Shown here: positions 1-64,000 of the stretch, one piece after another
Layout of the letters: every line of letters begins with the position of its first letter
Numbering within the stretch: position 1 is the first letter of the stretch
Virus record (IMG/VR): IMGVR_UViG_3300045988_161046
Location: 32,001-96,000 of that record
Origin: a virus
Direction: 5' to 3' (one strand)
DNA length: 64,000 nucleotides
Position numbers and translations under genes: made by a program
Notes under the pieces: generated by a model
What the model was told of the DNA's origin: nothing
Seen by the model: the letters and a program-made list of their open reading frames with translations, nothing else
Database searches by the model: none

Positions 1-25
1 GCCATTTTTGCTTTAACTTAAAGAT

Positions 26-60
26 GACCAGCGATAGAATCGCTGGGAACGGAGACGCAA
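26..60 (+). repeat. GAACGG-hairpin repeat copy 1 (stem CCAGCGAT/ATCGCTGG, 3-nt loop, then GAACGGAG)
   Basis: Read directly; hairpin 28-46; lies about 30 nt 3' of the minus-strand primase-helicase stop. Confidence 0.9.
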
Positions 61-73
61 AGGGGTTAAGGTT

Positions 74-94
74 CTTTTTACCATTTTACCTTTA
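74..94 (-). repeat. A-rich GGTAAAA(A)G junction repeat
   Basis: Minus strand reads TAAAGGTAAAATGGTAAAAAG starting at the stop codon of 92..3775. Confidence 0.7.
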
Positions 95-3000
95 AAAAGG
101 CAGGGTATCTTTATCTATTTCCTCTACCGTGGCTTCTGCGGTACTGCCATTCTGAGCATTCTGGGCGGCTACAAATCTGCCCTGCTTACGCTTCTGATAG
201 GCATTCCAGCGTTCTTCTTCTTCGGTTGTGAGCTGTACGATATGACCTTCATCATCACGATATGGTAATGGGTCTGGATTTTCTACAAACTCCTTGGCTA
301 TACGCTTCAGTTCCTTGTAGTCGGTCGGTATCGTATCCTTGCCAGGCCGATAGAAGAAGAACACATGCTTAGAGGTTTGAATGTAACGGATGAACTTCGG
401 TTCTATAGTGTTATCATTCTCCCACTCCCTACCTACGAAGTACTCCTGCGTTACCCATGCCTTCATCTTGAAGCAGTTGCGTTGCTTGTCGCTCACGTTC
501 TCGAAGAGATGTTCAGGGTTGCACTTGATATTCGCCGATTCACAATACTTATGAATTTTCTTCTTGAAGGTGGCTCGGCTATACTCCTTGCTTTTGCCCT
601 CACTGGCATCAGCCCAGTCACGGATAAACTCATTGAACATTTCATCGGCACAAATCGGAACACCGTAAACTTCTTCCCTAGAGAAGAAGAACTCGAAGTA
701 GCGCACGCAACTCTCCGTAATCTCCGAAATCATATTACGTCTTCGCAGGTTCAACTGAGGAGCCTTGCTCACTACGTGATAGCGCATCATAAACTGCACG
801 GCTAGAGCGGTGATGTAGATAGCCTGATTTCTTGCTATATCAGGTAATTTTTCGGGGTCTGGATTGAAACCCTTCAGAATGTCACCAGGTGATCTTGCCA
901 TCTTGCGCTTCAACGTATTTTCTCGTGCGAAGCGGTTAGAGAAGGCTATCTGCGGAAAACGTCCTGCCGTAGAATCTACTCCACCATCATAAGGAAAGTT
1001 GGATGATATGATATGCAGAGGCGAATCCTTTAGACTGAGCGTTTTTATATCCGCTCCCTTACACTCCAACGTAACACCAGTGGTTGCCATCACGTAGAAA
1101 TAGTCCATCGGAAAAGATTTCGGGCGGTCCTCCCAGTGTATCGCTCGATACATGCCAGGGTTATGCTGTATCTCGCCCAGACTGAAACGGGCATCGGCAG
1201 TGGTGATGAATCGCTTCATATCGATGTTCAGTACATTGACTGCCGAACCTACAAACACACGCACCACCATGGATTTACCCGAACCACCCGAAGCCTGCTT
1301 CTCGTCTTCAATCTGATCTTCCAGCAGATAAGGGATGCTCTGACTATCGGTACCCGAGAAATCTCTGTAACATACCCTACCTATACCGGAAACCATATTC
1401 ACGAAATGGGCATTGATGATTGACTTGTCTTCTTCCGATAGCTCATGCTTGCTTCTGTCGGCTTCCATCTCCTCCTGCCAAAGCACATTTGAGCAACCGC
1501 GCAGAATACGGAGCATAGGCCACAATTCTCTATCTTTCTTACCTCGCCAGTCAACATCCCACCTGTAAACGGTACCCCACTCTCGCAGGTCGTTTTTCAT
1601 CTGACTGATTTCAAAGATGCTGAATACTGGCGAACCGTCCTCATTCTTCTGCGCTTCCTTCTGCGCTATCTCGTTTTCCCTACGGGTATATTCATCACTT
1701 TGCTTGATGATGAACGGCGGGTCGAAATGACGCATAGTAAAGTCGTATGGCTTTCTGGCAGTGGCAGGGATAAAAAAGTTGCACTGGTCGTAACTGATAG
1801 GAGTGATATACTCCGGTGTTATCTTCAATGCCACGTTGCGGAAATAGAAATATTCTACGTTCTCGCTGTAACCTTCCGTAAAATCGATGACGATACTCTG
1901 CAATCCTCCGGCAGATTTTTCTGAGAAATTCTTGTCTATCAGATTGGCGCAATCGCTCATCAACTTCTGTTCCTGCTCGTTATGTCTCCAACTCTGTTCG
2001 CAAAACTCCAAGAGTTTTTCCTTTGTTGCCTGTATGATGCTCTTTCCGTCGATGTATTCGACAAAGCATCGGTCGAGGTGGATAAACTGACCTACGAGGT
2101 CATTGCTTTCCGGGTCGATTTTGCGGTAATATCCGTGACTCGTCATAAAAAGCCACACCTTAGTAGGCGAAATCTTACAGGTGCAAGGTTTTTGCTTGCC
2201 ACTGCGGGGGTCTCTCGGATATTCTATATCGAAGGGGTCGGTGTTCTTGGCTCCCCGAAGCTTGGAGAATAATGGCAGACGAATATCATGGTCGAACCGG
2301 AAATTGTCTTCATCAGACATACGATACGTGAGCATGTAATCTCTTACGCTCCTCGGTGTGCAACCATAGAGCCATTGCCAGCGCTGGTTATAGCGCACAC
2401 GGAAAGACTCAGGCAGCATGGCATAACAAATATCACTGAATTTGGTGGCGATGGCACCGCAGTTGCGCTGCGATGTAATATCATTTGGATAGATCATAAT
2501 AACCCTTTCGGCAAATCGCTTCATCTTTTGATATTGCACACCGCTGAAGTCCAGTTTTTCCTGCCTCCACTCACCTCTTTCTATATACCAGAAATAGCCT
2601 CTGCCAATAGAAAAGGCTACGTGGTACCAGCTATTCTTTTCAAAGAACTTGTCGCCAGCCTTATCCTTTCGTAAGGATTGCATGGCGTAATAGACGCTCA
2701 ATGCGTCTTCGGGTGTTCGGCAGAAAACGATGTTCTGAGCCTTAATGTCACCTACTTCTATAGGTTTCTTTTCAGGATGAAAAGTGCCTTTCGGTTCTCC
2801 ATCCTTGGTTTCGTTCTCTACCCATATTTCTTTTTCCTCTGTATAGACCTCATCAGGCTGATATTTCTTGATAGCAGCATAAACAGCGGTATTCTCAGCC
2901 GTTCTGTTTTCGGCTGCATGAACAAACACCGGGTCTCCCATGAGCCATTTGCTCACCTTCCTCACGCTATGCTCCTCACAGGTAGAGAAGACGATCGGGT

Positions 3001-3775
3001 CTTGCTGCATTGCCGGACGGAAAAAGCAGCCGCAGCTTCCCTGCGGGGCTATCACGTCTGTGGCGAAGCAGACGAACAGCGGATTCCAGGGCGTTCCGTA
3101 AATCACTTCACTTACCAGTTGCCCGTTTCTCACCACATTAGGCAGCGTTACCTGGTCCACGGCATAGATGCGGAAATCCTCGTTCAACATCTTGGTATTG
3201 AAGTCCTTTCCGAAGCCGTATTGCGGGATTCCCTTAACCGATGTGACTTCGCACCCCAGGGCTGCAAGCTCCTGGGGATTGAAATCTGTTTTTGGCATAA
3301 ATGAGAAAGTTTCTATCGTTTGTGGAGCGATTGTGCGATAATCCATCTTTGCAAAGAGCATCGGCCATTTGGCTCTCGTCTTCTCGTTGTCGCCATACAC
3401 CCTCACGATGAGGTCATGGCACAGACGCAGCAGACTGGCTCCGTGCATCGGCAGGTTGCGCATGGCGGCATAAAGCTCTAAGGCTCCATAGCCATACTTG
3501 CCGGTCTTGGTACACATCCAGCGCAGGGCACCATGCTCTGCCTTGGAATTGTCTTCCACCCCTACACCGTTATACATACCGCCTCGCTCATTATTGTAGA
3601 TAATGAGGTGAGGAGTCTGTTTTGCCTTGCCCTGCTCGCCATCGTCTGCCTCTTCCTTCTGGCAGAGCGGACAGAAACAGGCTGTCTGTCCCTCGATGCG
3701 CTGCTCATCGGCAGGTTTTACGAGGAATTGCATGTCGAGATTGGCAATCTGGTTCAATATAGGGTGAAATAACAT
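92..3775 (-). CDS. DNA primase/helicase fusion (zinc finger + TOPRIM-like N-half, P-loop SF3/D5-like C-half)
   Basis: 1227-aa ORF; 'CFCPLCQ...TPHLIIY' zinc-finger-like start; 'VIMIYPNDITSQ' TOPRIM-like patch; Walker A 'SGGSGKSM'. Confidence 0.55.
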   Translation of the reverse strand: MLFHPILNQIANLDMQFLVKPADEQRIEGQTACFCPLCQKEEADDGEQGKAKQTPHLIIYNNERGGMYNGVGVEDNSKAEHGALRWMCTKTGKYGYGALELYAAMRNLPMHGASLLRLCHDLIVRVYGDNEKTRAKWPMLFAKMDYRTIAPQTIETFSFMPKTDFNPQELAALGCEVTSVKGIPQYGFGKDFNTKMLNEDFRIYAVDQVTLPNVVRNGQLVSEVIYGTPWNPLFVCFATDVIAPQGSCGCFFRPAMQQDPIVFSTCEEHSVRKVSKWLMGDPVFVHAAENRTAENTAVYAAIKKYQPDEVYTEEKEIWVENETKDGEPKGTFHPEKKPIEVGDIKAQNIVFCRTPEDALSVYYAMQSLRKDKAGDKFFEKNSWYHVAFSIGRGYFWYIERGEWRQEKLDFSGVQYQKMKRFAERVIMIYPNDITSQRNCGAIATKFSDICYAMLPESFRVRYNQRWQWLYGCTPRSVRDYMLTYRMSDEDNFRFDHDIRLPLFSKLRGAKNTDPFDIEYPRDPRSGKQKPCTCKISPTKVWLFMTSHGYYRKIDPESNDLVGQFIHLDRCFVEYIDGKSIIQATKEKLLEFCEQSWRHNEQEQKLMSDCANLIDKNFSEKSAGGLQSIVIDFTEGYSENVEYFYFRNVALKITPEYITPISYDQCNFFIPATARKPYDFTMRHFDPPFIIKQSDEYTRRENEIAQKEAQKNEDGSPVFSIFEISQMKNDLREWGTVYRWDVDWRGKKDRELWPMLRILRGCSNVLWQEEMEADRSKHELSEEDKSIINAHFVNMVSGIGRVCYRDFSGTDSQSIPYLLEDQIEDEKQASGGSGKSMVVRVFVGSAVNVLNIDMKRFITTADARFSLGEIQHNPGMYRAIHWEDRPKSFPMDYFYVMATTGVTLECKGADIKTLSLKDSPLHIISSNFPYDGGVDSTAGRFPQIAFSNRFARENTLKRKMARSPGDILKGFNPDPEKLPDIARNQAIYITALAVQFMMRYHVVSKAPQLNLRRRNMISEITESCVRYFEFFFSREEVYGVPICADEMFNEFIRDWADASEGKSKEYSRATFKKKIHKYCESANIKCNPEHLFENVSDKQRNCFKMKAWVTQEYFVGREWENDNTIEPKFIRYIQTSKHVFFFYRPGKDTIPTDYKELKRIAKEFVENPDPLPYRDDEGHIVQLTTEEEERWNAYQKRKQGRFVAAQNAQNGSTAEATVEEIDKDTLPF

Positions 3776-4465
3776 ATCTTACAGTAAGAGTATTTATAGA
3801 GTTAAAAGAGAAGGGGAAGTCACCACTCTTTTCAGTTGATAGTTTATAGTTGATACTTTATAGGACCGGCCTATTAACTTTTAACTATCACTTATCAACT
3901 AAATGCGAAGGGTAGGCAAAACTTCAAGTGTTTACACCTTGCCGGCTTATATTCGGGGCGGGCGGTCGGAGCATTTGAAAATCTGTAGTACCCGTCCACT
4001 GAATATTCCTAACGCCAAGACGCGGCATAACGCTAATCACGTCTTTCCATAGCACCGGCAAAGATGCAGTGTACAGCGTAGTCGTGGAACATTGCTGCTT
4101 CCACTACCCTTGCATAAGAGCGTTTCCAGAATGCCTCCCCTATTCTCTTTATGTCAACGTTTCAAAGAAAGAAGAACTTTCGGGGCAATACCGCCAAAGT
4201 TCGAGGATGCCTTGTTACCGCATCGATAAGTATTCCCAGGCTTTTTAATCAGACTTTTTGCTTATCGTTCCGAGACTGCGGTGGAGGGTATCAACTTATC
4301 AGTGAAGCTTTGCAGCGTTCACTTATTACCCGTCCAGTTCTTCCTGTCATTTTAACCGATGGATCGGTTGTCTAACAAAATAAAAATCGGAAACGAAGTG
4401 TATATCGTACCAAAGTTTGCATGATGTCATGCAGAATATCTTTTATTTTTTCATATCTTTATGTT

Positions 4466-4882
4466 TTATAAATTCAGAAATGTTTCCAGGCGATAATGCC
4501 TTATCTTGCAGTTACAGATGGTTTCCATGCGGTGTACTATCATCTGCGAGAGACTTTCCATCGTGAGGAATTCGGTATCTAGACCGATAATCTGCACCTC
4601 CTGCCTCCAATAGATCTTGCCGTTCTTGCGGCGGCAACTGTGCGAAGGCGTAATAATCATATCTTCCACACTGCCCGTCATCATCCTGCAAAGATACTCA
4701 CAGGTATCTTTTAGCAAGGCAAAGGGCGCATAGAAGAGGAGAGTCGGAATATCATCCTTCAGTCCGCTCATCGTCTCGGTATAGGCGAAACGATGCAGCA
4801 TTCTGTATCGTGATAGGTTCCTATGCCTCTTCTGTATGCCATTCCGGTTAGGGATATAGGGCAAATCAAACAGTCTTGGCAT
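4466..4882 (-). CDS. hypothetical protein
   Basis: 138-aa ORF overlapping the upstream exonuclease gene's 3' end by 17 nt; no motif recognised. Confidence 0.4.
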   Translation of the reverse strand: MPRLFDLPYIPNRNGIQKRHRNLSRYRMLHRFAYTETMSGLKDDIPTLLFYAPFALLKDTCEYLCRMMTGSVEDMIITPSHSCRRKNGKIYWRQEVQIIGLDTEFLTMESLSQMIVHRMETICNCKIRHYRLETFLNL

Positions 4883-5579
4883 AGCCTTCTCTTATCTTTT
4901 TCATCATCTGCCAGGTGGAGTAGATACTTCGCTTGCAGTCGAAAATCGGGTCATGCGCCGCACTTTCATCCGTAATGTCCTTATAGTCCGTAGTCAGGGC
5001 ATTAGCCTTGTCTAGGTCAAAAGGTTCTTCGTTTGGCTCGGCTGAATCCCATACGATTCTCGCAAGTTCAAGATAGAACGTGCGATGATCTCTCAGTTGG
5101 GTATGCTTAATCTGGAACTTGATGCACAGCTTGTAGCAGATATATCTCAAGATCGCCACATCGAAGTCAGTACCCTGCGCCCAAAGGCAAAGTTCTTCAT
5201 CACCGAGCTTCTTTTTAATATAGGCTATCCATCCGAACAGGTCGTTCACGACCACATCTATTGGCTGGCAGGGTGCCTCGTCGCTGTCATTGCCGAGCAA
5301 GGCAGCTTTTGCATCATCGCTCTGTTTGCTCCACCAGTCTGCCGTCGATTGATCGAAGGTGAAGCCATTCAGGAACATGCTCCTCAGGTCAATGTGAGCA
5401 GAGAATGTAGAGTTTCTTAACACACCATCACCATTCTCAAAGAATGGTGATTCTTTACCGTAGCGCTTCCACGCCACCGCGCCGATACTCATCACGGCAG
5501 CGGTGGGCGAAAGCGAACAGGTTTCTAAATCAACAGTTACATCTATCATATATGTAGTTACGATTTCTTGGCTTAACAT
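4866..5579 (-). CDS. 3'-5' exonuclease, DnaQ/DEDDh superfamily
   Basis: Motifs in order: 'VDLET' (ExoI), 'GTDFDVAIL' (ExoII), 'HDPIFDCK' (ExoIII, H-x4-D). Confidence 0.6.
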   Translation of the reverse strand: MLSQEIVTTYMIDVTVDLETCSLSPTAAVMSIGAVAWKRYGKESPFFENGDGVLRNSTFSAHIDLRSMFLNGFTFDQSTADWWSKQSDDAKAALLGNDSDEAPCQPIDVVVNDLFGWIAYIKKKLGDEELCLWAQGTDFDVAILRYICYKLCIKFQIKHTQLRDHRTFYLELARIVWDSAEPNEEPFDLDKANALTTDYKDITDESAAHDPIFDCKRSIYSTWQMMKKIREGYAKTV

Positions 5580-6070
5580 TCAACATTGAACGCTTCTAAA
5601 AGCGTTCTGATTCCTTCCTTCTCCCATGGCTTCCAGTCGTCAGCGGTGAAACGCTTGATGATGGTGGTACGACTCATGCCCCGCTCCTCCATAAAGGCAA
5701 AGAACTTCATGCAGAGGCCATTGTTGGCTTTCTTCAGACAGGTGTAGAACACACCAGGCTCATCACTCTTGGCAAGTTCTGCCAGATAGCCTTTCTTACC
5801 TATCTCGTTGCCCAGCGCATCGGTTTCAACATACTCAGCCAATAGCTTACCTACTTCCGGTATAGCTAAAAACTGATTTTTGCAGTCGTTTATGCCCTGA
5901 ATCTCCCAGCCGTCGAAACCTTTCTGGAAGAAACGGAGATAAAATGTAGAAATAGTGAAGCCCTTAACTGATAAAAACTCAGCTAAATTCTTCTTTTCCT
6001 CCACCGAAATATCATTTACCTCTAATGGAGTGTTTTTTCTACATATTTTTTCTATAAATTCCTTTGTCAT
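5573..6070 (-). CDS. hypothetical protein
   Basis: Track ORF 5573..6127 trimmed to Met-20 because a TAAATTTG -7 box (6097-6104) lies inside the longer ORF. Confidence 0.45.
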   Translation of the reverse strand: MTKEFIEKICRKNTPLEVNDISVEEKKNLAEFLSVKGFTISTFYLRFFQKGFDGWEIQGINDCKNQFLAIPEVGKLLAEYVETDALGNEIGKKGYLAELAKSDEPGVFYTCLKKANNGLCMKFFAFMEERGMSRTTIIKRFTADDWKPWEKEGIRTLLEAFNVEC

Positions 6071-6096
6071 TTCGATTTTATTTCTTAATTTTGGTG

Positions 6097-6104
6097 CAAA
6101 TTTA
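6097..6104 (-). promoter_or_regulatory. Bacteroidota-type -7 box TAAATTTG
   Basis: Matches TAnnTTTG, about 27 nt upstream of the ATG at 6070. Confidence 0.45.
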
Positions 6105-6240
6105 AAGAATAAAATTATAGCTACCAAATGTTACCTATATTTTCTTTCAGAAATTATGGTAATTTAACATAGGCTACATATATTAATTAATTTCGAGATA
6201 AACAGATTAGAATTATTCACCTTTAAAATGTATTTGATAT

Positions 6241-6930
6241 ATGAAGTACTTTTATAATTACAGCTTCCTCGACAAGTGGATGGAAGCAAATAGGAAAATC
6301 ACCAATAGAGAAATTATGAAGGCTATGGGTACCACGAGCAATGCGTGCCTGGATAGCTGGATAAGAATGAAGTCTCCACTGCCTACCATCTCCCTGCTGC
6401 GCTTCTGCAATGCGTTTCATGTGCCGCTGTCGGCTTTTATTGTAGATGCGGATAAAGACCAACAAGGCAGTGAAGGATGCTGCGGTGCGGGGTATGTATG
6501 CCCTGGTATAGATGACCAGTTTGAGCCGGATGGGGGATATATAGATAATGATGAGAAGCGCAAACAGGGGACGAGGGCGCTGCGCAATCCCCTCGATGTG
6601 GAGAGGATGGAGTCGGTGGTACCTGGGTGGACCAGCGTTGGAAACGCTGGGAACGGAGGCGCAAAGGGACACAAGACAAGAGAAGAGGATAAGGAGGCTG
6701 CTGCTGCACCTATGAATGCTGCTGCGCCTACCCCGATGGCAGAAAAAGCTGCAAACGCAGAACCGGACATCAGCCTAAAGACCCTTAACCGCATGCTCGA
6801 TATTATTGCTGAACAGCAGAAACAGATAGGCGATCAGCAAAAGCTCATCAGCGAACTCACCCACCGTCTGGAATCTCAGCAGCCTAGCTACAACATGGTA
6901 GCAGAAGAGATACATCGTAACGAGGAATAA
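6241..6930 (+). CDS. HTH (XRE/Cro-like) DNA-binding protein
   Basis: 'ITNREIMKAMGTTSNACLDSWIRMKSPLPTISLLRFCNAFHVPLSAFI' helix-turn-helix pattern; a rare plus-strand gene; carries an in-frame hairpin-repeat copy. Confidence 0.5.
   Translation: MKYFYNYSFLDKWMEANRKITNREIMKAMGTTSNACLDSWIRMKSPLPTISLLRFCNAFHVPLSAFIVDADKDQQGSEGCCGAGYVCPGIDDQFEPDGGYIDNDEKRKQGTRALRNPLDVERMESVVPGWTSVGNAGNGGAKGHKTREEDKEAAAAPMNAAAPTPMAEKAANAEPDISLKTLNRMLDIIAEQQKQIGDQQKLISELTHRLESQQPSYNMVAEEIHRNEE
6630..6662 (+). repeat. GAACGG-hairpin repeat copy 2 (inside ORF 6241..6930)
   Basis: CCAGCGTT-GGA-AACGCTGG + GAACGGAGGCG; the stem carries a compensated A>T / T>A pair. Confidence 0.85.
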
Positions 6931-6937
6931 ATGAAAA

Positions 6938-6968
6938 CAGCCAGCTATCCATCACGGACGGCTGGCTG
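6938..6968 (+). terminator. hairpin after the HTH gene
   Basis: CAGCCAGC ... GCTGGCTG arms 8 nt after the stop; no clear T-run. Confidence 0.4.
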
Positions 6969-7057
6969 CAAATGTTTCAGCTTTAACTACTTTAAACCAA
7001 TAACGTTTATAAAAATATAGAAATAAATATATATAAAATATAAAGAACGAAATATGA

Positions 7058-7615
7058 TTAATGCTCGTTTACTGCTGCCATCTTACGGCGAAGGAACTCC
7101 CTCTCCGTGATTGTCTGGCAGTCCTCGCTTATGCTCTCGTAAGGCACATCGGTATAGAAAAATCCATGATGCAGGAAGAGGATAGGCGTTGTATTGCCAA
7201 AGGAGAACGGAAGCTGCACCTCCTTGCCTTCCTTGCCCTTTGCCATCTTAGGTTTGAACTGCAAGATAGCGATAAGAGCAGTTTCATTTACGATAGGCAG
7301 TGCCATCATCTCCTTCTCCAGGTCACTATTTTCATTAGGAACAAAGAGCGAAGTGCTCTGCATTCCGTCCTTGGTAGGAGTCTGAATGTTCGTCCAGCCT
7401 TCCTTGCTGATCGTGTTTTTGAACTCTACCATCGCCACACCACCTGCAAAGCCTTCGGGCGATTCGTAGTAGGTATCGGCTCCCTGCTTCTCTGCCCAGG
7501 CTCTCGCCTTCTCGCTTGCTTCACTACACTCAGCAAAAAAAGCCTTCAGCTTCTTGCCTGTCTCACTCTCCTCTGCTATCTTCAGATAGTTGTGAGGTCT
7601 GTTTTCTTTTTCCAT
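7058..7615 (-). CDS. hypothetical protein
   Basis: Track ORF trimmed to Met-20 (MEKENRP...); the longer N-terminus is encoded by the A-rich junction repeat. Confidence 0.45.
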   Translation of the reverse strand: MEKENRPHNYLKIAEESETGKKLKAFFAECSEASEKARAWAEKQGADTYYESPEGFAGGVAMVEFKNTISKEGWTNIQTPTKDGMQSTSLFVPNENSDLEKEMMALPIVNETALIAILQFKPKMAKGKEGKEVQLPFSFGNTTPILFLHHGFFYTDVPYESISEDCQTITEREFLRRKMAAVNEH

Positions 7616-7623
7616 AAATCCGT

Positions 7624-7659
7624 TTTTTACTTTTTTACCTTTTTGCTTTTTTACCTTTA
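7624..7659 (-). repeat. A-rich GGTAAAAAG junction repeat
   Basis: Minus strand TTAAAGGTAAAAAAGCAAAAAGGTAAAAAAGTAAAAAA between two ORFs. Confidence 0.7.
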
Positions 7660-7974
7660 AACTGCCCTGCAATAGATGACCGGCTCGCCGCTCTCATCAT
7701 TCTGCATACGGAAGCCCTGATAGCTTAACTCCTGCAGATAAAGAGAAAGCGGGTCGCCCAGCGGACAGACTATCGCCTTGAAATATTCACGAAGTCGGGC
7801 ATCATTGAATACCTCGCAGCCATCTACCCAATGATCCAACGGCTTATACTGATTACTGAAGGCTTCTATCTTTGCCGGGATAACGAAATCCTGCAGCGTA
7901 ACTTCTGCCTGTTCATCATTATCCACGATGTCGTAACCGTACTGCACGTGTTTCTTACTTTTTCCATTCCCCAT
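7657..7974 (-). CDS. hypothetical protein
   Basis: 105-aa ORF in a tight co-directional array. Confidence 0.45.
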   Translation of the reverse strand: MGNGKSKKHVQYGYDIVDNDEQAEVTLQDFVIPAKIEAFSNQYKPLDHWVDGCEVFNDARLREYFKAIVCPLGDPLSLYLQELSYQGFRMQNDESGEPVIYCRAV

Positions 7975-8575
7975 GGTCGGTATATTTATTAATTGCTGTA
8001 AGTGCCAGAACTATCACGATAAGCAGAAAAAGGGCAAGGGCGTTCTTTCTGGCTTTCTGAATCCAGTTAGCCTTTTTTATCTCTGCTGTATTCTTTTTCT
8101 GCGTATCTGATAAGCTGTCGGTGGCCTCCCAGCGGGTGCCAACATCACTGCGGTTGCTGATAGCGAGGCTATCGATGGTTTTCTGCATCTGATTGATTTC
8201 CTGCTGCTGATTTTGCAATCGCTCATCATAAGATGACTGCTTATCATAACTGCCCTTGCGCTGGGTGGTGCGGTCGATAGTCTTCTGCTTGTTTCCGGAA
8301 AAATCGGTGGTCTCGGTGATATGCTCCTGGATAGTCTCTTCATATTCGCCCGTTTCCGTCGATGTAGAAGTAGTATGCTTATCCTCGCTCACCTTCACGG
8401 CTGCGCTATCGCCCACCGTTACCTGCTTACGTACGCTGTCCTGCTGAATAACCGATACGCTATCCTTCACTTCCTGGTGGTTATTGCTAACCGCCCGTCG
8501 AGAGGTAGCACATGCCGTAAACATCATCGTCACTACTGCAATCAAGAGTAGTTGAATAATCTCTTTCCTTTTCAT
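7955..8575 (-). CDS. lipoprotein with C-terminal transmembrane anchor
   Basis: Lipobox 'VVTMMFTAC' at the N-terminus; 'ALALFLLIVIVLALTAI' near the C-terminus; S/T/Q-rich middle. Confidence 0.55.
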   Translation of the reverse strand: MKRKEIIQLLLIAVVTMMFTACATSRRAVSNNHQEVKDSVSVIQQDSVRKQVTVGDSAAVKVSEDKHTTSTSTETGEYEETIQEHITETTDFSGNKQKTIDRTTQRKGSYDKQSSYDERLQNQQQEINQMQKTIDSLAISNRSDVGTRWEATDSLSDTQKKNTAEIKKANWIQKARKNALALFLLIVIVLALTAINKYTDHGEWKK

Positions 8576-8605
8576 ACGTTTTCATTTCTTTTAATGTTTC
8601 TGACG

Positions 8606-8643
8606 CAAAGGTAAGAAAAAAAAGGGTTTATGGTTGGGACAAA
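8606..8643 (-). promoter_or_regulatory. N25-class promoter-like module TTTGTCCC-N21-TACCTTTG
   Basis: Minus strand TTTGTCCCAACC...TACCTTTG, about 30 nt upstream of the ATG at 8575. Confidence 0.5.
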
Positions 8644-8648
8644 CAAAT

Positions 8649-8726
8649 AAAGGTAAAAAAGTAAAAAGGTAAAAAAGTAAAAAAGCCTAGCGGGATAATG
8701 GCTTGCTTTTTACCTTTTTACCTTTA
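8649..8726. repeat. inverted pair of A-rich GGTAAAAAG repeats around a short hairpin
   Basis: 8649-8685 (GGTAAAAAAG units) faces 8706-8726 (the complement); immediately 3' of the Rep stop. Confidence 0.7.
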
Positions 8727-10016
8727 ACTTCTGTAGAACACAGGAGCAAAAGAGCCTTTGCAATCGAAAAACTCCTTTGCCTTCTCCTCGATACCCAACT
8801 TTCGGATCATTTCAAAATCATCATCGCTACACTCCACGCAGAACCTTCCGTTCTTCATGCCAATGAAGGAAATGCGGGAAAGCAGTAATTTCTCAGCATC
8901 GCCTATAATGAGCTTGCAGAATGCCTTCCACTTGTCAGCGCCTTGCCCGCTCTCGGTTACAATCTTACTTTCCGTAAGCTGATGCACATGGGCGAATATA
9001 TCACCCTCTACCGGTTTTCCAGTTTGCTGTGTGCTGTTCTGCTTATACCGCTCATTCAGAGTGGCAGCAATATCAGTGTTCTTATCCTTAGATAGATGAT
9101 TCTCGCCAACCACCGTGCGCCGTACATGAAACCTGATAAACTCCGGATCACCTTTTCGCTTGCCCGATTTATAGATGATGTCTTCATCTTTCAGCTCATC
9201 AAATACGATGTCCGTCTGGGATAACTTCTCCATCCTCTGCAAATCCTTACATACCACATCGAGGACCTGCTTTCTGAACTGCGAGAACTTGGGGTATTTG
9301 TTCATAACCGGTTCGCCCAGCTCATTCAATAGAATCTCCTTCTTGTTGTTATCTAGTTCTACCAAACCGAGATAAGACTTCAGTTCCAGGAAAGGCACCG
9401 ATATATCCATGCTGCGGTTCAAACCTATCTGACGCAAGAGATAGATATATACGCGTGGAGTGTTCACGTTCTTGGCAAACTTTGCTATCATGGATATATG
9501 GTGAATATACCCCTGCCCCATATCGAATACACGCTTAGAAAGTTTCGGGTCAATCTCAAGCAGGATATATCCCAGTATGCGGTCCACCTTCTTTCCGTCC
9601 TTAGTCGTATATCCGTTCTTCGACAATGGTATACGCATTCGGCTGAATATATGCGTAAATTCCTCGCTACCATCGGGCAGTGTACTCTTCACCGCCATAT
9701 CAAGAATACTTGTCTTCAGCTCCGCTCTCAACTTCTGATAGCTCATATTCTCGTAAGTAATGAAATCGTGAATATCTATCTTGATAGGCGGGATATTCAT
9801 AACAGCATGGTCCACGCCTTGCTCAAACAGAAAATCAGAACGAGCGTCGCCCAACTGTCTTTTCTCCAGGAAGTACTCATCCACAAATTTTTGGAGGTGG
9901 GTACTCGTTAGCATCAACACGTTCTGCTGGAACAAAGTGTATTGCTTATCCAGTTTCGTGAGCGAAAAAGGAGTATTTATCCAGGCTAAACCCTTGTTTT
10001 CATTATCTTCATTCAT
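8724..10016 (-). CDS. plasmid-type replication initiator candidate (iteron-binding Rep-like)
   Basis: 430-aa ORF whose ATG abuts four tandem 22-bp iterons; N-terminal 'LTKLDKQYTLFQQNVLMLTSTHL' recalls Rep winged-helix domains (from memory, no search). Confidence 0.45.
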   Translation of the reverse strand: MNEDNENKGLAWINTPFSLTKLDKQYTLFQQNVLMLTSTHLQKFVDEYFLEKRQLGDARSDFLFEQGVDHAVMNIPPIKIDIHDFITYENMSYQKLRAELKTSILDMAVKSTLPDGSEEFTHIFSRMRIPLSKNGYTTKDGKKVDRILGYILLEIDPKLSKRVFDMGQGYIHHISMIAKFAKNVNTPRVYIYLLRQIGLNRSMDISVPFLELKSYLGLVELDNNKKEILLNELGEPVMNKYPKFSQFRKQVLDVVCKDLQRMEKLSQTDIVFDELKDEDIIYKSGKRKGDPEFIRFHVRRTVVGENHLSKDKNTDIAATLNERYKQNSTQQTGKPVEGDIFAHVHQLTESKIVTESGQGADKWKAFCKLIIGDAEKLLLSRISFIGMKNGRFCVECSDDDFEMIRKLGIEEKAKEFFDCKGSFAPVFYRS

Positions 10017-10019
10017 ATA

Positions 10020-10107
10020 AAATCTGACTTTTCGTTTACCTAAATCTGACTTTTCGTTTACCTAAATCTGACCTTTCGTTTACCTAAATCTGACCTTTCG
10101 TTTACCT
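10020..10107 (+). repeat. four tandem 22-bp iterons AAATCTGACYTTTCGTTTACCT
   Basis: Counted directly: 10020-41, 10042-63, 10064-85, 10086-107, with no spacers. Confidence 0.95.
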
Positions 10108-10204
10108 AGAACTTTGTAAGTACTTAAATATCAGCACGTTAAGATTTTCCTAATATATATAATATAGATAATCTTATAATTTTCTATTTAAAGACTCCGT
10201 TTTT
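10108..10204. other. AT-rich stretch between iterons (possible DNA-unwinding element)
   Basis: 'AATATATATAATATAGATAATCTTATAATTTTCTATTTAAAG' lies between direct and inverted iterons. Confidence 0.45.
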
Positions 10205-10226
10205 AGGTAAACGAAAAGTCAGATTT
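10205..10226 (-). repeat. inverted iteron copy
   Basis: AGGTAAACGAAAAGTCAGATTT is the exact reverse complement of the iteron. Confidence 0.9.
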
Positions 10227-10314
10227 AGATAGGTAAATTGATACCAAGAACTATACCCCCTCGGTACTATTTCGGTACCTCGTCGAGGTAAAAGACTTTA
10301 GTAAGATTTTACCT

Positions 10315-10336
10315 AAATCTGACTTTTCGTTTACCT
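10315..10336 (+). repeat. isolated direct iteron copy
   Basis: Exact 22-mer just 3' of the RHH gene stop. Confidence 0.9.
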
Positions 10337-10339
10337 AGA

Positions 10340-10762
10340 TTATCCGTTCTTATGTCTATCCAGATACTCGATAACTGCCTGCAGAGCGATGTCCTTGATA
10401 GGCGTACCCGTCTCCATCTTCATCTGAAGAATCTGCATGTAATATTTCATCGGCACATAGATGGTGATACCGTTTTGCGTCTTCTTGCCAGCCTTTCTCA
10501 TAGGTGCAGAGTCGGGAGCAGAAAAAGGAGCGGCTGATGCAGGAGGAACCGGAGACTGCGAAGGTGCTTCAGCCTGGGGTGCAGGTTCCGGCTCTGCGGT
10601 ACCCTGCCCGTTCTGCTGTTTCTCCAATGCCTCGGCAGCCCGCTTCTGGCGAGCTTCCTCATTCGCCTCATAAATTTTCTCTATACCTTGGATAGCTGGA
10701 GAGTCTTCCAGTCCTTTAAACTTGTTTACACTATTATTCTTTGCTTGTCTTGCCATAATCAC
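10340..10762 (-). CDS. ribbon-helix-helix (ParG/CopG-like) DNA-binding protein, probable partition adaptor
   Basis: C-terminal 'ITIYVPMKYYMQILQMKMETGTPIKDIALQAVIEYL'; P/A/Q-rich linker; directly downstream of parA. Confidence 0.45.
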   Translation of the reverse strand: MIMARQAKNNSVNKFKGLEDSPAIQGIEKIYEANEEARQKRAAEALEKQQNGQGTAEPEPAPQAEAPSQSPVPPASAAPFSAPDSAPMRKAGKKTQNGITIYVPMKYYMQILQMKMETGTPIKDIALQAVIEYLDRHKNG

Positions 10763-10797
10763 TAAACATTAATCATTAATCACTAAAACACTAATCA

Positions 10798-11670
10798 CTA
10801 CTTCGGCATACTTGCCAATATCTCCTTCGTAAAGTTCTCATAGTCTTGCCCTACTCTACTGTAAGGCGAATAAGAAAATATATCCTGATTGATAGCCTGC
10901 GCTTCCACCATCTTCGTATCACGACGAGTATACGAGTCGAACATGTAGTCATCAAACTTATTGCCCAGATACTCCTTAAACTGCTTTGTGGCTCTCGTCT
11001 GATCATTACTCATTACCATAAACAGACCACGAATATCAATATCAGGGTTCAAGTCTTCTCGCGTTTCCTGTACCGCATTCAGAATTTCGGCAATACCTTT
11101 TGTTGCCAACATTTCAAGCTGGATAGGTATCACTACACCCGATGCAACCGATAGGGCATTATGCGTGAGAAGTGACAAAGCTGGTGGGCAGTCAATCAAT
11201 ACATAGTCGAAAGCCTCCAGGATAGAAGATACTCCCTCATTTATCAGTTCATCACCCCGAACTTCGGTCAAAGGCTTGCCGAATAACTTAAACAAAGCCT
11301 TGCGTGGTACCGGCATCTGATTGAGGAATGGTTCGATATTGATAAGGCGATAAGATGCTGGAGCAAGATAGATACCTTCCCTTACCTGGTAAACAGGCAA
11401 GCGGGATTGCTGTATCATCGCATCGTACATGGTAGGCTGCCCCATATTCTCTGCCTCACTCCATCCAAAGAGGAAGGAAAGGCTCGACTGCGGATCGAGG
11501 TCGATGAGCAAGATACGAGGCTTGCGCTCCTTGCCGTTTTCACCCTTGCCAAAGTAACCCTTGCCATAACGACGAAGACCAGTTGCTAAACTCTGTACGG
11601 TTGTTGTCTTACCAACTCCTCCCTTGTGATTTACGAAGGCGAGGATTTCTTTTAATCTTGTTTCTGCCAT
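10798..11670 (-). CDS. parA: ParA/Soj-family partition ATPase
   Basis: Deviant Walker A 'NHKGGVGKTTT'; 'LLIDLDPQ'; Walker B 'YVLIDCPP'. Confidence 0.85.
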   Translation of the reverse strand: MAETRLKEILAFVNHKGGVGKTTTVQSLATGLRRYGKGYFGKGENGKERKPRILLIDLDPQSSLSFLFGWSEAENMGQPTMYDAMIQQSRLPVYQVREGIYLAPASYRLINIEPFLNQMPVPRKALFKLFGKPLTEVRGDELINEGVSSILEAFDYVLIDCPPALSLLTHNALSVASGVVIPIQLEMLATKGIAEILNAVQETREDLNPDIDIRGLFMVMSNDQTRATKQFKEYLGNKFDDYMFDSYTRRDTKMVEAQAINQDIFSYSPYSRVGQDYENFTKEILASMPK

Positions 11671-11838
11671 AATCTTAAAAGTATTAATTCTTTTATATAT
11701 ATTAATGTATTCATTTCTTTGTTGAAAGAAAGAAAGCTATATTTTTTTCTTTCAATAAACACACTAACGCATCCACACATAAATACACATTTGTGCTTTT
11801 CTGCTTTTGTGGAAACATGCTTTTGTGTTTTAATGCCG

Positions 11839-11870
11839 CAAAGTTAAGATTTTAATTTTAAACCGCCAAA
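11839..11870 (-). promoter_or_regulatory. canonical TTTG-N20-TAACTTTG promoter
   Basis: Minus strand TTTGGCGGTTTAAAATTAAAATCTTAACTTTG, upstream of parA. Confidence 0.5.
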
Positions 11871-12007
11871 TGTTTTTAATATTTTTAATGCTTTTATGTA
11901 TGGATTGATGTATTGAAAGGAATAAACTAACAAATCAATCAAGAAATAAACCAATGAACGAACAAAGAAACAAACAAATGAAGAAACAAAGAAAGAAATT
12001 AATCAAT

Positions 12008-12075
12008 AAATACACAAACACATAAATACATAAACACATAAACGTGTGTTTATGTATGCTTTTATGTATTTGCGT
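12008..12075. repeat. CATAAA(T/C)AC repeat cluster with central palindrome (candidate centromere)
   Basis: 'ACACAAACACATAAATACATAAACACATAAACGTGTGTTTATGTATGC'; a related block lies at 11774-11795. Confidence 0.4.
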
Positions 12076-12132
12076 TTTTATGCTTTTCTGTTTTTTACCT
12101 TCTCATTTATCTTCTCAAAAGGAAAGGAAAAA

Positions 12133-12189
12133 GAAAACGTACCAAAGTATCGAAGTACGATAGTACTAAAGTGCTTTGGTACGTTTTCT
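12133..12189. terminator. long perfect-armed hairpin GAAAACGTACCAAAG...CTTTGGTACGTTTTC
   Basis: 15-nt arms read directly; A/T runs on both sides (bidirectional look). Confidence 0.45.
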
Positions 12190-12195
12190 TTTTCA

Positions 12196-12343
12196 GTGTT
12201 GAATGTTGAGTGTTAAATGTTGAATTTGGCTAGCGCCCTTGAGCCTGGTGGGGGACCAGCGATAGAATCGCTGGGGACGGGGGCGATAGGAAGAAACGCA
12301 ACCCCGATAGACTAATTCAACATTCAACACTCAACATTGAAAT
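12196..12343. repeat. low-complexity palindrome (GTTGAATGTTGAGTG... arms) enclosing hairpin-repeat copy 3
   Basis: Left arm 12196-12226 is near-complementary to right arm 12314-12343. Confidence 0.8.
12254..12285 (+). repeat. GAACGG-hairpin repeat copy 3
   Basis: CCAGCGATAGAATCGCTGG at 12256-12274, followed by GGACGGGGGCG. Confidence 0.9.
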
Positions 12344-13335
12344 CAAAACTCCACCACGCTCTGTTCTTCCTCCCACGCATCATTGAGTGATACCGAAATG
12401 GTGGAATGGTGATTATAGTAAGAGCCGCTTACTACCGTAACATGGTTGCGCTGCAAACTGATGTTCGATAGCTTAAACGAGGTGTAAGGCTCGGTGCTGC
12501 CCTTGCGGTTCATGGTGAAGGTGATGTCCGTAGTATAGCCATCCTTCGGCACCAGGAAATAGTAGAAGAGGGAAGAGGAGGTTTTGCCGGCATATCTCGT
12601 AACGTCAGCGATACGCAGGTTTGATACCTTGCCGGTGGCGGCAAAGGTCTGCCAGTCCCATTGTTTATATTCATCGAGCTGTAACTGCAGGGTACTGCAA
12701 TCTTCCGGATATGTTCCGGTGTTCTTTACCGTCAGTTTCGCTACGATACGTTCCAGTTGGATATTGATACTCTGGTTCTGACCGACGCTTATACTCACGT
12801 CCTGCACTGCGCCGAAGCTGTCAGAGTTCTTCGTGCTCGTAAGCACAGCAGGAAGGACACCATCGGCAGACACCGAAAAGGCAGTATTATCTGCCAGACT
12901 CCATAACGAGCCATCAGCAGAGAGTAGGGTAGGGGTTTCGCTTCTCGTAGCTATCACCTTCAGCGTATGATTGCCGTAATCGAGACTCAGGGATGGCTCT
13001 GCAAAATCCTCGGCATCGGCAGTCTGGTGCAACACCTGGAGCAGTTTGCCGCTTGCCTTGTCGTAATCGAAGATGTAGAGGTCGGTCATCGCCTTGCCGT
13101 TGGCAGCAAGCTCGGCACGCGTGATAGGGTAGGCGATCCGTCGGCACTGGCTCACGCTCACGTCACCGCCTTCTGGCGAAGTAAACCGCAGTCTTACCAT
13201 AGTCTTGCCCGTCATAGGCCGGCTGCCTCCGTTCTCTACTGCATCTTCCACATACTCGGTGCATGAGGTATTCATCATCATGCACGCTGCCATCATCGCA
13301 AAGGTGGTGGCAAACAAAAACTTCTTAGTTCTCAT
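12343..13335 (-). CDS. secreted lipoprotein (fimbrillin-like fold suspected)
   Basis: Signal + lipobox 'MMMNTSC'; beta-rich; 'ERIVAKLTVKN' recalls Bacteroidota fimbrillin/Mfa-like proteins (from memory). Confidence 0.4.
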   Translation of the reverse strand: MRTKKFLFATTFAMMAACMMMNTSCTEYVEDAVENGGSRPMTGKTMVRLRFTSPEGGDVSVSQCRRIAYPITRAELAANGKAMTDLYIFDYDKASGKLLQVLHQTADAEDFAEPSLSLDYGNHTLKVIATRSETPTLLSADGSLWSLADNTAFSVSADGVLPAVLTSTKNSDSFGAVQDVSISVGQNQSINIQLERIVAKLTVKNTGTYPEDCSTLQLQLDEYKQWDWQTFAATGKVSNLRIADVTRYAGKTSSSLFYYFLVPKDGYTTDITFTMNRKGSTEPYTSFKLSNISLQRNHVTVVSGSYYNHHSTISVSLNDAWEEEQSVVEF

Positions 13336-13440
13336 AAGCCAAAAATTTTAAAAGTTGTTATAGATATATTTTAAAGCTCTATTCCCTTTTGCATCGGCGA
13401 AACTCAGTGATATTTCGCCGATGCAATAACGTAGGGAAAA

Positions 13441-14271
13441 CTATTCCGTCAGGTTCGGGTACATATCGTATTTGCTGGCGGCTTCCTGCTGCCACTCGTA
13501 AGACTTACTTTTGTATGCTTCCTCCTGATACTCTTTATCCAGGAACTCGTTCCACTGCTTGTTAAATTCATCCTGCACGAATATCCTTATCATTCCGAGA
13601 TACTTCTTTTCTTTATCATAGATGATACGGTTTTCCTTTTTGCGGTCGTCAGCATTCGGAGAAGTTGATTTCCTGAAGAAAACTCCAAATTCAACCTTAG
13701 AACGAAACAGCTTGCGGTATTCTATCAGGAAAGGAACTAGGCGGTCTCTCAGCTTTTCTAATATCTCCTCTTCCTCATCCTCTAAACCACTAGCCGAAGA
13801 ACGTAGAATCTCATCTAAAGACATTACTACCACATTCCTGTCTGTCTCTACCGTCAGTTCACAATACCAACATTCATCTTCAGAATATCCGTCCTTATAA
13901 AAACAGTGGTTTACGAACACTTTTAAGGAACCAGTCATATTCGATTTATCTATATGAACATCATAATTTTCCAGATTAGGAATAAGTGATGAAATATATT
14001 TAGTATATCCAAAGATATAGCATAGATTTTCAAAAGGTATCGTTTCGCCACGATGGGCGATGACTGGGTTATCATCAAAGTCGTCCTTTGCACCTGCAGG
14101 GATATGCCAGTAGTCATCATCGCCGATATAATACGGCTCGTCTAATCTATCTGGAATATCTTTATCTTTCTTCCATGCTATACCAACACGCTCACTCAAT
14201 ATGCCATACTCATCAACGAAAATGGCATGATCATTATAAGGAATGGCTACTATTTCTTCATTATCTTTCAT
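13441..14271 (-). CDS. hypothetical protein
   Basis: 276-aa ORF; no motif recognised. Confidence 0.5.
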   Translation of the reverse strand: MKDNEEIVAIPYNDHAIFVDEYGILSERVGIAWKKDKDIPDRLDEPYYIGDDDYWHIPAGAKDDFDDNPVIAHRGETIPFENLCYIFGYTKYISSLIPNLENYDVHIDKSNMTGSLKVFVNHCFYKDGYSEDECWYCELTVETDRNVVVMSLDEILRSSASGLEDEEEEILEKLRDRLVPFLIEYRKLFRSKVEFGVFFRKSTSPNADDRKKENRIIYDKEKKYLGMIRIFVQDEFNKQWNEFLDKEYQEEAYKSKSYEWQQEAASKYDMYPNLTE

Positions 14272-14369
14272 GTTTCTTAGTTTTAAAATTGTTCTTTATA
14301 TATATCTAAGTAACGCAAGGGTTTCCGGAATTATTATATACCCTCACGTATTTTTTATTAAAATCTGCT

Positions 14370-14464
14370 CAAGCAGCACGCCCTGAAAAGGCAGCAGCTC
14401 CTAGCCCAGGGCAGCGCCCTGGGTAATCATAAGCGCGCCCCTTTCGCCCTGTAAGGGCAAAAGC
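14370..14464 (+). repeat. about 95-bp REP/MITE-like element, copy A (three nested hairpins)
   Basis: Near-identical to the reverse complement of 25904-25997; includes CCCAGGG-CAGCG-CCCTGGG. Confidence 0.85.
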
Positions 14465-16155
14465 TTTTTCTCGTTTCCAGGTGGTGGCATAGGCTGCGCA
14501 GCCACACCCACCAGATGGTGGATTTTTCTTGCGTCTATGCCCTTATCTCGCCCAGAAGGTGTAGTTGTAGGCGACGATACAAGATAGCCGCATACAGACT
14601 TAAAATCTCTGGTGTACGATGGTGATGCAAGCAACTCGGCAATATTCATCTTTACGATAGCCGCAGGAACGGAAGCATAAGGGTGTTTTATTTCTTTCTC
14701 TTCTTCCTCCTTATCCTGTGCCAAATCTGCATGCTCCTTCGCCTTCAATGCATCCTTGAACATTTTATCCAGCTTCACGCCCTTGTAGGCGAAGAAAGCG
14801 CAGCCACGATAACTGTTAGCCTTATTCCGTCTATCATCAGGCATGAACTCCTTGCAGAAACCGGAAAGGGTGTAAACCTTGCCCTGATATACCACCTTGT
14901 TATTGTCTATCGTGATAACCCTCTGCCCACCATGGATAAAAGTAATGATGTCGCCAGGCTCGATACCGATTTTATCAAAAGCAAACTTGCGGCTATCATC
15001 TACAGACTTCTTTTTCTTCTCTGAAGATAATGCAGCTTTCTCTTCTGCCGCAGGAGCAGTGATTTCGCAGGTCTTCTGTAATAGCTTAACACCTTTGCCT
15101 GGTTCCCCCGCATCATATACGCCATCAGCCACCTTTTCGCCGATATATGAATCACCATCCTTGCGAGGGCAGAGCAGATAAACGTTTCCGTTCTCACTCT
15201 CAGCCATCTTCAGAGTCTTCTCATTGATACCCAGATAGAGAATATCCAACTGAGGGATAGAGAGAAGATGCTCTGTGCCGAAACTAAGGGCAAAGCTATG
15301 TTTCAATACTTCATCGGTGGCAAAGGTGGCTACGTTCTCGCCCATCTTTACCGTGATAACCTTCTCGCCCTTCTTTCCGGAAAGAGAAACATATTCCTCT
15401 CCAGATACAGAATAGATCATCTTGCGGATAGCATCCCAGCTGCCGCCGATACGGACGCAATATCCGTCGAAGATGTTGCCGAAGCAGGATGCCCAGTCTA
15501 CGAACCGACAAGGAGAAGGTTCATAAGAAGTCATGCCATCAAACTCTATTACGGTAGTCTCTTCACGATTATCCAGTTTCACGGCCGCCAGTTCGTACAC
15601 TTCACCCGGCTTCATCTTTGCGCACATCTTCTTCCAGGTCTTCGCATTGATGAGCATTTCGCGGGTATCCCCCGATTTCTGGGTGATGGTAACAGGCATA
15701 GCCAGCAGCTTATGGCTATCAGTAGCCACCAGGCGGTTTCTCTCTGCATCTATAAATATACTGATTATTGCCTCCATATCATGCTTTTTATAGACGAAAT
15801 CGCAAAGTTCTGCCATCTCCTTGGTAGCCTGAAAACATACGCAGCCACGTTCCTTCTCGTTCTCTTCCTGATAAGTAAACATGCGCGCATTCTTGCCAAT
15901 GCCGGCAAGACCCTCGAACTTAGTAACAAGACGGAAGATATACGCAGCAGCAAACTCGCAGCGGAAGCTGCCTACCTCTATCTGGAATGACTGATCTTTA
16001 TCTGCATCACCCCAATAAAAAATCTTACCCATGTTCTTTGCTATCTCGCTGGCACGGAAACAACCGTGGTCGTTTCTTACCATCTTCTGCCAAATCATTT
16101 CGGCTATCTCATACAGTTTGTTGAGGATAGCCATATTCAGTTCCTTATTTGTCAT
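14401..16155 (-). CDS. sliding-clamp (DnaN)-like domain protein with extra N- and C-terminal regions
   Basis: 'NRLVATDSHKLLAMPV' and 'CRFVDWASCF' sit where DnaN has ATDGHRLA and FPDY; the last ~20 codons are supplied by REP copy A. Confidence 0.4.
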   Translation of the reverse strand: MTNKELNMAILNKLYEIAEMIWQKMVRNDHGCFRASEIAKNMGKIFYWGDADKDQSFQIEVGSFRCEFAAAYIFRLVTKFEGLAGIGKNARMFTYQEENEKERGCVCFQATKEMAELCDFVYKKHDMEAIISIFIDAERNRLVATDSHKLLAMPVTITQKSGDTREMLINAKTWKKMCAKMKPGEVYELAAVKLDNREETTVIEFDGMTSYEPSPCRFVDWASCFGNIFDGYCVRIGGSWDAIRKMIYSVSGEEYVSLSGKKGEKVITVKMGENVATFATDEVLKHSFALSFGTEHLLSIPQLDILYLGINEKTLKMAESENGNVYLLCPRKDGDSYIGEKVADGVYDAGEPGKGVKLLQKTCEITAPAAEEKAALSSEKKKKSVDDSRKFAFDKIGIEPGDIITFIHGGQRVITIDNNKVVYQGKVYTLSGFCKEFMPDDRRNKANSYRGCAFFAYKGVKLDKMFKDALKAKEHADLAQDKEEEEKEIKHPYASVPAAIVKMNIAELLASPSYTRDFKSVCGYLVSSPTTTPSGRDKGIDARKIHHLVGVAAQPMPPPGNEKKLLPLQGERGALMITQGAALG

Positions 16156-16199
16156 AGTCTTATAATCTTTAAAAACGAAAGTATTAAAATTGATATATT

Positions 16200-16322
16200 T
16201 TATTTGAATGCTCCAGCCAGAAGTGGCAGGAAGAACACAGCTACGCCGATGGTAGAGAATAGCAGCACGGCTACACCTACCAGGGCGATGGCTGCAACGG
16301 AATATGTAATTACTTTTTTCAT
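16200..16322 (-). CDS. 40-aa small membrane protein (not in the ORF track)
   Basis: My translation: MKKVITYSVAAIALVGVAVLLFSTIGVAVFFLPLLAGAFK; its leader resembles that of the neighbouring gene. Confidence 0.35.
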   Translation of the reverse strand: MKKVITYSVAAIALVGVAVLLFSTIGVAVFFLPLLAGAFK

Positions 16323-16397
16323 AATGCTATAATCTTTTTAAAGTATTAAAATTGATGTTTATAATTTTATCTCAGCATCGGTAAAGTTTTGCCGATG

Positions 16398-16583
16398 CTA
16401 TAATGAAGGGTTTTCCTGCGCCTTTAAGGTCGCAGCCTCGATAGCGCGTACAATATCCGTGATATATCTGCTGCCTCCATGTTTTCTTATCCAGTTGTGA
16501 ACGTCATTGGGTACTACGTATTTATGCACGCTGCCCTCGGCTGCGCGTCTGCCTCTCTTATTCGTTGTTTTAATATTCTCCAT
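16398..16583 (-). CDS. hypothetical small basic protein
   Basis: 61-aa ORF; leader shared with 16876..17268. Confidence 0.4.
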   Translation of the reverse strand: MENIKTTNKRGRRAAEGSVHKYVVPNDVHNWIRKHGGSRYITDIVRAIEAATLKAQENPSL

Positions 16584-16689
16584 AAAAATCCGCTTATCCG
16601 TGATGCAGTAGGGCTGTAAATTTATTAAAATTCTATAATAATTCGGGTGAAATGATACAATGTATCGTTTTATTCCTTAAATTTGCACT

Positions 16690-16895
16690 CGTCTTCGGAA
16701 GGCTTTTAATCGTACCTTTATGGATATTGATTTAATCGTACCTTTATGGAATGGAAAGAGCAATAAAAACTTCCGTTGACGGTCAGACTTTCAAAAGTCT
16801 GTGGATTTAAACGCTCTTAATGAGCCAAATTTCTACTATAGTAGATTCGAGACGCCAGACTCGCAGTGCCCCGGCTTAGGTCGGGGCTTTTTCGT
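16690..16895 (+). ncRNA. candidate ~200-nt plus-strand RNA
   Basis: TAAATTTG -7 box at 16678-16685; two 19-nt direct repeats (16706-24, 16732-50); hairpin 16786-16803; palindrome CTACTATAGTAG; GCCCCG...CGGGGC + T5 terminator at 16870-16894. Confidence 0.3.
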
Positions 16896-17268
16896 TTCGT
16901 GCATAAACGCCAATTTTATGAAACTCCAACGTCGTGTGGTTATCAGGATAACTACAGTCCTCAAACATAACCCAATAACCTTGCTTGTCCAGGAATATCT
17001 GACCGATTGAGCTTGCAAAGTCCTTTGGTTCGCCTGCCAATCTATTGCATATTATCCTAGTCAAGTCTTTATAAGGCTGTCTTTGTTCGTCTATGATACG
17101 GAAAGAGTATATATTCTTATCTCTTCCGGTAATCGTCAGCGTGGTTATTAACCCTTCGATCGTTCCAACTCTTTTGTATGTATCACCCTTACACTCCAAA
17201 GACTCACCATTATCAAACAATCGTCTTGCAAGAAACGTTGTCGTATTGCTACAAATAATCTCAGACAT
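16876..17268 (-). CDS. hypothetical protein
   Basis: 130-aa ORF. Confidence 0.45.
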   Translation of the reverse strand: MSEIICSNTTTFLARRLFDNGESLECKGDTYKRVGTIEGLITTLTITGRDKNIYSFRIIDEQRQPYKDLTRIICNRLAGEPKDFASSIGQIFLDKQGYWVMFEDCSYPDNHTTLEFHKIGVYARNEKAPT

Positions 17269-17309
17269 AATTATTCCGCTTAACCGTGATGCGCCTAGGG
17301 CTGAAATGA

Positions 17310-17840
17310 TTATTCCTTAAAATTTACACCTTTGAGCGGATCATTATCACCGCTGTTCTCAATCCTGATGCCTTCCGGCTTTTCCAGAAGGAGTTTTCTC
17401 GTAGCCTCCAGCATCATAATGGTGTGGATGGTGGCCTGTCTTGCGTGATAATCTGAGCCGGCATCATCCACATACTGCTTATTCATGCGGACCAACGTGT
17501 TCAGGAAGTCAGCGCACTCCTCGCGGCTCGGATTCTTCACGTGAACCTCGCAGGTAACAGCCTTCATGAAGTACTCCATACCCTTCTTCAATAAGGTTCT
17601 TATTCTGCCCGTATCAGGGTGCTGTCCTATCATCTGGTGAATCTTGATTCTCAGGCTGCACCCATGGCGAGGGAAACCGATGCGGTAATCATCGCCTACC
17701 TCCTCCTTTTCCTCGTCGATGTAATCTACCTTTGCGATAAAACCGCAATCCTTATCAGTGCAGACAAGGAAGTCGCACTCACCACGCTTGTGATTTCGCA
17801 GCGTGTCTATAATAAACAGGGGAATTTCTCTTTTTGCCAT
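17310..17840 (-). CDS. hypothetical protein
   Basis: 176-aa ORF. Confidence 0.5.
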   Translation of the reverse strand: MAKREIPLFIIDTLRNHKRGECDFLVCTDKDCGFIAKVDYIDEEKEEVGDDYRIGFPRHGCSLRIKIHQMIGQHPDTGRIRTLLKKGMEYFMKAVTCEVHVKNPSREECADFLNTLVRMNKQYVDDAGSDYHARQATIHTIMMLEATRKLLLEKPEGIRIENSGDNDPLKGVNFKE

Positions 17841-17853
17841 ATCTCCAAGTATT

Positions 17854-18078
17854 TTATGATTCTTTGTACAGCTGACAGTACAGCTCTGATCTCATGCGCT
17901 TGATATAGAAGACCACTTCGCCGGGTGCTGGCTGATAGTCTGATTTTACAAACATTGCATTTTCGCCATCTGTGGCTACATACTTTTCCATCCCGTAAGT
18001 ATTCTTAGGGATGCTACCCTCATAGTAGCTTTTAGCTACAGAGGATAGCTGCAAAGGTGATAATATCATTTTTTCCAT
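17854..18078 (-). CDS. hypothetical protein
   Basis: 74-aa ORF, tightly spaced. Confidence 0.4.
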   Translation of the reverse strand: MEKMILSPLQLSSVAKSYYEGSIPKNTYGMEKYVATDGENAMFVKSDYQPAPGEVVFYIKRMRSELYCQLYKES

Positions 18079-18082
18079 ATTC

Positions 18083-18307
18083 TTATAAATCTATATTAGT
18101 ACCAGGAAGACCGAACCATTCTGGATAAAGCTTTTCTATCGGATCTCCCTCGCCCCAATTATTCAACATATTAATATCATTGTCGCAGTAAATATCCCAA
18201 CCTTTTTCACGAAGGTAAGTTTTTACATGTTTCTTAGATGTTGCTGTAATGTGCATATACGCACGGCTTGCGTGATTATATACAGAGTAAGTTCTAATTC
18301 TTGCCAT
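18083..18307 (-). CDS. hypothetical protein
   Basis: 74-aa ORF, tightly spaced. Confidence 0.4.
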   Translation of the reverse strand: MARIRTYSVYNHASRAYMHITATSKKHVKTYLREKGWDIYCDNDINMLNNWGEGDPIEKLYPEWFGLPGTNIDL

Positions 18308-18327
18308 AATCTATAAATCTTTAAACG

Positions 18328-18933
18328 TTAAAAAATAAGCGAAAAACGCTGCTTAACATCGAGTTCAAACTTTTCCTTGCTCACAGGATCGATGTCAGCA
18401 TGCTCGTCGCACCAAAATTCCCAAGCCTCGAAAGCTTCATCTTCATCGTCAAAACCATCAAAACTGAATGATGTAACACTCTTAGATGTTGATACTTCGA
18501 TGTTGGCAGGGTAGAACTTAATTCCGTGAATGCGGGTAAGACCTTTCTTGTTGACTGCATAGTCTTTGATGTCCTCGGAATTGTCGATGTATGAAGGAAT
18601 CTTGTCATACACATAAGCCTGATAAAGCGCCTCAATCTCCTCCTCGTTGCAGTCTTCGAGTTCCTTTACTCGCCAGGTACCGTAATCGTTGTCGTAATCA
18701 ATCTGGCCAGTCTCATCCTCGATATTGTCGCGACCTTCCAAAAGAACATTACCAGCACGATCAAGAAGCTGCCACTGCTCATTAGGAAGCGGATTGCCGT
18801 CGATGTCGGTATCATTGATGATGTCATCCTCTCTGATAACGTCAGCCAATGATTGTACGCTAGGTACGAAAATAATTTTTCTACCGTTGAGGTTCTTGAT
18901 GTTAAAAGCTACGATAATCTTATCTGTTGTCAT
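18328..18933 (-). CDS. hypothetical, strongly acidic protein
   Basis: 201 aa, D/E-rich throughout; first gene after an N20 promoter. Confidence 0.5.
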   Translation of the reverse strand: MTTDKIIVAFNIKNLNGRKIIFVPSVQSLADVIREDDIINDTDIDGNPLPNEQWQLLDRAGNVLLEGRDNIEDETGQIDYDNDYGTWRVKELEDCNEEEIEALYQAYVYDKIPSYIDNSEDIKDYAVNKKGLTRIHGIKFYPANIEVSTSKSVTSFSFDGFDDEDEAFEAWEFWCDEHADIDPVSKEKFELDVKQRFSLIF

Positions 18934-19024
18934 ATTTCTCTGCTCATGCCCTTGAGACTTATTTGGCTATCTGGCACAGCCTGTTATTATTATTGTTGTT
19001 ATTATCTTCTTGTTTTATCTGATG

Positions 19025-19056
19025 CAAAGGTACTAATAATTTTTGAAACTACCAAA
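19025..19056 (-). promoter_or_regulatory. canonical TTTG-N20-TACCTTTG promoter
   Basis: Minus strand TTTGGTAGTTTCAAAAATTATTAGTACCTTTG; the -33 block TTTGGTAGTTTC is shared with 27275-27306. Confidence 0.5.
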
Positions 19057-19225
19057 TAAAATGCACTTTAATTGCATATTTAGGTGCGTTTTTAACGTTT
19101 TATTACGTTTCTAATGCTCAATACCCCGTTTATCAGTCATTTGTTCGCCGTGAAGTGTCGATCCTCACATCTTCTATAGATGTTGCCAGCCGTGGCAGCG
19201 ATAAGCAAAGGCAAGGTGGTTAAGG

Positions 19226-19255
19226 CTTTTTTACCTTTTTACCCTTTTACCTTTA
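19226..19255 (-). repeat. A-rich GGTAAAAG junction repeat
   Basis: Minus strand TAAAGGTAAAAGGGTAAAAAGGTAAAAAAG in a 540-nt ORF-free gap. Confidence 0.65.
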
Positions 19256-19473
19256 AAAATCTGCTGCTATCCTCACGGACCGCAGACAGCTGAGTTAAAC
19301 TAAAACAAATGCGAACGCCTTCGCACATAAACATTTAATTTTTAAAGTTATTTAAAAGAATAATTGCACCCCGCCGTGGTGTCGCTCCACCTTTTGCCGG
19401 TCTGCCGGACGGGGTAGGGGAAGGCTCTCAGGCTTCCCCTGATATGATTGATTTTGCATGATGGATAAACATC

Positions 19474-20049
19474 CTATGCCGCATCACCTTGCGCATAGCG
19501 CTTATTGTGGCAGGCCTTATATTCCTCCTCGGTCATACCTTTCTCAGTAAGATAATTCTCCCATTGACCTTCACGGATGTACTCCTCTTTCTTTTCCTCG
19601 AAGGTATGAGGAGCGAAGCTCTCAGCAACGTAATAAGCCTCACATCGCAGTTCGATGCCATCGCCTATCCACTGTCCTGATAATAGACGGTTCTCCTCGT
19701 CCGGGTCTTCCTCATCCTCCTCCATCTGCTCATCGAAATGCTCGATAGCGTATTTAATTATCGTGCGGATGTCCTTCGCCCATGAGCTGGTATCGTCAGG
19801 GCTGATATTGCATTCCTGCAGTACCATATTCACCAGCTCGTCGATACCCTTGCGACTCTTGATGTATGCGTTGTGATAGAAGTCGAAAGGGATGATGTGA
19901 TCCAACTTCCAGTCCTTCTCCTCATTGACCGATGGTCGGCCGTATGCCTTGCGGCTCTCTTCTGTTACCTGCACTTCTTCTACATTCTCAATAACGTTCA
20001 TACCGTTCTCTTTATTATTCTTTGCTTCCATAATTTCTAAATTTTTCAT
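19474..20049 (-). CDS. hypothetical acidic protein
   Basis: 191-aa ORF. Confidence 0.5.
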   Translation of the reverse strand: MKNLEIMEAKNNKENGMNVIENVEEVQVTEESRKAYGRPSVNEEKDWKLDHIIPFDFYHNAYIKSRKGIDELVNMVLQECNISPDDTSSWAKDIRTIIKYAIEHFDEQMEEDEEDPDEENRLLSGQWIGDGIELRCEAYYVAESFAPHTFEEKKEEYIREGQWENYLTEKGMTEEEYKACHNKRYAQGDAA

Positions 20050-20097
20050 GTTGTTATAAATATTGTGATTGATATATTGCCCTATAATTTGGGAGAT

Positions 20098-20421
20098 TTA
20101 GAAATCTCCCTCCATATAGACTTCGCCCTCCTGGGAGTAATCGCGATATAATTTCTTCGTGATAGTCATTCCAGATGTTTCTATCTTCCTAGGGATGATT
20201 AATCGGGAATCAATATCGCAATCATCGCAGAACACCCACAGGTCGGAATCTTTTTCCTTTTCGTACACCAGTATGCCCGCCGTTTTTCTGAAGGCTCTGG
20301 CAGCCGTGCCCATGCCACACCTGATTACTACCATATCTTCCTCGGTTGACCACCAGCCTACAGCCACCGGCTTCACTACCTTGTTGCCGATAGTCAATAT
20401 ATAAGTATATTCTTTTCTCAT
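20098..20421 (-). CDS. hypothetical protein
   Basis: Trimmed to Met-16 so that the conserved leader (20441-20452) lies upstream. Confidence 0.45.
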   Translation of the reverse strand: MRKEYTYILTIGNKVVKPVAVGWWSTEEDMVVIRCGMGTAARAFRKTAGILVYEKEKDSDLWVFCDDCDIDSRLIIPRKIETSGMTITKKLYRDYSQEGEVYMEGDF

Positions 20422-20426
20422 AACTT

Positions 20427-20783
20427 CTAATTTTTTACACGTTCTATAATATTCGTATAATACCACACTACTGCCTGCGCCATCGCATCTTTCAATGCCT
20501 CCAGATACTTGTCGATAGCTGCCGGCGTATCGGTATTGATATGCTTATCTGGATATTTGTCGCCCTGGTCGCCACTGCCCAGATGGATGATGCAGAAGGA
20601 GCGGTCCGTGTCGTGGGTAGCTACCATACCACGGCGCTTGCAAAGTGACACTACCTTGTCGAAATATTGTGGCTCGAAGGTGATTACCTGGAGCACACTC
20701 CAGGGATATTCCTGGGCAGTCAGCAGGATTTTGCCCTGCTGCTGCGAAATAGCGAAATTATATATAACCGATGATTTCTTCAT
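20427..20783 (-). CDS. hypothetical protein
   Basis: 118-aa ORF with the conserved leader. Confidence 0.45.
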   Translation of the reverse strand: MKKSSVIYNFAISQQQGKILLTAQEYPWSVLQVITFEPQYFDKVVSLCKRRGMVATHDTDRSFCIIHLGSGDQGDKYPDKHINTDTPAAIDKYLEALKDAMAQAVVWYYTNIIERVKN

Positions 20784-20845
20784 TTTCTATCTGTTCTATA
20801 ATGAGTGATTTCTAATTTTTCCGATGGGCAATAATAGGGCAGCGC

Positions 20846-21484
20846 TCAGGCTGCCTTATTATTGCCAGGGTATGTGATAAACTCGGAGATGCTCATCTGC
20901 TCGAAGATGTTGTAATAAGCCATTATTTCCAGGCGATCATCGCCGTTCTTAGCCCCGATTTCAGCCTTCACTATATAATACAGCATGTAGGCAAGATAGG
21001 CTTCCTGACAGTCGCTCGTATGGTTAAATAAGGCTGCACGGTTCCAGTCTTTAATATCATTACTCAGAAAGGACCAGAACCCATCGCTGGAAGAGTGATT
21101 TTCCTTGATCCAGACGGCTATCTCTTCACGGTGATTTCTTACCTTTGCTATAATTGCCTTCTTTGCCTCGCTAGATAACCCGATTTTAACCTGGATGGTA
21201 TCGGTGCTGAAATTATAAGCCAGTGGGTGCTGAACACCTACGAAGGATAATTTAATATCTTTGCAAACATACTGCTGGAGCCAGCGTTCCCACTGCTTGG
21301 TGTATGCCTCGCAAACTGCCTTCTGGTAACTGTCTTCATTGAAGGTGAAATCCTCATCCTCTACAACTTCGTTCCGGTACTCGTAATCTGATACCTCAAA
21401 AGAAGAATCCCAGATAGTCTGATACAAGCCTTCGAAGCTTACCAGGTCGATGTTTGATACATCTAATTTCTTTTTCTTTTCCAT
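20846..21484 (-). CDS. hypothetical protein
   Basis: 212-aa ORF with the conserved leader. Confidence 0.5.
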   Translation of the reverse strand: MEKKKKLDVSNIDLVSFEGLYQTIWDSSFEVSDYEYRNEVVEDEDFTFNEDSYQKAVCEAYTKQWERWLQQYVCKDIKLSFVGVQHPLAYNFSTDTIQVKIGLSSEAKKAIIAKVRNHREEIAVWIKENHSSSDGFWSFLSNDIKDWNRAALFNHTSDCQEAYLAYMLYYIVKAEIGAKNGDDRLEIMAYYNIFEQMSISEFITYPGNNKAA

Positions 21485-21541
21485 AACCTTAAAATTTTAA
21501 ATGTTCTATAATATGTTATTTTTCTTTATTCCCAGGGAATC

Positions 21542-22249
21542 CTACTTTTGAGGATTCCCTGATACGATACGCACGCTATAATAAGGCGTACTGAAAGGGT
21601 ATCTTACTTCGTTAACGAAGTACTCGACAGACGGTGTACTCATTGCCAGGGTATCCTGGCAAATTACCCGTCCATTCATACCATGCACCATCATGTTAAG
21701 TGCACACATTTTACATACCAGCGGATCTGAGTCTTGAGCAATATACTGGAATGGTCGCCCAGCTGAATTGTCCAGTTTACTAGCCTCGATAAAATGAGCC
21801 AAGAGGAGTCTGCCACTGCCAGCTGCACAATCATACACCGTGATGCCTTCTATTTTCGTGCTAGTGGCTTCGTTTTTGCCAGAGCCTATAATGGAGCTCA
21901 TCAGGGTAGAAGCACTCTGAGGAGTGAAAAATTGCCCCGTTTTCGATGCCTTGCCAGCGGTTAAATACATATCCTCATACAGCATACCGAAAACGTCGAG
22001 CCACTGGCCGCGGTCCATAGTCTGGCTAACATCATTCAACCAAGCCACAGCCAAAACGCCAAACTTTGGTTTAGCCTGAAGGCGCTTCTGCTGCCAGTTT
22101 TTAAAACCGTCCAGAGTACCGTCAAAAGCCTTCACGCTGAACAGGTCAAGCAGATAGTCACAAAAATCACTGAGCGCCGTTTCGTATGGTCGCCCGTCTG
22201 CCTTCGTCTGCTGGCTCAGATAATCAATATAAAATTTCTTGTTTATCAT
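21542..22249 (-). CDS. N6-adenine methyltransferase-like SAM-binding module that stops at motif IV
   Basis: 'GQFFTPQS' (motif X), 'VYDCAAGSGRLL' (motif I); ends 'IVSGNPQK*' where NPPY/F is expected. Confidence 0.5.
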   Translation of the reverse strand: MINKKFYIDYLSQQTKADGRPYETALSDFCDYLLDLFSVKAFDGTLDGFKNWQQKRLQAKPKFGVLAVAWLNDVSQTMDRGQWLDVFGMLYEDMYLTAGKASKTGQFFTPQSASTLMSSIIGSGKNEATSTKIEGITVYDCAAGSGRLLLAHFIEASKLDNSAGRPFQYIAQDSDPLVCKMCALNMMVHGMNGRVICQDTLAMSTPSVEYFVNEVRYPFSTPYYSVRIVSGNPQK

Positions 22250-22337
22250 AAATCCTCAAAAATTTAAACGTTCTATAATAAGTAATATTTCACTCGTTCT
22301 ATAAACAGATGCCCTGGATAGTCTCCAGGGCTAGCTG

Positions 22338-23162
22338 CTAGCATTCCCAGACGTGACTAACAAGCGGGTATTTTTCCAGGTCGTGTTCACGTGCCCAGCT
22401 TTTTATTGTACCGTCGGTTTTTATCAATTCATGAAATGCAGCCTCAATTTTGCGTACCTGTTCCACGTACTTTGCATAATGTTTGATACTTTCTTTATAT
22501 TTGGCTATATCCTGTCTTTTATCCAAGATATACCCGTCGATCACCCCCAGGGCTTTTTCTGCCTCCATACGGTCGCCCGTGGTCCATTCCCACGCCTCAT
22601 ATATCTTAGAGCATGCAGTAGGATAGAGTGTAATACCTGGAGCATACTCCCCGTATGAATTAATCGCAAACATAAACAGGCAGTCTTCACAAAAGCTACA
22701 ATTAAAGCCCGTCGCCTTCGTTGCAGCGTCCAGGAAGCGCTTATTTATCACTTTGCCGTCGAAGGTACTGCAAACGTCCTTAAGCGCCTTCAGGGCTATA
22801 ATTTCTTTATTTGTGCGGTCCACGAGTTTATCGACGTGTTCGCGGTACTTTCTTACTTCCTCGTTTTTCTTGCGCCGCTGCCAGGCCTTCACGGCGTTCT
22901 GGTAATCTTTTTTCGTGCCTATAATATAATTTTTTGGCTTATCTCGTTCAATAAAGCCACGGCGCATGCAAAACTCATTTCTCAGGATTCCATACTCTTT
23001 CGCGTTTTCTTCACTGCTGAAGGTTTTTGATGTTGGGACAGAAAGAGTATCATAAAACCACAGGAAAACATCTCCTGAGTCTTCAGACAAAACGCCCAGG
23101 CGGTCCGCGATATTCACGATATTTTCTTTCTCTAAATTATTTAAATCTATCTTTGTTTCCAT
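22338..23162 (-). CDS. hypothetical protein
   Basis: 274-aa ORF with the conserved leader. Confidence 0.5.
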   Translation of the reverse strand: METKIDLNNLEKENIVNIADRLGVLSEDSGDVFLWFYDTLSVPTSKTFSSEENAKEYGILRNEFCMRRGFIERDKPKNYIIGTKKDYQNAVKAWQRRKKNEEVRKYREHVDKLVDRTNKEIIALKALKDVCSTFDGKVINKRFLDAATKATGFNCSFCEDCLFMFAINSYGEYAPGITLYPTACSKIYEAWEWTTGDRMEAEKALGVIDGYILDKRQDIAKYKESIKHYAKYVEQVRKIEAAFHELIKTDGTIKSWAREHDLEKYPLVSHVWEC

Positions 23163-23212
23163 AATTCCTCAAAATTTAAATTGTTCTATAATATAGTGAT
23201 ATTTTACACGTT

Positions 23213-23593
23213 TTATAATTTAAAGCCTTCCTTCTCGAAATCTGAAACGAACTCTTCACGAATCGAAGTCCACACCTGAATATTACGCCTTTTATAGGTG
23301 CAATCAAATTCAACCTCAGTGCGCGCCTTAAAAACAAGGCCTATTTGTTCCGCTCCTTCGTCGGTATCTCGATACATACCTGTAGCGGTTTTAATGCCGT
23401 TTTTGGTCAAATCGACACACCATTCACGGCTTAAAATCTCGCTGAATGCCTGGCACGCCTCCTTCAGGTTTTCTGCCTGGATCTCGCTGTGCTGATTTCT
23501 TATATCGATCCAAAAATCAGCTCTCTTAATATTACCTTCTTTGTCATATGATTCTGAAGGTGTCACTGTGTAGCAAAAATGAAAAGTCTTCAT
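23213..23593 (-). CDS. hypothetical protein
   Basis: 126-aa ORF with the conserved leader. Confidence 0.5.
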   Translation of the reverse strand: MKTFHFCYTVTPSESYDKEGNIKRADFWIDIRNQHSEIQAENLKEACQAFSEILSREWCVDLTKNGIKTATGMYRDTDEGAEQIGLVFKARTEVEFDCTYKRRNIQVWTSIREEFVSDFEKEGFKL

Positions 23594-23766
23594 AACCTTA
23601 AAAATTTAAATGTTCTATAATATATATTTATTAATTCCTAGTGATATTTTACACCCACTATAAAAGCGGATTTTATCACCTTATTAGAAGGTGCCGGAAG
23701 TCCGCGAACCGCCTGGAGATCTCAAAATCTTTGCACCTTAATGTAAAAGCTTAGAAAAGAATATCA

Positions 23767-24027
23767 TTATAAAGAAATTGATAACAACACACACACCGCC
23801 GCGGTAATTAGATTAATACCTATAATTTGAAGCCCGGTAACTGTCACGCCTTCACCGTCGCTTGCAAAGTAAGTTTCAGGCTTAAAAAGCCACTGCCAGG
23901 CGGCTTTTATAGCCGCAAAGGTACTTTTGTTCAGGCGTGCAAAAAGAAGGGCACACACCGCGAATAAAATGCTTACTAGTTCGGCCGTACCTGGACGGCG
24001 TGAAAAAATGATATTATAATTATTCAT
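23767..24027 (-). CDS. small membrane protein (two hydrophobic helices)
   Basis: 'LVSILFAVCALLFA' and 'IIGINLITAAVCVLLSI'. Confidence 0.5.
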   Translation of the reverse strand: MNNYNIIFSRRPGTAELVSILFAVCALLFARLNKSTFAAIKAAWQWLFKPETYFASDGEGVTVTGLQIIGINLITAAVCVLLSISL

Positions 24028-24126
24028 GATCCTAATATTTTAAATGTTCTATAATAGAGGGTGCCGGCGGGAACGATCCACCGTTTAAGGCCTCAAACCT
24101 TAGCACCCCGAAATCTTTAAATTATA

Positions 24127-24564
24127 TTATAGCGCTGCCATCATAGCAACGGCCGCGTTAACGGTTTTAGCCTGGTTCATGTTTGTGATTTCTGGAGTGT
24201 GATCTTGAACGAATTTCTTTTGTTCAGTACTCAACGCCGCAAAATTAGCCGCGAACGCCTGGACAAACGCCTCCACCTTCTCGTGTTCGTTTTGTGCTAC
24301 TGCCTGGATCTCCAGGCATAAAGGTTCACGCATACTTTTAGGGAATTTATCTACAGCGTGCAAAAGCGCCGTTTCGTACTGGAAAGATTCCCAGGTTCTA
24401 TTTAAATAAGACACGCGGGAATGTTCGTAATATTTACCGCCTCCACTTGCAAAAACATGGTGACAGAAGCCGTTTTTTGTGTTGGTCGTGTCACAAGTAA
24501 AATAAACGTGTTCGCCGTTTACTACAAAATTAAATGTTTTAGTATTATATCTTTTTGTTGCCAT
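24127..24564 (-). CDS. hypothetical protein
   Basis: 145-aa ORF with the conserved leader. Confidence 0.5.
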   Translation of the reverse strand: MATKRYNTKTFNFVVNGEHVYFTCDTTNTKNGFCHHVFASGGGKYYEHSRVSYLNRTWESFQYETALLHAVDKFPKSMREPLCLEIQAVAQNEHEKVEAFVQAFAANFAALSTEQKKFVQDHTPEITNMNQAKTVNAAVAMMAAL

Positions 24565-24627
24565 AATTTTTTAATTTTAAAATGTTCTATAATAAGGGCC
24601 GCCGGAACGGCCCCCGTTAACTATATA

Positions 24628-24996
24628 TTACAGACGGATCTCCTCTAATTTTCCAAGGTCGAAAATTGCAATTTGTTCATTTGCACGACCCGCCTCGATA
24701 GCTTCAGCGCGATTCTCAAAAATCACTGTTGCATCATAATAATAAAAACCGCTTTCGGAATCATACCACCCGCCGAATGCTAAGGTACGGCCGTTTAAAT
24801 CATCTAAAGCCTGTAGTTTCTCAATGACATTTGCCACCTTTGCCAGACCTTCAGCCCCGAAACTGTTTTGGGTCTTCTTTAATGCTACGGCATAGCCTGT
24901 AGTTACAGGCTGCAGAGTTGCAGCGTTAACGGTAAAACCTTCTGGGTTTAAAGCTGCAATTGCAGCAACACTTGAGATAATTAAATTCTTTTTCAT
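24628..24996 (-). CDS. hypothetical protein
   Basis: 122-aa ORF; first gene after the N20 promoter at 25043-25074. Confidence 0.5.
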   Translation of the reverse strand: MKKNLIISSVAAIAALNPEGFTVNAATLQPVTTGYAVALKKTQNSFGAEGLAKVANVIEKLQALDDLNGRTLAFGGWYDSESGFYYYDATVIFENRAEAIEAGRANEQIAIFDLGKLEEIRL

Positions 24997-25042
24997 AACT
25001 TTAATTTTTTAAATGTTTGTACTATGTTTTATTTTTATGCTG

Positions 25043-25074
25043 CAAAAGTAATAATAAAATATTGAACCGCCAAA
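25043..25074 (-). promoter_or_regulatory. canonical TTTG-N20-TACTTTTG promoter
   Basis: Minus strand TTTGGCGGTTCAATATTTTATTATTACTTTTG. Confidence 0.5.
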
Positions 25075-25254
25075 TATTTTGCAAAGAAAATACTTAAAAG
25101 ATAGTATTTTTAACCTTTATTTGCAATAACATGATAGTATCTTTACAAAATAAATACTATTATATGGTTACAAACAAATAATAGCTATTATATTATATTA
25201 TTATATATACCTTATTATATATAGAGAAAGAACAAAAGCAAGAAGAAGGGAAGG

Positions 25255-25705
25255 AAGAGAGAGAACCAGGGCGAAGGATGCCGCCGCCATCTTCGCCCGT
25301 TCCTCGCCTCTCTTCCTGTTCTGTCTGCTGCCCCACCGTCCACACCATCGCCAGCGCTCACCCTCTCGCCACGTCGCACAAGCAGCCAGGGCGAGAGGAA
25401 GGGCGAGCACCTCGTCCGGTTCTGGGCGATACCATCGCCACACCTCGCCACACCTCGCCACCGATTGACCAGCAGCCACAGGGCAGCGCCTCGACGGTCT
25501 GCCATCCTGCCCGCCTCGTCCCCGCCTCTCTTCCAATCCGTCAGATGGTGAGGGTAGGGCAGCGAGCCAGCCAGGGCGGCGATCCTCTCCAGCTCACCCC
25601 GTCGACCCTCTCGCCCGTCCTCGGCAATGTGGAGGGCATATTACAGGGACGACAAAAAGAGGTTAGAGGGGGAAGCTAACCAGTGTGGCGGCGCAGTCTT
25701 CCTTG
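25255..25705. other. GC-rich, strand-skewed non-coding island
   Basis: Plus strand C-rich with many TCGCC units and the direct repeat CGCCACACCT x2; overlapping ORFs on both strands have implausible composition. Confidence 0.6.
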
Positions 25706-25903
25706 CGAATCAAAGTTCTCAGGATAGACCGCACAAATGTATCGCTCTAAATATCAATTATTTAATTTCTCCGCTAGGCTATGCCGTGCAAAGCCGGTGT
25801 AGCGGGGAAATGGTAATTGTACTTAAAGTGTAAAAGATAACTAATTAAAACACAAATAGTTATAGGGGTGAATAAATAATTCGTTTTAGTAGTTTAGGTA
25901 AGA

Positions 25904-25997
25904 CTTTTGCCATTACAGGGCGAATCGAAACCGCACGCCTATACCCAGGGCGATGCCCTGGGCTAGGAGCTTCTGCCACTTCAGGGCGTGCAGCTTG
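25904..25997 (-). repeat. about 95-bp REP/MITE-like element, copy B (inverted relative to copy A)
   Basis: Aligned by eye to the reverse complement of 14370-14464. Confidence 0.85.
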
Positions 25998-26049
25998 AAA
26001 TAGCCAATGCTTCCATGGCGTGCGGCTTATATTCTTCCTATTCTGCCGA

Positions 26050-26808
26050 TTAATAATCATACAGCGAAAAGGCAGTGGGACCTTCCAGTTTGAAAGCGGT
26101 CTCTACATATACCAGCTGACTTATGTAGTTTCGATAAGCTTTATATTCGGTACGGCAAGCATTAGCGGCATAAGTCAAGGAGCCATGCTCATTTACGCCG
26201 CCATCCTCTATGCCGGCATTGGTTAACGCGCCTCTTACTATATCAAAGCGGTCTTCTATCATCGCATTATAGCGAGCCAAAGGTGCAAGAGTCTCCTCTA
26301 GGCTCATAGGTACCGACTGAAATACCTGGTTGCCGAGACTGATGCCGCCACCTGCTACCTTATGAAATACCTGACGATATACCTCGAATACCGGACGAAC
26401 CCTGCGGGCGATAAAAAACTCAAGGCATGGAACACTAAGCATGTAAGCATTCTGCGGGCGGCCCATCACGCTTTTACCGTCAGTTTGCGTGTCATCAGAC
26501 TTTTCCCCATTTTGGGGGAAAACTCCCGACTTTTTGCCATTTTGGGCAAAAACTCCAGACTTTTGAGCATTCTGGGAGAAAACTCCAGACTTTTGAGCAT
26601 TTGTGCTCAAAACCTGATAATCAATGTCTTTCACGAATAAATTACTCTTTGCTAATGCTCTTACAGCATCGGAGCGGAACTTAAATACCAATGGCCACAC
26701 CTCATCCAAATTCACTGGAAATTCCTCTTTGCTTCTTGAAAGGTTCAACACTTGGATAAAGTAAGCCTTTACCTCACTATCACTACTCTGTTTTGTTAGC
26801 TGAATCAT
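26050..26808 (-). CDS. DNA-binding protein of Bro-N/KilA-N antirepressor type (tentative) with internal 10-aa tandem repeats
   Basis: Trimmed to 'MIQLTKQ'; 'PVNLDEVWPLVF...DIDYQVL' and 'YMLSVPCLEFFIARRVRPVFEVYRQVF' pattern (from memory); 30-bp x 3.9 coding repeat at 26493-26610. Confidence 0.35.
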   Translation of the reverse strand: MIQLTKQSSDSEVKAYFIQVLNLSRSKEEFPVNLDEVWPLVFKFRSDAVRALAKSNLFVKDIDYQVLSTNAQKSGVFSQNAQKSGVFAQNGKKSGVFPQNGEKSDDTQTDGKSVMGRPQNAYMLSVPCLEFFIARRVRPVFEVYRQVFHKVAGGGISLGNQVFQSVPMSLEETLAPLARYNAMIEDRFDIVRGALTNAGIEDGGVNEHGSLTYAANACRTEYKAYRNYISQLVYVETAFKLEGPTAFSLYDY

Positions 26809-26836
26809 AATCTTAATCTTTTTAAAAGGTGAAACT

Positions 26837-27025
26837 TCATGCTTGCACAAAAGTGGAGCGCAAACACGCAAAAAGAATACTCAAGCCCATATTATAGGAT
26901 ATGGACTGTTCTTGACTCATGCTCCCAGTATCGGGTGGTGCAGTGGCAAGCTGCTCGATTACTGCCGTGGCTGCCTCCTGGAGGTCAGCTTTACCCATTG
27001 GTAGGGTAATGGTTGTTTCTTTCAT
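26837..27025 (-). CDS. small ORF at the head of the leftward operon
   Basis: 62 aa; follows a ~250-nt structured leader. Confidence 0.3.
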   Translation of the reverse strand: MKETTITLPMGKADLQEAATAVIEQLATAPPDTGSMSQEQSISYNMGLSILFACLRSTFVQA

Positions 27026-27274
27026 TCTACATTACTAATTTTAATCAGACATTGGTACACATATTTATATATAAAAAGAGGCAGTGTGCCCTTAACCCCT
27101 TGTCTAATGACATAAAACGCTCGAATGTAGGAAAGAGCTTGCCACGATAGCGACATTACATCGCAATCAGGGGAGTTCACACTGCCATATATGTATACGC
27201 AGCCTCTGTATCAGAGACACATCACGTGCTTCGATACTTCCCACATTTCCGAATTTTTATTTTTTTAGACGGTG

Positions 27275-27306
27275 CAAAGATAAGGAGATTTATCGAAACT
27301 ACCAAA
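27275..27306 (-). promoter_or_regulatory. canonical TTTG-N20-TATCTTTG promoter (leftward)
   Basis: Minus strand TTTGGTAGTTTCGATAAATCTCCTTATCTTTG. Confidence 0.5.
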
Positions 27307-27377
27307 CTTTTTCCAAGAAAATTCCATTTTATAAGTAATTTTTCGCCAAAAAACTTGCGTAAATCAATATTTTGTTA

Positions 27378-27385
27378 TACTTTTG
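27378..27385 (+). promoter_or_regulatory. -7 box TACTTTTG (rightward, repressor gene)
   Basis: About 32 nt upstream of the ATG at 27417. Confidence 0.45.
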
Positions 27386-27416
27386 CATCCGAACAATAAT
27401 ATATCAGATAAAGATT

Positions 27417-28082
27417 ATGAAGAAACTGGATATAAAAAGAGCCTTGCGTGAACATCACATGACGCAGGTTGAACTTTGCAAGAGAACCGGATTGCTTACT
27501 CAGAACATGAGTCCGATCATAAACGGCAATCCTACCATCTCTAAACTCTTCCAAGTAGCCGAAGGCATCGGCTGCGACATCACCGACCTCTTCTATCCCG
27601 ACCCTGCGGAAGAAGCAGAGGAGAGAGACAAGGCACTCGAAAACGCAAAGAATAGCAAGATGCCGCTGGAACTTATTCTGCGTGACCTGACAAGAAGAGC
27701 CTATCCTAGCATCACGAAAGAGGAAATGGAGGAATGGATGGATGTCATCAGAAATAAGAATATGGTTCCTTGGTTTGATATAAATCCAAGCCAAATGGGT
27801 CTGCAGAATGCGATGGATAAGCTAAGACAATTCGAAGAGGCTAGAAAGAAGCATGAGGGCGAAACTCTGAACGAAACGCTGCGGGGCGATTTGCCGGAAG
27901 GTATCATCAGCAGAGATGTGAAGTTTGTGCAGCAGGGAGCAGGGAGCGAGCCATCCTATCAGGTTCACGAAAACGGACTGGAATCAGAAAACCAGCAGCA
28001 AATAATTCAGACTTCCACCTTCTGCCCTCACTGCGGCAAGAAAGTAAGGGTAGGAGTGGTATTATTAAATGTTGAATGTTGA
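27417..28082 (+). CDS. XRE/CI-like HTH repressor candidate
   Basis: 'MTQVELCKRTGLLTQNMSPIINGNPTISKLFQVAEGIGCDITDLF'; C-terminal 'CPHCGKK'; divergent from the leftward operon. Confidence 0.6.
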   Translation: MKKLDIKRALREHHMTQVELCKRTGLLTQNMSPIINGNPTISKLFQVAEGIGCDITDLFYPDPAEEAEERDKALENAKNSKMPLELILRDLTRRAYPSITKEEMEEWMDVIRNKNMVPWFDINPSQMGLQNAMDKLRQFEEARKKHEGETLNETLRGDLPEGIISRDVKFVQQGAGSEPSYQVHENGLESENQQQIIQTSTFCPHCGKKVRVGVVLLNVEC

Positions 28083-28122
28083 GTGTTGAATGTTGAATGA
28101 TTTAAACAAAAATTAGAAGAAT

Positions 28123-28974
28123 ATGAAAAAGAATTTTTTATCTATGATGAAACGTTCCATGATGGCTATCTGCACAGTGGTGGCCATGGGAATAATTACG
28201 GCTTCGCTGGCGGCTTGCAGCAGCAGCGAGGACGAGAGCGAGAGCGAGAAGAATGCGGCTAAGGTGAAGGAATATCTTGCCGGAAATGAGTGGACCATCA
28301 ACAGCACCAGCGGTACTTATTCTTACTACAAGAACCACATGGTTTACTATGAGGGCGAAGGAAGCTGGTCATCGGGCGGTCTCTTCGGAGAGCCTAACAC
28401 AGCCTTCGGCTACTGGCAGATGGATGGCGACAGGCTTACTACCCGCTTCGAGGTAGGTACTCCCGAAAGCTTCAATATCAAGAATCTGCTGAACGAGACG
28501 ATTTCGGGCGTGCATCTGCAGGAGAGCAACAAGCTTACGGGAAGCAGGGTATCGGTAAGCATCGATATGAGACCGCTGATTGTGGGTACCTTCGCCAACG
28601 GCAATGAATGCCAGATGAGATGCGGCAATACGCTGAATGATATTTCGGATGAGACGAGCCATGATGCGGCGCTGCGGGGTACCTGGTATTGCATCGTAAC
28701 GATTACAAAGGACGGAAAGAAGAGGGGTTGCATGGGGTCCATGACGTTTAATGAGGATGGCACCATGCACATGGTGATAGAGGGTGAGAAGGACTTCACT
28801 ACCACCTATTCTACGAAGAACGGAAAGGTTACTATCAATGGTTATCTGGTAAAGGATCATGTAGCTACCTTCTATTATACGAACCTTAACGGTATAGAGA
28901 TTAAGCTGTATAGCTGCGAGAACGGCTATCTTTCGTCTATATGGTTTAAAAATAGGGAAGACGCGAAGCGATAA
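28123..28974 (+). CDS. secreted lipoprotein
   Basis: Signal + lipobox 'ITASLAACSSSED'; co-directional with the repressor. Confidence 0.6.
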   Translation: MKKNFLSMMKRSMMAICTVVAMGIITASLAACSSSEDESESEKNAAKVKEYLAGNEWTINSTSGTYSYYKNHMVYYEGEGSWSSGGLFGEPNTAFGYWQMDGDRLTTRFEVGTPESFNIKNLLNETISGVHLQESNKLTGSRVSVSIDMRPLIVGTFANGNECQMRCGNTLNDISDETSHDAALRGTWYCIVTITKDGKKRGCMGSMTFNEDGTMHMVIEGEKDFTTTYSTKNGKVTINGYLVKDHVATFYYTNLNGIEIKLYSCENGYLSSIWFKNREDAKR

Positions 28975-29135
28975 AGGTAAAAAAGTAAAAAGGTAAAAAG
29001 GTAAAAAGAGCCTAGCGGGAGATAGGGACTCCTGCTAGGCTCTTTTCTTTTAGGACCAGCGATAGAATCGCTGGGGACGGAGGCAAGGGGGTAAGGTTCT
29101 TTTTACCTTTTTACTTTTTTACCTTTTTACCTTTA
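28972..29135. repeat. large inverted pair of A-rich GGTAAAAAG repeats enclosing a terminator hairpin and hairpin-repeat copy 4
   Basis: 28972-29008 faces 29099-29135; inner hairpin GAGCCTAGC...GCTAGGCTC at 29009-29042. Confidence 0.8.
29054..29084 (+). repeat. GAACGG-hairpin repeat copy 4
   Basis: Hairpin 29056-29074, followed by GGACGGAGGC. Confidence 0.9.
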
Positions 29136-29141
29136 ATAGGG

Positions 29142-29618
29142 TTAAGCATCGCCGCCGTCACCATCGGTGGTGCCGCTGCCTTGAGTGCCGCTGCCGCTTG
29201 CACCGGGTTTAACACCTGCGCCGCCACCTGCAGAAGGAGCAGATACATCGCCCGTTATGTCGAGGTCGCCCAGCTTCACCTTCAGATCTTCGGTTACGAG
29301 AGAGCACAGATAGCTGTAAGGATTGCCTATCTTGTGCTGACCCTTGTAGGCCTTCATCACAAGCAGGTAATGCTCGCTGCCCTTAGGCTTCTCTGTAGAT
29401 GGCTTGTTAGCCTTCCACCATGCGGCGGCAAACTTGCCTTTCGATACGAAAGTCTTGCGAACGGCCTGCTGTGCCTCGGTGTTAGCGTCGGTGAACTCGT
29501 GACGCTCCAATCGGTGAGTAATGCCCGTCTGCTTGTTGACAGCGTAGATAACTCCGCTTCTTGAGCAGAGTTTGCCTGAAATGCTCTCCACATCAGGCGC
29601 AAATTTTACTTTTGCCAT
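29142..29618 (-). CDS. hypothetical protein with G/S/T-rich tail
   Basis: 158-aa ORF; last gene of the long minus-strand array. Confidence 0.5.
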   Translation of the reverse strand: MAKVKFAPDVESISGKLCSRSGVIYAVNKQTGITHRLERHEFTDANTEAQQAVRKTFVSKGKFAAAWWKANKPSTEKPKGSEHYLLVMKAYKGQHKIGNPYSYLCSLVTEDLKVKLGDLDITGDVSAPSAGGGAGVKPGASGSGTQGSGTTDGDGGDA

Positions 29619-29790
29619 AACTTTTTAAGAGTTTAAAAGTACAATAAAATAGTTTTTGAGACAGAGACGGGGTTGTTGTGGGCGAGATTTCAACAGGGCG
29701 TGAAACATTCTGCTTTCCTGCTCTATGAAAAGCCGGAAAAGAACCGGTAAGATGAGGGATGAGTTTTCTAGAAAAAGGCTCCTATCTATC

Positions 29791-29833
29791 TTTCGGTATT
29801 GTTTCGGGAATGTTTCGGGATTGTTTCGGGATT
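29791..29833 (+). repeat. tandem TGTTTCGGGA(A/T) x3 (+1 degenerate)
   Basis: Read directly. Confidence 0.85.
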
Positions 29834-30040
29834 GGTGTTCCTTCTACAAGCCAAACTTTCGTCCGGAAATCTCTCGGAATCATGCTCCGGGTTTTCTCAT
29901 AAGCAAAGATACGAAAAAGCTGCGTGAAACATCGGACAACATCTGTTTGATTCCCAACGGAAGCTGCCATTATCTGTATGATTTTTATCAAATATTTCCA
30001 GATAATTCTTACGGATATGCCCAGAAATTTACAGATAATT

Positions 30041-30084
30041 CTCTGATTTTCTCTGATTTTCTCTGATTTTCTCTGAATTTCTCT
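30041..30084 (+). repeat. tandem 10-bp CTCTGATTTT x4.4
   Basis: Read directly; 30041-50, 51-60, 61-70, 71-80 (variant). Confidence 0.9.
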
Positions 30085-30105
30085 ACATATCTCGGTTTTT
30101 CTTCG

Positions 30106-30113
30106 TATCTTTG
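30106..30113 (+). promoter_or_regulatory. -7 box TATCTTTG
   Basis: The context TTCGTATCTTTGC is duplicated at 30261-30273. Confidence 0.45.
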
Positions 30114-30119
30114 CACCCG

Positions 30120-30229
30120 AAATTCCGCTGCCCGTAAAAAAGGTGGCGGTGTTATAATCTTTATAAAAGTATTAAAAAACGATGCAGCCCTGCCGTCCGC
30201 GATGGATAGCAGGGCTTTTATCGTTTTTT
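30120..30229 (+). ncRNA. candidate ~110-nt sRNA
   Basis: Between the -7 box at 30106 and a strong terminator; internal hairpin CCGCTGCC/GGTGGCGG; no credible ORF. Confidence 0.3.
30186..30229 (+). terminator. intrinsic terminator
   Basis: AGCCCTGC...GCAGGGCT followed by TTTTATCGTTTTTT. Confidence 0.7.
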
Positions 30230-30264
30230 GGTAACAGAAACATTGCGCTTTCAGATCATTTTCG

Positions 30265-30272
30265 TATCTTTG
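30265..30272 (+). promoter_or_regulatory. -7 box TATCTTTG
   Basis: 26 nt upstream of the ATG at 30298. Confidence 0.5.
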
Positions 30273-30297
30273 CGGCAGAAAATAAAATATTAAGATT

Positions 30298-30657
30298 ATG
30301 AAAAAATTAGAACCATACGAAAATCAAATGATGTACCTGGTAGGTGGCAGTAGGTTGCCATCAACTCCTGGAGAGCGAGAGTTGGAGCACAAGTGTAATC
30401 CGCACCCTAACGACTGGATAGATGGTATCTATGATTTCAACAAACTTCCTTTCGCTGTTATAATGCAGAAAGGTCTTGTAACGCAAGCAGAGGATGAACG
30501 AAGGAAAGGTAGATATGGCTATCTTAGTGATTTAATTCCATCTTTCGGCGGCTCTGATGCTCCATATTTCTCTGACATGATATTAGAACCTATAGAGAAG
30601 TTCAATGCAACACACTTCCCTGACGGACGAGAAAAGAATAAGGCGGTCACCATGTAG
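30298..30657 (+). CDS. hypothetical protein
   Basis: 119-aa plus-strand ORF with its own promoter box. Confidence 0.5.
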   Translation: MKKLEPYENQMMYLVGGSRLPSTPGERELEHKCNPHPNDWIDGIYDFNKLPFAVIMQKGLVTQAEDERRKGRYGYLSDLIPSFGGSDAPYFSDMILEPIEKFNATHFPDGREKNKAVTM

Positions 30658-30676
30658 TGAACCGCCTTATCTGTTC

Positions 30677-31003
30677 CTATCCTTCTAGTAAATCAACTAT
30701 CTGACCATAACCACCTACAGCCATCACAGGACAGAGTATCTTCTTGATAAGAATAATGTCCTCGGCTTCGATGTCTACGTTCTCAGCATCCTTGCCTATC
30801 TTGCAAGCTACCCGATAAGCACGTAGCTTTTCTTCGCCCGATAGCTGAATACTCTGATTGTCTATCACCTCGAAGAGCACCTTTCCTACAATATCGCCCA
30901 TAATCTGTGGCTTGTAGGTTTCCTCTCCGTTCTCGTTCTTTACTGGTGATACTATCACCTCACCCTTCCAATTCTTGAAAGGTACATTGAAATTCTTTTT
31001 CAT
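30677..31003 (-). CDS. hypothetical protein
   Basis: 108-aa ORF. Confidence 0.45.
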   Translation of the reverse strand: MKKNFNVPFKNWKGEVIVSPVKNENGEETYKPQIMGDIVGKVLFEVIDNQSIQLSGEEKLRAYRVACKIGKDAENVDIEAEDIILIKKILCPVMAVGGYGQIVDLLEG

Positions 31004-31030
31004 ATTTCTTACTTTTTAATAATTATATTG

Positions 31031-32143
31031 CTATTTCCCAATAAACCAATTTACGTTCCAATTATTACCATCATATATTAATTCTGTTCTCTGGTTGTAT
31101 GCACCCGAAGTGAAGCTATTTCTAGAAACTCCGTACCAAGACATATTATTAAGTGATGATTTAATAACAAAGTTGTCACCAGCTTGTATAAACTTATAAT
31201 ATTGACCTCTCTGAGGTTTATCGGGGAGTGTTAGCGTTACGCCTCTTGTTACTATAATGAAGCAATCCATCTCAGATAATGTAATACTCTTATTGACTTT
31301 TCTTGTCACAGGACGTAATCCAGCATACATTCCTCTAGATGCGCATATTGCAAAGTTGCCTGATGGTTCATCGGAATAGCTACTTTGTTCCCTTGTTCCA
31401 CCTTCGGCATGCAATACTAAACATGCCTTAGAATCGTCTGGTCGGTACTCTCGGTCGTCTATCCTTATATCAGATATTAGATTACTAATACCATAAATTG
31501 GGGAGACACGCTTTGTAGTACCAATCCAGATAATTCTATCATTAGTTGTATGGTCAGTTGTGTGTGTGAAGAATAAACTATTCTCTGATAATTGCATTGG
31601 TTTGTGCGTGGTGTTATAACCATCGTCATATTCTAAGATTCCATTGTCTGTCAATGTGAATCTACCTATTCTTCCCATTAACGCATAGATTGCTCCATCT
31701 TGCGTCACATGGAATGGAGCATTTTTAGCATTATCCGCACCAACAAAGAGAGGAGCATAGGTAGTATCATCTACCTTGCAAGCTTCCATATTCTCGGTAT
31801 TTCCGAAATATCCCACATTGGCAGTTCCGTCCTCGGACTTCGCCCAAAGATGCTTAACCTCGATTTTATCTGCATCAATCAGGTTAGCATTGAGCTTACC
31901 ATTACTGAACATGGCAATGGTGTTATTGTTCTCATCAATAACGCTCGTCTGCTTCGCCTTGATAGCAACACTATCCGAACCGATTACAATACCAGCCGCC
32001 GTCATGTCCTTAACCAACTGAGTAAAGTTCCCGATAGGCGTACTCTCATTCGTTGCAGTAATGAGACGAACAATCTCCGTCTCACTCGCTGTTTTGGGCT
32101 TTCTGCCTACCTTTACAACACCTTGCGCACTATGTCCAGCCAT
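31031..32143 (-). CDS. tail-fibre-like protein
   Basis: 370 aa; 'NLIDADKIEVKHLWAK' fibre-shaft-like segment; located in the fibre module. Confidence 0.4.
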   Translation of the reverse strand: MAGHSAQGVVKVGRKPKTASETEIVRLITATNESTPIGNFTQLVKDMTAAGIVIGSDSVAIKAKQTSVIDENNNTIAMFSNGKLNANLIDADKIEVKHLWAKSEDGTANVGYFGNTENMEACKVDDTTYAPLFVGADNAKNAPFHVTQDGAIYALMGRIGRFTLTDNGILEYDDGYNTTHKPMQLSENSLFFTHTTDHTTNDRIIWIGTTKRVSPIYGISNLISDIRIDDREYRPDDSKACLVLHAEGGTREQSSYSDEPSGNFAICASRGMYAGLRPVTRKVNKSITLSEMDCFIIVTRGVTLTLPDKPQRGQYYKFIQAGDNFVIKSSLNNMSWYGVSRNSFTSGAYNQRTELIYDGNNWNVNWFIGK

Positions 32144-32161
32144 AGTATACCTCCTTTCTTT

Positions 32162-32581
32162 TTATACGTTAGCGTTAATTATCTCAACTGCCTTTCTAGC
32201 AATTTCCTTTGCGTGGATGCGCCACTCTTGCATCGCCTTATACTCTGCAATATACTCCTCACGCTTGCTATCATCCAAGGAAATTGATGCCACAGCACTA
32301 TTCTGAGCCAACTCGAAGTTAAGACGAATGGCATCCATCTTGTCTGAAGGGTACTTGTCTTCGATGATTGCAGACGCGATTGCATCATAGCTACGGATGC
32401 CGCCACGAAGCTCGATGTATTCGGCACTATACGCATTATCACCAACAACTACATTACCTTCACTATCATTCTTAGGCTCGGACTTCACGTAGTCGAAAGT
32501 AACACGCATCCAATCACTACTAACCTTTACTGAGACGTTCTCCTTTGGAGCTTCGCCAACCAAATCAAAATATGTTTTCAT
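32162..32581 (-). CDS. hypothetical acidic protein downstream of the DGR RT
   Basis: 139-aa ORF. Confidence 0.45.
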   Translation of the reverse strand: MKTYFDLVGEAPKENVSVKVSSDWMRVTFDYVKSEPKNDSEGNVVVGDNAYSAEYIELRGGIRSYDAIASAIIEDKYPSDKMDAIRLNFELAQNSAVASISLDDSKREEYIAEYKAMQEWRIHAKEIARKAVEIINANV

Positions 32582-32615
32582 ATCTGTCTTTATTTTTAAT
32601 GTTTAACAATCCTGT

Positions 32616-34064
32616 TTAATCCAAGTCGTAAGTAAAGTTACCACCACGAAGGAAGACTATAGATGCGAAAGTTTCCAATGGGTAGATGTTTTGTTGCCTT
32701 CCCAAATTAAGTTTTTCAATGATGCGCTTGCTTGTAGTACAGAACTTATATTTCTCACTATTAGCATCATCCTTGAAAGAAAACATCACCCAACAGCGAC
32801 CACTTTTATTTGCTATCGTCACATTATCCTCGAAATCGTGAATGATTATCGGTACATGTGTCTGTGCCAACTCTGCAAGTTTCTTCTCCAGTACGTCAAA
32901 GACACGCTTACCATCCTTATCCACATTTACTTGACTTGTAGTAATTCCATGTTCTTTAAAACTCATGTTATTTTCCTTTAATATCGTATTCCATAAATTA
33001 TTACATTTTCCCCATTTAGCTATTCCCCAATAGGAAGCATACAACTCTTTCCTTCTTTTGCGGCTCTTTACTCCATGAAAGCTTTTCACCATGTTGAGTT
33101 TGGTACGCTTACGCATTCTCATGTTTTTACGGGAAAATACATATCCCACAAAGTCGATGCTGCGACCATCTATCAGCTTACTCTCATCCATCAATGGTGC
33201 AACATAGCTACTACATTTCACTACCATTCCAATACGACTAAGAATATCATCAAAGCACCTCAATAACTCATTGGCTTCTTCCTTGGTTCTAACCATCGCA
33301 ACTATATCATCGCAATGCCTATGATAAAACTCTATGTGCAATTTCTGCTTGGCATATCTGTCAACTTCCGAAAGTACGAGATTGCCGATTATCTGCTTGA
33401 TGCAGTTACCTAGTGTTATACCTCGTTCTTCACCTACATAAGCAAGTGGAGTATTCGAAGTCCAAGGACACGTTGCACGTTTCTTGGCATCTTCTTCCAG
33501 CAACAAAGGCTCAATATCCGATTCATAGTCTAAAACCGTCTTCTCTATTAGTTCTAAGAATAGGTCATCATCAATGTACCTTCTCAACGCATTCATTACA
33601 ACCTTGTGAGGCAAAGACGGATAGAACTTCCTTATATCTAGCTTTACTACGTAATGAAGATTAGGATGCTTACGCAATAGCTGTTGGGTTCTCAAAGCTG
33701 CGAATACTTGACCCTTACCCTTTCTTCCTGCCGAAGAATCGTATATCAGAATCTTCTCAACTATAGGCTCGAACACTACCTTAATGGCATGATAGAGGAT
33801 ATTCCAAGGCATGAAGTGTTGTGGATATATCACTCTGTCCTTATCCTTTGCGTGAAGAACCCTGGGACGATAAGGCTTCGTAGGATATTCTCGCAAAATT
33901 ATCATACTTTGAATCTTTTCGAGATTTGCAGTCTCATTTTTAAGAAACTGCTTCACGTACCAAGCTTCCTTATCTTTTACCACACTTGTTGCATCATTCG
34001 CACCTTCCAATAAGGTTTCCATCTTTATCACCTTGTCAATAAGATGCCTTGCTTTCTTTGTCAT
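32616..34064 (-). CDS. DGR-type reverse transcriptase
   Basis: 'LDIRKFYPSLPH', 'GITLGNCIKQIIGNL' (DGR-like [LI]GxxxSQ-type motif), 'HRHCDDIVAM' (xxDD), 'DFVGYVF'; adjacent TR. Confidence 0.85.
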   Translation of the reverse strand: MTKKARHLIDKVIKMETLLEGANDATSVVKDKEAWYVKQFLKNETANLEKIQSMIILREYPTKPYRPRVLHAKDKDRVIYPQHFMPWNILYHAIKVVFEPIVEKILIYDSSAGRKGKGQVFAALRTQQLLRKHPNLHYVVKLDIRKFYPSLPHKVVMNALRRYIDDDLFLELIEKTVLDYESDIEPLLLEEDAKKRATCPWTSNTPLAYVGEERGITLGNCIKQIIGNLVLSEVDRYAKQKLHIEFYHRHCDDIVAMVRTKEEANELLRCFDDILSRIGMVVKCSSYVAPLMDESKLIDGRSIDFVGYVFSRKNMRMRKRTKLNMVKSFHGVKSRKRRKELYASYWGIAKWGKCNNLWNTILKENNMSFKEHGITTSQVNVDKDGKRVFDVLEKKLAELAQTHVPIIIHDFEDNVTIANKSGRCWVMFSFKDDANSEKYKFCTTSKRIIEKLNLGRQQNIYPLETFASIVFLRGGNFTYDLD

Positions 34065-34270
34065 TATTTCAAAGAGTCGCTTATTTTTCCTCGCCCTAGG
34101 CTTTTCTCCATACTGGCTGCATGGCTACATCACCTAGCTTGTCTGTAATTTAATACTGACCTTTCTGCGTATATGTTTTGGCAGTCCACTAAAGACCGCC
34201 AAGGTTCACGAAACTCAATCGAAAATGGTTTCTCTCTATAGGAGAGACTACTTTTCTGCCTTGATTGATT

Positions 34271-34389
34271 TTATAAGTTAGACGAGCCCCGTAATTCGTC
34301 CTGCGGTTATCGAAAGCGTTATTCGAATTGACGCAACCGAGACCGCTGTGCGACTGGTTGTTGGAATTGCCACCCCAGATACAGAGCTT
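34271..34389 (-). repeat. DGR template repeat (TR)
   Basis: 119 bp matching 34584-34702 except at 18 coding-strand adenines; contains 8 AAY codons in the VR frame. Confidence 0.9.
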
Positions 34390-34536
34390 ATGTTTCGTTC
34401 CACCTTTTATGCGAGTTGTTTGCGAATTTATGTGAATGTTAATAATTTAATTATTTAACTCTTATGCTCGCTCGCTACGGCTCGCTCGGTTTTTAATTGC
34501 CTTGCTTGCCATAGCTTGCTTGCGTTTTTTGGTGCT

Positions 34537-34555
34537 GCTGACCCTAAAGGTCAGC
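34537..34555 (-). promoter_or_regulatory. hairpin just 3' of VR (7-bp stem, 5-nt loop) overlapping the target stop codon
   Basis: GCTGACC-CTAAA-GGTCAGC read directly; placed like DGR homing-associated hairpins. Confidence 0.5.
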
Positions 34556-35845
34556 TCCGTTTACGATTTTCGGTAATGCGCCATAATAAGCGAGACGAGC
34601 CCCGCAATCCGCCCTGCGGATATCGAAAGCGTTACTCGAATGGACGCAACCGAGACCGCCGCGCGACCGGGCGCCGGAATAGCCACCCCAGATACAGAGC
34701 TGCCCAACAGGCTTATTATTGCCGTCATAGCACCAATACTTATCTCCCCAACGGCTACCAGAGCCACCTCCACCTTGTGAAGGAATGAGGTCGAAATGTT
34801 CACCAATCGCCATCTTTGCTATCCACATTTCTTGACTTCCCAATCGTTGAATAGTACGATATGTTCCTGTAGGATGGCTAATAAGTTCCGCATCGGTCGG
34901 CAGTCGATTACCTTCGTATATAAACGCCTCTAGTCCAGTCTGTCCTTCATTGTTTACATTACCGAAATAGATACCTTGTCTCATTTCCCATTGCCAGTTG
35001 TACCAGTCCTCGACACCAAAGAGAGATACACGACAAGCATTCGGTGCATTAGTTAACGTGATAGGTATCTTACCGCAACTATCTCCAAGTGATATTGTTG
35101 CACCCGTCTTCAACTGAGAAACTCCACCCCAGTTGTCTGCCCATTCACCTTCACCGCCAACACCATTTCCGATATTAGCTTGTACGTTAGGATTGCCATA
35201 CTCGGATAGGTTTGTCATCATTCCCCATTGACCATGCTCGTAGCAAGTGATACCATAATCCTTACCATTGTTTCTAGCGAGATTCCAGAAATCACGGATA
35301 AATCTGCTTCCTGATACATCAATGTTCTTACCGCTACGAGAATGAAGAGCATTACCAGCAACACTACCCATGTATGCACCAATCATCGGATGCTCGATAT
35401 AATAGCCACCAATAGGATATTGTGACTGCCATACAACATTGCATCCCATTGATGCATCATACTTAACGACAAAATAAAGGCGTGGAGCTACCACGAATAC
35501 ATCACCTTTCGATTCATCAACGGTCGTACCATCCGCAAAAATCGAACTATTGATAGATGATAGTTTTGCCATCTTCTCACCTCCAGTCTTCACAAGGTAG
35601 CGACCGATAGCTCTCTTGTACTCTTCCCATAAGGAGAGATTACCTATTCTTCCCCAATTTTGACTATCTTCGTCTTGTTTGATAGGTGTACCCCACGCTA
35701 TCAGAGCCAAATCAAGTTGATTAGTCTGAATAGAGTTAGCCAAATCAGACAGCTTGATACGTCTGAGCGAGCCACCAACCTCTATCAATAAAGTATCACC
35801 CTTAACCATTGATGATACCAATGCTACTGTTGCAAGATTTTTCAT
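34544..35845 (-). CDS. DGR target protein (C-type-lectin-fold-like variable C-terminus), receptor-binding candidate
   Basis: VR covers the last ~40 codons: 'QLCIWGGYSGARSRGGLGCVHSSNAFDIRRADCGARLAYY'. Confidence 0.8.
   Translation of the reverse strand: MKNLATVALVSSMVKGDTLLIEVGGSLRRIKLSDLANSIQTNQLDLALIAWGTPIKQDEDSQNWGRIGNLSLWEEYKRAIGRYLVKTGGEKMAKLSSINSSIFADGTTVDESKGDVFVVAPRLYFVVKYDASMGCNVVWQSQYPIGGYYIEHPMIGAYMGSVAGNALHSRSGKNIDVSGSRFIRDFWNLARNNGKDYGITCYEHGQWGMMTNLSEYGNPNVQANIGNGVGGEGEWADNWGGVSQLKTGATISLGDSCGKIPITLTNAPNACRVSLFGVEDWYNWQWEMRQGIYFGNVNNEGQTGLEAFIYEGNRLPTDAELISHPTGTYRTIQRLGSQEMWIAKMAIGEHFDLIPSQGGGGSGSRWGDKYWCYDGNNKPVGQLCIWGGYSGARSRGGLGCVHSSNAFDIRRADCGARLAYYGALPKIVNGADL
34584..34702 (-). 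repeat. DGR variable repeat (VR)
   Basis: See TR; 11 T>C, 4 T>G and 3 T>A differences on the plus strand relative to TR. Confidence 0.9.
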
Positions 35846-35870
35846 ATTTTGCTATTTTTATGTTACTAAA

Positions 35871-37076
35871 TCAGTTACCAATTAAGTATTCTCCGTTCTC
35901 ATCAACGAGGGGTTCAGAACCATCAGAGAAGAAGTCGAAGCTCGGCTTGTATTCAGCATCACATCTTATCTCCAACTCATCATCAGCAGTTTCGCCTAAA
36001 CCAGTATCAGAGATATTGAAGATTGCCGTATCGCCCTCTTGCCATTGCCTTGTAGTTGTAGCACCGCCATTTTCGGCAATAGTGCTCCAATTGAGTTTGA
36101 GGACATTAGCAGGGCAGTCCACGATGTTACCCTCTGAATTGACTAGAGCAATCTGTTGTCGGTTGTCAACTCCAGGAGATATGTCTACGTTCTGTCCTGC
36201 CGATACGCTATACTTCGGATAGGTTCGGGAGACAGATATTTGCTTGTTGCATACTTCCGTATCGCCCACAAATGCCCTAATTACGTATAATGCCGAATTA
36301 ATCAGTCTTAAATCAAGTGCGATGTAACTTGTGTTGATTGCTGCCACCTCATTCATTCCTACGCTTATCTGTGTCATCGAAGAACCGCTCATCTTGTAGA
36401 GCTTGATAGTGTAGCCAGAAGTAATACTCTTTGCGCCCTTGTAGATGTGGAGAGGAATATTTCTCAGATAAGCCTTCTCATCAATGCAAGCGTTCCTAAC
36501 AGCATCGGATGCAGCTATCATTCCATGAGCTACCTTGTAGTCGTACAGAAGCAATCTATCTAACATCGGATTGTAGATGATAGTCTCATCATCATCAATA
36601 GCCATTGAATAGGCATCATCGCTCTTTGCAACCGTGTTCAGAACTACCTCATCTGTAAGGATAGGAACATTGATTTTGGTTCGATAGTCAACGATGTCAG
36701 CCTTGAACCTCAGAGCAAATCGTTCTGTTACTGCTACATTACGGAATATGGTAAGGTCTCCACGTGTAGCACCATCCTGATTAATTGAGTAATCCGATGC
36801 AGCCCATACATTGCTTATATCCTCGCCGTTGACAAGCCACACCATGTTGGCAAGTACCGCATTTGCTTGCTGATACTTCCACGTTCCATCGCTTGCATAA
36901 GCTGTGATGTCTGGGTGTAACACACAAGGTGTGTTGGCTCGGTTCGGCTCGAAGCTACTATTAACCACGTTCCACACTTGCGTTGTAGGAGAGCCGCCCG
37001 ACACACATACGATTGATTTTGCCGTATTGAGAGGTGCAAAAGACCTTCTTATTCTTACTGCGTTGTTTGTTGCCAT
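35871..37076 (-). CDS. virion (tail/fibre module) protein
   Basis: 401 aa, beta-rich, N/S/T-rich; assigned by position only. Confidence 0.4.
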   Translation of the reverse strand: MATNNAVRIRRSFAPLNTAKSIVCVSGGSPTTQVWNVVNSSFEPNRANTPCVLHPDITAYASDGTWKYQQANAVLANMVWLVNGEDISNVWAASDYSINQDGATRGDLTIFRNVAVTERFALRFKADIVDYRTKINVPILTDEVVLNTVAKSDDAYSMAIDDDETIIYNPMLDRLLLYDYKVAHGMIAASDAVRNACIDEKAYLRNIPLHIYKGAKSITSGYTIKLYKMSGSSMTQISVGMNEVAAINTSYIALDLRLINSALYVIRAFVGDTEVCNKQISVSRTYPKYSVSAGQNVDISPGVDNRQQIALVNSEGNIVDCPANVLKLNWSTIAENGGATTTRQWQEGDTAIFNISDTGLGETADDELEIRCDAEYKPSFDFFSDGSEPLVDENGEYLIGN

Positions 37077-37093
37077 AATTGTTTCCTCCTATT

Positions 37094-38104
37094 TTACCAG
37101 GTTGCCGTAAACATAACATAAGCATCATGCTCTGTACCGCCATAGTCGCTCTCAGATTTTGCGATTGTGATAACGTTAGAATTTACTTCCTTGATAAGCT
37201 CATTATTGTCCTTGTAGGCTTTAGCGTTCCACGAAACATTTGTTGGCGTTACAATAGCATTTGTTCTTGTATTCTTGATACTTCCTGTTATCGTTGCAGC
37301 CTTATCGCCTATAAGGTTTGAAACTTCACCGACAATTACGTATTCGTCCGCGTTATCAGTCATTACCTTACCAGCTCTGAAACAAGCATTCTGAGCATCC
37401 TTGTGGTAGAACTCGCAAGTAATGAGGGTAGAACCGTTCACCATATCACGAGTAACCGTGAGGGTCTTATCACTTCCAAGTACTTTACCTGCCGAGTTCT
37501 TCCACTTAACTGAGAAGTCGGTAAGTTCCGTTGTGGATAACCACAATCTTGCCGAGAGTGTAGCCGTATTCTCATTCTGAGCATCTGTCAGTATCGAGCG
37601 GTTGGCGGTTATCCATCCCATGTATGAGTTATTGCCCATAGGTTGTATGAGAATCGTAACGAATCCACTAACGTCCTGAGTGCTGCTGTCACCTATTGTG
37701 GCAGTACCGCTATATGTAAGCGTATCTGAGCTTGTAGAACTGCTTGATGCAAGGTTTTTGAATATCTTCAATCTTCCGTATTCATCCATACCGAACTTTC
37801 CATCACTAGTGAGCCAAAACGTTCCACTTTTACTATCGGTAAACACAAGCAACGTATCACCATACTTCCAATGATGGTTGCTGAGAGATACGATATTACC
37901 TTTCGCACTCTTAACCACAGGAGTAAGGATAGGTCGAGCCGCATCGTCAGTCTCCCAGTTAGGGAATGGTGTAGCGTTGTCATTGTTGGCATCCACGCCT
38001 TGAAATAGAGGCTGCGAACTCTCGATTGAAATTGACAAAGAATCGTTGTTACGAACTCTTCGTACAGGTATACAACCTTGTGCTGAGTAATTAGTATTTG
38101 CCAT
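37094..38104 (-). CDS. virion (tail/fibre module) protein
   Basis: 336 aa; assigned by position only. Confidence 0.4.
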   Translation of the reverse strand: MANTNYSAQGCIPVRRVRNNDSLSISIESSQPLFQGVDANNDNATPFPNWETDDAARPILTPVVKSAKGNIVSLSNHHWKYGDTLLVFTDSKSGTFWLTSDGKFGMDEYGRLKIFKNLASSSSTSSDTLTYSGTATIGDSSTQDVSGFVTILIQPMGNNSYMGWITANRSILTDAQNENTATLSARLWLSTTELTDFSVKWKNSAGKVLGSDKTLTVTRDMVNGSTLITCEFYHKDAQNACFRAGKVMTDNADEYVIVGEVSNLIGDKAATITGSIKNTRTNAIVTPTNVSWNAKAYKDNNELIKEVNSNVITIAKSESDYGGTEHDAYVMFTATW

Positions 38105-38106
38105 CT

Positions 38107-38322
38107 TTATTCCTCCGTATTTTTAAATTGTTCCAACTCTTGCTCGGTCATAGCTTTGCCACCGATATTCTTAACACGCTCATCCAAGGTATTACCTTGA
38201 ATATTGTTGCTCATCAACACTTCCTTCTCGTTGAGAATCATCTTGCCGTGAGCAGTGATGTGGGTGTGCAGGTTGAATCCGAGACCCAAAGCCTGCACCT
38301 TGTCTAATATTACATACATCAT
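38107..38322 (-). CDS. hypothetical small protein
   Basis: 71 aa; overlaps the upstream gene end by 4 nt. Confidence 0.4.
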   Translation of the reverse strand: MMYVILDKVQALGLGFNLHTHITAHGKMILNEKEVLMSNNIQGNTLDERVKNIGGKAMTEQELEQFKNTEE

Positions 38323-40382
38323 ACGCTTATTGTTCCTTTTGCTAGTTCAACTTTATTACCCCAAAAAGCAGTGATGGTGAAGATACAGCTATTGGAATCA
38401 CCGATGTCATCTTCATCATCCGTCCACGCAATATCTATCGTTCCATCAAAGTTCTTGACCTTATCCTTATTCTGCCAAGCCGCATCATTGACAGCATCAC
38501 CACTATCACGCACGATGTTCCACGATGTAACTTGGGCTGTTATATCCTCAAAACCACGTATCACGGAACATACTACATGGTTTGTCTCTCCCTTGTCTAT
38601 CCATTCTCCTGTGCTCTGCGTGATATTGAGTGTAGCATCAAGGATGGCATTCTGCGCCTTCCAGAAATCATTACCCCTTGCAGGTTCACTCGTTACATTT
38701 GTTCCTTCTGGTGCAACACATAACCAAGTTGTTCCGTTGTGTGTCACTTGGTCGTAGTACGTGTAGGTATCTCCTTGTTTCCAATCGCCACGATAGTTTA
38801 TGGTCTTAACAATACTTCCGTCTACGTTAACTTGCTCGTAGTACTTAGTATAGAACCGCACCTTCTTCGGGCTTATCTCATATACAAGATTATCATTGCC
38901 GAGCGTGTAGCTATGAACGTTGGTATATCCTACCTCTCTAGGAGCGTTGTCACCATAGGTTTCTTTAACCACGAAGCTCATTCGGTTAGTGTTCGTGCGA
39001 TTACCCATGAGAACGATTGTGTCTCCAGCAGCAGGGTTATCACTACCTTCTGCCTTATCACTTGCAGAGATAACTATCCATGAAAATTTCTTTCCATCAT
39101 AGAGGATATTGTTGTTAGAATCCCTTATCTCCTCATTATCAGTAGACACATCAGTAATCCTGCGCCAATAGAACTTGTTCGATACATTCTCATATACGCC
39201 AGCCTTGATGTTAAAGGTCTCACATCGAACTTGGTCATCAACCTCAAACATATTTGTTGTTGCGGTTGTACCATCATCTGCTAACAGGTAGCACTTCCAA
39301 CCAGTCAGTTCATTTGTGGTCTCGTTATTAATCTCTCTCACCTCGAATATTTTACCTGCCGAAGGAGAGAAAACAAGATTGCCGCCTACATAGGTCAGTT
39401 CTCGGATAGTGAGGTTATTGAAGTACGCCTTACCCCATACTGAGAGGTCAGTAACATTCAGTCCGTACTTTCCATCCTTTCGCTTATAGAAGCCGAAACC
39501 CGACTGCATGGCATCATCGTAATCGGCAGAGTTTAGAAGGTTGATGGTTACGTTTCCGTCGGCATCTATGTAGTATTTGGTCGATTTACCTAAACGCAAG
39601 CCTTTCAGGAAGGTGATTAATCCTGCAGCCGTATCATCCTTATCCTTAGCAAGGAAATGCTTTACACCGAACTGACCGAGATAATGAGGGGTAACTACGG
39701 TATCATCGCTTGTTTCCAGAGTGCCGTTACTGTCAGCAATGCCCTTCAGTTCATGCCCACCTAAGAAAAGACTGGTTACACGGGCTACCTTTGCCGACAA
39801 TTCACTGAAAGTTGCCTTCAGAATTTCCTTCAGAAAGGTGATGGTATCTGATACGGAATTATACCGCCACCATGCGCCTTCACCACCGCTGGCTATTGCC
39901 TCGTCGGTAGCCAGTTTGCCGCATTCAAAATGCTGTTCCCATTCTCGCTTTCTGGTATTGTCGGCATCGGTCTTTACAGCAGATATGATACCGCCTGTAA
40001 AGATATAGTAATAAGCCTCATTACCTATCTGTTCACCCCCAGTTCTTGAAGCTGTTATAGCCTTTCCGTAAATATCTATCTTCTGACCAGGGAACACGAC
40101 GGTAGCCTGGTTATTATCGGTGGTAGACTGTCGTGGAATGGCGATATACACATACTTCCGTTCGCTATCAGGAAAGATAGAAGGGTAGGCAGCAAGCGTC
40201 CAGCGCTGATAGTTGTGACCGGCATCATAGCCCAAGCCGGGCACATCGCTCATATAGCAGAGAACGGAAGCACCCGATACTACACTACACTGGATGTAGT
40301 CAGGCTCTCCCATCGCATTGAGCTGGATATATAGAGCAGTGCTCGAGATCCAATAGTTTGTACTTTTTGCTTCTGTTGCCAT
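38319..40382 (-). CDS. large virion (fibre/baseplate) protein
   Basis: 687 aa; first gene after an N25 promoter module. Confidence 0.45.
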   Translation of the reverse strand: MATEAKSTNYWISSTALYIQLNAMGEPDYIQCSVVSGASVLCYMSDVPGLGYDAGHNYQRWTLAAYPSIFPDSERKYVYIAIPRQSTTDNNQATVVFPGQKIDIYGKAITASRTGGEQIGNEAYYYIFTGGIISAVKTDADNTRKREWEQHFECGKLATDEAIASGGEGAWWRYNSVSDTITFLKEILKATFSELSAKVARVTSLFLGGHELKGIADSNGTLETSDDTVVTPHYLGQFGVKHFLAKDKDDTAAGLITFLKGLRLGKSTKYYIDADGNVTINLLNSADYDDAMQSGFGFYKRKDGKYGLNVTDLSVWGKAYFNNLTIRELTYVGGNLVFSPSAGKIFEVREINNETTNELTGWKCYLLADDGTTATTNMFEVDDQVRCETFNIKAGVYENVSNKFYWRRITDVSTDNEEIRDSNNNILYDGKKFSWIVISASDKAEGSDNPAAGDTIVLMGNRTNTNRMSFVVKETYGDNAPREVGYTNVHSYTLGNDNLVYEISPKKVRFYTKYYEQVNVDGSIVKTINYRGDWKQGDTYTYYDQVTHNGTTWLCVAPEGTNVTSEPARGNDFWKAQNAILDATLNITQSTGEWIDKGETNHVVCSVIRGFEDITAQVTSWNIVRDSGDAVNDAAWQNKDKVKNFDGTIDIAWTDDEDDIGDSNSCIFTITAFWGNKVELAKGTISV

Positions 40383-40415
40383 TTTTATTGTTTGGATTTT
40401 TATTTATTTATAAGG

Positions 40416-40452
40416 CAAAGATAAAGGGTTTCGATTTTTTAGTTGGGACAAA
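40416..40452 (-). promoter_or_regulatory. N25-class promoter-like module TTTGTCCC-N21-TATCTTTG
   Basis: Minus strand TTTGTCCCAACTAAAAAATCGAAACCCTTTATCTTTG. Confidence 0.55.
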
Positions 40453-40455
40453 AAA

Positions 40456-40486
40456 CCCAGCGATGGAATCGCTGGGAACGGAGGCG
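40456..40486 (+). repeat. GAACGG-hairpin repeat copy 5
   Basis: CCCAGCGAT-GGA-ATCGCTGGG; on the minus strand it is followed by T6 (terminator-like). Confidence 0.9.
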
Positions 40487-40513
40487 AGAGGGAGACACGC
40501 AGCTCGCGCTGGG

Positions 40514-41575
40514 CTAGATGGAGGCGAAGGGGTTGCCGTTGATACCTAGAGTGGCGGTAAAGGAAACGGAATACATATTCTTGTTGGTTTCGTCCTTGAT
40601 GGTTATCTCATCTTCAAGATTGATGATACAAGGAAACCAGGCATCATTTGCTTTCAGCCATACGTGCCCAGACATCAGGAACTCATGGAGATACCACTGC
40701 TGCCATGCCTTGGTGAGCGGGTCACTCTGATAGAGCCAACTTTCACGATCATTCTGCTTATGAATAGCCGAACGGGAGAACTCATTGAAGGTTTCCTGAA
40801 TAGCTTTCGTATATTGCGTGCTCTCGACACTCATATTCTGAGAATAGGATTTCGGAACACTGATGCTCTCCATACAACCGAAGCGGTTAATGAAACGGAA
40901 GGTGGTACGGTCTTCAGCTTCAGAGGATGGCAGGGCATAGATAGGGTGTCCATGAATGCTCTGCGCACCCTCCTTCGTGATTTCCTGCTCCCTAGATACA
41001 GGGGCGGTCAGTGAGCTGCTGGTAGCTAAGTTCTGCCCTTCGCTATAGGAGACAGGATAAACAAAGCTCTCGCCTACAACGGCTATTTCGTGGGTATCAG
41101 TCGGTTTGCAGGAGAGAAGGGTGACAGCCTTCGTTACGCCCGATTTCAGGCGCTCTATATCGCTGAAGGCACCAGCTATGCAGCGAAGGTTGGTGCTTCC
41201 TCCATTCTTTGAGCCATCAGCTGGATAATAGACTTCGCCTACACCGGTATGCACCTCGCCGTTGTTATCCATATACTCATCGTAGGCTTTGATGTACCAG
41301 CTTACTACCGGATAGGTAGATGGAGTAGCAGTATACTTATAGCTATCCAGCGTAATGCGGAGAGCAGAGGATATATCGAGCGATACATCTCTTTCCTCGG
41401 TGGTAACAGGAATGGTGAGCTTATTGGTTTCGTAACTTCCCGTACCATCATCGAAATGCACCTCTACAATGACCCGATGGAAAGATGGCTTCGTAGCCAA
41501 GGAAGGGGTGATGGTAAAGGTTATCGGGTTTCCGGCAAAGACCGAACCCGATGTGAGATTGATTTTCAGTGCCAT
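40514..41575 (-). CDS. virion module protein
   Basis: 353-aa ORF. Confidence 0.45.
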   Translation of the reverse strand: MALKINLTSGSVFAGNPITFTITPSLATKPSFHRVIVEVHFDDGTGSYETNKLTIPVTTEERDVSLDISSALRITLDSYKYTATPSTYPVVSWYIKAYDEYMDNNGEVHTGVGEVYYPADGSKNGGSTNLRCIAGAFSDIERLKSGVTKAVTLLSCKPTDTHEIAVVGESFVYPVSYSEGQNLATSSSLTAPVSREQEITKEGAQSIHGHPIYALPSSEAEDRTTFRFINRFGCMESISVPKSYSQNMSVESTQYTKAIQETFNEFSRSAIHKQNDRESWLYQSDPLTKAWQQWYLHEFLMSGHVWLKANDAWFPCIINLEDEITIKDETNKNMYSVSFTATLGINGNPFASI

Positions 41576-41594
41576 AGTTATTCTTTTTTTTGAA

Positions 41595-41695
41595 GGGTAA
41601 AAAGGTAAAAGAGTAAAAAGGTAAAAAGAACCTTAACCGCTCTTTTGCCTTTTACTATTTTTTACCTTTTTACCTTTTTACTTTTTTACTTTTAA
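41595..41695. repeat. inverted pair of A-rich GGTAAAAAG repeats
   Basis: 41595-41628 faces 41648-41695; the right arm encodes the ACP C-terminal 'KVKK*'. Confidence 0.8.
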
Positions 41696-41926
41696 AATCA
41701 CAAGATTGACTACATCAGAAACGAGTTTGCAATCTTTCGCCTCTTCCGGAGTAATCTTGATGTGGAACATCATTTCCACCTGCTGGATCATATCGAGAAA
41801 ATCAATAGACTCAAGTTCTACCTCGTCACGAAGATTAGAGTGCTCTGTTACCTCGTGTTTTACCCATTCAGTTTTCACGCTGTTCACGATGGTAATAATG
41901 CGAGATGTTATTTCTTCTTTTTTCAT
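41678..41926 (-). CDS. acyl carrier protein
   Basis: 82 aa, acidic; 'ELESIDFLDMIQQVEMMF' matches the ACP DSL-helix pattern, with Ser as the phosphopantetheine site. Confidence 0.7.
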   Translation of the reverse strand: MKKEEITSRIITIVNSVKTEWVKHEVTEHSNLRDEVELESIDFLDMIQQVEMMFHIKITPEEAKDCKLVSDVVNLVILKVKK

Positions 41927-41928
41927 AA

Positions 41929-43131
41929 CTATACTTTTGAAATAATAAATGAGGAGTTTGTACCGCCAAAGCCGAAGGCATTACAGAGAATATGGTGAGG
42001 GGAGTACCACTTAGGGCGCATTACCAGGTTAAGATGAGGGAAAGCATTCTCATCGGTGGTGGCTGCATGGAACAGACGGCCATAAGCGAACATCGCTACG
42101 GCTTGCACGGCTTGAGATACGCCCGCCATCCAACACTCGTGACCCGTCATCCCTTTTGTAGCTACTACGTTCGGACAGATAGGGAAAATTCTCTCTATTG
42201 CCTTTGCCTCGGCTTCATCGCCCATCGGTGTACCCGTAGCATGAGCAAGTACTACGTCTATCATACCTTCGTCCAATCCTGCGTCCTCGATAGCATTCAG
42301 CATCGACACTTCTTCCTGATAGCTATCAGGGGTAGTGATGGCCTTGCCGTTTGAAGAGAAACCATAACCGGAAAGGGAAGCGAAGGAAGGCACCTTCTCT
42401 TCTTTCAATCGAAGACTATCCGATGGTTCGAGGATGATGCAGGCTGCACCACCAGATGGGGCGAGTCCGTTTCTATTCTTGCCAAACGGCTGCACCTTAT
42501 CGGGTGAGAAGACACGCAGCGCATCGAATGCCTCCATGCTATAAAGTGATGTCGTTTCCTGCGTACCAACAACGATAACCATCTCGGTCTGTTTGCTATC
42601 AAGAAGCATCTTGGCAAGACCGATTGCATGGCCACCTCCTGCACAGGCCGCACTTACGGTAAGTGATAGGCCATGAATACCGAGGATAGTAGCCAGGTTC
42701 ATACTGATAGCGGAATTAAGTGTTTTGAACAGAGTTCCTGTCTCCAGGTATCTATTATTGAGATCATAATCTACATGATGAACTACCTCTCTTGTTTCGT
42801 AACACTCAGAGTCGTTACTAACGATGACAGAAACATTATGGTTCTGAAGGAAATCATCGCTTATCTTTGCTTTCCTCAAAGCTTCAAAAACGGCATCAAG
42901 TGCATAAAAACCATGTAAGGGCATACTATTGAGTTGTGTCCGAGTTAACTTTTTCGAGTAATCTCCTTTCCAACCAGTCACACGACCGCACAACTCCGAA
43001 AGATAATGCTCTCTGATTTTGTCGTGATATAGTCCGCATTTGCCCTTGTAGAGGTTCATGGCTACTTCTCTTGTATTTCTACCCATGGCAGAAATAATAC
43101 CGGTTCCGGTAATCAATATCTTTTTATCCAT
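41929..43131 (-). CDS. beta-ketoacyl-ACP synthase, FabB/FabF (Cys-His-His) type
   Basis: 'SAACAGGGHAIG', 'AHATGTPMGD', 'KGMTGHECWMAG', 'NAFGFGGTNSSFII'. Confidence 0.85.
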   Translation of the reverse strand: MDKKILITGTGIISAMGRNTREVAMNLYKGKCGLYHDKIREHYLSELCGRVTGWKGDYSKKLTRTQLNSMPLHGFYALDAVFEALRKAKISDDFLQNHNVSVIVSNDSECYETREVVHHVDYDLNNRYLETGTLFKTLNSAISMNLATILGIHGLSLTVSAACAGGGHAIGLAKMLLDSKQTEMVIVVGTQETTSLYSMEAFDALRVFSPDKVQPFGKNRNGLAPSGGAACIILEPSDSLRLKEEKVPSFASLSGYGFSSNGKAITTPDSYQEEVSMLNAIEDAGLDEGMIDVVLAHATGTPMGDEAEAKAIERIFPICPNVVATKGMTGHECWMAGVSQAVQAVAMFAYGRLFHAATTDENAFPHLNLVMRPKWYSPHHILCNAFGFGGTNSSFIISKV

Positions 43132-43185
43132 TTTTATTTTCTTTTTATGTTATAAAACATATTTTCTATTTAAAAGCTTTTGCCC

Positions 43186-45990
43186 TTACAGGGCGTACAC
43201 TGTTAACTCAACCTCGCCCATTCCCGTCTTGGCATCGATGGTGGTGTTTACCTTGTCTATGAGGCATTTCATACCGCCTATATTCCACCATTCCTGCCAG
43301 TGGTTCGGTATATCGGCCACTTGCGCTACGGTGGTGGTACATCTCACCATAAACTTCTTTCTGTTTAAGAGGAAGTAAGCGTAGGGGAGGACGAAGGTAT
43401 CAAAGAGGCCACGGGAGCGAACCTTCTTAACCACCTTACCATTTTTATCTACCTCATCTTTATCACAAAGTACTACATTTTGATACTTCGGATCACTCAA
43501 CCACGATGGTTCCTTGAAAGCACGTATCTTGAGTGAGAATTTTTCACCTTCGCCCGTTCCTTCCTGAATACCATTATAGTCAAATTCATTACCCATCATA
43601 TCCAATGAATCGCATGCCAGGGCATACTTACCAGATACGGTACGCCATTTGGACGTTCCGAAGTGGTCGTAATTATAATCGTAAGACTGGCGGGTAGCAT
43701 CGCTACCACCGCCTCGCATCAAAGCAACCGCATATCCCCAGCGTGAATCATCCTGCAACGGAGAGTTGCCATCATCGGTGCTCGAAGGGTCGTAGCTTTC
43801 TACGAGTGATAGTGTCTGCTGCATGTAGAAATCACAGAAAGCAGTAGAGATAGTCTGATTGATAATCTGCTCCACAAACTCATGCTCCATATCCTCATCT
43901 ACATAAGCACAGAGGATAGGCTGACCGTCAGCGATAGTTACACCATATTTCTTGCCGTTGTAGGAGTCGATTGCCTCGTGAGAGCCATAGGCAGCTTCTA
44001 TCTCTTTGAAATAGTTCACGTCATTAAACGGAACAGGAGTAAAATCTACCGAAATATCGTGAACGAAATCTTTGTTCTCATCACTGCAATCTCCATATTC
44101 TACACCCTTGAACTGACCTACTTCAAAGAGTACCGGTTTCAAGTCGGCTGTCGTGGTTGCATCACTATTCACTTTTACGCGATAAGCGTTGCCAGTCTTG
44201 CGGTCGATATAGCAGTGCTTATCTCCACTACTCAGATTATGGAAGAAATCGATGTAGTCGAGATTGTAGACCGTGGAATTATCGCCACTATCGGGCGCAG
44301 GGTAATCGATGTAGTCGTAATCGGTAGAGTAACCCATATTCTTGTTTCTACGGCTATCGAGTACATTCTGACGCTGATCTTTTGCATCACTCTCTGCAGA
44401 ATAGCGCATACGCACACCTGTAATTTTCTCTGTCACCGGAATCATTGAATGAATATTGGCATGAAATGTTCTTGCCTTATCGCCACTCTTGCGCAGCACA
44501 TCACGGGTGAGATAGGCTGTTACCTTCTTTTGTTCGTAATCATACGAAAACTTGATACCAAAGGCGCTTTCCAGCGAAGAGATAATGGTGCTTACACTCT
44601 CGTCGGGGAAATTCCCGCTGTTGGCTACCATATTGAGCACGTTCGCCTGAACATTGAACTTGCTGATTTTAGCCTCGATGCTGATACCGGTTACCTTGCC
44701 GCCATCATCGCGTACCTCACCTACCTGCACATGCTCGGTCGTACCCTCTGGTGTACGGAGGGTCAACTCCTGCACATCCTTATCCTCGGCTTTCACGATA
44801 TTAATCTTTCCACCGCAACCGCGGCTTTCGAGCCATGAATTGATATGCTCCTGACTTTGAAAATAACCTGTCTTTATTTCACCAGCTTTCTTCTTCTTGG
44901 CGATGACTTCGGCATCAGTTTCGCTGTAATAAGTACCATGATGAGGATGTTGAATGGTATCGTAGCTGCATACGGTCGTGAAGAAGCAGAGGTGTTTCAA
45001 ATCCTCTATCTCCATTAATGCCTTCTTGTCGAATGTAACACCAAGATAGTCAAAGAGGCAATCGAGGAAATAAAGCACATAGAAGCAGATACCAGACTGC
45101 GGGCGTTTTGCATCCAATACCCAATAAGGATAAAGGTCTTCATTCGTCCAGGTACAATCCTTCATGCTGATAATGCCGCTATCAGTTTTTTTTCCTTCTT
45201 CGTCCAAACCATGATGTTTATAACAGATACGTGCGTTGCAATAAGAAGCGGCTCTACCCGCGCCGTCGGTTTCACCATAGGCTGCGGCGGTATTGATGTA
45301 GTTTCCGTTACTAGCGATGGCAGGCTCATTTACAATGTGGTTCTGGGGATAGGAGCGCTCTGACATAATCTTAGCATCTCCTTTTTTGTGATGGGTGCCT
45401 GTAGTAGTCCATTCCACGCAATTAGCAGGATAAGAGAAACCGAGTGCCTGCGGTTCGAGAACCTTGCTTACGCTTACGTGGGCGGCTCTGATTTCGTGGA
45501 TTTCCGTCTTATCATCCTTATGCTTACCTCCGGTAACAAAAACATTTACCTTTACCACAGGGTCGCTCTCTATATCCACCCTCACATTACCTATCTTCTC
45601 GCCGATGATAATCTGGTCCTTGACCGGAATATCACGACATTGCAGGTCGCTGATAAGCTCGCTGAAACTCTGGGTGCTGGCATCGATGTTCATACTGAGG
45701 GAATCGGTTATCTCCTCATCGTCCTGCATGACCAAGGTACCGCTGCGGAATGGCAGTCCGTCGGCATGAATGCGGGTAGGCAGGTGCTCCATGTTTACGG
45801 CTTTTACCGCTGCATGCACGTCTTCTATGTTCTTTACCAGCCAGCGGTTGCCATCTAGCGGAATAGAGAAAGGATAGGAGAACATTTCCGTATCGTTGAA
45901 CACAGGGTTCTGGTCCTCTATATCTATAGAGAAATCATCGGGCAAAGCTACCGGCTTGTCATTGATTAATATCGTAAGATGCGAGTTCAT
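43186..45990 (-). CDS. large virion (baseplate/tail) protein
   Basis: 934-aa ORF; assigned by position only. Confidence 0.4.
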   Translation of the reverse strand: MNSHLTILINDKPVALPDDFSIDIEDQNPVFNDTEMFSYPFSIPLDGNRWLVKNIEDVHAAVKAVNMEHLPTRIHADGLPFRSGTLVMQDDEEITDSLSMNIDASTQSFSELISDLQCRDIPVKDQIIIGEKIGNVRVDIESDPVVKVNVFVTGGKHKDDKTEIHEIRAAHVSVSKVLEPQALGFSYPANCVEWTTTGTHHKKGDAKIMSERSYPQNHIVNEPAIASNGNYINTAAAYGETDGAGRAASYCNARICYKHHGLDEEGKKTDSGIISMKDCTWTNEDLYPYWVLDAKRPQSGICFYVLYFLDCLFDYLGVTFDKKALMEIEDLKHLCFFTTVCSYDTIQHPHHGTYYSETDAEVIAKKKKAGEIKTGYFQSQEHINSWLESRGCGGKINIVKAEDKDVQELTLRTPEGTTEHVQVGEVRDDGGKVTGISIEAKISKFNVQANVLNMVANSGNFPDESVSTIISSLESAFGIKFSYDYEQKKVTAYLTRDVLRKSGDKARTFHANIHSMIPVTEKITGVRMRYSAESDAKDQRQNVLDSRRNKNMGYSTDYDYIDYPAPDSGDNSTVYNLDYIDFFHNLSSGDKHCYIDRKTGNAYRVKVNSDATTTADLKPVLFEVGQFKGVEYGDCSDENKDFVHDISVDFTPVPFNDVNYFKEIEAAYGSHEAIDSYNGKKYGVTIADGQPILCAYVDEDMEHEFVEQIINQTISTAFCDFYMQQTLSLVESYDPSSTDDGNSPLQDDSRWGYAVALMRGGGSDATRQSYDYNYDHFGTSKWRTVSGKYALACDSLDMMGNEFDYNGIQEGTGEGEKFSLKIRAFKEPSWLSDPKYQNVVLCDKDEVDKNGKVVKKVRSRGLFDTFVLPYAYFLLNRKKFMVRCTTTVAQVADIPNHWQEWWNIGGMKCLIDKVNTTIDAKTGMGEVELTVYAL

Positions 45991-45997
45991 ATTCTGA

Positions 45998-46034
45998 TTT
46001 TTTACCTTTTTACCTTTTTACTTTTTTACCTTTA
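45998..46034 (-). repeat. A-rich GGTAAAAAG junction repeat
   Basis: Minus strand TAAAGGTAAAAAAGTAAAAAGGTAAAAAGGTAAAAAA between two ORFs. Confidence 0.8.
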
Positions 46035-46044
46035 AATAGCCTTT

Positions 46045-46698
46045 TTACCCTCTTAACATTATCTGTGCACTATCGTACAAATCTATGAGTCGATCGGTAA
46101 AAGTTTCGATGGTTGCCGTGCCAAAGGCATTGATTTTCTGATGCCCATGGTCGTGAAGGGTGCCATCGGTAATGAAGACTACACTCTGGTCGTAGCTCTC
46201 TGCCTCGCTGCCCGTCACCAGGTGGGCATAGTTTCGGGCGATACCGTAACCTGCCTTGATGGTTGCCTTGCTGCCATCCAATAACTCTATCTTGCAGCCT
46301 TCATTCATTACGAGGGCGGTAGCGGCATTATGAAGGATGACGTGCGCCTTGCCGAGGACGTATATCTTTCGGGAGGAGTAGAGATGTATCACCTCGTCTG
46401 TATCGCCCACAAGGACGGTTCCGGTAGGCGAATCTTCGTTGTAGAAGATGCCACCCTGATTTATATCTGCCTTGAACTCCGGATATACGGCTTTGAAGGC
46501 ATCGATTACCTGCTGCGGTACCTCGGTGATTAAGCCATGCCAGTACTTGCGCCACGCCTCGCACATATCCGGAATGCTCTGCGTGCTTTTGAAGGCATGC
46601 TGGGATTCCTGGCAGTTCCCGCTCTGGGCGAGGATATTGACGCAAAGGGTTTTAAAACGCTGCGTGCGCTGTTCTTGGGTTTCTTTATTCTTTGCCAT
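46045..46698 (-). CDS. hypothetical protein
   Basis: 217-aa ORF after an N25 promoter module. Confidence 0.5.
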   Translation of the reverse strand: MAKNKETQEQRTQRFKTLCVNILAQSGNCQESQHAFKSTQSIPDMCEAWRKYWHGLITEVPQQVIDAFKAVYPEFKADINQGGIFYNEDSPTGTVLVGDTDEVIHLYSSRKIYVLGKAHVILHNAATALVMNEGCKIELLDGSKATIKAGYGIARNYAHLVTGSEAESYDQSVVFITDGTLHDHGHQKINAFGTATIETFTDRLIDLYDSAQIMLRG

Positions 46699-46723
46699 TG
46701 CTTTTTTCTTTTTATTTATATGG

Positions 46724-46760
46724 CAAAGATAGGGGGTTTTTTCTTATTAGGGGGGACATA
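46724..46760 (-). promoter_or_regulatory. N25-class promoter-like module (TATGTCCC variant)-N21-TATCTTTG
   Basis: Minus strand TATGTCCCCCCTAATAAGAAAAAACCCCCTATCTTTG. Confidence 0.5.
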
Positions 46761-46769
46761 AAAAAAGAA

Positions 46770-46800
46770 CCCAGCGATTGAATCGCTGGGAACGGGGGCG
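46770..46800 (+). repeat. GAACGG-hairpin repeat copy 6
   Basis: CCCAGCGAT-TGA-ATCGCTGGG; followed by a T-run on the minus strand. Confidence 0.9.
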
Positions 46801-46808
46801 AGATGGAA

Positions 46809-47921
46809 TTATGCTTCGGGATCCTCTTTGGCTTCTTCTATAGTCTTTGTGAGAATAGCTTCATAGCCGGAAAGCTCCTCTTCGGTCACGATGTCAGAGT
46901 AATCCTGGCGAAGTTGGTCTATGCGCTCCTTGATGCCTTTCACTCTCGTCTGGGTAGATGGCTTATCCTTGCGAAGGATATACTTGATGCGGGCATCGGC
47001 TTCTGCCTTGTGCTTGGCGGCTGCATCACGGGCTGCCTTTACTTCCGGACGATCGTTGGCTATCTTCTCGGCTACCTGCTCGGCAAAATGAGGGTCACGA
47101 GACTGCGCCTTCTCATAGAACGGCTTGAACTGGGTGCGGAGGGTCTGAGGGTCGATAGTAAAGGCTTTCTTTGCATAGGCGATATACTCAGGGTCTCCGG
47201 TCTTCTCGCTCAGTCGCAGGTAACACTCACCCATCTCTCTATCTACTGCCTTAAATATCTCCGGAAGAATATCGCTTTCGATTTCTACGGCTCTTGTGGC
47301 GAGAGCGGCAATCTCATCCTCGGTATAGATGGCGCTTTTGCCTTGTGAGATGGCTTTCTCGTTGGCTTCTGCCACCGTCTTAGCCTGCTCTGCTTTACTT
47401 GCCATCTCGTTGCGGAGTTCACACACGGTGTTCACCTGCTCCTGAAGGGCTGTAGAGAGGAACGGGCGCAACTGCATCAGGTTTGGCATTGTGGCAGCGA
47501 TACTTTCGCCATTAGGGTTGGCTACGATACCGTTGTAAGTGAGTGGCTGCAGGGTGGTGTCCGGTTTCAGGCTAGGGAAGAGAGACTGCTTCGCCTCTTC
47601 CAGGGCTTTCTGCTTCTGAAGTTCTGCATAGGCAGCCTGTTCCTGCTTGGTAGGTCGGCCAACACGCCGCTTGTCGGTAGCAGATGATGCAGCGTTGACT
47701 TGAGAGTTGCTGTAGCTGTTGAGATAGGCTATCATCTGTCGGGTACGGCGATGATAATCTTTAAACTTGCGAGAGTTCTCAATAAACGAACGTGCGTTAC
47801 TTGCACCTTCCAGTAGAGACAATCCCTGCTCATAGGCATCTTTCTGTTCCTGAGTAAGCATTCTTGCGCCGATAGCTGGCTTCAAGATACTGATGATTTC
47901 CTGTAAAGATAAATTTTCCAT
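46809..47921 (-). CDS. hypothetical helical protein
   Basis: 370 aa, A/E/K/Q-rich. Confidence 0.5.
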   Translation of the reverse strand: MENLSLQEIISILKPAIGARMLTQEQKDAYEQGLSLLEGASNARSFIENSRKFKDYHRRTRQMIAYLNSYSNSQVNAASSATDKRRVGRPTKQEQAAYAELQKQKALEEAKQSLFPSLKPDTTLQPLTYNGIVANPNGESIAATMPNLMQLRPFLSTALQEQVNTVCELRNEMASKAEQAKTVAEANEKAISQGKSAIYTEDEIAALATRAVEIESDILPEIFKAVDREMGECYLRLSEKTGDPEYIAYAKKAFTIDPQTLRTQFKPFYEKAQSRDPHFAEQVAEKIANDRPEVKAARDAAAKHKAEADARIKYILRKDKPSTQTRVKGIKERIDQLRQDYSDIVTEEELSGYEAILTKTIEEAKEDPEA

Positions 47922-48051
47922 AAATCCTTGTTGTTGTTATTTATTTGAAAATTAAGAATATTTTTTGCCTGTTTTAGGCTTGATTCCAGATTAAACGTCA
48001 AATTAAGCGGTTTTTGAAACGCTTGATATGACATTAATGCGGAAATAAGTC

Positions 48052-49215
48052 TTAGCACAGGATAGGAGTAACGAAGATACGAGAACCTTTTTGGTTGTTG
48101 TCGTAACCTTCGCTGCCACCTTTGTTATCCGATGATGAAACAATGGAGGCGTTACTCATCGATGATGAAGAGGTACTGCCTTCTACGGCACTCTCAGCTT
48201 TGACTGCATCGAGTTTGGCTTGCTTCTCGGCTTCCTCTTTCTTCAGCAACCGATGAATGCTTTCCCTTACGGTGATGACATCATTGTGCGCTGTGGAGCG
48301 GGTCAATTTATCAAAATTGATAACTGATGTACGCTCCTTGAGATAGGCGGCTACAAGCTGGCGTGCCTTCTTCAGCATCTTGTCGTTCTCATCGGCTTGC
48401 AGGAGACGAGGAATGAAGTCTTCGCCAAAAGCTTCTTCCAGATACTCGCTCTGAATGAAAAGCATATCTGGGATGAGACGGACGAACTTATCTCTGTTGC
48501 CGTAAATATCAAGATATGGCTGCAAAGACTCGCAGGTAGGGAAAAGCAGATTCCGATGATAGTAATAGTACTTGCTCTCCTGCCAAAGGGTTACGATTTT
48601 CTCTATCGCTTCATGCTGCTTTGCCTCGGTTTCAGCTGCATTATCTTTGCCGCTATCGGTTCCTTCATCTGTTCCTTCAGATGAGGAACCCTGGTTACTG
48701 CCATCTGAAGGGGTGCTGCCTTCTACACCATCGCCCGCTGTATCGATAGGCATAGGGGTATTCACTTCCTTTGCCCATCCCTCCAAGAGGGAAAGCAGGT
48801 TATTGAGCGAGGTCATTGCTGACTGGCGATAGCTTTCCTTGCCTTGAGCAATCTGCTTGTCGGTGGCTACGGCATAGTCGTTGCTGGAGGCTACGTTGAT
48901 ACCGGAGCCATTCACAGAAAGGGCTTGCTTCTCGATGTTCTGCGCCATCGCATCATTCACAATCATGCGCTGGGCTAAAAGCAGAAGCTCATTCCATGGG
49001 TCGTTGACGTAGGTACCATCAGCAACCGCATCGCAGAAGACTGAGGGTTCTATGCTCGCATACTGCTTGCAGAGACGGTCGTATAGGGATGCTCCCAAGC
49101 GAGGCTTCAAAAAGTCCTTTTCGCTGTTGTCGAGCATACCCTGCAGGTTGGCTACATCGTCCACGGCATTGCTGGGGAGATGGAGCCTAAGTTCTTGATT
49201 CGTAAAGAGTATCAT
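48052..49215 (-). CDS. hypothetical protein
   Basis: 387-aa ORF. Confidence 0.5.
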   Translation of the reverse strand: MILFTNQELRLHLPSNAVDDVANLQGMLDNSEKDFLKPRLGASLYDRLCKQYASIEPSVFCDAVADGTYVNDPWNELLLLAQRMIVNDAMAQNIEKQALSVNGSGINVASSNDYAVATDKQIAQGKESYRQSAMTSLNNLLSLLEGWAKEVNTPMPIDTAGDGVEGSTPSDGSNQGSSSEGTDEGTDSGKDNAAETEAKQHEAIEKIVTLWQESKYYYYHRNLLFPTCESLQPYLDIYGNRDKFVRLIPDMLFIQSEYLEEAFGEDFIPRLLQADENDKMLKKARQLVAAYLKERTSVINFDKLTRSTAHNDVITVRESIHRLLKKEEAEKQAKLDAVKAESAVEGSTSSSSMSNASIVSSSDNKGGSEGYDNNQKGSRIFVTPILC

Positions 49216-49222
49216 ATCCTTA

Positions 49223-49260
49223 TTTTTTTACCTTTTTACTTTTTTACTTTTTTACCTTTA
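49223..49260 (-). repeat. A-rich GGTAAAAAG junction repeat
   Basis: Spans the stop of 49258..51075 to just before the ATG at 49215. Confidence 0.8.
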
Positions 49261-51075
49261 AGAGACCTCTTGTTTCGCCACTCCGGTCTTCGAGTTATCG
49301 AGGGTAGTCAATACCTCCCGGTCAACCTGCCATACCAGGTGCTCGTCCCAATCGTTGAAGCGGCTCAAGACTTCCAGCGGGCGTATCATCAACTGCTGCA
49401 ATGGGGCAAACTGAATCTGCTTGACCAGGAAACGCTCTCTCAGGTCGGTACCGCCAGAGGACGCTGTATCACCAGGGGTGTTGCCGATGAGCTTTGCATC
49501 GAGACCCATGGCAAAGAAGATGATGCTGCTTATTTCCTGTAACTCGGTCTTGTCGGCATTCGCCTGATCATTTGCCTTGGTTTCGATTTCCACGATTTCC
49601 CAAGCCTTGTGCTCCTTTCCGTCGCTTCCCGTAAAGGCAGAAGAGATGAGTGCCTGACCTGCATTATCAGGGTTGGCGAGCCATGTATTGATGGAAGTGA
49701 AGATTTCATTCTGAATCTCACCCTGGGTTTTCTTTTTCTTCTCACCCTGCTGCTGATAGAGCCTGCTGATATAGTCCTGGTGGATATAGATGACACGACC
49801 GATGATGTTGCTGTTGCGCTTTCGGGTGAGGCGGTCATCTACGATGGTGAAGGCATATTCAAAGATGCTGCCGGCAAAGATGGAGTGCCAAAGGGCATCG
49901 GCATAATACGGACCACCGAAATCACGTGGCGACATGATGAAGCGGGTAGGGCGTTTCTTGCGGCTTACCTGCTTCTGACGTGCCTCACGTATCTTGCGCT
50001 GCAAATCCTTTACGGCTGATGTGGTAGGGAGATAAGGGATAGCCGCTATCTTGCGGTCTTCCTCCTTCTGCACACCGACGTATTGGGTTGGGTCGAGCCA
50101 CTGGTTGCTGACGTAGGCATAGTTGATGCGGTAGTTCTCGTCCATTCGTTCCAGTCGGGTGGTGAAAATACTGCGATGCTTCAGACCGATTACCTTCGGG
50201 GTCCATTGAGCGGTAGGAACAGCCTTGCCGTTTTCGTCGAGGGAACGCTGATTAAGCTGAAGTTCTACAAAGCATTGTGACATCAGAGCCATATCTCCTG
50301 CCAGGTCGAGGAAGGTCTGCATCAGGTCGTTATTCTCTATGAAATCACGAAGCTGGGTATTGGTTTCTTCCCATTTGTGGAGGGCTTCTTTCAGAGATTT
50401 CATCTCCTCGCTTTCCTCTTCATCGGAGGATAAGACCTGCGATGAAATCGCAGGGAACGGAGTCTCCTCTTGCTGAGACTGCCCGTTCTGGCTCTGCTGC
50501 TCGCTCTGGCGCTTGGCTTCGGCGGCTGCCTCTTCCTTGGCTTTGAGGTCGGCTATCTGACCACGGAGCAGAACTCCTGCACTCTCGTAGGGGATATATT
50601 TCTCTGTGATGTTTCCGCCTACATACTGGGTATAGTGATACTTTGGGGCGGGACCGCGACCTACCAGTATCTTCTTGATGTAATCAACTCCTGCTGCCGT
50701 AAAGGGCGACATACGGGAGAGCATCCAGATAAGGTTTGGCAGTCGGTTGGACATACCCCATTCCATAAAGCCTAAGCCTTCGGTACCTACGTCTTTCGGT
50801 TTACCCATGTTCTCGCCGCCACTTGATGCAAAGATTGTGGAGACTTGCTGACGTGCTGCAGAACCGCTTGCGTCGCCACCGCTTGCCGACATACCGGCTG
50901 TGGTCAGGAGCATGCTGTGAACGTAGTCGTTCCAGGAGAAGACTTTACCGCCACCATTCTTAAGCGGCGTAAAGGCATCCGGGCGAACGGCTACATAGCC
51001 TGCATCTTTCAGTTCCTCACTACGCTGTTGGAGCTGCTGCAGGTTGGTTACTCTGTTTCTGTTTTTGCTTGCCAT
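49258..51075 (-). CDS. portal-like protein (low confidence)
   Basis: 605 aa; heads an operon behind an N25 module; the C-terminal third has a portal-like pattern (from memory); the acidic insert contains hairpin-repeat copy 12. Confidence 0.35.
   Translation of the reverse strand: MASKNRNRVTNLQQLQQRSEELKDAGYVAVRPDAFTPLKNGGGKVFSWNDYVHSMLLTTAGMSASGGDASGSAARQQVSTIFASSGGENMGKPKDVGTEGLGFMEWGMSNRLPNLIWMLSRMSPFTAAGVDYIKKILVGRGPAPKYHYTQYVGGNITEKYIPYESAGVLLRGQIADLKAKEEAAAEAKRQSEQQSQNGQSQQEETPFPAISSQVLSSDEEESEEMKSLKEALHKWEETNTQLRDFIENNDLMQTFLDLAGDMALMSQCFVELQLNQRSLDENGKAVPTAQWTPKVIGLKHRSIFTTRLERMDENYRINYAYVSNQWLDPTQYVGVQKEEDRKIAAIPYLPTTSAVKDLQRKIREARQKQVSRKKRPTRFIMSPRDFGGPYYADALWHSIFAGSIFEYAFTIVDDRLTRKRNSNIIGRVIYIHQDYISRLYQQQGEKKKKTQGEIQNEIFTSINTWLANPDNAGQALISSAFTGSDGKEHKAWEIVEIETKANDQANADKTELQEISSIIFFAMGLDAKLIGNTPGDTASSGGTDLRERFLVKQIQFAPLQQLMIRPLEVLSRFNDWDEHLVWQVDREVLTTLDNSKTGVAKQEVS
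50436..50464 (+). repeat. GAACGG-hairpin repeat copy 12 (inside ORF, diverged)
   Basis: CCTGCGAT-GAA-ATCGCAGG + GAACGGAG; compensated A>T / T>A in the stem. Confidence 0.75.
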
Positions 51076-51173
51076 TTTTTTTGCGTTTCTTTTTTTTATG
51101 TTATCCTGAATATGATTGAAAGAGAGAAGGGTGGCGATATACGCACACCCGCTTTATCTCCTTGTTTCTGAGT

Positions 51174-51211
51174 GTAAAGTTAGGGCTTTTTATGGTTTTG
51201 GTGGGGACAAA
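51174..51211 (-). promoter_or_regulatory. N25-class promoter-like module TTTGTCCC-N21-TAACTTTA
   Basis: Minus strand TTTGTCCCCACCAAAACCATAAAAAGCCCTAACTTTA. Confidence 0.45.
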
Positions 51212-51223
51212 GAGGGGAGGGGA

Positions 51224-51253
51224 CCAGCGATAGAATCGCTGGGAACGGAGGCT
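51224..51253 (+). repeat. GAACGG-hairpin repeat copy 7
   Basis: Hairpin 51224-51242. Confidence 0.9.
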
Positions 51254-51260
51254 CCTCTTC

Positions 51261-51400
51261 TTATTCATAATTAATAATGATCATAAAATCTTTGGCGATG
51301 GAGGAGATGGCGTTACTGATACCCCCCCCGATTTCTAACCTTTGGGAGTGAGGGTTGGAGTACCAATCACCATCGGCTCTGCCTCTGCTTGCGCAGGTTC
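51261..51400 (-). pseudogene. C5-MTase TRD remnant (no usable start; internal TAG/TGA; G8 tract)
   Basis: My translation gives 'VIGTPTLTPKG*' and, in another frame, 'RLEIGGGISNAISSIAKDFMIIINYE*'. Confidence 0.4.
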
Positions 51401-51583
51401 TTATTCGTATTGTTGCCATAAAAGATTATCTTTCGTTACGGTGGAAATGCAGTTACTCCAGGGGTAGGAGCTTGGGCGATGATACTTATCCTGATAGCGG
51501 CAACCGCCTCTGTCGCCGTGTATCTTGCGATATGCCTTCGCTTCCTCGGTGCGATAGTGGGTAATGATGGCTTGCTTAATCAT
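51401..51583 (-). pseudogene. C5-MTase TRD mini-ORF e (RTEEAK...TKDNLL type)
   Basis: MIKQAIITHYRTEEAKAYRKIHG...NCISTVTKDNLLWQQYE*. Confidence 0.45.
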
Positions 51584-51740
51584 ACTCCACAAATATTTTG
51601 GGATGAAGTCCACCTCCCCCACATGTATTACAAGCAGGGGCTATGCCTTTTACCGAATACACTCGTTTTGCCAGTTGAAAGCGCTTATCAAAAGGAGGCG
51701 TATTCAGCAAGCCTACTACTATCGTATGTATTTCGTTCAT
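51576..51740 (-). pseudogene. C5-MTase TRD mini-ORF d (RVYS..GIAP..GGGG..PKI type)
   Basis: MNEIHTIVVGLLNTPPFDKRFQLAKRVYSVKGIAPACNTCGGGGLHPKIFVEYD*. Confidence 0.45.
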
Positions 51741-51749
51741 AACTTTTCT

Positions 51750-51926
51750 TTATTCATATCTGAAGGCAAGGAGATTATCCTTCGTGTGGAAGGTACCGAT
51801 GCACTGCATCAGGAAGCTGTCACGGAAGAAGATGGCTTTATCACGATAATCGTTGGTGCCAGTCTGCTTGCGTACTTCCTTGGCGTGCTCTGTTCTTGCC
51901 TCGTGAATGGCTAATATCTTAATCAT
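51750..51926 (-). pseudogene. C5-MTase TRD mini-ORF c (RTEHAK...TKDNLL type)
   Basis: MIKILAIHEARTEHAKEVRKQTGTNDYRDKAIFFRDSFLMQCIGTFHTKDNLLAFRYE*. Confidence 0.45.
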
Positions 51927-52020
51927 ATTCTATTAATACAAGGGGTGGCATATCATTAGGGTCATTCTCTTTCTCTTCGGAAGGAGGAATACTGCCTTTA
52001 TCTATTATAACCTTATTCAT
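51919..52020 (-). pseudogene. 33-aa linker mini-ORF b ending LIEYD*
   Basis: MNKVIIDKGSIPPSEEKENDPNDMPPLVLIEYD*. Confidence 0.35.
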
Positions 52021-52162
52021 ACTCTAATAATATTTTCGGTTTATCAACATCATGCCCTTTGCCCCCCCCACAAAGGCATAGGGCAATACCTTTCGGATGC
52101 ACGATAATGCCATTTTGGGATGGACTATAAGAACCGAGGATAATAGGACGATTACAAATCAT
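52013..52162 (-). pseudogene. C5-MTase TRD mini-ORF a (contains G8 tract)
   Basis: MICNRPIILGSYSPSQNGIIVHPKGIALCLCGGGKGHDVDKPKILLEYE*; ATGA overlap with the upstream ORF. Confidence 0.45.
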
Positions 52163-53460
52163 TTCTTCTCCAAAAACTGATGATACAAATTATCTAACTT
52201 TGGATTTTGGAACTTGCCGTTCTCTTTCCAGTCATTGAACAGCGGCATGATGATGTCCTCGTGAGCAGAAGAAATCTCCTCCTGCAGTTCTTTTAGAGTG
52301 CAATTCCAAAGATGCGCCTCTTCTATATAAAGAGTGAGGATGGCTTTCAATGCCATTGCATTCTCGTGGCTCGGCTCTATCTCGAACTGATGGAAGACGC
52401 AGGTGTCTTTATCGTTTGCCTGGAGGAATTTGCTGACGGCTTCATCTTTCAGGAAGAACCTTGTATCTACTTCTTCCTGCAACACATCTTCCAGCTTTCT
52501 CTTCAGCGGAATAGGGTCGGGGAACTGGTAATCGAAGGCTACATCTTTTCTCATCGAGAGGCAGAATACTCGGTCGCGGTTCTGCGGAACACCATAGTCT
52601 TTGGCATTGAGTCTTGCCCATCGGCTTACGTAACCGAGAGATGAGAGCTTATCAAGCCACTTCTGAAAATCGGGCATAAACTTCTCACTTACCAGGGCTG
52701 CCACATTCTCCTGGAGTAGATACTTCGGTCGCAATACTTCCACGGCATCGGCTACTCGCCACAATAATGCCGAGCGGGTATCGGAACCTTCCTTCAAACC
52801 CATCTGCTTGCCGGCTTGCGATATATCCTGACAAGGTGAGGAATAGGTAAAGAGGTCGATTTCTTGCCCCCCCACATTACGCTTTACCTGTTGCCAGTCG
52901 ATTTTGGTTATATCGCCCAAGGCTTTGTCGGCAAACTGCGGAAAGATGAGATTGTGCATCTGACAGGCATACTTATCTATATCGCTCCAGCCTACACACG
53001 TCCAGCGGAAATCAGGGTGCTGCTGGGCGAGGACATCGGCTGCCATCAACTGCGAGTCGTAACCGGAGAAGGTGGTGAGGATAAGTTTCTCGCCATGGTT
53101 CTTATCTACCGGATAGGTAGGGAGTTGGTCTTCTGGGAAGAAATCGGCAAAAAATGAAGTCTGCGCCTCATGCTTCGGTTCTTTCGGGTACCAGAGTTGC
53201 TGATAGATGGCTGCGAGCACATCTACCACGATGGAGTTACCTGCCTGCTTGTATTGCTGACTGGCTGATACTGCCATATCTTCTGCCTTTCCCTTGCTCT
53301 TATAGCCGGCTACTCGCTCGGCTGCCTGGGCGTTGGTACTTTGCATCGTGCGGATCACATCATCACGCACACCCATCAGTCGAAAACACTCGAAGGGTGT
53401 CAGCTTTCGGATGGCATAAGACTTAATGGTCTTATCCTTGAAATTGAACTTTGTTATCAT
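52159..53460 (-). CDS. cytosine-C5 DNA methyltransferase, circularly permuted motif order (IX-X then I-IV-VI-VIII)
   Basis: 'IRKLTPFECFRLMGV' (IX), 'YKQAGNSIVVDVL' (X), 'LTTFSGYDSQ' (I), 'SSPCQDIS' (IV), 'LLQENVAAL' (VI), 'VPQNRDRVF' (VIII). Confidence 0.8.
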   Translation of the reverse strand: MITKFNFKDKTIKSYAIRKLTPFECFRLMGVRDDVIRTMQSTNAQAAERVAGYKSKGKAEDMAVSASQQYKQAGNSIVVDVLAAIYQQLWYPKEPKHEAQTSFFADFFPEDQLPTYPVDKNHGEKLILTTFSGYDSQLMAADVLAQQHPDFRWTCVGWSDIDKYACQMHNLIFPQFADKALGDITKIDWQQVKRNVGGQEIDLFTYSSPCQDISQAGKQMGLKEGSDTRSALLWRVADAVEVLRPKYLLQENVAALVSEKFMPDFQKWLDKLSSLGYVSRWARLNAKDYGVPQNRDRVFCLSMRKDVAFDYQFPDPIPLKRKLEDVLQEEVDTRFFLKDEAVSKFLQANDKDTCVFHQFEIEPSHENAMALKAILTLYIEEAHLWNCTLKELQEEISSAHEDIIMPLFNDWKENGKFQNPKLDNLYHQFLEKK

Positions 53461-53490
53461 CTTGTTTTGCTCTATAAATCTTTTCTTTGT

Positions 53491-53817
53491 TTATAATTCT
53501 ACGAATACAAACGGATTGCTGCTGGCTGCCGTGAGTGTATTCACCATTTTACCCCCCCCAACTGTGCGGCTGCGTCTTAGGGCAGAGGTAGGGTAGTTCA
53601 AATCGGCTACACCGGGTGCAGGGCAATCGGTATAGCCTTGCTCTGTAGCCTGACGGATGCGCAGGAATGTTTCTCCTTCTATATCCACGATTTCAAGAAA
53701 CGGACGGTCGGAGGTGGAGTATATCCGATAGAGAGAACCATCTGGATAAAAGCCATATCTCTTTCCGTTCAAGATAATCGTTCCTCGCTTGTATTGAGGT
53801 TGGTTATTGCTACTCAT
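53491..53817 (-). CDS. stand-alone C5-MTase TRD-like ORF, in frame with the MTase across one TAA
   Basis: 'IRQATEQGYTDCPAPGVADLNYPTSALRRSRTVGGGKMVNTLTAASS'; the stop at 53491-93 is 33 nt (11 codons) upstream of the ATG at 53460. Confidence 0.55.
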   Translation of the reverse strand: MSSNNQPQYKRGTIILNGKRYGFYPDGSLYRIYSTSDRPFLEIVDIEGETFLRIRQATEQGYTDCPAPGVADLNYPTSALRRSRTVGGGKMVNTLTAASSNPFVFVEL

Positions 53818-53938
53818 ACTCTATCATTATGCAGTGTGGGCATTTATAATCGGTGGCTCTGAGCGCAGAAGAAAGCTCCCCCCCATTTCTTCCATTCCTG
53901 TTTACGGCTCAAAGGGTGTACAGATGCCTTTACATCTA

Positions 53939-55045
53939 TCATTTGTTCCTCCTCATCTTTTCCATTTCCTCATTCTCTTTCGACAACCTTTCGAGATGTT
54001 CGAGAACGAGGGAATAAGACTGAGTATTGACCTGATCTTCCGTTAGGCCGACATACTTCTGCATCGTAGCGGTGGTGACGGTGTAGATCTCCATCGGGGT
54101 TTGCGGCTTGGTGTTGTTTGCCTTCTGTACCTTGAACACGTGAGGGTAGCGATGAGCTAGGGTGTGCATGATGCCCGTCCACCAGAAGAGGATGACCTGC
54201 CAGTTTGCCTCTGGGAAATTGACGAAATACTTTGCGTTCTCGGTGAACTGCTTTGACTCGTAATGAAAATCGTATTTCGTGATGCCTGTTGTCGGATCGA
54301 CGTACTGGGTGGTGGTGTTGAAGATGGTGGCAAGGAACATGTTTCTGGCGCTAGCTACGCTCTGAGCTTGCGTCTGAAGTTGCTCCTCGATGAACTTATC
54401 CATCTGCTTCATCTTTACCAGGTTATTGCTTAACTTGGTGTAGGTCTGCATCATATCGCTAGCAAAACGGTATTGCTGCCAGGAAAAGCCATCGAGGTCT
54501 GTACTCGGACCGCGGAAGGCTTTGGCACGACGATACCACTTGGCTTTCTGTCCGATGAGCGGATAGGGGAAGAGGGTGAGGAAATTGCCGCTGTCTGCAT
54601 CCAGCCAGTCGAGAAGACCTGCGCCCTGAGCGATATACTCAGGGGAGGTTTTATCCTTGGTCTTGGCTTTCGGAGAGAGCCAATAGTTGAGCTGCCAAAG
54701 ATAGAGGGGAAAGTGGCTGCCGGACTGCGGACCAGCGATAGAATCGCTGGGAACGGGGGCGCAGAGGGAGAGGAGCTTCTTCAGAAGGCTCTTCTTCTGC
54801 GGCTCTATGCTTACCAGGTAGTGCTGCTCATTGATAGGCATGCGAGGGTCGGGATAGGCATTGATGCCTATTCCGGCAAAAAGGAAGAAAACGGCTATCT
54901 TCACCTTCTGCATATCGAAGGGGTGATAGCGGTCTGCCTTGGCTATCTGCTCCAGCATGATGAGGGCAATCTGCTCCAGCTGGGTAGGGGTGCATTGGTT
55001 CCAGCCGCGGGGGATGGTGAGGTTTATCTGTTCTTGCATAATCAT
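53939..55045 (-). CDS. hypothetical protein (carries in-frame hairpin-repeat copy 8)
   Basis: 368-aa ORF. Confidence 0.5.
   Translation of the reverse strand: MIMQEQINLTIPRGWNQCTPTQLEQIALIMLEQIAKADRYHPFDMQKVKIAVFFLFAGIGINAYPDPRMPINEQHYLVSIEPQKKSLLKKLLSLCAPVPSDSIAGPQSGSHFPLYLWQLNYWLSPKAKTKDKTSPEYIAQGAGLLDWLDADSGNFLTLFPYPLIGQKAKWYRRAKAFRGPSTDLDGFSWQQYRFASDMMQTYTKLSNNLVKMKQMDKFIEEQLQTQAQSVASARNMFLATIFNTTTQYVDPTTGITKYDFHYESKQFTENAKYFVNFPEANWQVILFWWTGIMHTLAHRYPHVFKVQKANNTKPQTPMEIYTVTTATMQKYVGLTEDQVNTQSYSLVLEHLERLSKENEEMEKMRRNK
54730..54762 (+). repeat. GAACGG-hairpin repeat copy 8 (inside ORF)
   Basis: Consensus hairpin at 54732-54750, encoding 'APVPSDSIAGP'. Confidence 0.9.
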
Positions 55046-55052
55046 TTTTTTT

Positions 55053-55146
55053 AGTGTTGATTGTTGAGTGTTGAATGTTGAATTGCCTCACGGACTCGAT
55101 GGCGTATTCCTAATTCAACATTCAACACTCAACATTCAACACTCAA
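55053..55146. repeat. low-complexity palindrome (GTGTTGAATGTTGAATT / AATTCAACATTCAACAC arms)
   Basis: Arms 55053-55085 and 55111-55146, between the endolysin stop and the next start. Confidence 0.8.
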
Positions 55147-55153
55147 TTTACCT

Positions 55154-55708
55154 TTAAAATATGATTTTCTTGCCGCCATTGGCGATGAGGGAGCCGTATT
55201 TGATGGCTTCTAATCTGCGGAGCCAGCCTTTCTCAAATACCTTCTGACTAGGGTGCTTGGCGATGATGCCGGAGATGTATTGCTTGCGGCGTACCTTGAT
55301 GCGGGCGAAGAACTGACTAGGGTTCTGGGCGTTGAGGGCAGCGAGGGTCTGCTTGCCTACGATGCCATCGGCTGTTACGCCCAGCATGGCTTGCACGAGG
55401 GTGATGCCTGGAGTACCGCTAGACCATACCCAATCTACCAGAATGTTGGCAATGCTCTGGTCTTTGATGCCATCGGCTTTCCATCGGTTCCAATAACAGC
55501 GGCGAAGGATGGCAGTGAAATCGGCTTTGGTGATAAGCTTTACATCCTTTGCATCGATGCGGCCATCATGGTTCTTGTCATAACCTTGGGTTTGCCAGGT
55601 TTTCAGCGTTACGCCCATGTTGGTAGGGCCGCCCTTGTCGTTGGGGTGGTTTACGTAACCTCCTTCAAAGGAGAGAATGAAATCTGCAAGAGGTTGAATC
55701 TTTGCCAT
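55154..55708 (-). CDS. endolysin, GH108 N-acetylmuramidase with peptidoglycan-binding C-domain
   Basis: 'FEGGYVNHPNDKGGPTNMGVT' GH108 signature; 'GVTADGIVGKQTLAAL' PG-binding-like. Confidence 0.8.
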   Translation of the reverse strand: MAKIQPLADFILSFEGGYVNHPNDKGGPTNMGVTLKTWQTQGYDKNHDGRIDAKDVKLITKADFTAILRRCYWNRWKADGIKDQSIANILVDWVWSSGTPGITLVQAMLGVTADGIVGKQTLAALNAQNPSQFFARIKVRRKQYISGIIAKHPSQKVFEKGWLRRLEAIKYGSLIANGGKKIIF

Positions 55709-55744
55709 ATATTTTCTGTTTTATCGTTTTTATTTCTTCTGAGG

Positions 55745-55782
55745 GCAAAGATAGGGGTTTCTATTTTATTCGAGGGGACAAA
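55745..55782 (-). promoter_or_regulatory. N25-class promoter-like module TTTGTCCC-N21-TATCTTTG
   Basis: Minus strand TTTGTCCCCTCGAATAAAATAGAAACCCCTATCTTTG. Confidence 0.55.
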
Positions 55783-55902
55783 GAAAGCCTCCCTACGACT
55801 TTCACAGTCGCAAAGAGGCTTCAAAAAATGTTATCCCAATCTTTTTACTTTAAAAACTTGCACTCGCTAGTGCGAAATCCATATCACCTATATCAAAACA
55901 AA

Positions 55903-56403
55903 CTACATCGTAGCGTGAGCGAACATATAGTCCCATATCTTGGTACAATCGTCTTCTTCGGGTTGCCAGTCTGCATCCTGGAAATAGAAGAGATAAGCTG
56001 CCTTGATGATTTCATCTTCTGTCATATCGCTGCACAGGTCAGCATACATGGCATTGAAGGCAACATACTTATCCCAATCGTTCACCTTATTATGGAACTT
56101 CATGCCCTTGGTAACATTCGCTATCTGCGATTTGGTCCAGTGTGCGCCGCTTCCTACAAATTCGCCATTCTCACCTTTCTTGTTATACACAAGATGGCAG
56201 ACATCATGGTTGGCCATTTTCTCGCTGTAATGACGGTCATAGAACACTGCGTGCTGATGACGGAGAATGCACCAGTACAATTCCGGATTTGTTTCCTCTA
56301 AGGAGGCGAGGTCGCAGCTCAACTGTTCCATCGCCTCCATCATCTTCTTCTCGGTAGCCACGCCGTGAGCGCGGGCTTGATCTATCAACTGAATATACTT
56401 CAT
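55903..56403 (-). CDS. hypothetical protein
   Basis: 166-aa ORF. Confidence 0.5.
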   Translation of the reverse strand: MKYIQLIDQARAHGVATEKKMMEAMEQLSCDLASLEETNPELYWCILRHQHAVFYDRHYSEKMANHDVCHLVYNKKGENGEFVGSGAHWTKSQIANVTKGMKFHNKVNDWDKYVAFNAMYADLCSDMTEDEIIKAAYLFYFQDADWQPEEDDCTKIWDYMFAHATM

Positions 56404-56435
56404 CGTTTCTTACCTTTCCTTTTGTTGGTGGATAG

Positions 56436-56990
56436 TCATGCGATGGCGAATGTTAAAGGAGCATCGCACACGAAAGTCTTGCTACAGGAGCAGCAGGCTA
56501 CCTTGACAAGACGGTTTTTCACGCTGTCAAGAGATGTGGTAACGTTCGTGAAAAGTGAAGCTACCTGCGATTTAAGCACGTCGATGTTGGCGTTGGCAGC
56601 GGCATTGTATGCCATCTGCTCTGCGTTGACCGCCTGTTGCGCATCCTTGTTGGCATCCACTTTGTTTTCGAGCTGGCGAATCTTACCGTCGAGATACTGA
56701 GTTACCTCTACCAACTTCTTGTCGGCATAGTTCTCGCTCTTTGGGATAGCAAGTTCCGTCTTCAATGTAGCGTTCTCCTGCATAAGGTTGGTCTCACCCT
56801 TGGTTGCAAAGCGTGAATCCGAGTCACCTGGGGTGGCTGCCATGCCATTGTTGCCTCTACCGAGGTTGAACAAGGAAGCACCGCCACCCAGTAAACTGGT
56901 AGCCAAACCTGCGATACCAATTCCAAGGGCGGTATTACCCAATCCCTTGCTGGCAACATCATAGTTGCCATCATTCGTTTTTACCTGCAT
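56436..56990 (-). CDS. hypothetical protein with one N-terminal hydrophobic segment and a coiled-coil
   Basis: 'ALGIGIAGLATSLLGGG', then a heptad-like region. Confidence 0.45.
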   Translation of the reverse strand: MQVKTNDGNYDVASKGLGNTALGIGIAGLATSLLGGGASLFNLGRGNNGMAATPGDSDSRFATKGETNLMQENATLKTELAIPKSENYADKKLVEVTQYLDGKIRQLENKVDANKDAQQAVNAEQMAYNAAANANIDVLKSQVASLFTNVTTSLDSVKNRLVKVACCSCSKTFVCDAPLTFAIA

Positions 56991-57269
56991 AGTTTTTTGT
57001 GTTTAAATTCTTCCAATATCGGAATCGTATGCAAAGGTAATAGGAATGAAGTAAACAGAAAAGCCCCGGTATCTTGCCTTATCTTACTAAGGCGCAATAC
57101 CGAGGCTTTGATTTATAGAGTAAATTGCCAATGGAACTCATTGGATAGGGGAGCGATTATTCATCGTTTTCGCCGGGCGTAGAGGTTTCATCATTGACAG
57201 ATGCTACCTGCTTACTCCGCTTAGATGACTGCCGTGAAGCGGAATTGGTATCGCTCTTTTCAGTTCCGC

Positions 57270-57848
57270 TTACGCTCCCCCCGGTGTGCCTGCACCGTTA
57301 AGGAGAGAATCCCAGCCATCTTCTGGTGCGGCAATCTCATAGCGGCCATACATGGTCGGACTGAGAGAACCGCTCAGTGCCACTGTACGGTCATCCTCAG
57401 GTTTTTTGCCCGTGTCTCCCTTAATATTACCGGAGTCGTACTTGAAGTCGTGCTGCTTGTCATAAACGATGATAGATTTATCACCATCCTCAATGATGTA
57501 ACCACACTTGAGGTTATTGAGACCACGAGCCACAAAAGCAGTGGGGGCGTTTACGCTCTCAAGAACGTAGTCCAAGGTCTGCTTGAAACCCTTCTTGAAA
57601 CCGAGGTTCTCCCAGGTGTGACCCTGACCGCCATCCTGGCACTCAAACTTGTAGAGACCCTTACCTGGCTTGAAGGACGCACGAGTCAGCGCTGCATAGG
57701 TGTTCTTACCTGCCTCTGGTGAGAGAGGGGCAGCAAGATCACTCTTGATAAAGACATATACGTTTACGCCAAGACCGCCGAAGTTTTCCAAGCAATCGTT
57801 CTCGGAAAGCAGATCCTTGATCTCTGGGCATGTTACTGTTTCTGCCAT
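57270..57848 (-). CDS. virion protein (follows the capsid gene)
   Basis: 192-aa ORF; assigned by position only. Confidence 0.4.
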   Translation of the reverse strand: MAETVTCPEIKDLLSENDCLENFGGLGVNVYVFIKSDLAAPLSPEAGKNTYAALTRASFKPGKGLYKFECQDGGQGHTWENLGFKKGFKQTLDYVLESVNAPTAFVARGLNNLKCGYIIEDGDKSIIVYDKQHDFKYDSGNIKGDTGKKPEDDRTVALSGSLSPTMYGRYEIAAPEDGWDSLLNGAGTPGGA

Positions 57849-57959
57849 AATTGTATCTTTTTTGATGATTAAACGAAATGGCGGCGGAAGCCATATTCCG
57901 CCAGGTCAGGCGACCGCCGCCGAGGATTTATAGAGGGAATACCTTTTCTGCCTGTTGGA

Positions 57960-57989
57960 CCAGTGATGGAATCGCTGGGGACGGGGGCA
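57960..57989 (+). repeat. GAACGG-hairpin repeat copy 9
   Basis: CCAGTGAT-GGA-ATCGCTGG (one T.G pair on the plus strand); just 3' of the capsid gene stop. Confidence 0.85.
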
Positions 57990-57997
57990 GGAGAGGG

Positions 57998-59290
57998 CTA
58001 ACCCTGCTTCTTGAAGAAGGCGGTGAAGCCCTGGCTCATGCCCGTTGCAGCGAACTGGATCTTCTTCACCTTGCTGCCGGTGCTCCAGTGGTCGAAGATG
58101 TAGCTGGTACCATCTACTGCCTCAAGAGTAACAATAGCGTTAGGAGTTGTCTCCACTGGCTTAGTGTAATCAGCATCGTTCACCTTCACATGACCATCAA
58201 TCTCTCCCTCTGCGCTAGCTACGGTCTTGGCAAGAGTAACGGTAATGTTAGACTCGGTGTAGTCGCCTGAAACGAACTCTGCGCTTTCGAGGGCACCGTC
58301 TGTCATTGCGAAGGCCCAAGAGAATGGATTCTCTACATAACAGCCCTGAATACTTTGTGCCTGAATAGTGATGTCTCTCAGGTCGTCTGGACTGCCTTCA
58401 CCAATCATAACCCTAGTGTCGTTACCCTCAGAATCTACTGCGTAAACAAGGTTGTTTTCGATAGAGAAGAGGATGCGATCACCGACACCCAAGCCCTCAA
58501 CTGGAACGATGGTACACTTAGGAAGCTCTGGGATAACGTAATTACCGCCATCTACCACATTGAGCTTATGAGTGCCGTATGACTGGAGTGCGTAAGCATC
58601 AGAGATAGCGATGGCTGTCTCAGGAGTCATGTAAGCGAGAACCTTCTGACGACGCATGCGTGGGTCCAGTTTCATGTAAACATCACGGAAGATCTTGTAT
58701 GCAGAGCTGTCTGTTGCATCAGCTGGTGCAGAGATAGCTTCGCAGTGAATGAGGTTGTGGTTAGCCTCGCTGATAAGACCGTCCTCAATATCGTGCTTAA
58801 TACCGGTAAGGAAGCCATCATAGAGAGCCATAGACTTCTCCAGATTTGAAGCGCCAGGAACGTCTCTATCAATGTCACCCCACCAGAGGTTGTTGTAAAG
58901 GTCGTCGGCGTAAGTCTTCAATACCGCTTCGATAGCTACGGTAGAAAGAGGATAAGCGCCATGTGAGTCTGTACCAAGGTTTGTCTCACAATAGCGGTCT
59001 ATGTTATCGGTACCGTGGAACCAAGCGAGCTTGGCTGTCAACTTACGTTCCTTGAGGAAACCGATTTCACTGTTCAACTTAGGATTTACATCCTTACGGC
59101 GAGTAGTACCACCCTTACGGATAAATACATTAATAGTGCGCTGATACTGGATGCCGCTGATAGTCTTGATGCCAAGACGCTTCATCTCCTCAGGGTTAGC
59201 GTAAGATGGACCCTGAACAACGCTCTTGAATACCTGGTTAGCGACCTCTCTAAGGGCGCTGATACCAATAAAGTTGTTTGGTATTGCCAT
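57998..59290 (-). CDS. major capsid protein candidate
   Basis: 430 aa, immediately downstream of the protease-scaffold gene; assigned by position and size. Confidence 0.55.
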   Translation of the reverse strand: MAIPNNFIGISALREVANQVFKSVVQGPSYANPEEMKRLGIKTISGIQYQRTINVFIRKGGTTRRKDVNPKLNSEIGFLKERKLTAKLAWFHGTDNIDRYCETNLGTDSHGAYPLSTVAIEAVLKTYADDLYNNLWWGDIDRDVPGASNLEKSMALYDGFLTGIKHDIEDGLISEANHNLIHCEAISAPADATDSSAYKIFRDVYMKLDPRMRRQKVLAYMTPETAIAISDAYALQSYGTHKLNVVDGGNYVIPELPKCTIVPVEGLGVGDRILFSIENNLVYAVDSEGNDTRVMIGEGSPDDLRDITIQAQSIQGCYVENPFSWAFAMTDGALESAEFVSGDYTESNITVTLAKTVASAEGEIDGHVKVNDADYTKPVETTPNAIVTLEAVDGTSYIFDHWSTGSKVKKIQFAATGMSQGFTAFFKKQG

Positions 59291-59341
59291 AATTAAAATT
59301 CAAATTTTGCTTATTTATGTATGTGATTTAAATTTCAAAAA

Positions 59342-60940
59342 CTAGAGGAGACCATTTTCTCTCTTGTACTCCTCGATAGCTTTCTTTGAACCTACTGGGT
59401 CGGCTGGATTCCAGGTTGGGTAGCCTGTCTTTGCGGTTTCTACCTTTGCGCCCTCACCGTTGTTCTGAGGTGCGGCACCCTGCGCTGGCTCCTCACCTGG
59501 GTTCTCGTTCAGCTCGGCAATCTGAGCGTCCTTGTCGGCGATGGTCTGCTGGGCAGTCGCGAGTGAAGCCTGGGCAGTCTTCAACTCCTCATCTGCCTTT
59601 GCCTTCTCCTCATCGGCCTTAGCCTTTGCCTCTTTCAGGTTCTTGATTTCCTCGTCCTTCTGGGCGATGGTTTCAGCGAGTGCGTCGTGCTTTGCCTGAA
59701 GGTCAGCAAGATTCTGCTCTGCTGTGGTGGCTTTCTGCTTGGCATCAGCCACAGCCTGCTCCTGCGATGCGAGATGAGCTTCGAGGGTATCGAGCAACGG
59801 GGCATTCATGAATGCGCCTTCCTCCTTTACCTCAATCTGCTGACCATCCTGCATACCGCAAGCGGCATTGATCTTTGAATAATTTGCCATATTGATTGAT
59901 TTTTGTGAAATAGTATGTTGATGATTTTCTTGTACAATAGATGCAGATGCCTGCTCCGGCTCGTTCTCTTCCGGTTCAGGCTTTTGGATAGAAGCCTCTC
60001 GATTGATAGGCTCGGCTGTGCCGTTGTAGAGAGCGAAGCAACGCTGAACGCACCCCATAAAGGTAGACTGGTCGTCCATAAGGATTCCCTTTACGTCTTC
60101 AGCATTGAATACCTTACCTTTCAGGTGAACATCCTCGATAGCGTTAGGACAGGCTTTCTTCACATCGGCTCTGAACTCCACGCCCAACTCGGAAAGCTCT
60201 TTGATAAGCTCCTTGTTGTCATTCTTGTTGGCGATGTCACGGTAAGCCTTATTCTTGTCGAAAGACTCTGGATCGTACTCCTCGTGATAAGTCTCATCGG
60301 TATATTTATCCTTTGAGCCATTAGCCAAAGTATAGAAGGCAGCCATCACGCCGATGCAACCAACCTGGTCTTTCGGATTCAAGTAATATCGCTCATCGCA
60401 AAGAGAAGCGAGATACATACCTGCACTGGCACACATTCCATCTACCAGGGCGATGACCTTCTGACCCTTGGAGTGGGCATAGTCGATAGCAAGTGCATAA
60501 TCGTTTTTAGCCCAAGCCGAACCGCCAGGAGTATTAATGATAAAAAGATGACCTCGGCAAAGCGGATGGTCAGCTGCACGCATCATCATATCGCGATGGT
60601 CGATAGAACCATAAGAGCAATATCCACCATTTCGAGTGATAGGACCATCTACGGTGAGAACCGAAACAAACGGGAAGTTCTGTGCCCGCTCATCCTCCTC
60701 CGGATAGTCGAGCTGATAGTTAGCTCTCACCTGCTTGCCATCCTCGGAAATCTGATATTCCTCCGGATAGTAGGTGTTGCCTTCAGCATCCTCCGCAGTG
60801 ACGAATCCACAAGTCCTTTCCGGTTTGGTAAACTCTGTGTGAGTATTTAGGTTCTGCTCAATCGATTTACGAATGCCATGCACGAAATCGGGGTTCACCA
60901 TCCACTTCTTCTCGGTCAGAATTTCATAAAGACCTTTCAT
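59342..60940 (-). CDS. prohead protease (S49/ClpP-like) fused to a coiled-coil scaffold
   Basis: 'FIINTPGGSAWAKND...ALVDGMCASAGMYLAS...VGCIG'; C-terminal 'ADLQAKHDALAETIAQKDEEIKNLKEAKAKADEEKAKADEELK'. Confidence 0.7.
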   Translation of the reverse strand: MKGLYEILTEKKWMVNPDFVHGIRKSIEQNLNTHTEFTKPERTCGFVTAEDAEGNTYYPEEYQISEDGKQVRANYQLDYPEEDERAQNFPFVSVLTVDGPITRNGGYCSYGSIDHRDMMMRAADHPLCRGHLFIINTPGGSAWAKNDYALAIDYAHSKGQKVIALVDGMCASAGMYLASLCDERYYLNPKDQVGCIGVMAAFYTLANGSKDKYTDETYHEEYDPESFDKNKAYRDIANKNDNKELIKELSELGVEFRADVKKACPNAIEDVHLKGKVFNAEDVKGILMDDQSTFMGCVQRCFALYNGTAEPINREASIQKPEPEENEPEQASASIVQENHQHTISQKSINMANYSKINAACGMQDGQQIEVKEEGAFMNAPLLDTLEAHLASQEQAVADAKQKATTAEQNLADLQAKHDALAETIAQKDEEIKNLKEAKAKADEEKAKADEELKTAQASLATAQQTIADKDAQIAELNENPGEEPAQGAAPQNNGEGAKVETAKTGYPTWNPADPVGSKKAIEEYKRENGLL

Positions 60941-61042
60941 GTGGGTAATAAATTTTTAAAAATAAATGTATGTTATCGTTATCCTGAATACAAATCTCCT
61001 TACCTTATTTAGCAAAAGAAGACCTTTCAATATTTCTGACGG

Positions 61043-61080
61043 CAAAGGTAAAGGAAATACATGGGCATATAGGGACAAAA
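61043..61080 (-). promoter_or_regulatory. N25-class promoter-like module TTTGTCCC-N21-TACCTTTG
   Basis: Minus strand TTTGTCCCTATATGCCCATGTATTTCCTTTACCTTTG. Confidence 0.5.
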
Positions 61081-61103
61081 TAAAGGTAAAAAGGTAAAAA
61101 AAC
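61081..61103 (+). repeat. A-rich GGTAAAAAG repeat
   Basis: TAAAGGTAAAAAGGTAAAAAAAC. Confidence 0.7.
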
Positions 61104-61137
61104 AAAAAGCCCTGCGATCCTCACGGACAGCAGGGCT
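61098..61137 (-). terminator. intrinsic terminator after 61222..61710
   Basis: AGCCCTGC...GCAGGGCT, followed on the minus strand by TTTTTGTTTTTTT. Confidence 0.65.
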
Positions 61138-61221
61138 AAAATTAATATAAAATTTCGATACTTATGAATTATATGTTTTCAAAAACTAGAAGATAATTAA
61201 GTACTATAAATTTATGATTGA

Positions 61222-61710
61222 TTAAGCAATCGTTATCGGAATAAACTCTGACATCGCCTGACAGGTAGCCGTGATGCTGCGGGTCTCAGCATCCATCTGG
61301 ATAGTTACCGATGGAGCGATACTGAAGGTACCAGGTATCGTATGGCACAGATAAAGTGAATCATCCTGCTTACGCAAGACTATATAATAGTCCTTTCCGT
61401 GCATATTCTTGATGATTTCGGGCATATTCGCCTTGCCATCACTGATATTGGCGGTAATCTCGAACTTGAAGACGGTACCATTGCCTCCCTCTGAAGAGGT
61501 CTCTTTGGCAGTAATGCTGTCAGATATTACATAATTGTCGCCTTCGCTGGTGGCAAGATGGAGTGCTTCGCCGGCAAACTTGCAGCCATTCATATTCAAT
61601 ATCAGCGGTATGCTGAAGGGGATAGGAACGGAACTTTCCCTTACGGCATAAAAATAAGCATCGGTTACTCCATCCAGAAATAACTCTCTGCAACTATCAG
61701 GTAACTTCAT
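61222..61710 (-). CDS. hypothetical protein
   Basis: 162-aa ORF. Confidence 0.5.
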   Translation of the reverse strand: MKLPDSCRELFLDGVTDAYFYAVRESSVPIPFSIPLILNMNGCKFAGEALHLATSEGDNYVISDSITAKETSSEGGNGTVFKFEITANISDGKANMPEIIKNMHGKDYYIVLRKQDDSLYLCHTIPGTFSIAPSVTIQMDAETRSITATCQAMSEFIPITIA

Positions 61711-61784
61711 ATCTTTTCCTTGATTTAGCTATTATTTAGCTTTTGTTTATATATAAATTAACACCTATTATACAAGATGTAAAA

Positions 61785-62573
61785 TCATAGCCACTGCACT
61801 TCGTCGATGCGGTTAGGCTTGTCACGACTATCTTTATATTGCATATCCACACAGGAATAGCTCTTGAAGAAGCAATGCTCCGTGCGGAACCATCTGCCGA
61901 TGATTCGGCGCAATACGTCTTTCTCTTCCTCGCTGACTTCTATACCGTAGCGCATTAAATAACGCTCCAGCATGGCGTTATGGGAACGGGCGATAACCCT
62001 TCCTTTGGAGGTACAGAAGTCGAAGGTGGAGAGTGCCCATTCTACCAGACTGCGCTTGAAATCATTGTTCAATGAGACCGCCAGGGCCCGCATGCCGTTC
62101 GTATCGAGTGTAAAGGTAGGCTTTACCGGATAAACAGTATCGACAACTTCTACCTCGCTCGGCAAGCGGATGCAGAGATAATCATCGTGTGAACCCTTGC
62201 CATCGGTAAGGCGGCCATTGAGCTGCTGAACTTCCTGGAAGGTGAGCCAGCTTCCGACATCACGGCGCATCATTACCTTGCCTCCGGCAGGATGCCTACC
62301 CGTGAGCATATTGCACCATTGCTGCTGCGAGAAACAGCCGAGGTCAATACGGTTGCTTTTCGCAGGGGCGCTAATAAGCGAATTGCGCATGATGAACTGC
62401 TCGTGTGAGTAGTTGCTGAACACCACCGGCTCATCCTTTGCCAGGGTGAACTTAGGGTCGCGGTGCCGGAAAAACTGGCAGCGGGATGTGGGGAGACGGA
62501 GATAGATATTTGGCACCTTTTCTAATTTATAATTTATAGTTGATAGGGCAGGCTTGCTAAAAGAACCTAGCAA
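61785..62573 (-). CDS. hypothetical protein (start uncertain; the ORF N-terminus runs into repeat copy 10)
   Basis: 262-aa ORF; alternative Met at 62390. Confidence 0.45.
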   Translation of the reverse strand: MLGSFSKPALSTINYKLEKVPNIYLRLPTSRCQFFRHRDPKFTLAKDEPVVFSNYSHEQFIMRNSLISAPAKSNRIDLGCFSQQQWCNMLTGRHPAGGKVMMRRDVGSWLTFQEVQQLNGRLTDGKGSHDDYLCIRLPSEVEVVDTVYPVKPTFTLDTNGMRALAVSLNNDFKRSLVEWALSTFDFCTSKGRVIARSHNAMLERYLMRYGIEVSEEEKDVLRRIIGRWFRTEHCFFKSYSCVDMQYKDSRDKPNRIDEVQWL

Positions 62574-62596
62574 TGGAATTGCTGGGAACGGGGGCT
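62566..62596 (+). repeat. GAACGG-hairpin repeat copy 10
   Basis: CCTAGCAAT-GGA-ATTGCTGGG: one compensated pair and one T.G pair; flanked by TATAGTTGATAG / CTATCAACTAT arms. Confidence 0.85.
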
Positions 62597-62640
62597 AGAT
62601 AGCGCTAGCCTTCTATCAACTATTAATTGTTAACTGTTAA

Positions 62641-63615
62641 CTATTTCATTGCGATGCCTTTCTCCATGGCGTAATGGAGCATGATGGCATCGGTGATGTA
62701 GAGAAAATATTTCTGCATGCTGTTGCCTTCCTTCGGGCGTGGTACCAGCTTATCAAGCTTGGCAGTCTGGTCCTCGCTGAGATTAGCGATGAGTTTCATG
62801 CCGTCGATATAGCAGCCGCCGGATTCCGTCTTGGCGATGAAACTTTCGTTGAACTTCTTGTCTTCTCCGAAGAAGAGGTTGATGGCTTCCACCATCTGAT
62901 CCTGTGTGAAACCGGGAAGGGTAGGATGCAGCTTGCGGTACTTCTGCGAATAGGTCTTCATACGCTTATCCATATAGATATTGATGCTGTCGGCATACTC
63001 ATAGTAGAGGGCGTAATCTTTCGATTTCTCGTCTTTCTTACGGGCAAAATCGAAGAAACCGCTCAACTGACGGAGGCTTGCCATCACGCCGTCAAACTGC
63101 TGAAACTCACTGGCACCTTTGAAGATTTCCAGCATATCGCCCTTCACCTGGGTAAGCAGGTTTTCGAGCATTTCAGAGAGGAACGTTATCTTATCGAGAT
63201 TGGTATTCAGCTGGTCTACCTTCGCCTGTATGCCCGGACGGCTGTAGTCTACGTAGTAACGTATCAGATGGCCGAAGTTAAGGAAGTCGTAAGTTACCTC
63301 ACTATGCAGATTTACCTGTACTAGCAGGTCATAGATGGAATTTGCCAGTTTGCTATCCTTATCCTGGATAGCCTTAATGAGTGATAACATCTGAGGCGAA
63401 CCCTGCGGTATGCGGTTGGCAGCACGTACCAGTTCGTTTCGGTTGCGCACGGCATCGGCAAACTTCGGATCTGCGAAGAGCGTCTCCAGGGTTTTAACGT
63501 ATACATCAGCAGGCACATCCTTGAAGTTGAAGGTGTAGATGGTAGGGAGGTTTCTTATTTGCGCCTCACGCTTGGCCATCGCCTGCTGCTGGTGTTTCTT
63601 GTTTTTTGTTCCCAT
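62641..63615 (-). CDS. hypothetical protein
   Basis: 324-aa ORF. Confidence 0.5.
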   Translation of the reverse strand: MGTKNKKHQQQAMAKREAQIRNLPTIYTFNFKDVPADVYVKTLETLFADPKFADAVRNRNELVRAANRIPQGSPQMLSLIKAIQDKDSKLANSIYDLLVQVNLHSEVTYDFLNFGHLIRYYVDYSRPGIQAKVDQLNTNLDKITFLSEMLENLLTQVKGDMLEIFKGASEFQQFDGVMASLRQLSGFFDFARKKDEKSKDYALYYEYADSINIYMDKRMKTYSQKYRKLHPTLPGFTQDQMVEAINLFFGEDKKFNESFIAKTESGGCYIDGMKLIANLSEDQTAKLDKLVPRPKEGNSMQKYFLYITDAIMLHYAMEKGIAMK

Positions 63616-63641
63616 TGCTTTTTACTTTTTTTGCTTACGGA

Positions 63642-63670
63642 CCAGCGATAGAATCGCTGGGAACGGAAGC
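63642..63670 (+). repeat. GAACGG-hairpin repeat copy 11
   Basis: Consensus hairpin at 63642-63660. Confidence 0.9.
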
Positions 63671-63717
63671 TCTATTTATCATAATGAGCGTTAGAGATAT
63701 TGAGGAGAGGGGAGCGG

Positions 63718-64000
63718 TTATCGCTCATCGCCTTCACCGGCTATCACATGACGCTCCTTGCGGGAGGCAAGCTTTGCCAGGTTCTCCTCGGCTACTTCTT
63801 CGAGGCTTACACCCATCACATGGGCGAGTCCTGCGGTCTGCCAGAGAATATCTCCGATTTCGGAAAGCATCAGCTTGCGCTCTTCCTCGGTTACATTCCA
63901 GATTTGGGTGTGGCAGATTTTGCCATCCTCGTCACGCTCGGTGGTGGTGATATGAAGCTTGCCTTTGCGCATGTGCTTGCCAGCCTTGCTTGCAAATTCT
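63718..64000 (-). CDS. mazG: MazG-like nucleotide pyrophosphohydrolase (5' end beyond the window)
   Basis: 'EIGDILWQTAGLAHVMGVSLEEVAEENLAKLASRKER' MazG helix pattern; the frame stays open to the window edge. Confidence 0.55.
   Translation of the reverse strand, partial: EFASKAGKHMRKGKLHITTTERDEDGKICHTQIWNVTEEERKLMLSEIGDILWQTAGLAHVMGVSLEEVAEENLAKLASRKERHVIAGEGDER

Follow-up and report, generated by a model that had tools for sequence, protein, structure and literature searches.

The stretch of viral DNA analysed here (the window, 64,000 nt) carries twelve copies of a short hairpin repeat, CCAGCGAT-NNN-ATCGCTGG followed by GRACGGRGGC, all of which are in the same orientation. Nearly every gene of this phage lies on the minus strand. 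A scan of the window for CCAGCGATNNNATCGCTGG with two or fewer mismatches gave 11 plus-strand matches, against none in 100 shuffled sequences, and the twelfth copy, CTAGCAAT-GGA-ATTGCTGG, is at 62567-62585. This confirms the set of twelve single-orientation hairpins described in an earlier sequence-only reading of this DNA, as well as most of its coordinates, except that the copy placed at 62566 was one base off (62567) and that the start positions of copies 5 and 6 are 40457 and 46771. Each copy can form a stem of 8-9 bp capped by a 3-nt loop (predicted energy -12 to -16 kcal/mol); the site has an 8-3-8 dyad symmetry, and the whole element is about 35-40 nt long. The 3' flank GGRACGGRGGC is found after all twelve copies when one mismatch is allowed. 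A degenerate thirteenth copy, suspected at 14640-14672, consists of the flank GGAACGGAAGC only; lacking a stem, it does not count as a hairpin. The copies, and one palindrome of a second family shared with the host, are as follows:

Copy 1, 28..56, minus strand: hairpin at 28-46, with plus-strand loop AGA and flank GAACGGAGAC.
Copy 2, 6632..6660, minus strand: compensated stem variant CCAGCGTT/AACGCTGG.
Copy 3, 12256..12284, minus strand: enclosed by a long palindrome of TGTTGAA type, within its loop (arms at about 12196-12225 and 12315-12334).
Copy 4, 28972..29139 (hairpin 29056-29074), minus strand: part of a complete host-type composite.
Copy 5, 40456..40485 (start 40457), minus strand: 9-bp stem, then GTTTTTTGT on the minus strand, the form of an intrinsic terminator.
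Copy 6, 46770..46799 (start 46771), minus strand: 9-bp stem, then GTTCTTTTTTT, also of terminator form.
Copy 7, 50436..50464, minus strand: compensated stem variant CCTGCGAT/ATCGCAGG.
Copy 8, 51224..51252, minus strand: no U-run; 5' of a promoter-like module (TAACTTTA).
Copy 9, 54732..54760, minus strand: inside a 368-aa minus-strand ORF (53939-55045), reading ...APVPSDSIAGP...
Not a copy, 55048..55146, minus strand: long palindrome TGTTGAATGTTGAG, a second host-shared hairpin family.
Copy 10, 57960..57988, minus strand: one plus-strand T.G pair.
Copy 11, 62567..62595, minus strand: stem CTAGCAAT/ATTGCTGG, with one compensated pair and one T.G.
Copy 12, 63642..63670, minus strand: stop codon 57 nt before, next ATG 26 nt after.

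Nine copies lie 3' of a minus-strand stop codon, as first reported, at distances of 19-158 nt rather than 10 to 90 nt. Copy 1 lies 3' of a 1227-aa minus-strand gene, 45 nt from its stop codon, and is followed on the plus strand by a host-type GGGGTTAAGGTTC-TTTTTACC stretch. A stop codon precedes copy 3 by 68 nt, copies 5 and 6 have stop codons 38 and 19 nt before them, and copy 10 has one 19 nt before it, with the next start codon 111 nt beyond. The 26 nt between copy 12 and the next ATG are too short for a promoter, so this copy is intercistronic. Promoters had been noted directly 3' of the copies at 40456, 46770 and 51224, and promoter-like modules are indeed present there, that of copy 5 containing TATCTTTG. 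The observation that several copies sit within larger low-complexity palindromes holds for those at 12256 and 62567 (the latter palindrome spanning about 62536-62623). The composite that contains copy 4 consists, in order, of a bidirectional terminator (AGAGCCTAGC...GCTAGGCTCTTTT), the repeat and a TTTTTACC array; it is flanked by convergent genes and is 74-92% identical (mostly about 80-90%) to chromosomal units of Segatella (Prevotella) copri, the host of this phage.

Three copies are within coding sequences, one in a plus-strand gene (6632) and two in minus-strand genes (50436 and 54732). Copy 2 occupies the low-complexity linker of the gene at 6241-6930, whose product appears helix-turn-helix-like by eye in its N-terminal part and has no Pfam match. 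The sense of this copy departs from the antisense rule described below for its own gene, and is the usual one for minus-strand read-through. A 54%-identical homologue of the gene (L116) shows no gap where copy 2 lies, so this copy is not a clean insertion. Copy 7 is in frame within an acidic, low-complexity stretch of a 605-aa minus-strand ORF and is degenerate (6/8 pairs) in six of seven relatives, while copy 9 is present in all 15 aligned relatives, some with 1-3 mismatches. The idea that the coding copies specify one shared peptide was dismissed, as 50436 and 54732 are read in different frames. A role for the repeat as target-recognition hairpin of the window's diversity-generating retroelement (DGR) was rejected, no copy being near its variable repeat (34586-34701).

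The sequence-only reading proposed a check of the host chromosome, and the same repeat was found there. The exact motif is dispersed over the chromosomes of many S. copri clades beside housekeeping genes, and the neighbours of identical copies include trpD/trpC, rlmH, terC and PTS genes. Strain HDD04 carries it at no fewer than 10 loci between 0.33 and 3.85 Mb. Exact copies are estimated at about 20 per host genome, and the copy density in the phage is about 20-fold higher. In the host, copies also come as inverted pairs with a spacing of 40-90 nt (L120, L129, L171, L180, L187, L193 and L194), an arrangement absent from the phage window. The motif was also detected in more than 118 viral-contig stretches; these form three or more sequence clusters with no relationship to the window, including a distinct group of ~62-kb contigs. 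With identical copies beside host housekeeping genes, the phage-specific roles that had been suggested (a nut-like antiterminator site or an operator for a phage protein) are unsupported. The repeat is a REP-like interspersed palindrome of the S. copri species complex and its phages, and is not phage-specific. Segatella copri is among the most prevalent human gut bacteria, and very little is known about gene regulation in this host or in its phages; as a host marker, the repeat places more than 100 uncultivated viral contigs (30-110 kb) with hosts of the S. copri complex.

Neither nucleotide nor protein searches of GenBank phages identified a relative of the window, and PDB sequence searches with the two largest proteins lacking an assignment gave no match. 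Membership of the Quimbyviridae, considered on the basis of the DGR and a Bacteroidota host, is unsupported, and the paper on that family is silent on repeats. A literature search found no paper containing the repeat sequence, and the S. copri transcriptome paper makes no mention of repeats (bioRxiv 10.1101/2024.04.05.588293).

In both phages and host, the repeat follows stop codons or lies between cistrons and is nearly always antisense to the genes. Among 132 dereplicated host copies, tandem genes run antisense to the motif at 52 copies and in the same sense at 12, while 26 copies lie between convergent and only 4 between divergent genes, the latter position being rare in phages as well. At viral-contig loci with tandem genes the corresponding counts are 103 antisense and 1 same sense. 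All copies within any phage genome share a single orientation, which is constant over about 100 kb, even beside plus-strand genes. Abundance throughout host genomes as a generic REP, with no positional bias, had been named as the result that would speak against a specific role. The repeat proved to be abundant in the host, but with a clear bias in position and orientation and with the roughly 20-fold phage density, so this objection applies only in part.

Compensated double substitutions are present in three copies (A>T/T>A at 6632 and 50436, G>A/C>T at 62567), and both unpaired stem changes (57960 and 62567) are T.G on the plus strand, exactly as first described. Two-sided changes affect five of the eight pairs (19 cells), a level reached by none of 500 shuffles, and pairing is kept in 96.9% of cells. 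These figures support a pairing constraint on the stem, as had been argued from the covariation, although template-switch repair could also give rise to compensatory changes in a palindrome without selection. The suggestion that wobble pairs favour the plus strand vanished in a larger set of 336 dereplicated phage and host copies, in which 10 G.T pairs were counted on the motif strand and 14 on the other, showing no strand preference.

The loop (UCY) and the 5' flank (CCGUYC) are near-invariant or invariant while the stem covaries, a pattern that would suit a sequence-specific RNA tag. The linear box CCGUYC and the UCY-loop hairpin would then be recognised by an RNA-binding protein, an RNase or an antiterminator of host or phage, in the manner of nut or T7 RNase III sites, and both the constant sense in transcripts and the read-through in the host (see below) are consistent with this. 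However, no candidate factor was found, and an Rfam scan of the window returned nothing at gathering score, with only sub-threshold chance matches around copy 29056; a tRNA scan also gave no match. The conserved loop and flank may be a mere trace of recent copying, and such a tag is considered improbable.

The symmetry of the site is also typical of sites bound by dimeric proteins on double-stranded DNA, such as a stoperator-like operator of a phage repressor, or a site recognised by gyrase or a nucleoid protein from the host. In cluster A mycobacteriophages, stoperators occur as many single-orientation copies along the phage genome, as does the repeat, and the window encodes a CI-like HTH protein (27372-28082) in addition to the HTH-like protein of 6241-6930, a possible regulator (by eye, with no Pfam domain) that has a copy inside its own gene. 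A DNA site of this kind is nevertheless unlikely to a similar degree: the same site lies beside host housekeeping genes in many S. copri clades, the double substitutions alter both half-sites while keeping the pairing, and a phage repressor would leave the 3'-end bias in the host unexplained.

The T-runs reported after copies 5 and 6 on the minus strand are confirmed. In the region from 40 to 60 kb, no sites of that strand look more like terminators than these two, at 40457 and 46771. If the family consisted of intrinsic terminators, a GC-rich hairpin with an immediate U-run would be expected throughout, but this combination is present in only 2 of the 12 copies, and weakly at 62567 (short U-run GTTCTTTT), leaving nine or ten copies without a U-run. 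Among all copies, U-rich tails are found in 7-15% of those in phages and in 1-2% of those in the host. The two or three U-run copies look like true intrinsic terminators ahead of Bacteroidota-type promoters, whereas the other copies do not, and the 3'-end or terminator role first proposed for the repeat fits these two or three. Two host copies without a U-run, between trpD and trpC and between rlmH (P4D_00520) and P4D_00519, are covered by dRNA-seq of strain HDD04; no transcription start was found downstream of either, and read density was equal or higher across the element (bioRxiv 10.1101/2024.04.05.588293). What these two host copies show is limited to this: neither termination nor initiation of transcription takes place at them.

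Hairpins with a short stem and a 3-nt loop serve as the early promoters of phage N4, and the repeat resembles them in both respects and in its single orientation upstream of genes, raising the idea that a phage-encoded RNA polymerase uses it as a DNA-hairpin promoter. This is already disfavoured and seems very improbable, given that the HDD04 TSS map has no start after the two host copies, that copy 29056 faces convergent plus-strand genes, that copies directly follow stop codons (some with U-runs), and that no polymerase was found among the ORFs scanned.

Comparison of phages about 90% identical showed that the same intergenic slot may hold the repeat, another palindrome or nothing. The slot of copy 6 is occupied in relatives by another long palindrome or is empty, and that of copy 11 by other hairpins or is empty; copy 12 is missing in L041 and has another hairpin in its place in L105. 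The palindrome family at 55048..55146 occupies the same type of slot and stands in for the repeat in relatives. Copies are gained, lost and swapped with other hairpin cassettes, and no target-site duplication was found at the indel boundaries. The intergenic regions of these phages are assembled from interchangeable hairpin cassettes held in common with the host, at least three such families being present in the window. A phage-biased subfamily is marked by the loop AGA, found in 46% of phage copies and 10% of host copies, and is proposed to have amplified within the phage lineage.

Presence/absence and cassette swapping fit the miniature mobile element that was among the first candidate roles, although the fit to the data is partial. 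In the form considered here, a selfish, non-autonomous element of the REP/MITE type would be copied into the lagging-strand template by a HUH/RAYT-like, single-strand-specific enzyme of host or phage; uniform orientation would reflect the direction of replication, and the hairpin would be a recognition structure for the enzyme rather than an RNA signal. Besides the swaps among close relatives, this would account for the in-frame copies in three ORFs, the BIME-like inverted pairs in the host, the conserved loop and one-sided flank, the phage-biased subfamily and enrichment, and the orientation maintained even beside plus-strand genes. Weighing against it are the lack of a Y1/HUH transposase among the window ORFs, with none annotated among the listed HDD04 genes, the lack of target-site duplications, the copy in 6241-6930 that is not a clean insertion, and the host orientation, which tracks local genes. 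This mode of spread is considered possible but unlikely.

The preferred reading, with a probability of roughly 0.55, is that the repeat is a REP-like palindrome acting as modular hairpin punctuation between genes on phage mRNAs. Since nearly all genes are on the minus strand, the element would be transcribed as 5'-GCCYCCGUYC-[CCAGCGAU-UCY-AUCGCUGG]-UCC-3', within long polycistronic mRNAs, and the RNA is predicted to fold at gene boundaries into a stable 8-9 bp triloop hairpin. Copies with a U-run (40457, 46771 and, weakly, 62567) would act as intrinsic terminators and close a transcription unit ahead of a Bacteroidota-type promoter. The majority form would be transcribed through, and would most likely act as a barrier to 3'-to-5' decay or an intercistronic stability element, by analogy with enterobacterial REPs. 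As the stem is itself a perfect palindrome, a plain hairpin leaves the UCY loop, the CCGUYC flank and the near-absolute orientation unexplained; the phage excess is not a prediction of the punctuation model, and the three coding-sequence copies count against it.

A further, rather unlikely proposal is a strand-specific, active system with phage genomes as its main reservoir, either a REP-like mobile unit or an RNA tag. A candidate HUH-type enzyme would, in the first version, copy the unit on replicating, single-stranded phage DNA, and, if true, Bacteroidota would thereby gain their first described REP/RAYT-like system. In the second version an RNase or RNA-binding protein of the host would recognise the CCGUYC box and UCY-loop hairpin, and the roughly 20-fold phage amplification would plug long, one-directional transcripts into a host pathway of mRNA stability or processing. 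Whether as a read-through hairpin or as the terminator variant, the repeat is a practical candidate part for S. copri genetics.

Several known systems share features with the repeat. Cluster A stoperators are likewise short motifs in many copies, located in short intergenic regions over the whole phage genome and in one orientation relative to transcription, but they are asymmetric 13-14 bp duplex sites, phage-specific and bound by the phage repressor, whereas the repeat is a covarying dyad hairpin that also lies beside host housekeeping genes. The RNase III sites of T7 are also conserved hairpins, set in one orientation at the cistron boundaries of long phage transcripts, where the upstream mRNA is left with a hairpin that protects its 3' end; they are longer, irregular and absent from the host genome. 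Rickettsia palindromic elements and Neisseria Correia elements are similar in being short, strain-variable palindromes found between genes and in frame within ORFs. The present unit is far smaller and showed neither terminal inverted repeats nor a target-site duplication, and one of its copies in coding sequence lacks the form of a clean insertion. Intrinsic terminators are matched by 40457 and 46771 (weakly by 62567), with a 9-bp GC-rich stem and U-run just upstream of promoters, in slots interchangeable with other hairpin-plus-T-run cassettes in relatives; unlike these, two host copies are read through with downstream expression undiminished, and ordinary terminators have no common sequence, while copies of the repeat share one. 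The RAYT-mobilised REP/BIME elements of Enterobacteria and Pseudomonas are likewise short, GC-rich, stable palindromes flanked on one side by conserved sequence. In both cases tens of copies are scattered over the chromosome, behind stop codons or in intercistronic gaps and seldom between divergent genes; copies are transcribed together with the gene upstream, inverted pairs occur (here in the host), and the stem is maintained by compensatory substitutions. The differences lie in the Bacteroidota host, the perfect 8-bp stem with a triloop, the density about 20x higher in phage than chromosome and the near-absolute orientation within a phage genome. REP elements are associated with a RAYT (Y1/HUH) transposase, which recognises the hairpin together with a flanking tetranucleotide; for the repeat, no Y1 transposase was found among window ORFs or listed HDD04 genes. 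The repeat does not amount to a novel type of regulatory system in phages; its sequence is a new member of the REP-like palindromes already known elsewhere.

The hairpin element is a REP-like repeat common to host and phage, and the idea of a phage-specific regulatory invention was rejected. A search of the window with CCAGCGATNNNATCGCTGG, allowing up to two mismatches, returned 11 sites, all on the plus strand, compared with none in 100 dinucleotide shuffles, and so bore out the same-orientation hairpins noticed in the sequence-only reading. That reading had also recognised the twelfth copy (CTAGCAAT-GGA-ATTGCTGG), which is present but lies one base further on, at 62567. The flank GGRACGGRGGC follows 12/12 copies with at most one mismatch, and the minus-strand consensus is ..GCGCCYCCGTYC-CCAGCGAT-TCT-ATCGCTGG-TCC. 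Nine copies are 19-158 nt 3′ of a minus-strand stop codon, and at 63642 the next ATG is just 26 nt away. The double substitutions described earlier were found as stated, as were the two T.G pairs; the possible thirteenth copy at 14640 is the flank alone and, having no stem, was ruled out as a hairpin.

The window is from a phage, which is probably temperate. The minus strand carries nearly all of its long ORFs, and the features referred to here are:

6241-6930, plus strand, HTH-like gene (no Pfam match)
10798-11670, ParA-like ATPase
27372-28082, plus strand, CI-like HTH protein
32616-34064, minus strand, reverse transcriptase
34273-34388, minus strand, template repeat (TR, 116 nt) of a diversity-generating retroelement (DGR)
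34544-35845, minus strand, tail protein
34586-34701, minus strand, variable repeat (VR) of the DGR, at the 3′ end of the tail-protein gene
41678-41926, minus strand, acyl-carrier-protein-like gene, adjoining the next
41929-43131, minus strand, beta-ketoacyl synthase
59342-60940, head-maturation protease, among ORFs that are nearly all on the minus strand

A C5 methyltransferase is also encoded. No close relative was found among GenBank phages, and Rfam and tRNA scans of the window gave no matches. Together, the ParA-like ATPase, the CI-like protein and the second HTH-like gene suggest a lifestyle that is temperate and may be plasmid-like. Between copy 12256 and the parA start there are about 585 nt without coding sequence. 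The DGR is complete (32616-35845, minus strand), with 16/16 TR/VR mismatches at template adenines, and the ketoacyl synthase and ACP-like genes (41678-43131) form an auxiliary pair that is unusual in a phage. One ORF matches an Rv2179c-like 3′-5′ exoribonuclease domain (E = 3e-24), which could be relevant if the hairpins are exonuclease barriers.

The structural constraint on the element is real, as had been proposed from the window copies. Among 60 distinct sequences, a set enriched for stem variants (every non-consensus stem found plus a sample of consensus stems), five of the eight stem pairs vary on both sides (19 cells), which 0/500 shuffles reached, and the signal is lost when the pairing register is slid. 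Compensated pairs number 31 among 336 dereplicated copies. The same copies carry 10 G.T wobbles on the motif strand versus 14 A.C, equivalent to G.U on the other strand, so that wobble pairs do not identify the strand and the earlier argument that they favour the plus strand falls away. Almost no variation is seen in the loop (RGA on the plus strand, UCY in transcripts) or in CCGTYC.

Position and orientation relative to genes, in host, phage loci and window, show that the element appears in transcripts as CCGUYC-hairpin, located at 3′ ends or in the gaps between cistrons. By naive ORF calls, at least one of them wrong, 52/132 dereplicated host copies are flanked by tandem genes antisense to the motif and 12/132 by tandem genes of the same sense, with 26/132 between convergent and 4/132 between divergent genes. 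Phage loci are divided 103 antisense to 1 same-sense, and orientation is uniform within every genome sampled at several places. Orientation is nearly absolute despite a perfectly palindromic stem.

Among the matches listed, the exact 25-nt motif is found in more than 118 stretches from IMG/VR contigs about 30-110 kb long. The viral contigs include at least three sequence clusters without similarity to the window, one of them a separate contig group of about 62 kb. Bacterial genomes contain the motif too, in at least 120 blocks, mostly titled Segatella copri or uncultured Prevotella, and a few titled Lachnospiraceae (L154, L160, L162, L193, L205, L215, L236), Mogibacterium (L175), Planctomycetota (L216) or plain 'bacterium'. 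Mis-binning of S. copri or phage DNA probably accounts for these non-Prevotella metagenome-assembled contigs, since those examined, several in number (e.g., L154, L160), have flanks almost identical to S. copri loci. The complete chromosome of S. copri HDD04 has motif blocks at 0.33, 0.61, 1.13, 1.78, 1.82, 1.94, 2.17, 2.74 and 3.85 Mb, beside ordinary chromosomal genes (terC, trpD, rlmH-type SPOUT methyltransferase, nucleoside phosphorylase, PTS EIIC, kduI).

In the host the unit extends beyond the phage core, as GGGGA-hairpin-GAACGGGGGCGCAAAGGGGTTAAGGCTC-(TTTTTACC)n, and at times forms inverted pairs or adjoins a bidirectional terminator. The full host-type context is present at window copies 28 and 29056, and 28972-29139 shares 74-92% identity (mostly about 80-90%) with host units. 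Tandem TTTTTACC / GGTAAAAAG arrays are found beside the repeat at host loci (L119-L238) and at 57-110 and 29085-29140 of the window; those of the host can flank the hairpin on both sides in the same orientation. Four 'host' copies (L163, at about 1.129-1.132 Mb of HDD04, L153, L178 and L182) have the phage-type loop and flank with a TGTTGAA-type repeat, which probably indicates an integrated mobile element or prophage; next to the L163 copy is a gene for a DnaG-type zinc-ribbon primase.

Host density, from a rough zero-truncated Poisson fit to 8-kb blocks, is about one copy in every 190 kb, which amounts to about 20 per genome, consistent with the at least 10 blocks of HDD04; the 64-kb window holds eight exact copies. 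The AGA loop occurs in 46% of phage copies versus 10% of host copies, and an A after GRACGG in 39% versus 8%. This subfamily suggests that the element was amplified or homogenised within phage lineages, rather than captured from the host time after time. Strand-specific, single-strand (RAYT-like) transposition of the element would explain the near-absolute orientation, the invariant loop and single flank, and the phage enrichment, but no HUH transposase is found among the ORFs of the window. A specific RNA-binding factor that reads the element would account for the same three features.

Several intergenic slots show cassette-like turnover. Among phages whose flanking genes are about 90% identical, the slot of 46771 has three states:

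State 1, element hairpin, T-run and promoter module
State 2, long TGTTGAATGTTGAG palindrome, T-run and the same promoter
State 3, empty, with the stop codon directly abutting the next ATG

At the 46771 slot, the promoter module and the terminator hairpin are gained or lost jointly, as a single cassette about 125 nt long. The same pattern of turnover is seen at the slots of 62567 and 63642, with an inserted unit of about 38 nt and no visible target duplication. Coding copy 50436 is down to 6/8 pairs in most relatives, and the copy within gene 6241-6930 is not a clean insertion, since alignment to a 54%-identical homologue shows no gap. Two further host-shared units are present:

55048-55146, and arms at about 12196-12225 / 12315-12334 around copy 12256, TGTTGAA-type long palindromes of TGTTGAATGTTGAG repeats
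14368-14467, GC-rich hairpins GCCCTTACAGGGC and CCCAGGGCGCTGCCCTGGG, at the 3′ end of a 584-aa gene

The palindromes share about 85% identity with S. copri chromosomal loci and, in related phages, take the intergenic slots of the main repeat; the GC-rich unit matches several S. copri loci at 85-89% identity. With its enrichment in phages, this turnover makes the element of interest in an important, poorly studied gut bacterium.

Copies 40457 and 46771 are the two top terminator-like sites on the minus strand between 40 and 60 kb, and each is immediately 5′ of a module containing TATCTTTG, which fits the Bacteroidota -7 box. The consensus reported for S. copri promoters is TAnnTTT.. (>70% of primary TSSs). 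A promoter-like module, GTCCCC...AAAAA..CCCTATCTTTGCC.TATAAAT, with the -7 box TAnnTTTG, is repeated in the window:

40395-40455, minus strand, promoter-like module
46700-46770, minus strand, promoter-like module
51150-51223, minus strand, promoter-like module

U-rich tails are confined to 7-15% of the phage copies and 1-2% of those in the host. The form that lacks a U-run could be judged on direct host data, because the published HDD04 transcriptome coordinates (bioRxiv 10.1101/2024.04.05.588293) coincide with NZ_CP152484.1. At 335,022 a host copy separates trpD from trpC. The sole transcription start maps to 333,688, with no further one on either strand until 341,621; counts are 355/355/327 for trpD, 390/386/443 for trpC and 480/406/397 for trpF. 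Read density is equal on the two sides of the copy at 612,465, between P4D_00520 and P4D_00519, and the HDD04 map has no transcription start between these genes. It follows that the plain element, a transcribed intercistronic hairpin, is not a promoter and not an effective terminator either.

REPs of enterobacteria are an established barrier to 3′-to-5′ decay and, by analogy, the plain element is most likely such a barrier.

Follow-up and report, generated by a model that had tools for sequence, protein, structure and literature searches.

A plasmid-type Rep, iteron and ParA module shared with Segatella plasmids in the genome of a tailed gut phage, a candidate phage-plasmid

We found that a tailed-phage genome of ~102 kb from the gut, analysed here over a 64,000-nucleotide stretch (the window), carries at 8724-12100 what is likely to be a working low-copy plasmid maintenance module, with which the element would persist as a plasmid prophage. 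Since the module is complete and shared with real Segatella plasmids, and since no integrase was detectable, the phage is a strong but unproven candidate, on sequence grounds, for persistence in its host as a plasmid. The original prediction of an iteron-flanked Rep, a ribbon-helix-helix (RHH) protein and a ParA in a phage with no visible integrase was borne out throughout, except that the RHH label can be given as probable only. Coordinates are collected in Table 1.

Table 1 Features of the maintenance module and phage genes in the window
Feature	Position	Strand	Details
Rep, iteron-binding replication initiator, 430 aa	8724..10016	-	two winged-helix domains and a conserved ~70-aa C-terminal domain
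Four tandem 22-bp iterons	10020..10107	.	abut rep start codon; inferred Rep sites of the origin, probable rep operator
AT-rich stretch, 97 bp	10108..10204	.	candidate DNA-unwinding element; between tandem array and inverted iteron
Inverted iteron	10205..10226	.	closes AT-rich stretch
Spacer with "orphan" iterons of other Rep types	10227..10314	.	type C motif 10241-10257; type D palindrome 10286-10314
Distal direct iteron	10315..10336	.	directly after stop codon of the small protein's gene
Centromere-binding adaptor, ParG-like, 138 aa (predicted)	10340..10756	-	alignment of 18 homologues, AF2 model
ParA partition ATPase, 290 aa	10798..11670	-	deviant Walker A KGGVGKT; without N-terminal DNA-binding extension
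Candidate centromere/operator	11774..12095	.	arrays of 8-bp units [A/G]CA[C/T]AAAn
Candidate Bacteroidota-type par promoter	11839..11870	-	-7 box TAACTTTG 11839-11846; TTTG 11867-11870, 20 nt upstream
Cro/CI-type HTH regulator, 221 aa	27417..28082	+	strand-switch region; HTH_26 5e-6
Tail proteins	34544-37076
GH108 endolysin	55154-55708
Head maturation protease (S49) fused to coiled-coil scaffold-like region	59342..60940	-	phrog_53 1.8e-21; Peptidase_S49 3e-6

The open reading frame first described as Rep-like is a divergent two-winged-helix initiator of the Rep_3/pi/RepE kind, by fold, by profile and by Pfam matches at the family level. Alone, the Rep of the window stays under the Pfam threshold (Rep3_C, E 0.042); among 24 family members, 21 matched Rep3_C and five Rep3_N, and the family profile matched the R6K pi protein (2nra) at E 1.2e-5. 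Foldseek with an AF2 model of Rep returned pi, RepE, RctB and a Rep-DUE complex as its best 16 matches. Rep shares 58% identity with the "RepB family plasmid replication initiator" encoded by S. copri plasmids, and a comparison with GenBank phages gave no detectable sequence similarity.

The 22-bp iteron AAATCTGACTTTTCGTTTACCT starts at 10020, 10042, 10064 and 10086 (with 0, 0, 1 and 1 mismatches, respectively), and the tandem array ends 3 nt from the rep ATG. The predicted inverted and distal copies are both present and bring the total in the window to six, with none expected in shuffles; no further copy was found elsewhere in the 64 kb, hence none after rep. The inverted iteron keeps its relative position in all relatives with the same Rep type (type A), and relatives of Rep types B, C or D, too, have a type-A iteron at the distal spot. 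The AT-rich stretch noted earlier is real, with 18-27% GC in 60-bp windows versus a window mean of ~44%, and an AT-rich block lies at the equivalent position in relatives and in an S. copri plasmid; the 88 bp between the inverted and distal iterons have 38-45% GC. The orphan motifs in this spacer, one copy each, are multi-copy beside Rep types C and D and are missing from the window's closest relatives. We found no DnaA box in the origin region, and no recognisable rep promoter or -7-type box upstream of rep.

In the mechanism that we propose, Rep monomers would bind the four tandem iterons plus the inverted and distal copies, and bound Rep would open the AT-rich stretch and bring in the helicase and replisome of the host, so that the element would replicate in theta mode. 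The iterons lie so close to the rep start codon that Rep, once bound, probably also restrains its own expression, and the extra iteron copies would probably limit copy number through origin pairing.

ParA, whose deviant Walker A box had been recognised from the outset, matched AAA_31 (5e-36) and CbiA (3e-11), as well as the ParA_partition and RepA models at ~1e-20, below their cut-offs; it aligned with Soj/ParA structures at 1e-22 to 5e-27 and shares 42% identity with its counterpart in the S. copri plasmid. The small protein encoded between rep and parA, which probably starts at the ATG at 10756, had no Pfam match. An alignment of 18 homologues shows a helix conserved at the N-terminus, a linker rich in Pro, Ala and Gln whose length varies, and an invariant C-terminal strand-helix-helix (AF2 pLDDT 77-87 for the C-terminal domain, <50 for the linker). 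The sole structural-database match was ORF56, the RHH protein of plasmid pRN1 (2k9i), and nothing significant was returned for the model by Foldseek. Since the C-terminus aligns with ORF56 over the whole domain (E 0.01-0.03) and the model is strand-helix-helix, this part is probably an RHH; thus the gene announced upstream of Rep stands, and its label is to be read as probable.

A candidate promoter precedes the par genes, with a -7 box that is retained at the equivalent place in relatives (the Bacteroides promoter consensus is TAnnTTTG / TTTG). The 8-bp units form a proximal array (11774-11830), between this promoter and parA, and inverted distal arrays (12005-12095), with 11 units in the 600 bp upstream of parA versus 0.3 per 600 bp elsewhere. 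The sequence data support a partition system in which a small ParA works with an adaptor, probably RHH, and in which these arrays are the candidate centromere. The adaptor would bind the 8-bp arrays around the par promoter, both repressing the operon and building a partition complex, its N-terminal region would stimulate ParA, and ParA would distribute the daughter copies across the nucleoid, in the manner of ParF/ParG-type (type Ib) systems.

Among these systems, ParF/ParG/parH of TP228 has a small ParA, an adaptor that is flexible at its N-terminus and ends in a ribbon-helix-helix, and, upstream of the par operon, short boxes spaced 8 bp apart. The phage shares with TP228 and other type Ib systems the small ParA, a similar predicted adaptor layout and upstream candidate arrays at 8-bp spacing, and an array of the type Ib kind would double as operator; unlike in TP228, the adaptor has no detectable similarity to ParG and the box sequences differ. 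P1, a tailed phage of ~100 kb, has an iteron-binding initiator (RepA), oriR with incC iterons directly upstream of the rep gene and beside an AT-rich region, and parABS, in which ParA is large and of type Ia, ParB has a helix-turn-helix and parS lies downstream. Further features of P1 are DnaA boxes, another set of iterons (incA) behind repA, Cre/lox and a lytic replicon distinct from oriR. The phage studied here resembles P1 in its size of ~100 kb and tailed nature, in its iterons upstream of rep with an adjacent AT-rich region and in its ParA-based operon, whereas its ParA is small, its adaptor probably RHH and its arrays upstream of parA, with no iterons after rep and neither a DnaA box nor a recombinase found.

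The same module, in the same order, is present in complete circular Segatella copri plasmids and large extrachromosomal elements. The replicons compared (NZ_CP085934.1, 58.9 kb; NZ_CP152485.1, 135 kb; NZ_CP146525.1, 90 kb) have, like the phage, a ParA, a small protein, inverted iterons, an AT-rich block, tandem 22-bp iterons and Rep. Seven 22-bp iterons touch the Rep ATG in the S. copri plasmid and share the half-site GGTAAA(C/T) with those of the phage, whereas the second half differs (GTGGTTTT in the phage versus GTCAGATTT in the plasmid) and the two small proteins show no BLAST similarity. On these replicons we found metabolic and accessory genes but no counterparts of the phage's head genes. 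Large extrachromosomal elements of Segatella have been described, in a report from which phages are absent except for a comparison with megaphages (PMC10635906). Consistently with the Bacteroidota host proposed earlier, the host of the phage is Segatella/Prevotella.

ParA is at least 72% identical in at least 118 IMG/VR viral contigs, mostly of 50-110 kb, a conservation that extends to clades with as little as 62-70% identity in the tape measure protein, and Rep is present in 51 IMG/VR contigs, with 3-7 tandem iterons at the equivalent place in relatives. Four Rep types occupy one locus, each with its own multi-copy 22-bp repeat. Likewise, the beta-strand of the adaptor co-varies with the type of array unit upstream of parA (11 loci): the six ITIYVP loci have 7-14 [AG]CA[CT]AAA units and 0-4 GTAC boxes, and the five VK(I/L)(S/I)LP loci have 0-1 of these units, together with 9-29 GTAC boxes, many of them 8 bp apart. 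Rep and par clearly move between genomes as cassettes. Because the module is conserved, with co-varying candidate binding sites, over a wide family, its function is probably under selection.

The window corresponds, after rotation, to a circular metagenomic contig of 101,703 bp, and the circularity that had been proposed as a check was found: added together, the two offsets at which the window maps to this contig give its length less a terminal overlap of 99 bp. Virion DNA with terminal redundancy or circular permutation would equally assemble as a circle. As predicted, head, tail and lysis genes and a CI-like regulator are all present. The contig also encodes a holin, a tape measure protein of >2,000 aa just beyond the window edge and a diversity-generating retroelement with retroelement-targeted tail genes. 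We searched for a major capsid protein and a portal and identified none, and a large terminase matched weakly, in a relative only. Together with cargo of non-viral appearance (a ketoacyl synthase, an acyl carrier protein, a fimbrillin-like lipoprotein and acetyltransferases) and with a Rep and a ParA closest to Segatella plasmid versions, this could suggest a Segatella plasmid with a defective prophage or tailocin cluster, or a chimeric plasmid-phage assembly. We regard such an origin as hardly credible, since one gene order around Rep is common to >50 independent contigs from many samples and the tape measure region to ~80, nearly all genes run in one direction, the element has genes for a head protease, tail, holin-endolysin and retroelement-targeted tail proteins, the head protease had no match among 72,556 plasmids, and the 99-bp overlap closes one coherent circle.

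The absence of recombinases and transposases claimed for the window also held: domain and profile searches of its genes and of those in the rest of the element found no integrase, resolvase, recombinase or transposase domain, with ~17 kb of the element screened through the counterpart in a close relative (~90% identity over a 173-aa flanking protein, 93% over the tape measure N-terminus). An integrating temperate phage with an integrase too divergent to recognise, in which Rep and Par would be a Segatella plasmid passenger unused for maintenance, is in our view very improbable. Many, even most, genes of the element lack any family match, which makes a missing integrase match weak evidence, the ~17 kb were screened in a relative only, and the cassettes are mobile, as stated above. 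Against this, no gene matched tyrosine or serine recombinase profiles, which are normally sensitive; independent assemblies yield free contigs of nearly the same length (e.g. 104,212 and 104,216 bp), with no recognisable chromosomal genes at the loci read (flanks of up to 10 kb); and the conservation of the module with its co-varying sites argues for a selected function.

The HTH regulator, a candidate lysogeny repressor by sequence, matched PHROG "transcriptional repressor" families (6.5e-9) and is transcribed divergently from a 62-aa ORF; an S24 peptidase (autocleavage) domain was not detected. Since the element combines such a Cro/CI-type regulator with a full set of virion and lysis genes and no integrase, it would most likely reside in the host as a 101.7-kb circular plasmid prophage and spread horizontally as a virion. 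A virulent or transiently carried phage, in which Rep and the iterons would be a post-infection origin and ParA and the adaptor would serve, for example, genome positioning, appears unlikely. It would fit the lack of an S24 domain, the fact that lysogeny was not seen in any isolate, the circular contigs that virion DNA would yield equally, and the sliding clamp, PriCT_2 protein, exonuclease and nucleotide-metabolism genes encoded by the element, in which we found neither a further origin for lytic growth nor another initiator. PLSDB and GenBank phages contained no members of the lineage, and the genome-collection search gave a sole match, a 4.5-kb contig of a Prevotella metagenome-assembled genome. 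However, the three-gene module and its repeats are common to stably inherited Segatella plasmids, partition genes with predicted cognate arrays are kept across the family, and the divergent switch includes a gene for an HTH protein of the repressor type. To our knowledge, parABS serves prophage maintenance in the phages known to carry it (P1, N15 and integrase-less mycobacteriophages).

The remark that phage-plasmids of Bacteroidota are poorly documented is fair, with two precedents. Carjivirus communis, the prototypic crAssphage, has been proposed to be a phage-plasmid; it is described as linear, and the excerpts of that report mention no iteron/ParA module (PMC10983915). A branch of "Quimbyviridae", integrase-less gut phages of Bacteroidota with a RepA-like protein, was proposed to persist unintegrated; in the corresponding excerpts, the protein is likened to the RepA winged-helix domain and lies beside a DnaB helicase, iterons or partition genes are not mentioned, and some members carry diversity-generating retroelements, as does the present phage (PMC8008677). 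Unlike crAssphage and "Quimbyviridae" as presented in these excerpts, the present family combines a long tape measure protein with a full Rep-iteron-ParA-adaptor module shared with host plasmids.

Window proteins are present on ENA contig k99_35637 (sample ERZ27261593, 101,802 bp), and exact 200-mers placed the window on this contig at two offsets, +72,827 and -28,876, which together amount to 101,703, that is 101,802 - 99, where 99 is the assembler's k and the terminal overlap of the contig. The window is thus a rotation of the circularised 101,703-bp contig, whose ends meet at window position 28975, and the circularity that the original prediction had left to be checked was found; over a 15.8-kb stretch compared base by base, contig and window differed at two positions. 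On this 101.7-kb circle, Rep, its iterons, ParA and the small protein encoded between ParA and Rep, a candidate centromere-binding adaptor, lie together with virion genes, the combination by which a phage-plasmid is recognised. Capsid, portal and terminase were not identified in the window by sequence searches of PHROGs and the PDB, a large terminase gave a weak match in a relative only (phrog_2, 6e-4), and a PDB search with the single sequence of the 1,227-aa protein returned no match.

We consider it likely that a theta-type Rep-iteron origin and a type Ib-like partition operon maintain this phage genome in Segatella as a circular plasmid prophage of low copy number. This phage-plasmid interpretation is supported, not proven, and the circular assembly, like the other computed evidence, does not separate it from its rivals; that the circle is a plasmid carrying a defective prophage, or an assembly chimera, appears extremely unlikely. 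No gene matched an integrase, resolvase, recombinase or transposase in precomputed Pfam tables and direct Pfam scans, within the sensitivity of such profiles, and about 17 kb of the circle was covered in this screen through the collinear IMG/VR relative 3300045988_166998, which extends to the rest of the genome what had been noted for the window. An integrating phage would have to carry an integrase that escapes recognition by these profiles, which we regard as very unlikely.

Features of the element and of its replication and partition locus, in window coordinates
Feature	Position	Strand	Detail
Rep, 430 aa	10016 to 8724	minus
Tandem iterons	10020-10107
Inverted iteron	10205-10226
Foreign-type iterons	10241-10314		one type C, one type D copy
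Distal direct iteron	10315-10336
Small protein	10762/10756 to 10340	minus
ParA	11670 to 10798	minus
Candidate centromere arrays	11774-11830, 12005-12095
Candidate par promoter, Bacteroides-type	-7 box 11839-11846		-7 box TAACTTTG; TTTG 20 nt upstream; between the two arrays; conserved in relatives
Three successive long hairpins	12006-12341
Lipoprotein-like ORF, 330 aa	12343-13335
Type A repeat (window)			GGTAAACGAAAAGTCAGATTT
Type B repeat			CACTACAAATGTGGCTAAGTTT
Type C repeat			GGGTATAGTTTTCGGTAC
Type D repeat			TTACTAAAGTCTTTTACC
Head maturation protease	within window		phrog_53, 1.8e-21
Tail proteins, two	within window
GH108 endolysin			phrog_315, 1e-36
Tape measure protein (>2,000 aa), ThyX, MazG, PriCT_2 protein	just outside window
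Holin	in close relative
Sliding clamp	encoded by element
Cro/CI-type HTH protein	strand switch, opposite 62-aa ORF		HTH_26, 5e-6; PHROG repressor families, 6.5e-9
N6 DNA methylase and C5 cytosine methylase	21542-22249 and 52159-53460
Diversity-generating retroelement	32616-35845
Retroelement reverse transcriptase	32616-34064	minus
Retroelement template repeat	34273-34388
Retroelement variable repeat	34586-34701		inside C-terminus of tail protein gene 34544-35845
Beta-ketoacyl synthase and acyl-carrier-like protein	41600-43131
GGACCAGCGATAGAATCGCTGGGRACGGRGGC copies	26-52, 12254-12280, 29054-29080, 51222-51248, 54730-54756, 57958-57984, 63640-63666	plus
GGTAAAAA/AGTAAAAA inverted repeats	7632, 8652-8683, 19228, 28976-29131, 41596-41690, 45999-46030, 49225-49256

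Taken singly, the window Rep scored below threshold against Rep3_C in Pfam (PF21205; 14.5 bits for a cut-off of 21.1, E 0.042), had no match in NCBIfam and matched no solved structure in the PDB. Rep homologues numbered 51; in 24 that were aligned, Rep3_C was matched by 21 (best 4e-6) and Rep3_N (PF01051) by five (best 3e-6), and the alignment profile matched the R6K pi initiator at 1.2e-5, so that the HMM searches suggested for Rep_3 and RepA support an initiator at family level. The AlphaFold (AF2) model of Rep (mean pLDDT 70) and Foldseek showed two tandem winged-helix domains (WH1-WH2), the Rep_3-type architecture: ranks 1-16 were taken by pi, RepE54, dimeric RepE, RctB domains 2-3 and the Rep-DUE complex (probabilities 0.92-1.00, E 1e-4 to 7e-3), with low target TM-scores (0.22-0.39), as expected if the two domains of the model differ in orientation. 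Family matches, pi profile match and fold together point to a divergent two-winged-helix initiator of the Rep_3 / pi / RepE kind, for which binding and theta replication are predicted. Residues ~360-430 (window 8724-8935) form an extra C-terminal domain outside the winged helices, the most conserved part of the protein, whose only two structural neighbours, DnaA domain I and the DciA DUF721 domain, were not significant (E 0.6-1.5); a helicase-recruiting role would fit, if these neighbours are real.

Next to this gene, four tandem copies of the 22-bp unit AAATCTGACTTTTCGTTTACCT (0, 0, 1 and 1 mismatches) are separated by 3 nt from the Rep ATG and accompanied by one inverted and one distal direct copy. 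With up to three mismatches allowed, the 64 kb contain no additional copy, and the expectation from shuffled sequence is zero. All the iterons of the original prediction thus lie where it had placed them, and the AT-rich stretch it described exists as well (97 bp, 18-27% GC vs ~44% in the window), located between the tandem array and the inverted iteron; the 88 bp separating the inverted from the distal iteron are not AT-rich, so that the description was correct except for the exact AT-rich position. Iterons of ~17-22 bp adjoining rep and an AT-rich region characterise Rep_3-type origins, and here the arrangement is kept in relatives, with iterons that co-vary with the Rep type. The module is alike in function to the plasmid replicon of phage P1, in which iterons lie directly upstream of repA beside an AT-rich region, and its par part to ParF/ParG-like partition systems, the features compared being textbook knowledge in both cases. 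A DnaA box was not found in the origin, near-matches across the window being not above chance; the scan for a Bacteroides-type -7 box of rep gave no candidate, and a sigma-70 promoter scan, whose consensus is not relevant to Bacteroidota, showed no enrichment.

ParA matched AAA_31 at 5e-36 and, over its whole length, Soj/ParA structures at 1e-22 to 5e-27. It has 290 aa, a deviant Walker A box (KGGVGKT, residues 16-22), as claimed at the outset, and no N-terminal extension, aligning from residue 6-10 on with Soj/ParA structures of 255-276 aa; a small Walker-type ParA of this kind, without an N-terminal DNA-binding domain, is that of type Ib systems, and from its sequence the identity of the protein is unambiguous. 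The small protein, which by its MARQAK consensus start probably begins at the ATG at 10756, had no family match. Its size and its position directly after parA fit a type Ib adaptor, and 18 aligned homologues revealed 48 conserved N-terminal residues, a Pro/Ala/Gln-rich linker of variable length and 45 invariant C-terminal residues; in the model, a long helix at the N-terminus is joined by a disordered linker to a strand-helix-helix unit (pLDDT 77-87). This C-terminal unit aligned end to end with the ribbon-helix-helix protein pRN1 ORF56 at E 0.01-0.03, and the top Foldseek matches were also ribbon-helix-helix-like (TCP domain, CdbA, NikA) and not significant (E >2.6); the place and size of the gene agree with the ribbon-helix-helix protein proposed earlier, and its fold may do so.

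The 670-bp non-coding stretch upstream of parA contains arrays of 8-bp units, with a ~35-fold enrichment in the two candidate centromere arrays. Across 11 loci, the array unit type co-varied with the beta-strand of the adaptor. In the 600 bp upstream of parA, [AG]CA[CT]AAA units (background 0.2-0.3) numbered 7-14 at the six loci with ITIYVP and 0-1 at the five with VK(I/L)(S/I)LP; GTAC boxes (background 1.2-1.9) numbered at most four at the former and 9-29 at the latter, where many were exactly 8 bp apart. The paired variation of Rep with iterons and of adaptors with arrays, a comparison of sequences, is the best available evidence that these repeats are the predicted binding sites of Rep and of the adaptor.

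In a translated PLSDB search, Rep matched only in Segatella. It was 58% identical to the 'RepB family plasmid replication initiator' of a 58.9-kb circular plasmid of S. copri DSM 18205, and the Rep of a 93-kb S. copri plasmid and that of a 317-kb S. hominis element each matched at 44% identity. Like the phage module, the DSM 18205 plasmid has the gene order ParA, small (99-aa) protein, Rep, and its intergenic region contains inverted iterons, an AT-rich block and seven 22-bp iterons up to the Rep ATG; its ParA is 42% identical, and its iteron has the half-site GGTAAA(C/T) in common with that of the phage, the other half being different. Its descent places the module with the replicons of Segatella plasmids. 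A scan of species-representative genomes recovered the 58% Rep from 17 assemblies of S. copri or Prevotella and from one Lachnospiraceae-binned MAG, among them the 135-kb 'extrachromosomal' replicon of HDD04 and the 90-kb plasmid of G8; a single 97% match lay on a contig of 4.5 kb from the genome of an uncultured Prevotella. The replicons with the 58% Rep are the large extrachromosomal elements and plasmids of Blanco-Miguez et al. (PMC10635906). One such Rep lies inside a 3.14-Mb contig of S. copri H-2632 (NZ_JAVSCC010000001.1, 2,615,230-2,636,522), which suggests an extrachromosomal element integrated or mis-joined; another lies on the 12-kb contig binned as Lachnospiraceae (CAVBFV010000073.1), a label that is probably a binning error.

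The lipoprotein-like ORF directly upstream of the par region, which is followed by the three long hairpins, matched DUF6562 and the Mfa2 fimbrillin anchor weakly and below threshold, the latter family being known mainly from Bacteroidales, and the nearest deposited head proteases were those of Flavobacterium phages. These two observations, together with the relatives of Rep and ParA, indicate a Segatella/Prevotella host, which narrows the Bacteroidota host first proposed. Elsewhere, searches were negative for the head protease and the small protein in PLSDB, for Rep at protein level among GenBank phages, for 8600-12400 at near-identity DNA level in GenBank phages and PLSDB, for the window in Rfam at gathering thresholds, and for tRNAs.

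This Rep is carried by 51 IMG/VR viral contigs, many of 90-110 kb, and the tape measure protein by ~80; IMG/VR lists the relatives as viral genomes, and independent assemblies, one of which came from a Hadza sample, measured 104,212 and 104,216 bp. ParA is at least 72% identical in at least 118 IMG/VR viral contigs, among them clades in which identity of the tape measure protein drops to 62-70%, which makes the partition gene part of the family's core. That the phage is virulent, or carried only transiently, with Rep serving solely for replication after infection, is an unlikely alternative alongside this conserved partition gene. The lineage was not found in PLSDB or in species-representative isolate genomes, so that its episomal state has never been seen, and look-ups of cluster members, which returned no NCBI accession for the close relatives, and of a further contig led to no isolate.

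Upstream of Rep, repeats of 22-bp period were present in all relatives examined but two, and at least four Rep-iteron types (A-D, the window being type A) occupy this one locus, each with its own multi-copy repeat. Type A Rep is 58% identical to the Segatella plasmid Rep vs 34-39% to types B-D. Each origin is also flanked by single repeats of foreign type, and genomes with Rep types B, C and D retain one A iteron just past the stop codon of the small protein. The type C motif GGGTATAGTTyTyGGTAC (10241-10257) had first been read as a centromere because it recurs in distant relatives; it was rejected, being absent from the closest relatives and being the multi-copy 22-bp repeat beside a different Rep type. 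Three ParA-adaptor types likewise occur at the locus, the third, at L005, comprising a 43% identical ParA and a 182-aa adaptor, followed by a 3' remnant of the window-type adaptor gene. Rep and par units are exchangeable cassettes at one locus (cassette loci L005, L053, L058, L062, L072 and L075; window spacer 10227-10314). A broader proposal, that this phage family and the Segatella extrachromosomal elements share one cassette pool and that the orphan iterons are decoys titrating the initiators of rivals, is decidedly improbable in our estimate; the orphan iterons would then be not mere recombination scars but targets for the initiators of competing co-resident phage-plasmids and plasmids, an incompatibility weapon deciding which episomes share a Segatella cell.

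At gene level, a specialist would expect this of a phage-plasmid; what is added is the host, how abundant the family is, the connection to Segatella extrachromosomal elements and the exchange of cassettes with orphan iterons. Segatella copri and its relatives rank with the most abundant human gut bacteria and with those most associated with health, their large extrachromosomal elements were first described only in 2023, and to our knowledge almost nothing is known of their temperate phages. If the family, present in at least 118 viral contigs including those from Hadza gut samples, lives as a plasmid, lifestyle tools based on integrases would misclassify it, the phage and plasmid gene pools of Segatella would be linked, Rep being nearer to those of host plasmids than to the other types of its own family, and the 3.4-kb module would be a candidate replicating, stably inherited vector for a genus with few genetic tools that we know of.

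In Bacteroidota, carriage without integration is proposed for crAssphage (PMC10983915) and for an integrase-less 'Quimbyviridae' branch with its RepA-like protein (PMC8008677). Of the phage-plasmids that a gut survey detected, 87% grouped with elements from Firmicutes and Actinobacteria (10.1101/2025.02.07.636470). Searches of published full text on phage-plasmids with Segatella, Prevotella or Bacteroidota yielded no account of this lineage, in line with the scarcity claimed at the outset: the kind is barely documented in this phylum.

The element has several further features. Its diversity-generating retroelement is of the textbook kind, all 16 differences between template and variable repeat falling at template adenines (16/16); because its target is a tail protein, the host range of a resident episome could go on changing. 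A 400-aa beta-ketoacyl synthase (Pfam 1e-26, 3e-18), with an acyl-carrier-like protein of 82 aa beside it, is encoded amid the tail-region genes, unusual cargo in a phage. Besides the two methylases of the window, the screened stretch of the relative (L082/L094) encodes an N6/N4 methylase, two radical SAM proteins and several GNAT acetyltransferases, and these could be anti-restriction or modification functions. A conserved GC-rich core of ~32 nt, GGACCAGCGATAGAATCGCTGGGRACGGRGGC, with an 8-bp stem and a 3-nt loop, occurs in seven copies, mostly intergenic and antisense to most genes, with unrelated flanks and no Rfam match. Finally, inverted repeats lie between genes, with arms built from successive copies of the 8-bp unit GGTAAAAA/AGTAAAAA and often a small GC-rich hairpin between the arms (16 matches vs 0 expected); one is immediately downstream of rep, another at the assembly junction, and they may be terminators or regulatory sites.

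Follow-up and report, generated by a model that had tools for sequence, protein, structure and literature searches.

The 64-kb stretch of viral DNA analyzed here (the window) carries on its minus strand a complete diversity-generating retroelement (DGR), arranged as target ORF with its VR, hairpin, template repeat (TR), spacer, and reverse transcriptase (RT). Every element that a sequence-only reading of this DNA had described was found in the sequence at the coordinates claimed (Table 1). The assignment as a DGR, also made in that reading, draws on independent lines of support, namely the clade of the RT, the adenine-only mismatches between TR and VR, the fold of the target, the diversity of VR in the population, and the tail-gene context. 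These point to a genuine DGR that hypermutates a tail-fiber gene and that, judging from differences between genomes, is probably active. Taken as one reading, a functional DGR in which Avd is absent and a module tethered to the RT is the putative cofactor has, in our estimate, a probability of about 0.8.

The phage is uncultivated and from the human gut, and its host is probably a member of the Prevotellaceae. No close relative was found among GenBank phages, where the only match, an unannotated fragment of 18 kb, spans 28% of the query, or among GTDB genomes, where a single Prevotellaceae MAG was the sole match at the family level. The DGR itself is one more case of tail-fiber hypermutation in a gut phage, useful for annotation and expected.

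Table 1 Features of the DGR locus in window coordinates.
Feature	Position	Strand	Basis or remark
Target gene, tail protein (variable protein), 433 aa	34544–35845	−	ORF; PHROG phrog_5302 'tail protein', E 4e-23
VR	34584–34702	−	Target residues 382–420; mutable part 34605–34693
Inferred IMH (VR 3′ end)	34584–34604	−	CGGGGCTCGTCTCGCTTATTA
Hairpin downstream of VR	34537–34555	−	7-bp stem GCTGACC/GGTCAGC
TR (template repeat)	34271–34389	−	Mutable part 34292–34380
Inferred IMH* (TR 3′ end)	34271–34291	−	..CGTCTAACTTATAA
TR-RT spacer, structured non-coding RNA segment, 206 nt	34065–34270	−	Alignment of 13 family spacers
Spacer helix H1	34198–34202/34178–34182	−	RNAalifold
Spacer helix H2	34155–34160/34141–34146	−	RNAalifold
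Spacer helix H3	34132–34137/34096–34101	−	RNAalifold
RT ORF, 482 aa	32616–34064	−	Contains core and C-terminal module
RT core, residues 1–365	32970–34064	−	Pfam RVT_1; PHROG 1423 RT, E 1e-61
RT C-terminal module, residues 374–482, from internal MSFKEHGI	32619–32945	−	AF2 and homology
Acidic 139-aa ORF directly after RT	32162–32581	−	Position conserved; pI 4.8

Repeat pair, target gene, and RNA structures

A single long direct repeat was found (34273–34388 and 34586–34701; 116 nt, 86% identical, spacing 313). Over the 119 nt of the TR/VR alignment there are 18 mismatches, all of them at TR adenines as previously claimed (11 A>G, 4 A>C, and 3 A>T on the minus strand), such that mismatches affect 18 of the 31 adenines of TR but spare all 88 remaining positions; the hypergeometric probability of all 18 mismatches falling on A is 2.2e-13. 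The peptides that had been read from TR and VR are exact, with seven of the eight Asn codons changed. TR contains eight AAY codons, and all 24 adenines of its mutable part occupy codon position 1 or 2. The capacity of the template is about 1e14 possible variants, with 16 codons rewritten near the C-terminus of the target, a probable receptor-binding protein of the tail.

Diversity in the population was assessed in 12 near-identical phage genomes whose RTs are 97–99% identical, as a comparison between genomes rather than within a sample. Each of the 12 VRs is distinct, and TR is nearly invariant across 13 related genomes. In the 12 genomes, 222 of the 228 VR differences are at TR adenines, and variable columns make up 24 of the 31 TR-A columns versus 6 of the 88 non-A columns; between TR positions 10 and 98, all 24 TR-A columns vary. 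The TR/VR differences at positions 1, 111–112, and 118 are fixed in these genomes. Since positions 111–112 and 118 are invariant in all VRs, position 111 even though it is a synonymous Leu site, they appear to lie outside the mutagenized tract. The VR and TR boundaries were placed as given in Table 1, and the 3′ ends of the two repeats would function as IMH and IMH*.

The target gene lies among tail genes by PHROG annotation. By sequence it had no match in Pfam or the PDB. When the fold of its AF2 model (pLDDT 90.3) was searched, a check that the sequence-only reading had proposed, two variable proteins of DGRs led the PDB matches, TaqVP (5vf4, E 1.5e-8) and Mtd (1yu0, E 2e-3), with FGE/EgtB next; the global TM-scores were low (0.25–0.45), so the fold match covers part of the protein. 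VR had been assigned to the last ~40 codons of the target. It is indeed in frame, at residues 382–420, but because 13 residues come after it, VR is near the C-terminus and not at it.

The 7-bp-stem hairpin reported over the stop codon is present, with the TAG of the target in its loop. Compensatory changes in the stem occur in the related loci L017, L003, and L096, and about half of the wider family lacks a VR-proximal hairpin. No T-run stands behind the hairpin, which is therefore not an intrinsic terminator. The spacer between TR and RT, earlier put at ~200 nt, measures 206 nt. RNAalifold analysis of 13 family spacers gave three helices, and 11 of their 16 pairs show compensatory changes; 91.7% of cells are paired versus 33–43% in slid controls, and none of 500 shuffles reached the covariation score. 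No Rfam family matched the spacer, and an Rfam scan of 32000–36500 returned a chance snoRNA match only.

The reverse transcriptase and its C-terminal module

The top PDB sequence match of the RT is the Bordetella bRT (8ub7, E 6e-17), and the top fold match is the same protein (8ub7_A, E 7e-18, TMt 0.89); RTs of the group II intron, G2L4, retron, and DRT types ranked lower. Together, the matches in sequence and in predicted fold support placing it with DGR RTs. By alignment, R74 and I181 of bRT correspond to R77 and L218 of the window RT, in which the residues promoting adenine mutagenesis are on this comparison conserved.

The DGR fingers motif has been defined as [I/V/L]GxxxSQ (PMC7826257). 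The RT motifs LGNCIKQ and HCDD occur as they had been read, and the former keeps the L, G, and Q of the definition and has K in place of S. Both had been called unusual. The K (K223) is private to this genome, being unique among 38 family RTs, and 11 close relatives have N there. HCDD is a signature of the close family, with H in 37 of 38 members and C in all 38. At the position of the motif S, the family (n = 38) has S in 19 members, G in 12, N in 3, A in 2, K in 1, and C in 1; S is present in all 81 more typical DGR RTs.

The sequence-only reading treated the RT as a single unit, overlooking a separate C-terminal domain of ~110 aa. AF2 models this module as a confident alpha/beta domain, mostly beta strands with two helices, behind a low-confidence linker. 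In L003 its counterpart is a stand-alone ORF of 115 aa that follows the RT (44% identity, E 2e-27), a split form of the same arrangement. Stand-alone homologues match phrog_19665 at E 7e-29 to 2e-40 and the fused domain of the window matches it weakly (E 0.0017); the window module is tied to these homologues by the L003 link together with an iterated HMM. The family has no Pfam entry and comprises 938 clusters at 50% identity, with stand-alone members of ~100 aa. Stand-alone forms are basic (pI 8.8); the fused domain of the window is near neutral (pI 6.9), unlike the basic Avd.

Of 85 related viral loci, 75 gave a match to an HMM built from the module, as did 70 of 80 related cellular loci; the remaining 10 of each gave none. 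In the viral loci the module is upstream of the RT in 23, fused to it in 28, and in most others downstream or adjacent; in every upstream case for which both repeats were mapped, its place is between VR and TR. In the cellular loci it is downstream of the RT in 52, upstream in 9, fused in 8, and unclassified in 1.

Two candidate identities for the module were rejected. Compared by hhalign with bAvd, the module profile scored a probability of 0.3%, and the module is alpha/beta and not an all-helical four-helix bundle; compared with the E. coli MutS N-terminus as a representative of MutS_I, it scored 0.14%. At the loosest Pfam setting (E up to 10, weak matches largely filtered), neither Avd nor MutS_I was listed. 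PDB sequences gave chance-level matches only, Foldseek with the full RT model returned RTs only, and across Pfam, PDB sequences, and the hhalign comparisons with bAvd and MutS there was no match to a fold or family of known function. In the literature, we found no description of the module or of C-terminal domains of DGR RTs beyond the unexplained extensions noted by Wu et al.

From its linkage to DGRs, the module is a plausible candidate accessory factor. The cassette is probably not accessory-free, because fused to its RT is a copy of a small protein that accompanies DGRs of this clade. Whether the family (phrog_19665) constitutes an undescribed, widespread class of DGR accessory that replaces Avd in a large clade of Bacteroidota and gut phages is, in our judgment, an even bet. 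If it does, its three arrangements, namely occupying the Avd slot, following the RT, and being joined to the RT, would be interchangeable, and the family would account, at least in part, both for the old puzzle of 'Avd-independent' DGRs and for the unexplained C-terminal extensions of DGR RTs.

Immediately after the RT is an acidic 139-aa ORF, whose counterpart behind the RT and module in L003 shares 49% identity with it. Homologues follow the RT in L017–L022, L026, and LoVEphage, and L096–L103 have a 123–137-aa ORF at this position, matched by size and position alone. We considered the 139-aa ORF as an Avd or a DUF4376 protein and rejected both, as BLASTP, hhalign, and a PDB profile search gave no support for either; it showed no similarity in Pfam or the PDB, or to bAvd or DUF4376.

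Absence of Avd and competing explanations

An Avd gene is present in about 74% of DGRs and is not universal. In agreement with the sequence-only reading, no such gene could be detected in the window of 64 kb. Between VR and TR lie 194 nt that hold, as had been noted, only a 16-codon ORF, presumed to be a chance ORF, and among 38 small ORFs of the window there was no match to PF22296, PF05635, or TIGR02436 (Pfam, NCBIfam); as a positive control, PF22296 detects bAvd at E 7e-36. Related genomes, to which the earlier reading had suggested extending the search, likewise yielded no Avd among 69 small ORFs (21 + 48 representatives) flanking related viral cassettes, and jackhmmer and phmmer found no bAvd homologue at E 50 among all ORFs of the first 89 related loci. 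The absence had been presented as unusual. It is not, because Avd-less target-TR-RT cassettes are already published (Wu et al. 2018, lineage 3; crAssphage LMMB), and the cassette in the window is a further member of this known layout. In the survey of Wu et al. 2018, an accessory gene was absent in 29% of DGRs and the whole of lineage 3 was without avd.

In the mechanism that we propose, TR and the structured 206-nt spacer would be transcribed as one RNA, with priming from the spacer. The RT would copy TR to cDNA and, as the sequence pattern suggests, misincorporate opposite template adenines; the cDNA would then replace VR between the 5′ homology boundary and IMH, and the variant IMH* would protect TR. 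With Avd absent, the tethered ~110-aa alpha/beta module would take its place, serving as the RNA- or cDNA-binding cofactor of this clade and doing the job that Avd does in Bordetella.

The module might instead be linked to DGRs without being an analogue of Avd, with a part to play elsewhere in the process, for instance in protecting the cDNA, in recognizing the target site and integrating there, or in controlling host repair, while cDNA synthesis by RTs of this clade would need no protein cofactor. The negligible hhalign probability and the contrast between an alpha/beta domain and a four-helix bundle fit this alternative, as does the existence of further DGR accessory classes, HRDC, MSL, and CH1 (Wu et al. 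2018), and the order of elements in residues 406–481 (b-b-b-a-b-b) would, from the order alone, suit an OB-like nucleic-acid binder. We nevertheless find it doubtful, since the module is the only conserved gene of related cassettes other than the RT and the target, in the 23 viral loci where it is upstream of the RT it occupies (where mapped) the VR-TR slot that is normally that of Avd, and its fusion to the RT is recurrent, which argues for physical association with the polymerase. The 139-aa ORF competes for the same role, either as the real accessory factor or as a second one, given that all family loci tested have it directly behind the RT or module, LoVEphage and loci with RTs only ~30% identical among them, and that an ORF of similar size holds this position in L096–L103. 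Its acidity (pI 4.8) and its lack of similarity to bAvd or any family make such a role improbable. Moreover, apart from one weak match, its family profile found it in no loci but those of phages that have the same tail module in common, so that it may be the next tail or chaperone gene, and hankyphage has an unrelated DUF4376 protein in its place.

A classical Avd acting in trans, encoded by the phage genome beyond the window or by a host DGR, would leave the module irrelevant to cDNA synthesis. The window covers ~60–65% of the likely genome (roughly 95–110 kb; related IMG/VR contigs reach 110 kb), and Avd-like proteins have been reported in Bacteroides chromosomal DGRs. Such a gene is nonetheless very hard to credit: none was seen among the 38 small ORFs of the 64 kb or near sampled related cassettes; no Avd-like ORF stands out on inspection of 80 related cellular loci, in which 61 of the 63 ORFs of 90–165 aa ending shortly before the RT encode small variable proteins that have a target-like motif; and Wu et al. 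2018 likewise found no remote avd genes for Avd-less DGRs. Nor is it likely that the cassette is a relic whose VR differences record past activity, recently inactivated in this genome by the K change in the RT fingers motif or by the lack of Avd. K223 is indeed unique among the 38 family RTs and the 11 close relatives, but the 482-aa RT ORF is intact, the same TR is present in relatives that each have a different VR, and the VR differences, 18 of 18 at adenines, show no non-adenine drift. Family members also have S, G, N, A, or C at the S position of the motif, and S thus appears not to be strictly required.

Comparison with known DGR systems

To our knowledge, what is understood of the mechanism of DGR cDNA synthesis has all been learned from the Bordetella bRT-Avd-RNA complex. 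How Avd-less DGRs, a quarter to a third of the total, function was raised explicitly by Wu et al. 2018, who also recorded that ~20% of DGR RTs carry unexplained C-terminal extensions, which reach 150 aa and in three cases are weakly MutS_I-like. The present locus and its relatives point to a concrete candidate cofactor for such DGRs. Because the module is found both fused and split, and occurs in the tractable hankyphage, the question becomes directly testable, and a single polypeptide combining RT and cofactor could interest builders of DGR-based mutagenesis tools.

Hankyphage (Bacteroides phage p00, BK010646) shares with the window the order of target, VR, TR, spacer, and RT, the lack of a bAvd-type gene, and tail-fiber diversification, and adenine-targeted VR diversity has been shown experimentally for its DGR (PMC12135933). 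Its RT (434 aa) carries a homologue of the window module at its C-terminus (HMM E 2e-30). The two RTs are ~26% identical, however, and that of hankyphage has a core of typical length without the finger insertion of the window family. Unlike the window phage, hankyphage is a 43-kb Mu-like temperate phage of Bacteroides, and its RT is followed by a DUF4376 protein that has been labeled 'Avd' rather than by a homologue of the 139-aa ORF. Lineage 3 of Wu et al. 2018, with architecture A1 (crAssphage LMMB), resembles the window by layout, TG-VR(IMH)-TR(IMH*)-RT with no avd. Like the window phage, crAssphage LMMB is a human-gut phage with a tail-fiber target and a VR of the C-type-lectin class; its RT is ~29% identical to the window RT and has a C-terminal extension that the module HMM missed.

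MSL (MutS-like) and CH1 resemble the module as small proteins encoded beside DGR RTs in Bacteroidota. CH1 proteins are set apart by description, being 160–169 aa long and acidic whereas the module family is ~100 aa and basic, and MSL co-occurs with Avd whereas the module occurs without it. Bordetella phage BPP-1 (mtd-avd-TR-brt) is alike in RT fold (TMt 0.89), in the residues that promote mutagenesis, and in the adenine-specific TR-to-VR pattern, and also in its IMH/IMH*-type 3′ differences, post-VR hairpin, structured TR-RT spacer, and Mtd-like variable tail protein. It differs in having Avd between VR and TR, where the window has a gap of 194 nt. The catalytic box is YMDD in BPP-1 and HCDD in the window, and the fingers motif is IGxxxSQ as against LGxxxKQ. 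Finally, the window RT is 154 aa longer than that of BPP-1, comprising in addition a finger insertion of ~35 aa and the C-terminal module.

Cassette layout, repeat pair and target protein

A repeat search found just one long direct repeat, pairing 34273-34388 with 34586-34701. Base-by-base alignment of the template repeat (TR) and variable repeat (VR) over 119 nt gave 18 mismatches, and at each of them the TR has an adenine (A>G at 11 sites, A>C at 4 and A>T at 3). Changes were found at 18 of the 31 TR adenines and at none of the 88 other TR bases (hypergeometric P = 2.2e-13); the adenine-only pattern claimed in the sequence-only reading was thus exact on re-alignment. Its two peptide strings, with eight AAY codons in the TR and seven Asn codons changed in the VR, were also reproduced exactly, and the 16-codon ORF in the VR-TR gap was present as described. 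The 7-bp stem of the hairpin proposed over the target stop was exact as well, and the hairpin loop contains the TAG stop. Within the target ORF, the VR is read in frame and spans residues 382-420.

Features of the DGR cassette and the ORF that follows it
Feature	Position	Strand	Size
Target ORF	35845-34544	minus	433 aa
VR	34584-34702	minus	119 nt
Gap, VR to TR		minus	194 nt
TR	34271-34389	minus	119 nt
Spacer, TR to RT	between TR and 34064	minus	206 nt
RT ORF	34064-32616	minus	482 aa
Fingers insertion (RT residues ~178-213)	33420-33530	minus	~35 aa
ORF directly after RT	32162-32581	minus	139 aa

The target matched phrog_5302 ("tail protein") and no Pfam family, and the adjoining ORF ahead of it is another tail protein. 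The folds nearest to its AF2 model (pLDDT 90.3) were those of TaqVP (E 1.5e-8) and Mtd (E 2e-3), both DGR variable proteins, followed by FGE and EgtB of the C-type-lectin-like fold class, which agrees with the C-type-lectin-type fold expected of it. Elsewhere in the window are genes for a GH108 muramidase that includes a PG_binding_3 domain, for a DNA methyltransferase and for a head maturation protease (55154-55708, 52159-53460 and 59342-60940, all on the minus strand). One small ORF matched models of acyl carrier proteins in both Pfam (PP-binding, E 8e-6) and NCBIfam (ACP, E 3e-11); such a gene is unusual in a phage. Related contigs measure 48-110 kb and were recovered from human gut viromes. 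A comparison with 50,697 deposited phage records gave no close relative bar one human-faecal fragment. A Prevotellaceae host would be a weak assignment, since its basis is the sole family-level match in GTDB genomes, a Prevotellaceae MAG, and one target homologue labelled uncultured Prevotella.

The reverse transcriptase and its C-terminal module

The reverse transcriptase (RT) matched Pfam RVT_1 and PHROG 1423. Its closest solved relative by sequence was the Bordetella DGR RT (bRT; 8ub7, E 6e-17), and 8ub7_A was also the closest fold to its AF2 model (pLDDT 92.8; E 7e-18, TM 0.89 on target length), outranking group II intron, G2L4, retron and DRT enzymes. Two bRT residues that promote adenine mutagenesis, R74 and I181 (PMC7826257), correspond here to an invariant R77 and to L218, a position held by I, L or V. 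The catalytic box of the family is H-C-D-D (H in 37 of 38 members, C in all 38), in contrast to the Y[A/C]DD of 81 more typical DGR RTs compared. The serine of the SQ motif is relaxed within the family, and the lysine in the window is a private change from asparagine. A fingers insertion (DYESDIEPLLLEEDAKKRATCPW...), modeled with high confidence as a helix and loop, is conserved in the family, whereas bRT and typical DGR RTs are without it.

The gene call of one 609-aa "RT" (P0011) passes through the TR into the RT, so that its N-terminus is a TR-encoded peptide, and gene-call artefacts of this sort can conceal DGR cassettes; BFVD A0A8S5L8F2, a 1061-aa "tail collar fiber protein" with a match to the RT model, may likewise join a target to an RT. 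The LoVEphage RT (L095 2881-4424, MW660583) is divided in its annotation into three successive ORFs, and the RT of a further locus (L015 4001-5445) has an interrupted reading frame; these two are either decayed DGRs or assembly errors.

The sequence-only reading overlooked that the RT ORF comprises an RT and a separate C-terminal domain. Alignment to bRT (328 aa) stops near residue 360, and the AF2 model has a low-confidence linker at about residues 361-380, followed by a separate domain, predicted with confidence, whose elements run b-b-a-b-b-b-a-b-b-b. This module starts at an internal Met (MSFKEHGI). In sister cassettes (P0033-P0037; L003, L004) the RT ends at 366-373 aa, and in L003 and L004 an overlapping 115-aa ORF opens with MSFKEHGI and is 44% identical to the RT tail of the window (E 2e-27). 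A module HMM iterated on the ORFs of 85 related viral DGR loci found the module in 75. It is fused to the RT in 28. In 23 it stands upstream of the RT as an ORF of ~115 aa, and in each of these with both repeats mapped it lies between VR and TR, exactly the slot held by Avd in classical cassettes; in most other module-bearing viral loci it overlaps the RT stop or lies just after it. Among 80 related cellular loci (GTDB), mostly chromosomal Bacteroidota DGRs, 70 carry the module (downstream of the RT in 52, upstream in 9 and fused in 8, with 1 unclassified). In a group of GTDB Bacteroidota loci (L106-L183), a ~100-aa module ORF follows the RT, and one or two putative variable proteins of ~125-160 aa lie directly upstream of TR-RT; these share the C-terminus "...GSGFSFS...VGSRLCFKS.ELA.YAG.QF" and end within about 650 nt of the RT.

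Stand-alone members matched phrog_19665 ("unknown function", E 1e-29 to 1e-40) and no Pfam family, and the module had no similarity to any PDB sequence. A profile search of 1.84 billion representative proteins yielded 938 clusters, nearly all of about 100 aa, whose source names are all "hypothetical" except one evidently erroneous TatD label. Identity with Avd was rejected (hhalign against bAvd, probability 0.3%), as was MutS domain I (0.14%, with an approximate template sequence). Free-standing members are basic (pI 8.8 +/- 1.2), like Avd, and the pI of fused copies is closer to neutral. In hankyphage p00, whose DGR diversifies a tail fibre in B. thetaiotaomicron cultures (PMC12135933), the RT carries the same module, fused. 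The hankyphage ORF labelled "Avd" (L093 3785-4270, PV107405 jmh43_hp; the same in BK010646) was assigned to Pfam DUF4376 (E 1e-6), with no match to the bAvd model; judged on these matches, the published label appears doubtful.

Cis elements and VR variation

In 12 genomes from IMG/VR and ENA with RTs 97-99% identical and a VR placeable in register, the TRs were near-identical but all 12 VRs were distinct, and 222 of 228 TR-VR differences were at TR adenines. All 24 adenines at TR positions 10-98 varied among the genomes, as against 6 of 88 non-adenine columns. These 24 occupy codon positions 1 or 2 of 16 codons and give a capacity of about 2.8e14 DNA and 1.3e14 protein variants. This variation is the population signature of mutagenic retrohoming. 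In one related locus (L014 3676-3794, IMGVR_UViG_3300045988_075205) the TR departs at nine adenine sites from the otherwise invariant TR; several of the substitutions are common to its own VR, including the IMH-type "CG" at positions 111-112. It looks as if this TR was partly overwritten by VR sequence or mutagenised cDNA, with 9 of 31 template adenines eroded.

Every VR with a standard TR differs from it at position 1 (A>C), 111-112 (AA>CG) and 118 (A>T). The base at 111 is the third of a Leu codon, a synonymous site that would be free to vary if mutagenised; since it is constant, cDNA replacement should have its 3' limit between positions 98 and 111. Because of this boundary, and by analogy with BPP-1, we infer that GGGGCTCGTCTCGCTTATTA in the VR is the IMH and GGGGCTCGTCTAACTTATAA in the TR the IMH*. 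The hairpin 3' of the VR has compensatory stem changes in three related loci (L017, L003 and L096) and is absent from about half of the wider family. An alignment of the spacer from 13 family members contains three helices, and 11 of their 16 pairs show compensatory changes; 91.7% of cells were paired, versus 33-43% with partners slid, and the covariation score was reached by none of 500 shuffles. Conserved single-stranded motifs join the helices (the A-rich CARAAAAYAWA, GCRGAAAGG, GGTGNNGTAG and GGGCRA...AAATAAGC), and the spacer matched no Rfam family. Its positional counterpart in the Bordetella DGR RNA is the Sp segment, which, according to Handa et al., reportedly holds the priming adenosine; by this analogy, cDNA would be primed from the spacer here.

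Alternative readings and comparison with known DGRs

The locus is most likely a real and active DGR of the known Avd-less kind. A recent death of the copy in this window, to be set beside the distinct VRs of its close relatives, appears quite unlikely. The claim that there is no Avd gene was borne out for the 64-kb window: none of its 38 small ORFs matched Avd models of Pfam or NCBIfam, in a search whose positive control (bAvd against PF22296) gave E 7e-36, and the VR-TR gap has no room for one. A search of related genomes, which the sequence-only reading had proposed, likewise found none among 69 representative small ORFs flanking viral cassettes, and module-sized ORFs directly upstream of cellular RTs were, by inspection, nearly all small variable proteins and not Avd. 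Supply of an Avd in trans is accordingly very unlikely.

The best mechanistic reading is that the module would be a protein cofactor of this RT clade, tethered here and a separate subunit elsewhere. The module has repeatedly been fused to the RT and separated from it, is strictly linked to it and can sit in the Avd slot, and these three observations argue for a physical and functional association with the RT. The element order of its core (residues 406-481, b-b-b-a-b-b) would suit a nucleic-acid binder of OB-like type. That the module acts at another step is less probable, though it deserves some weight. We give little credence to the ORF directly after the RT as the accessory factor. This ORF is acidic (pI 4.8) and belongs to no detectable family; homologues follow the RT in L003, L017-L022, L026 and LoVEphage, and in L096-L103 that place is taken by an ORF of similar size. 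Possible identities are a tail-fibre chaperone or virion protein that the DGR has separated from the fibre gene, and an additional accessory factor.

Beyond the remark of Wu et al. 2018 on unexplained C-terminal extensions in about 20% of DGR RTs, no description of the module family was found in the part of the literature covered, and its novelty is thereby not proven. The DGR itself is of a known kind and not a new type. The absence of Avd, which had been regarded as unusual, has published precedent: avd is found in 74% of DGRs, an accessory-free TR-RT architecture occurs in 29%, and lineage 3 is entirely without avd (Wu et al. 2018), while the Avd-less DGR of crAssphage LMMB has the same TG-VR(IMH)-TR(IMH*)-RT layout as the locus here.
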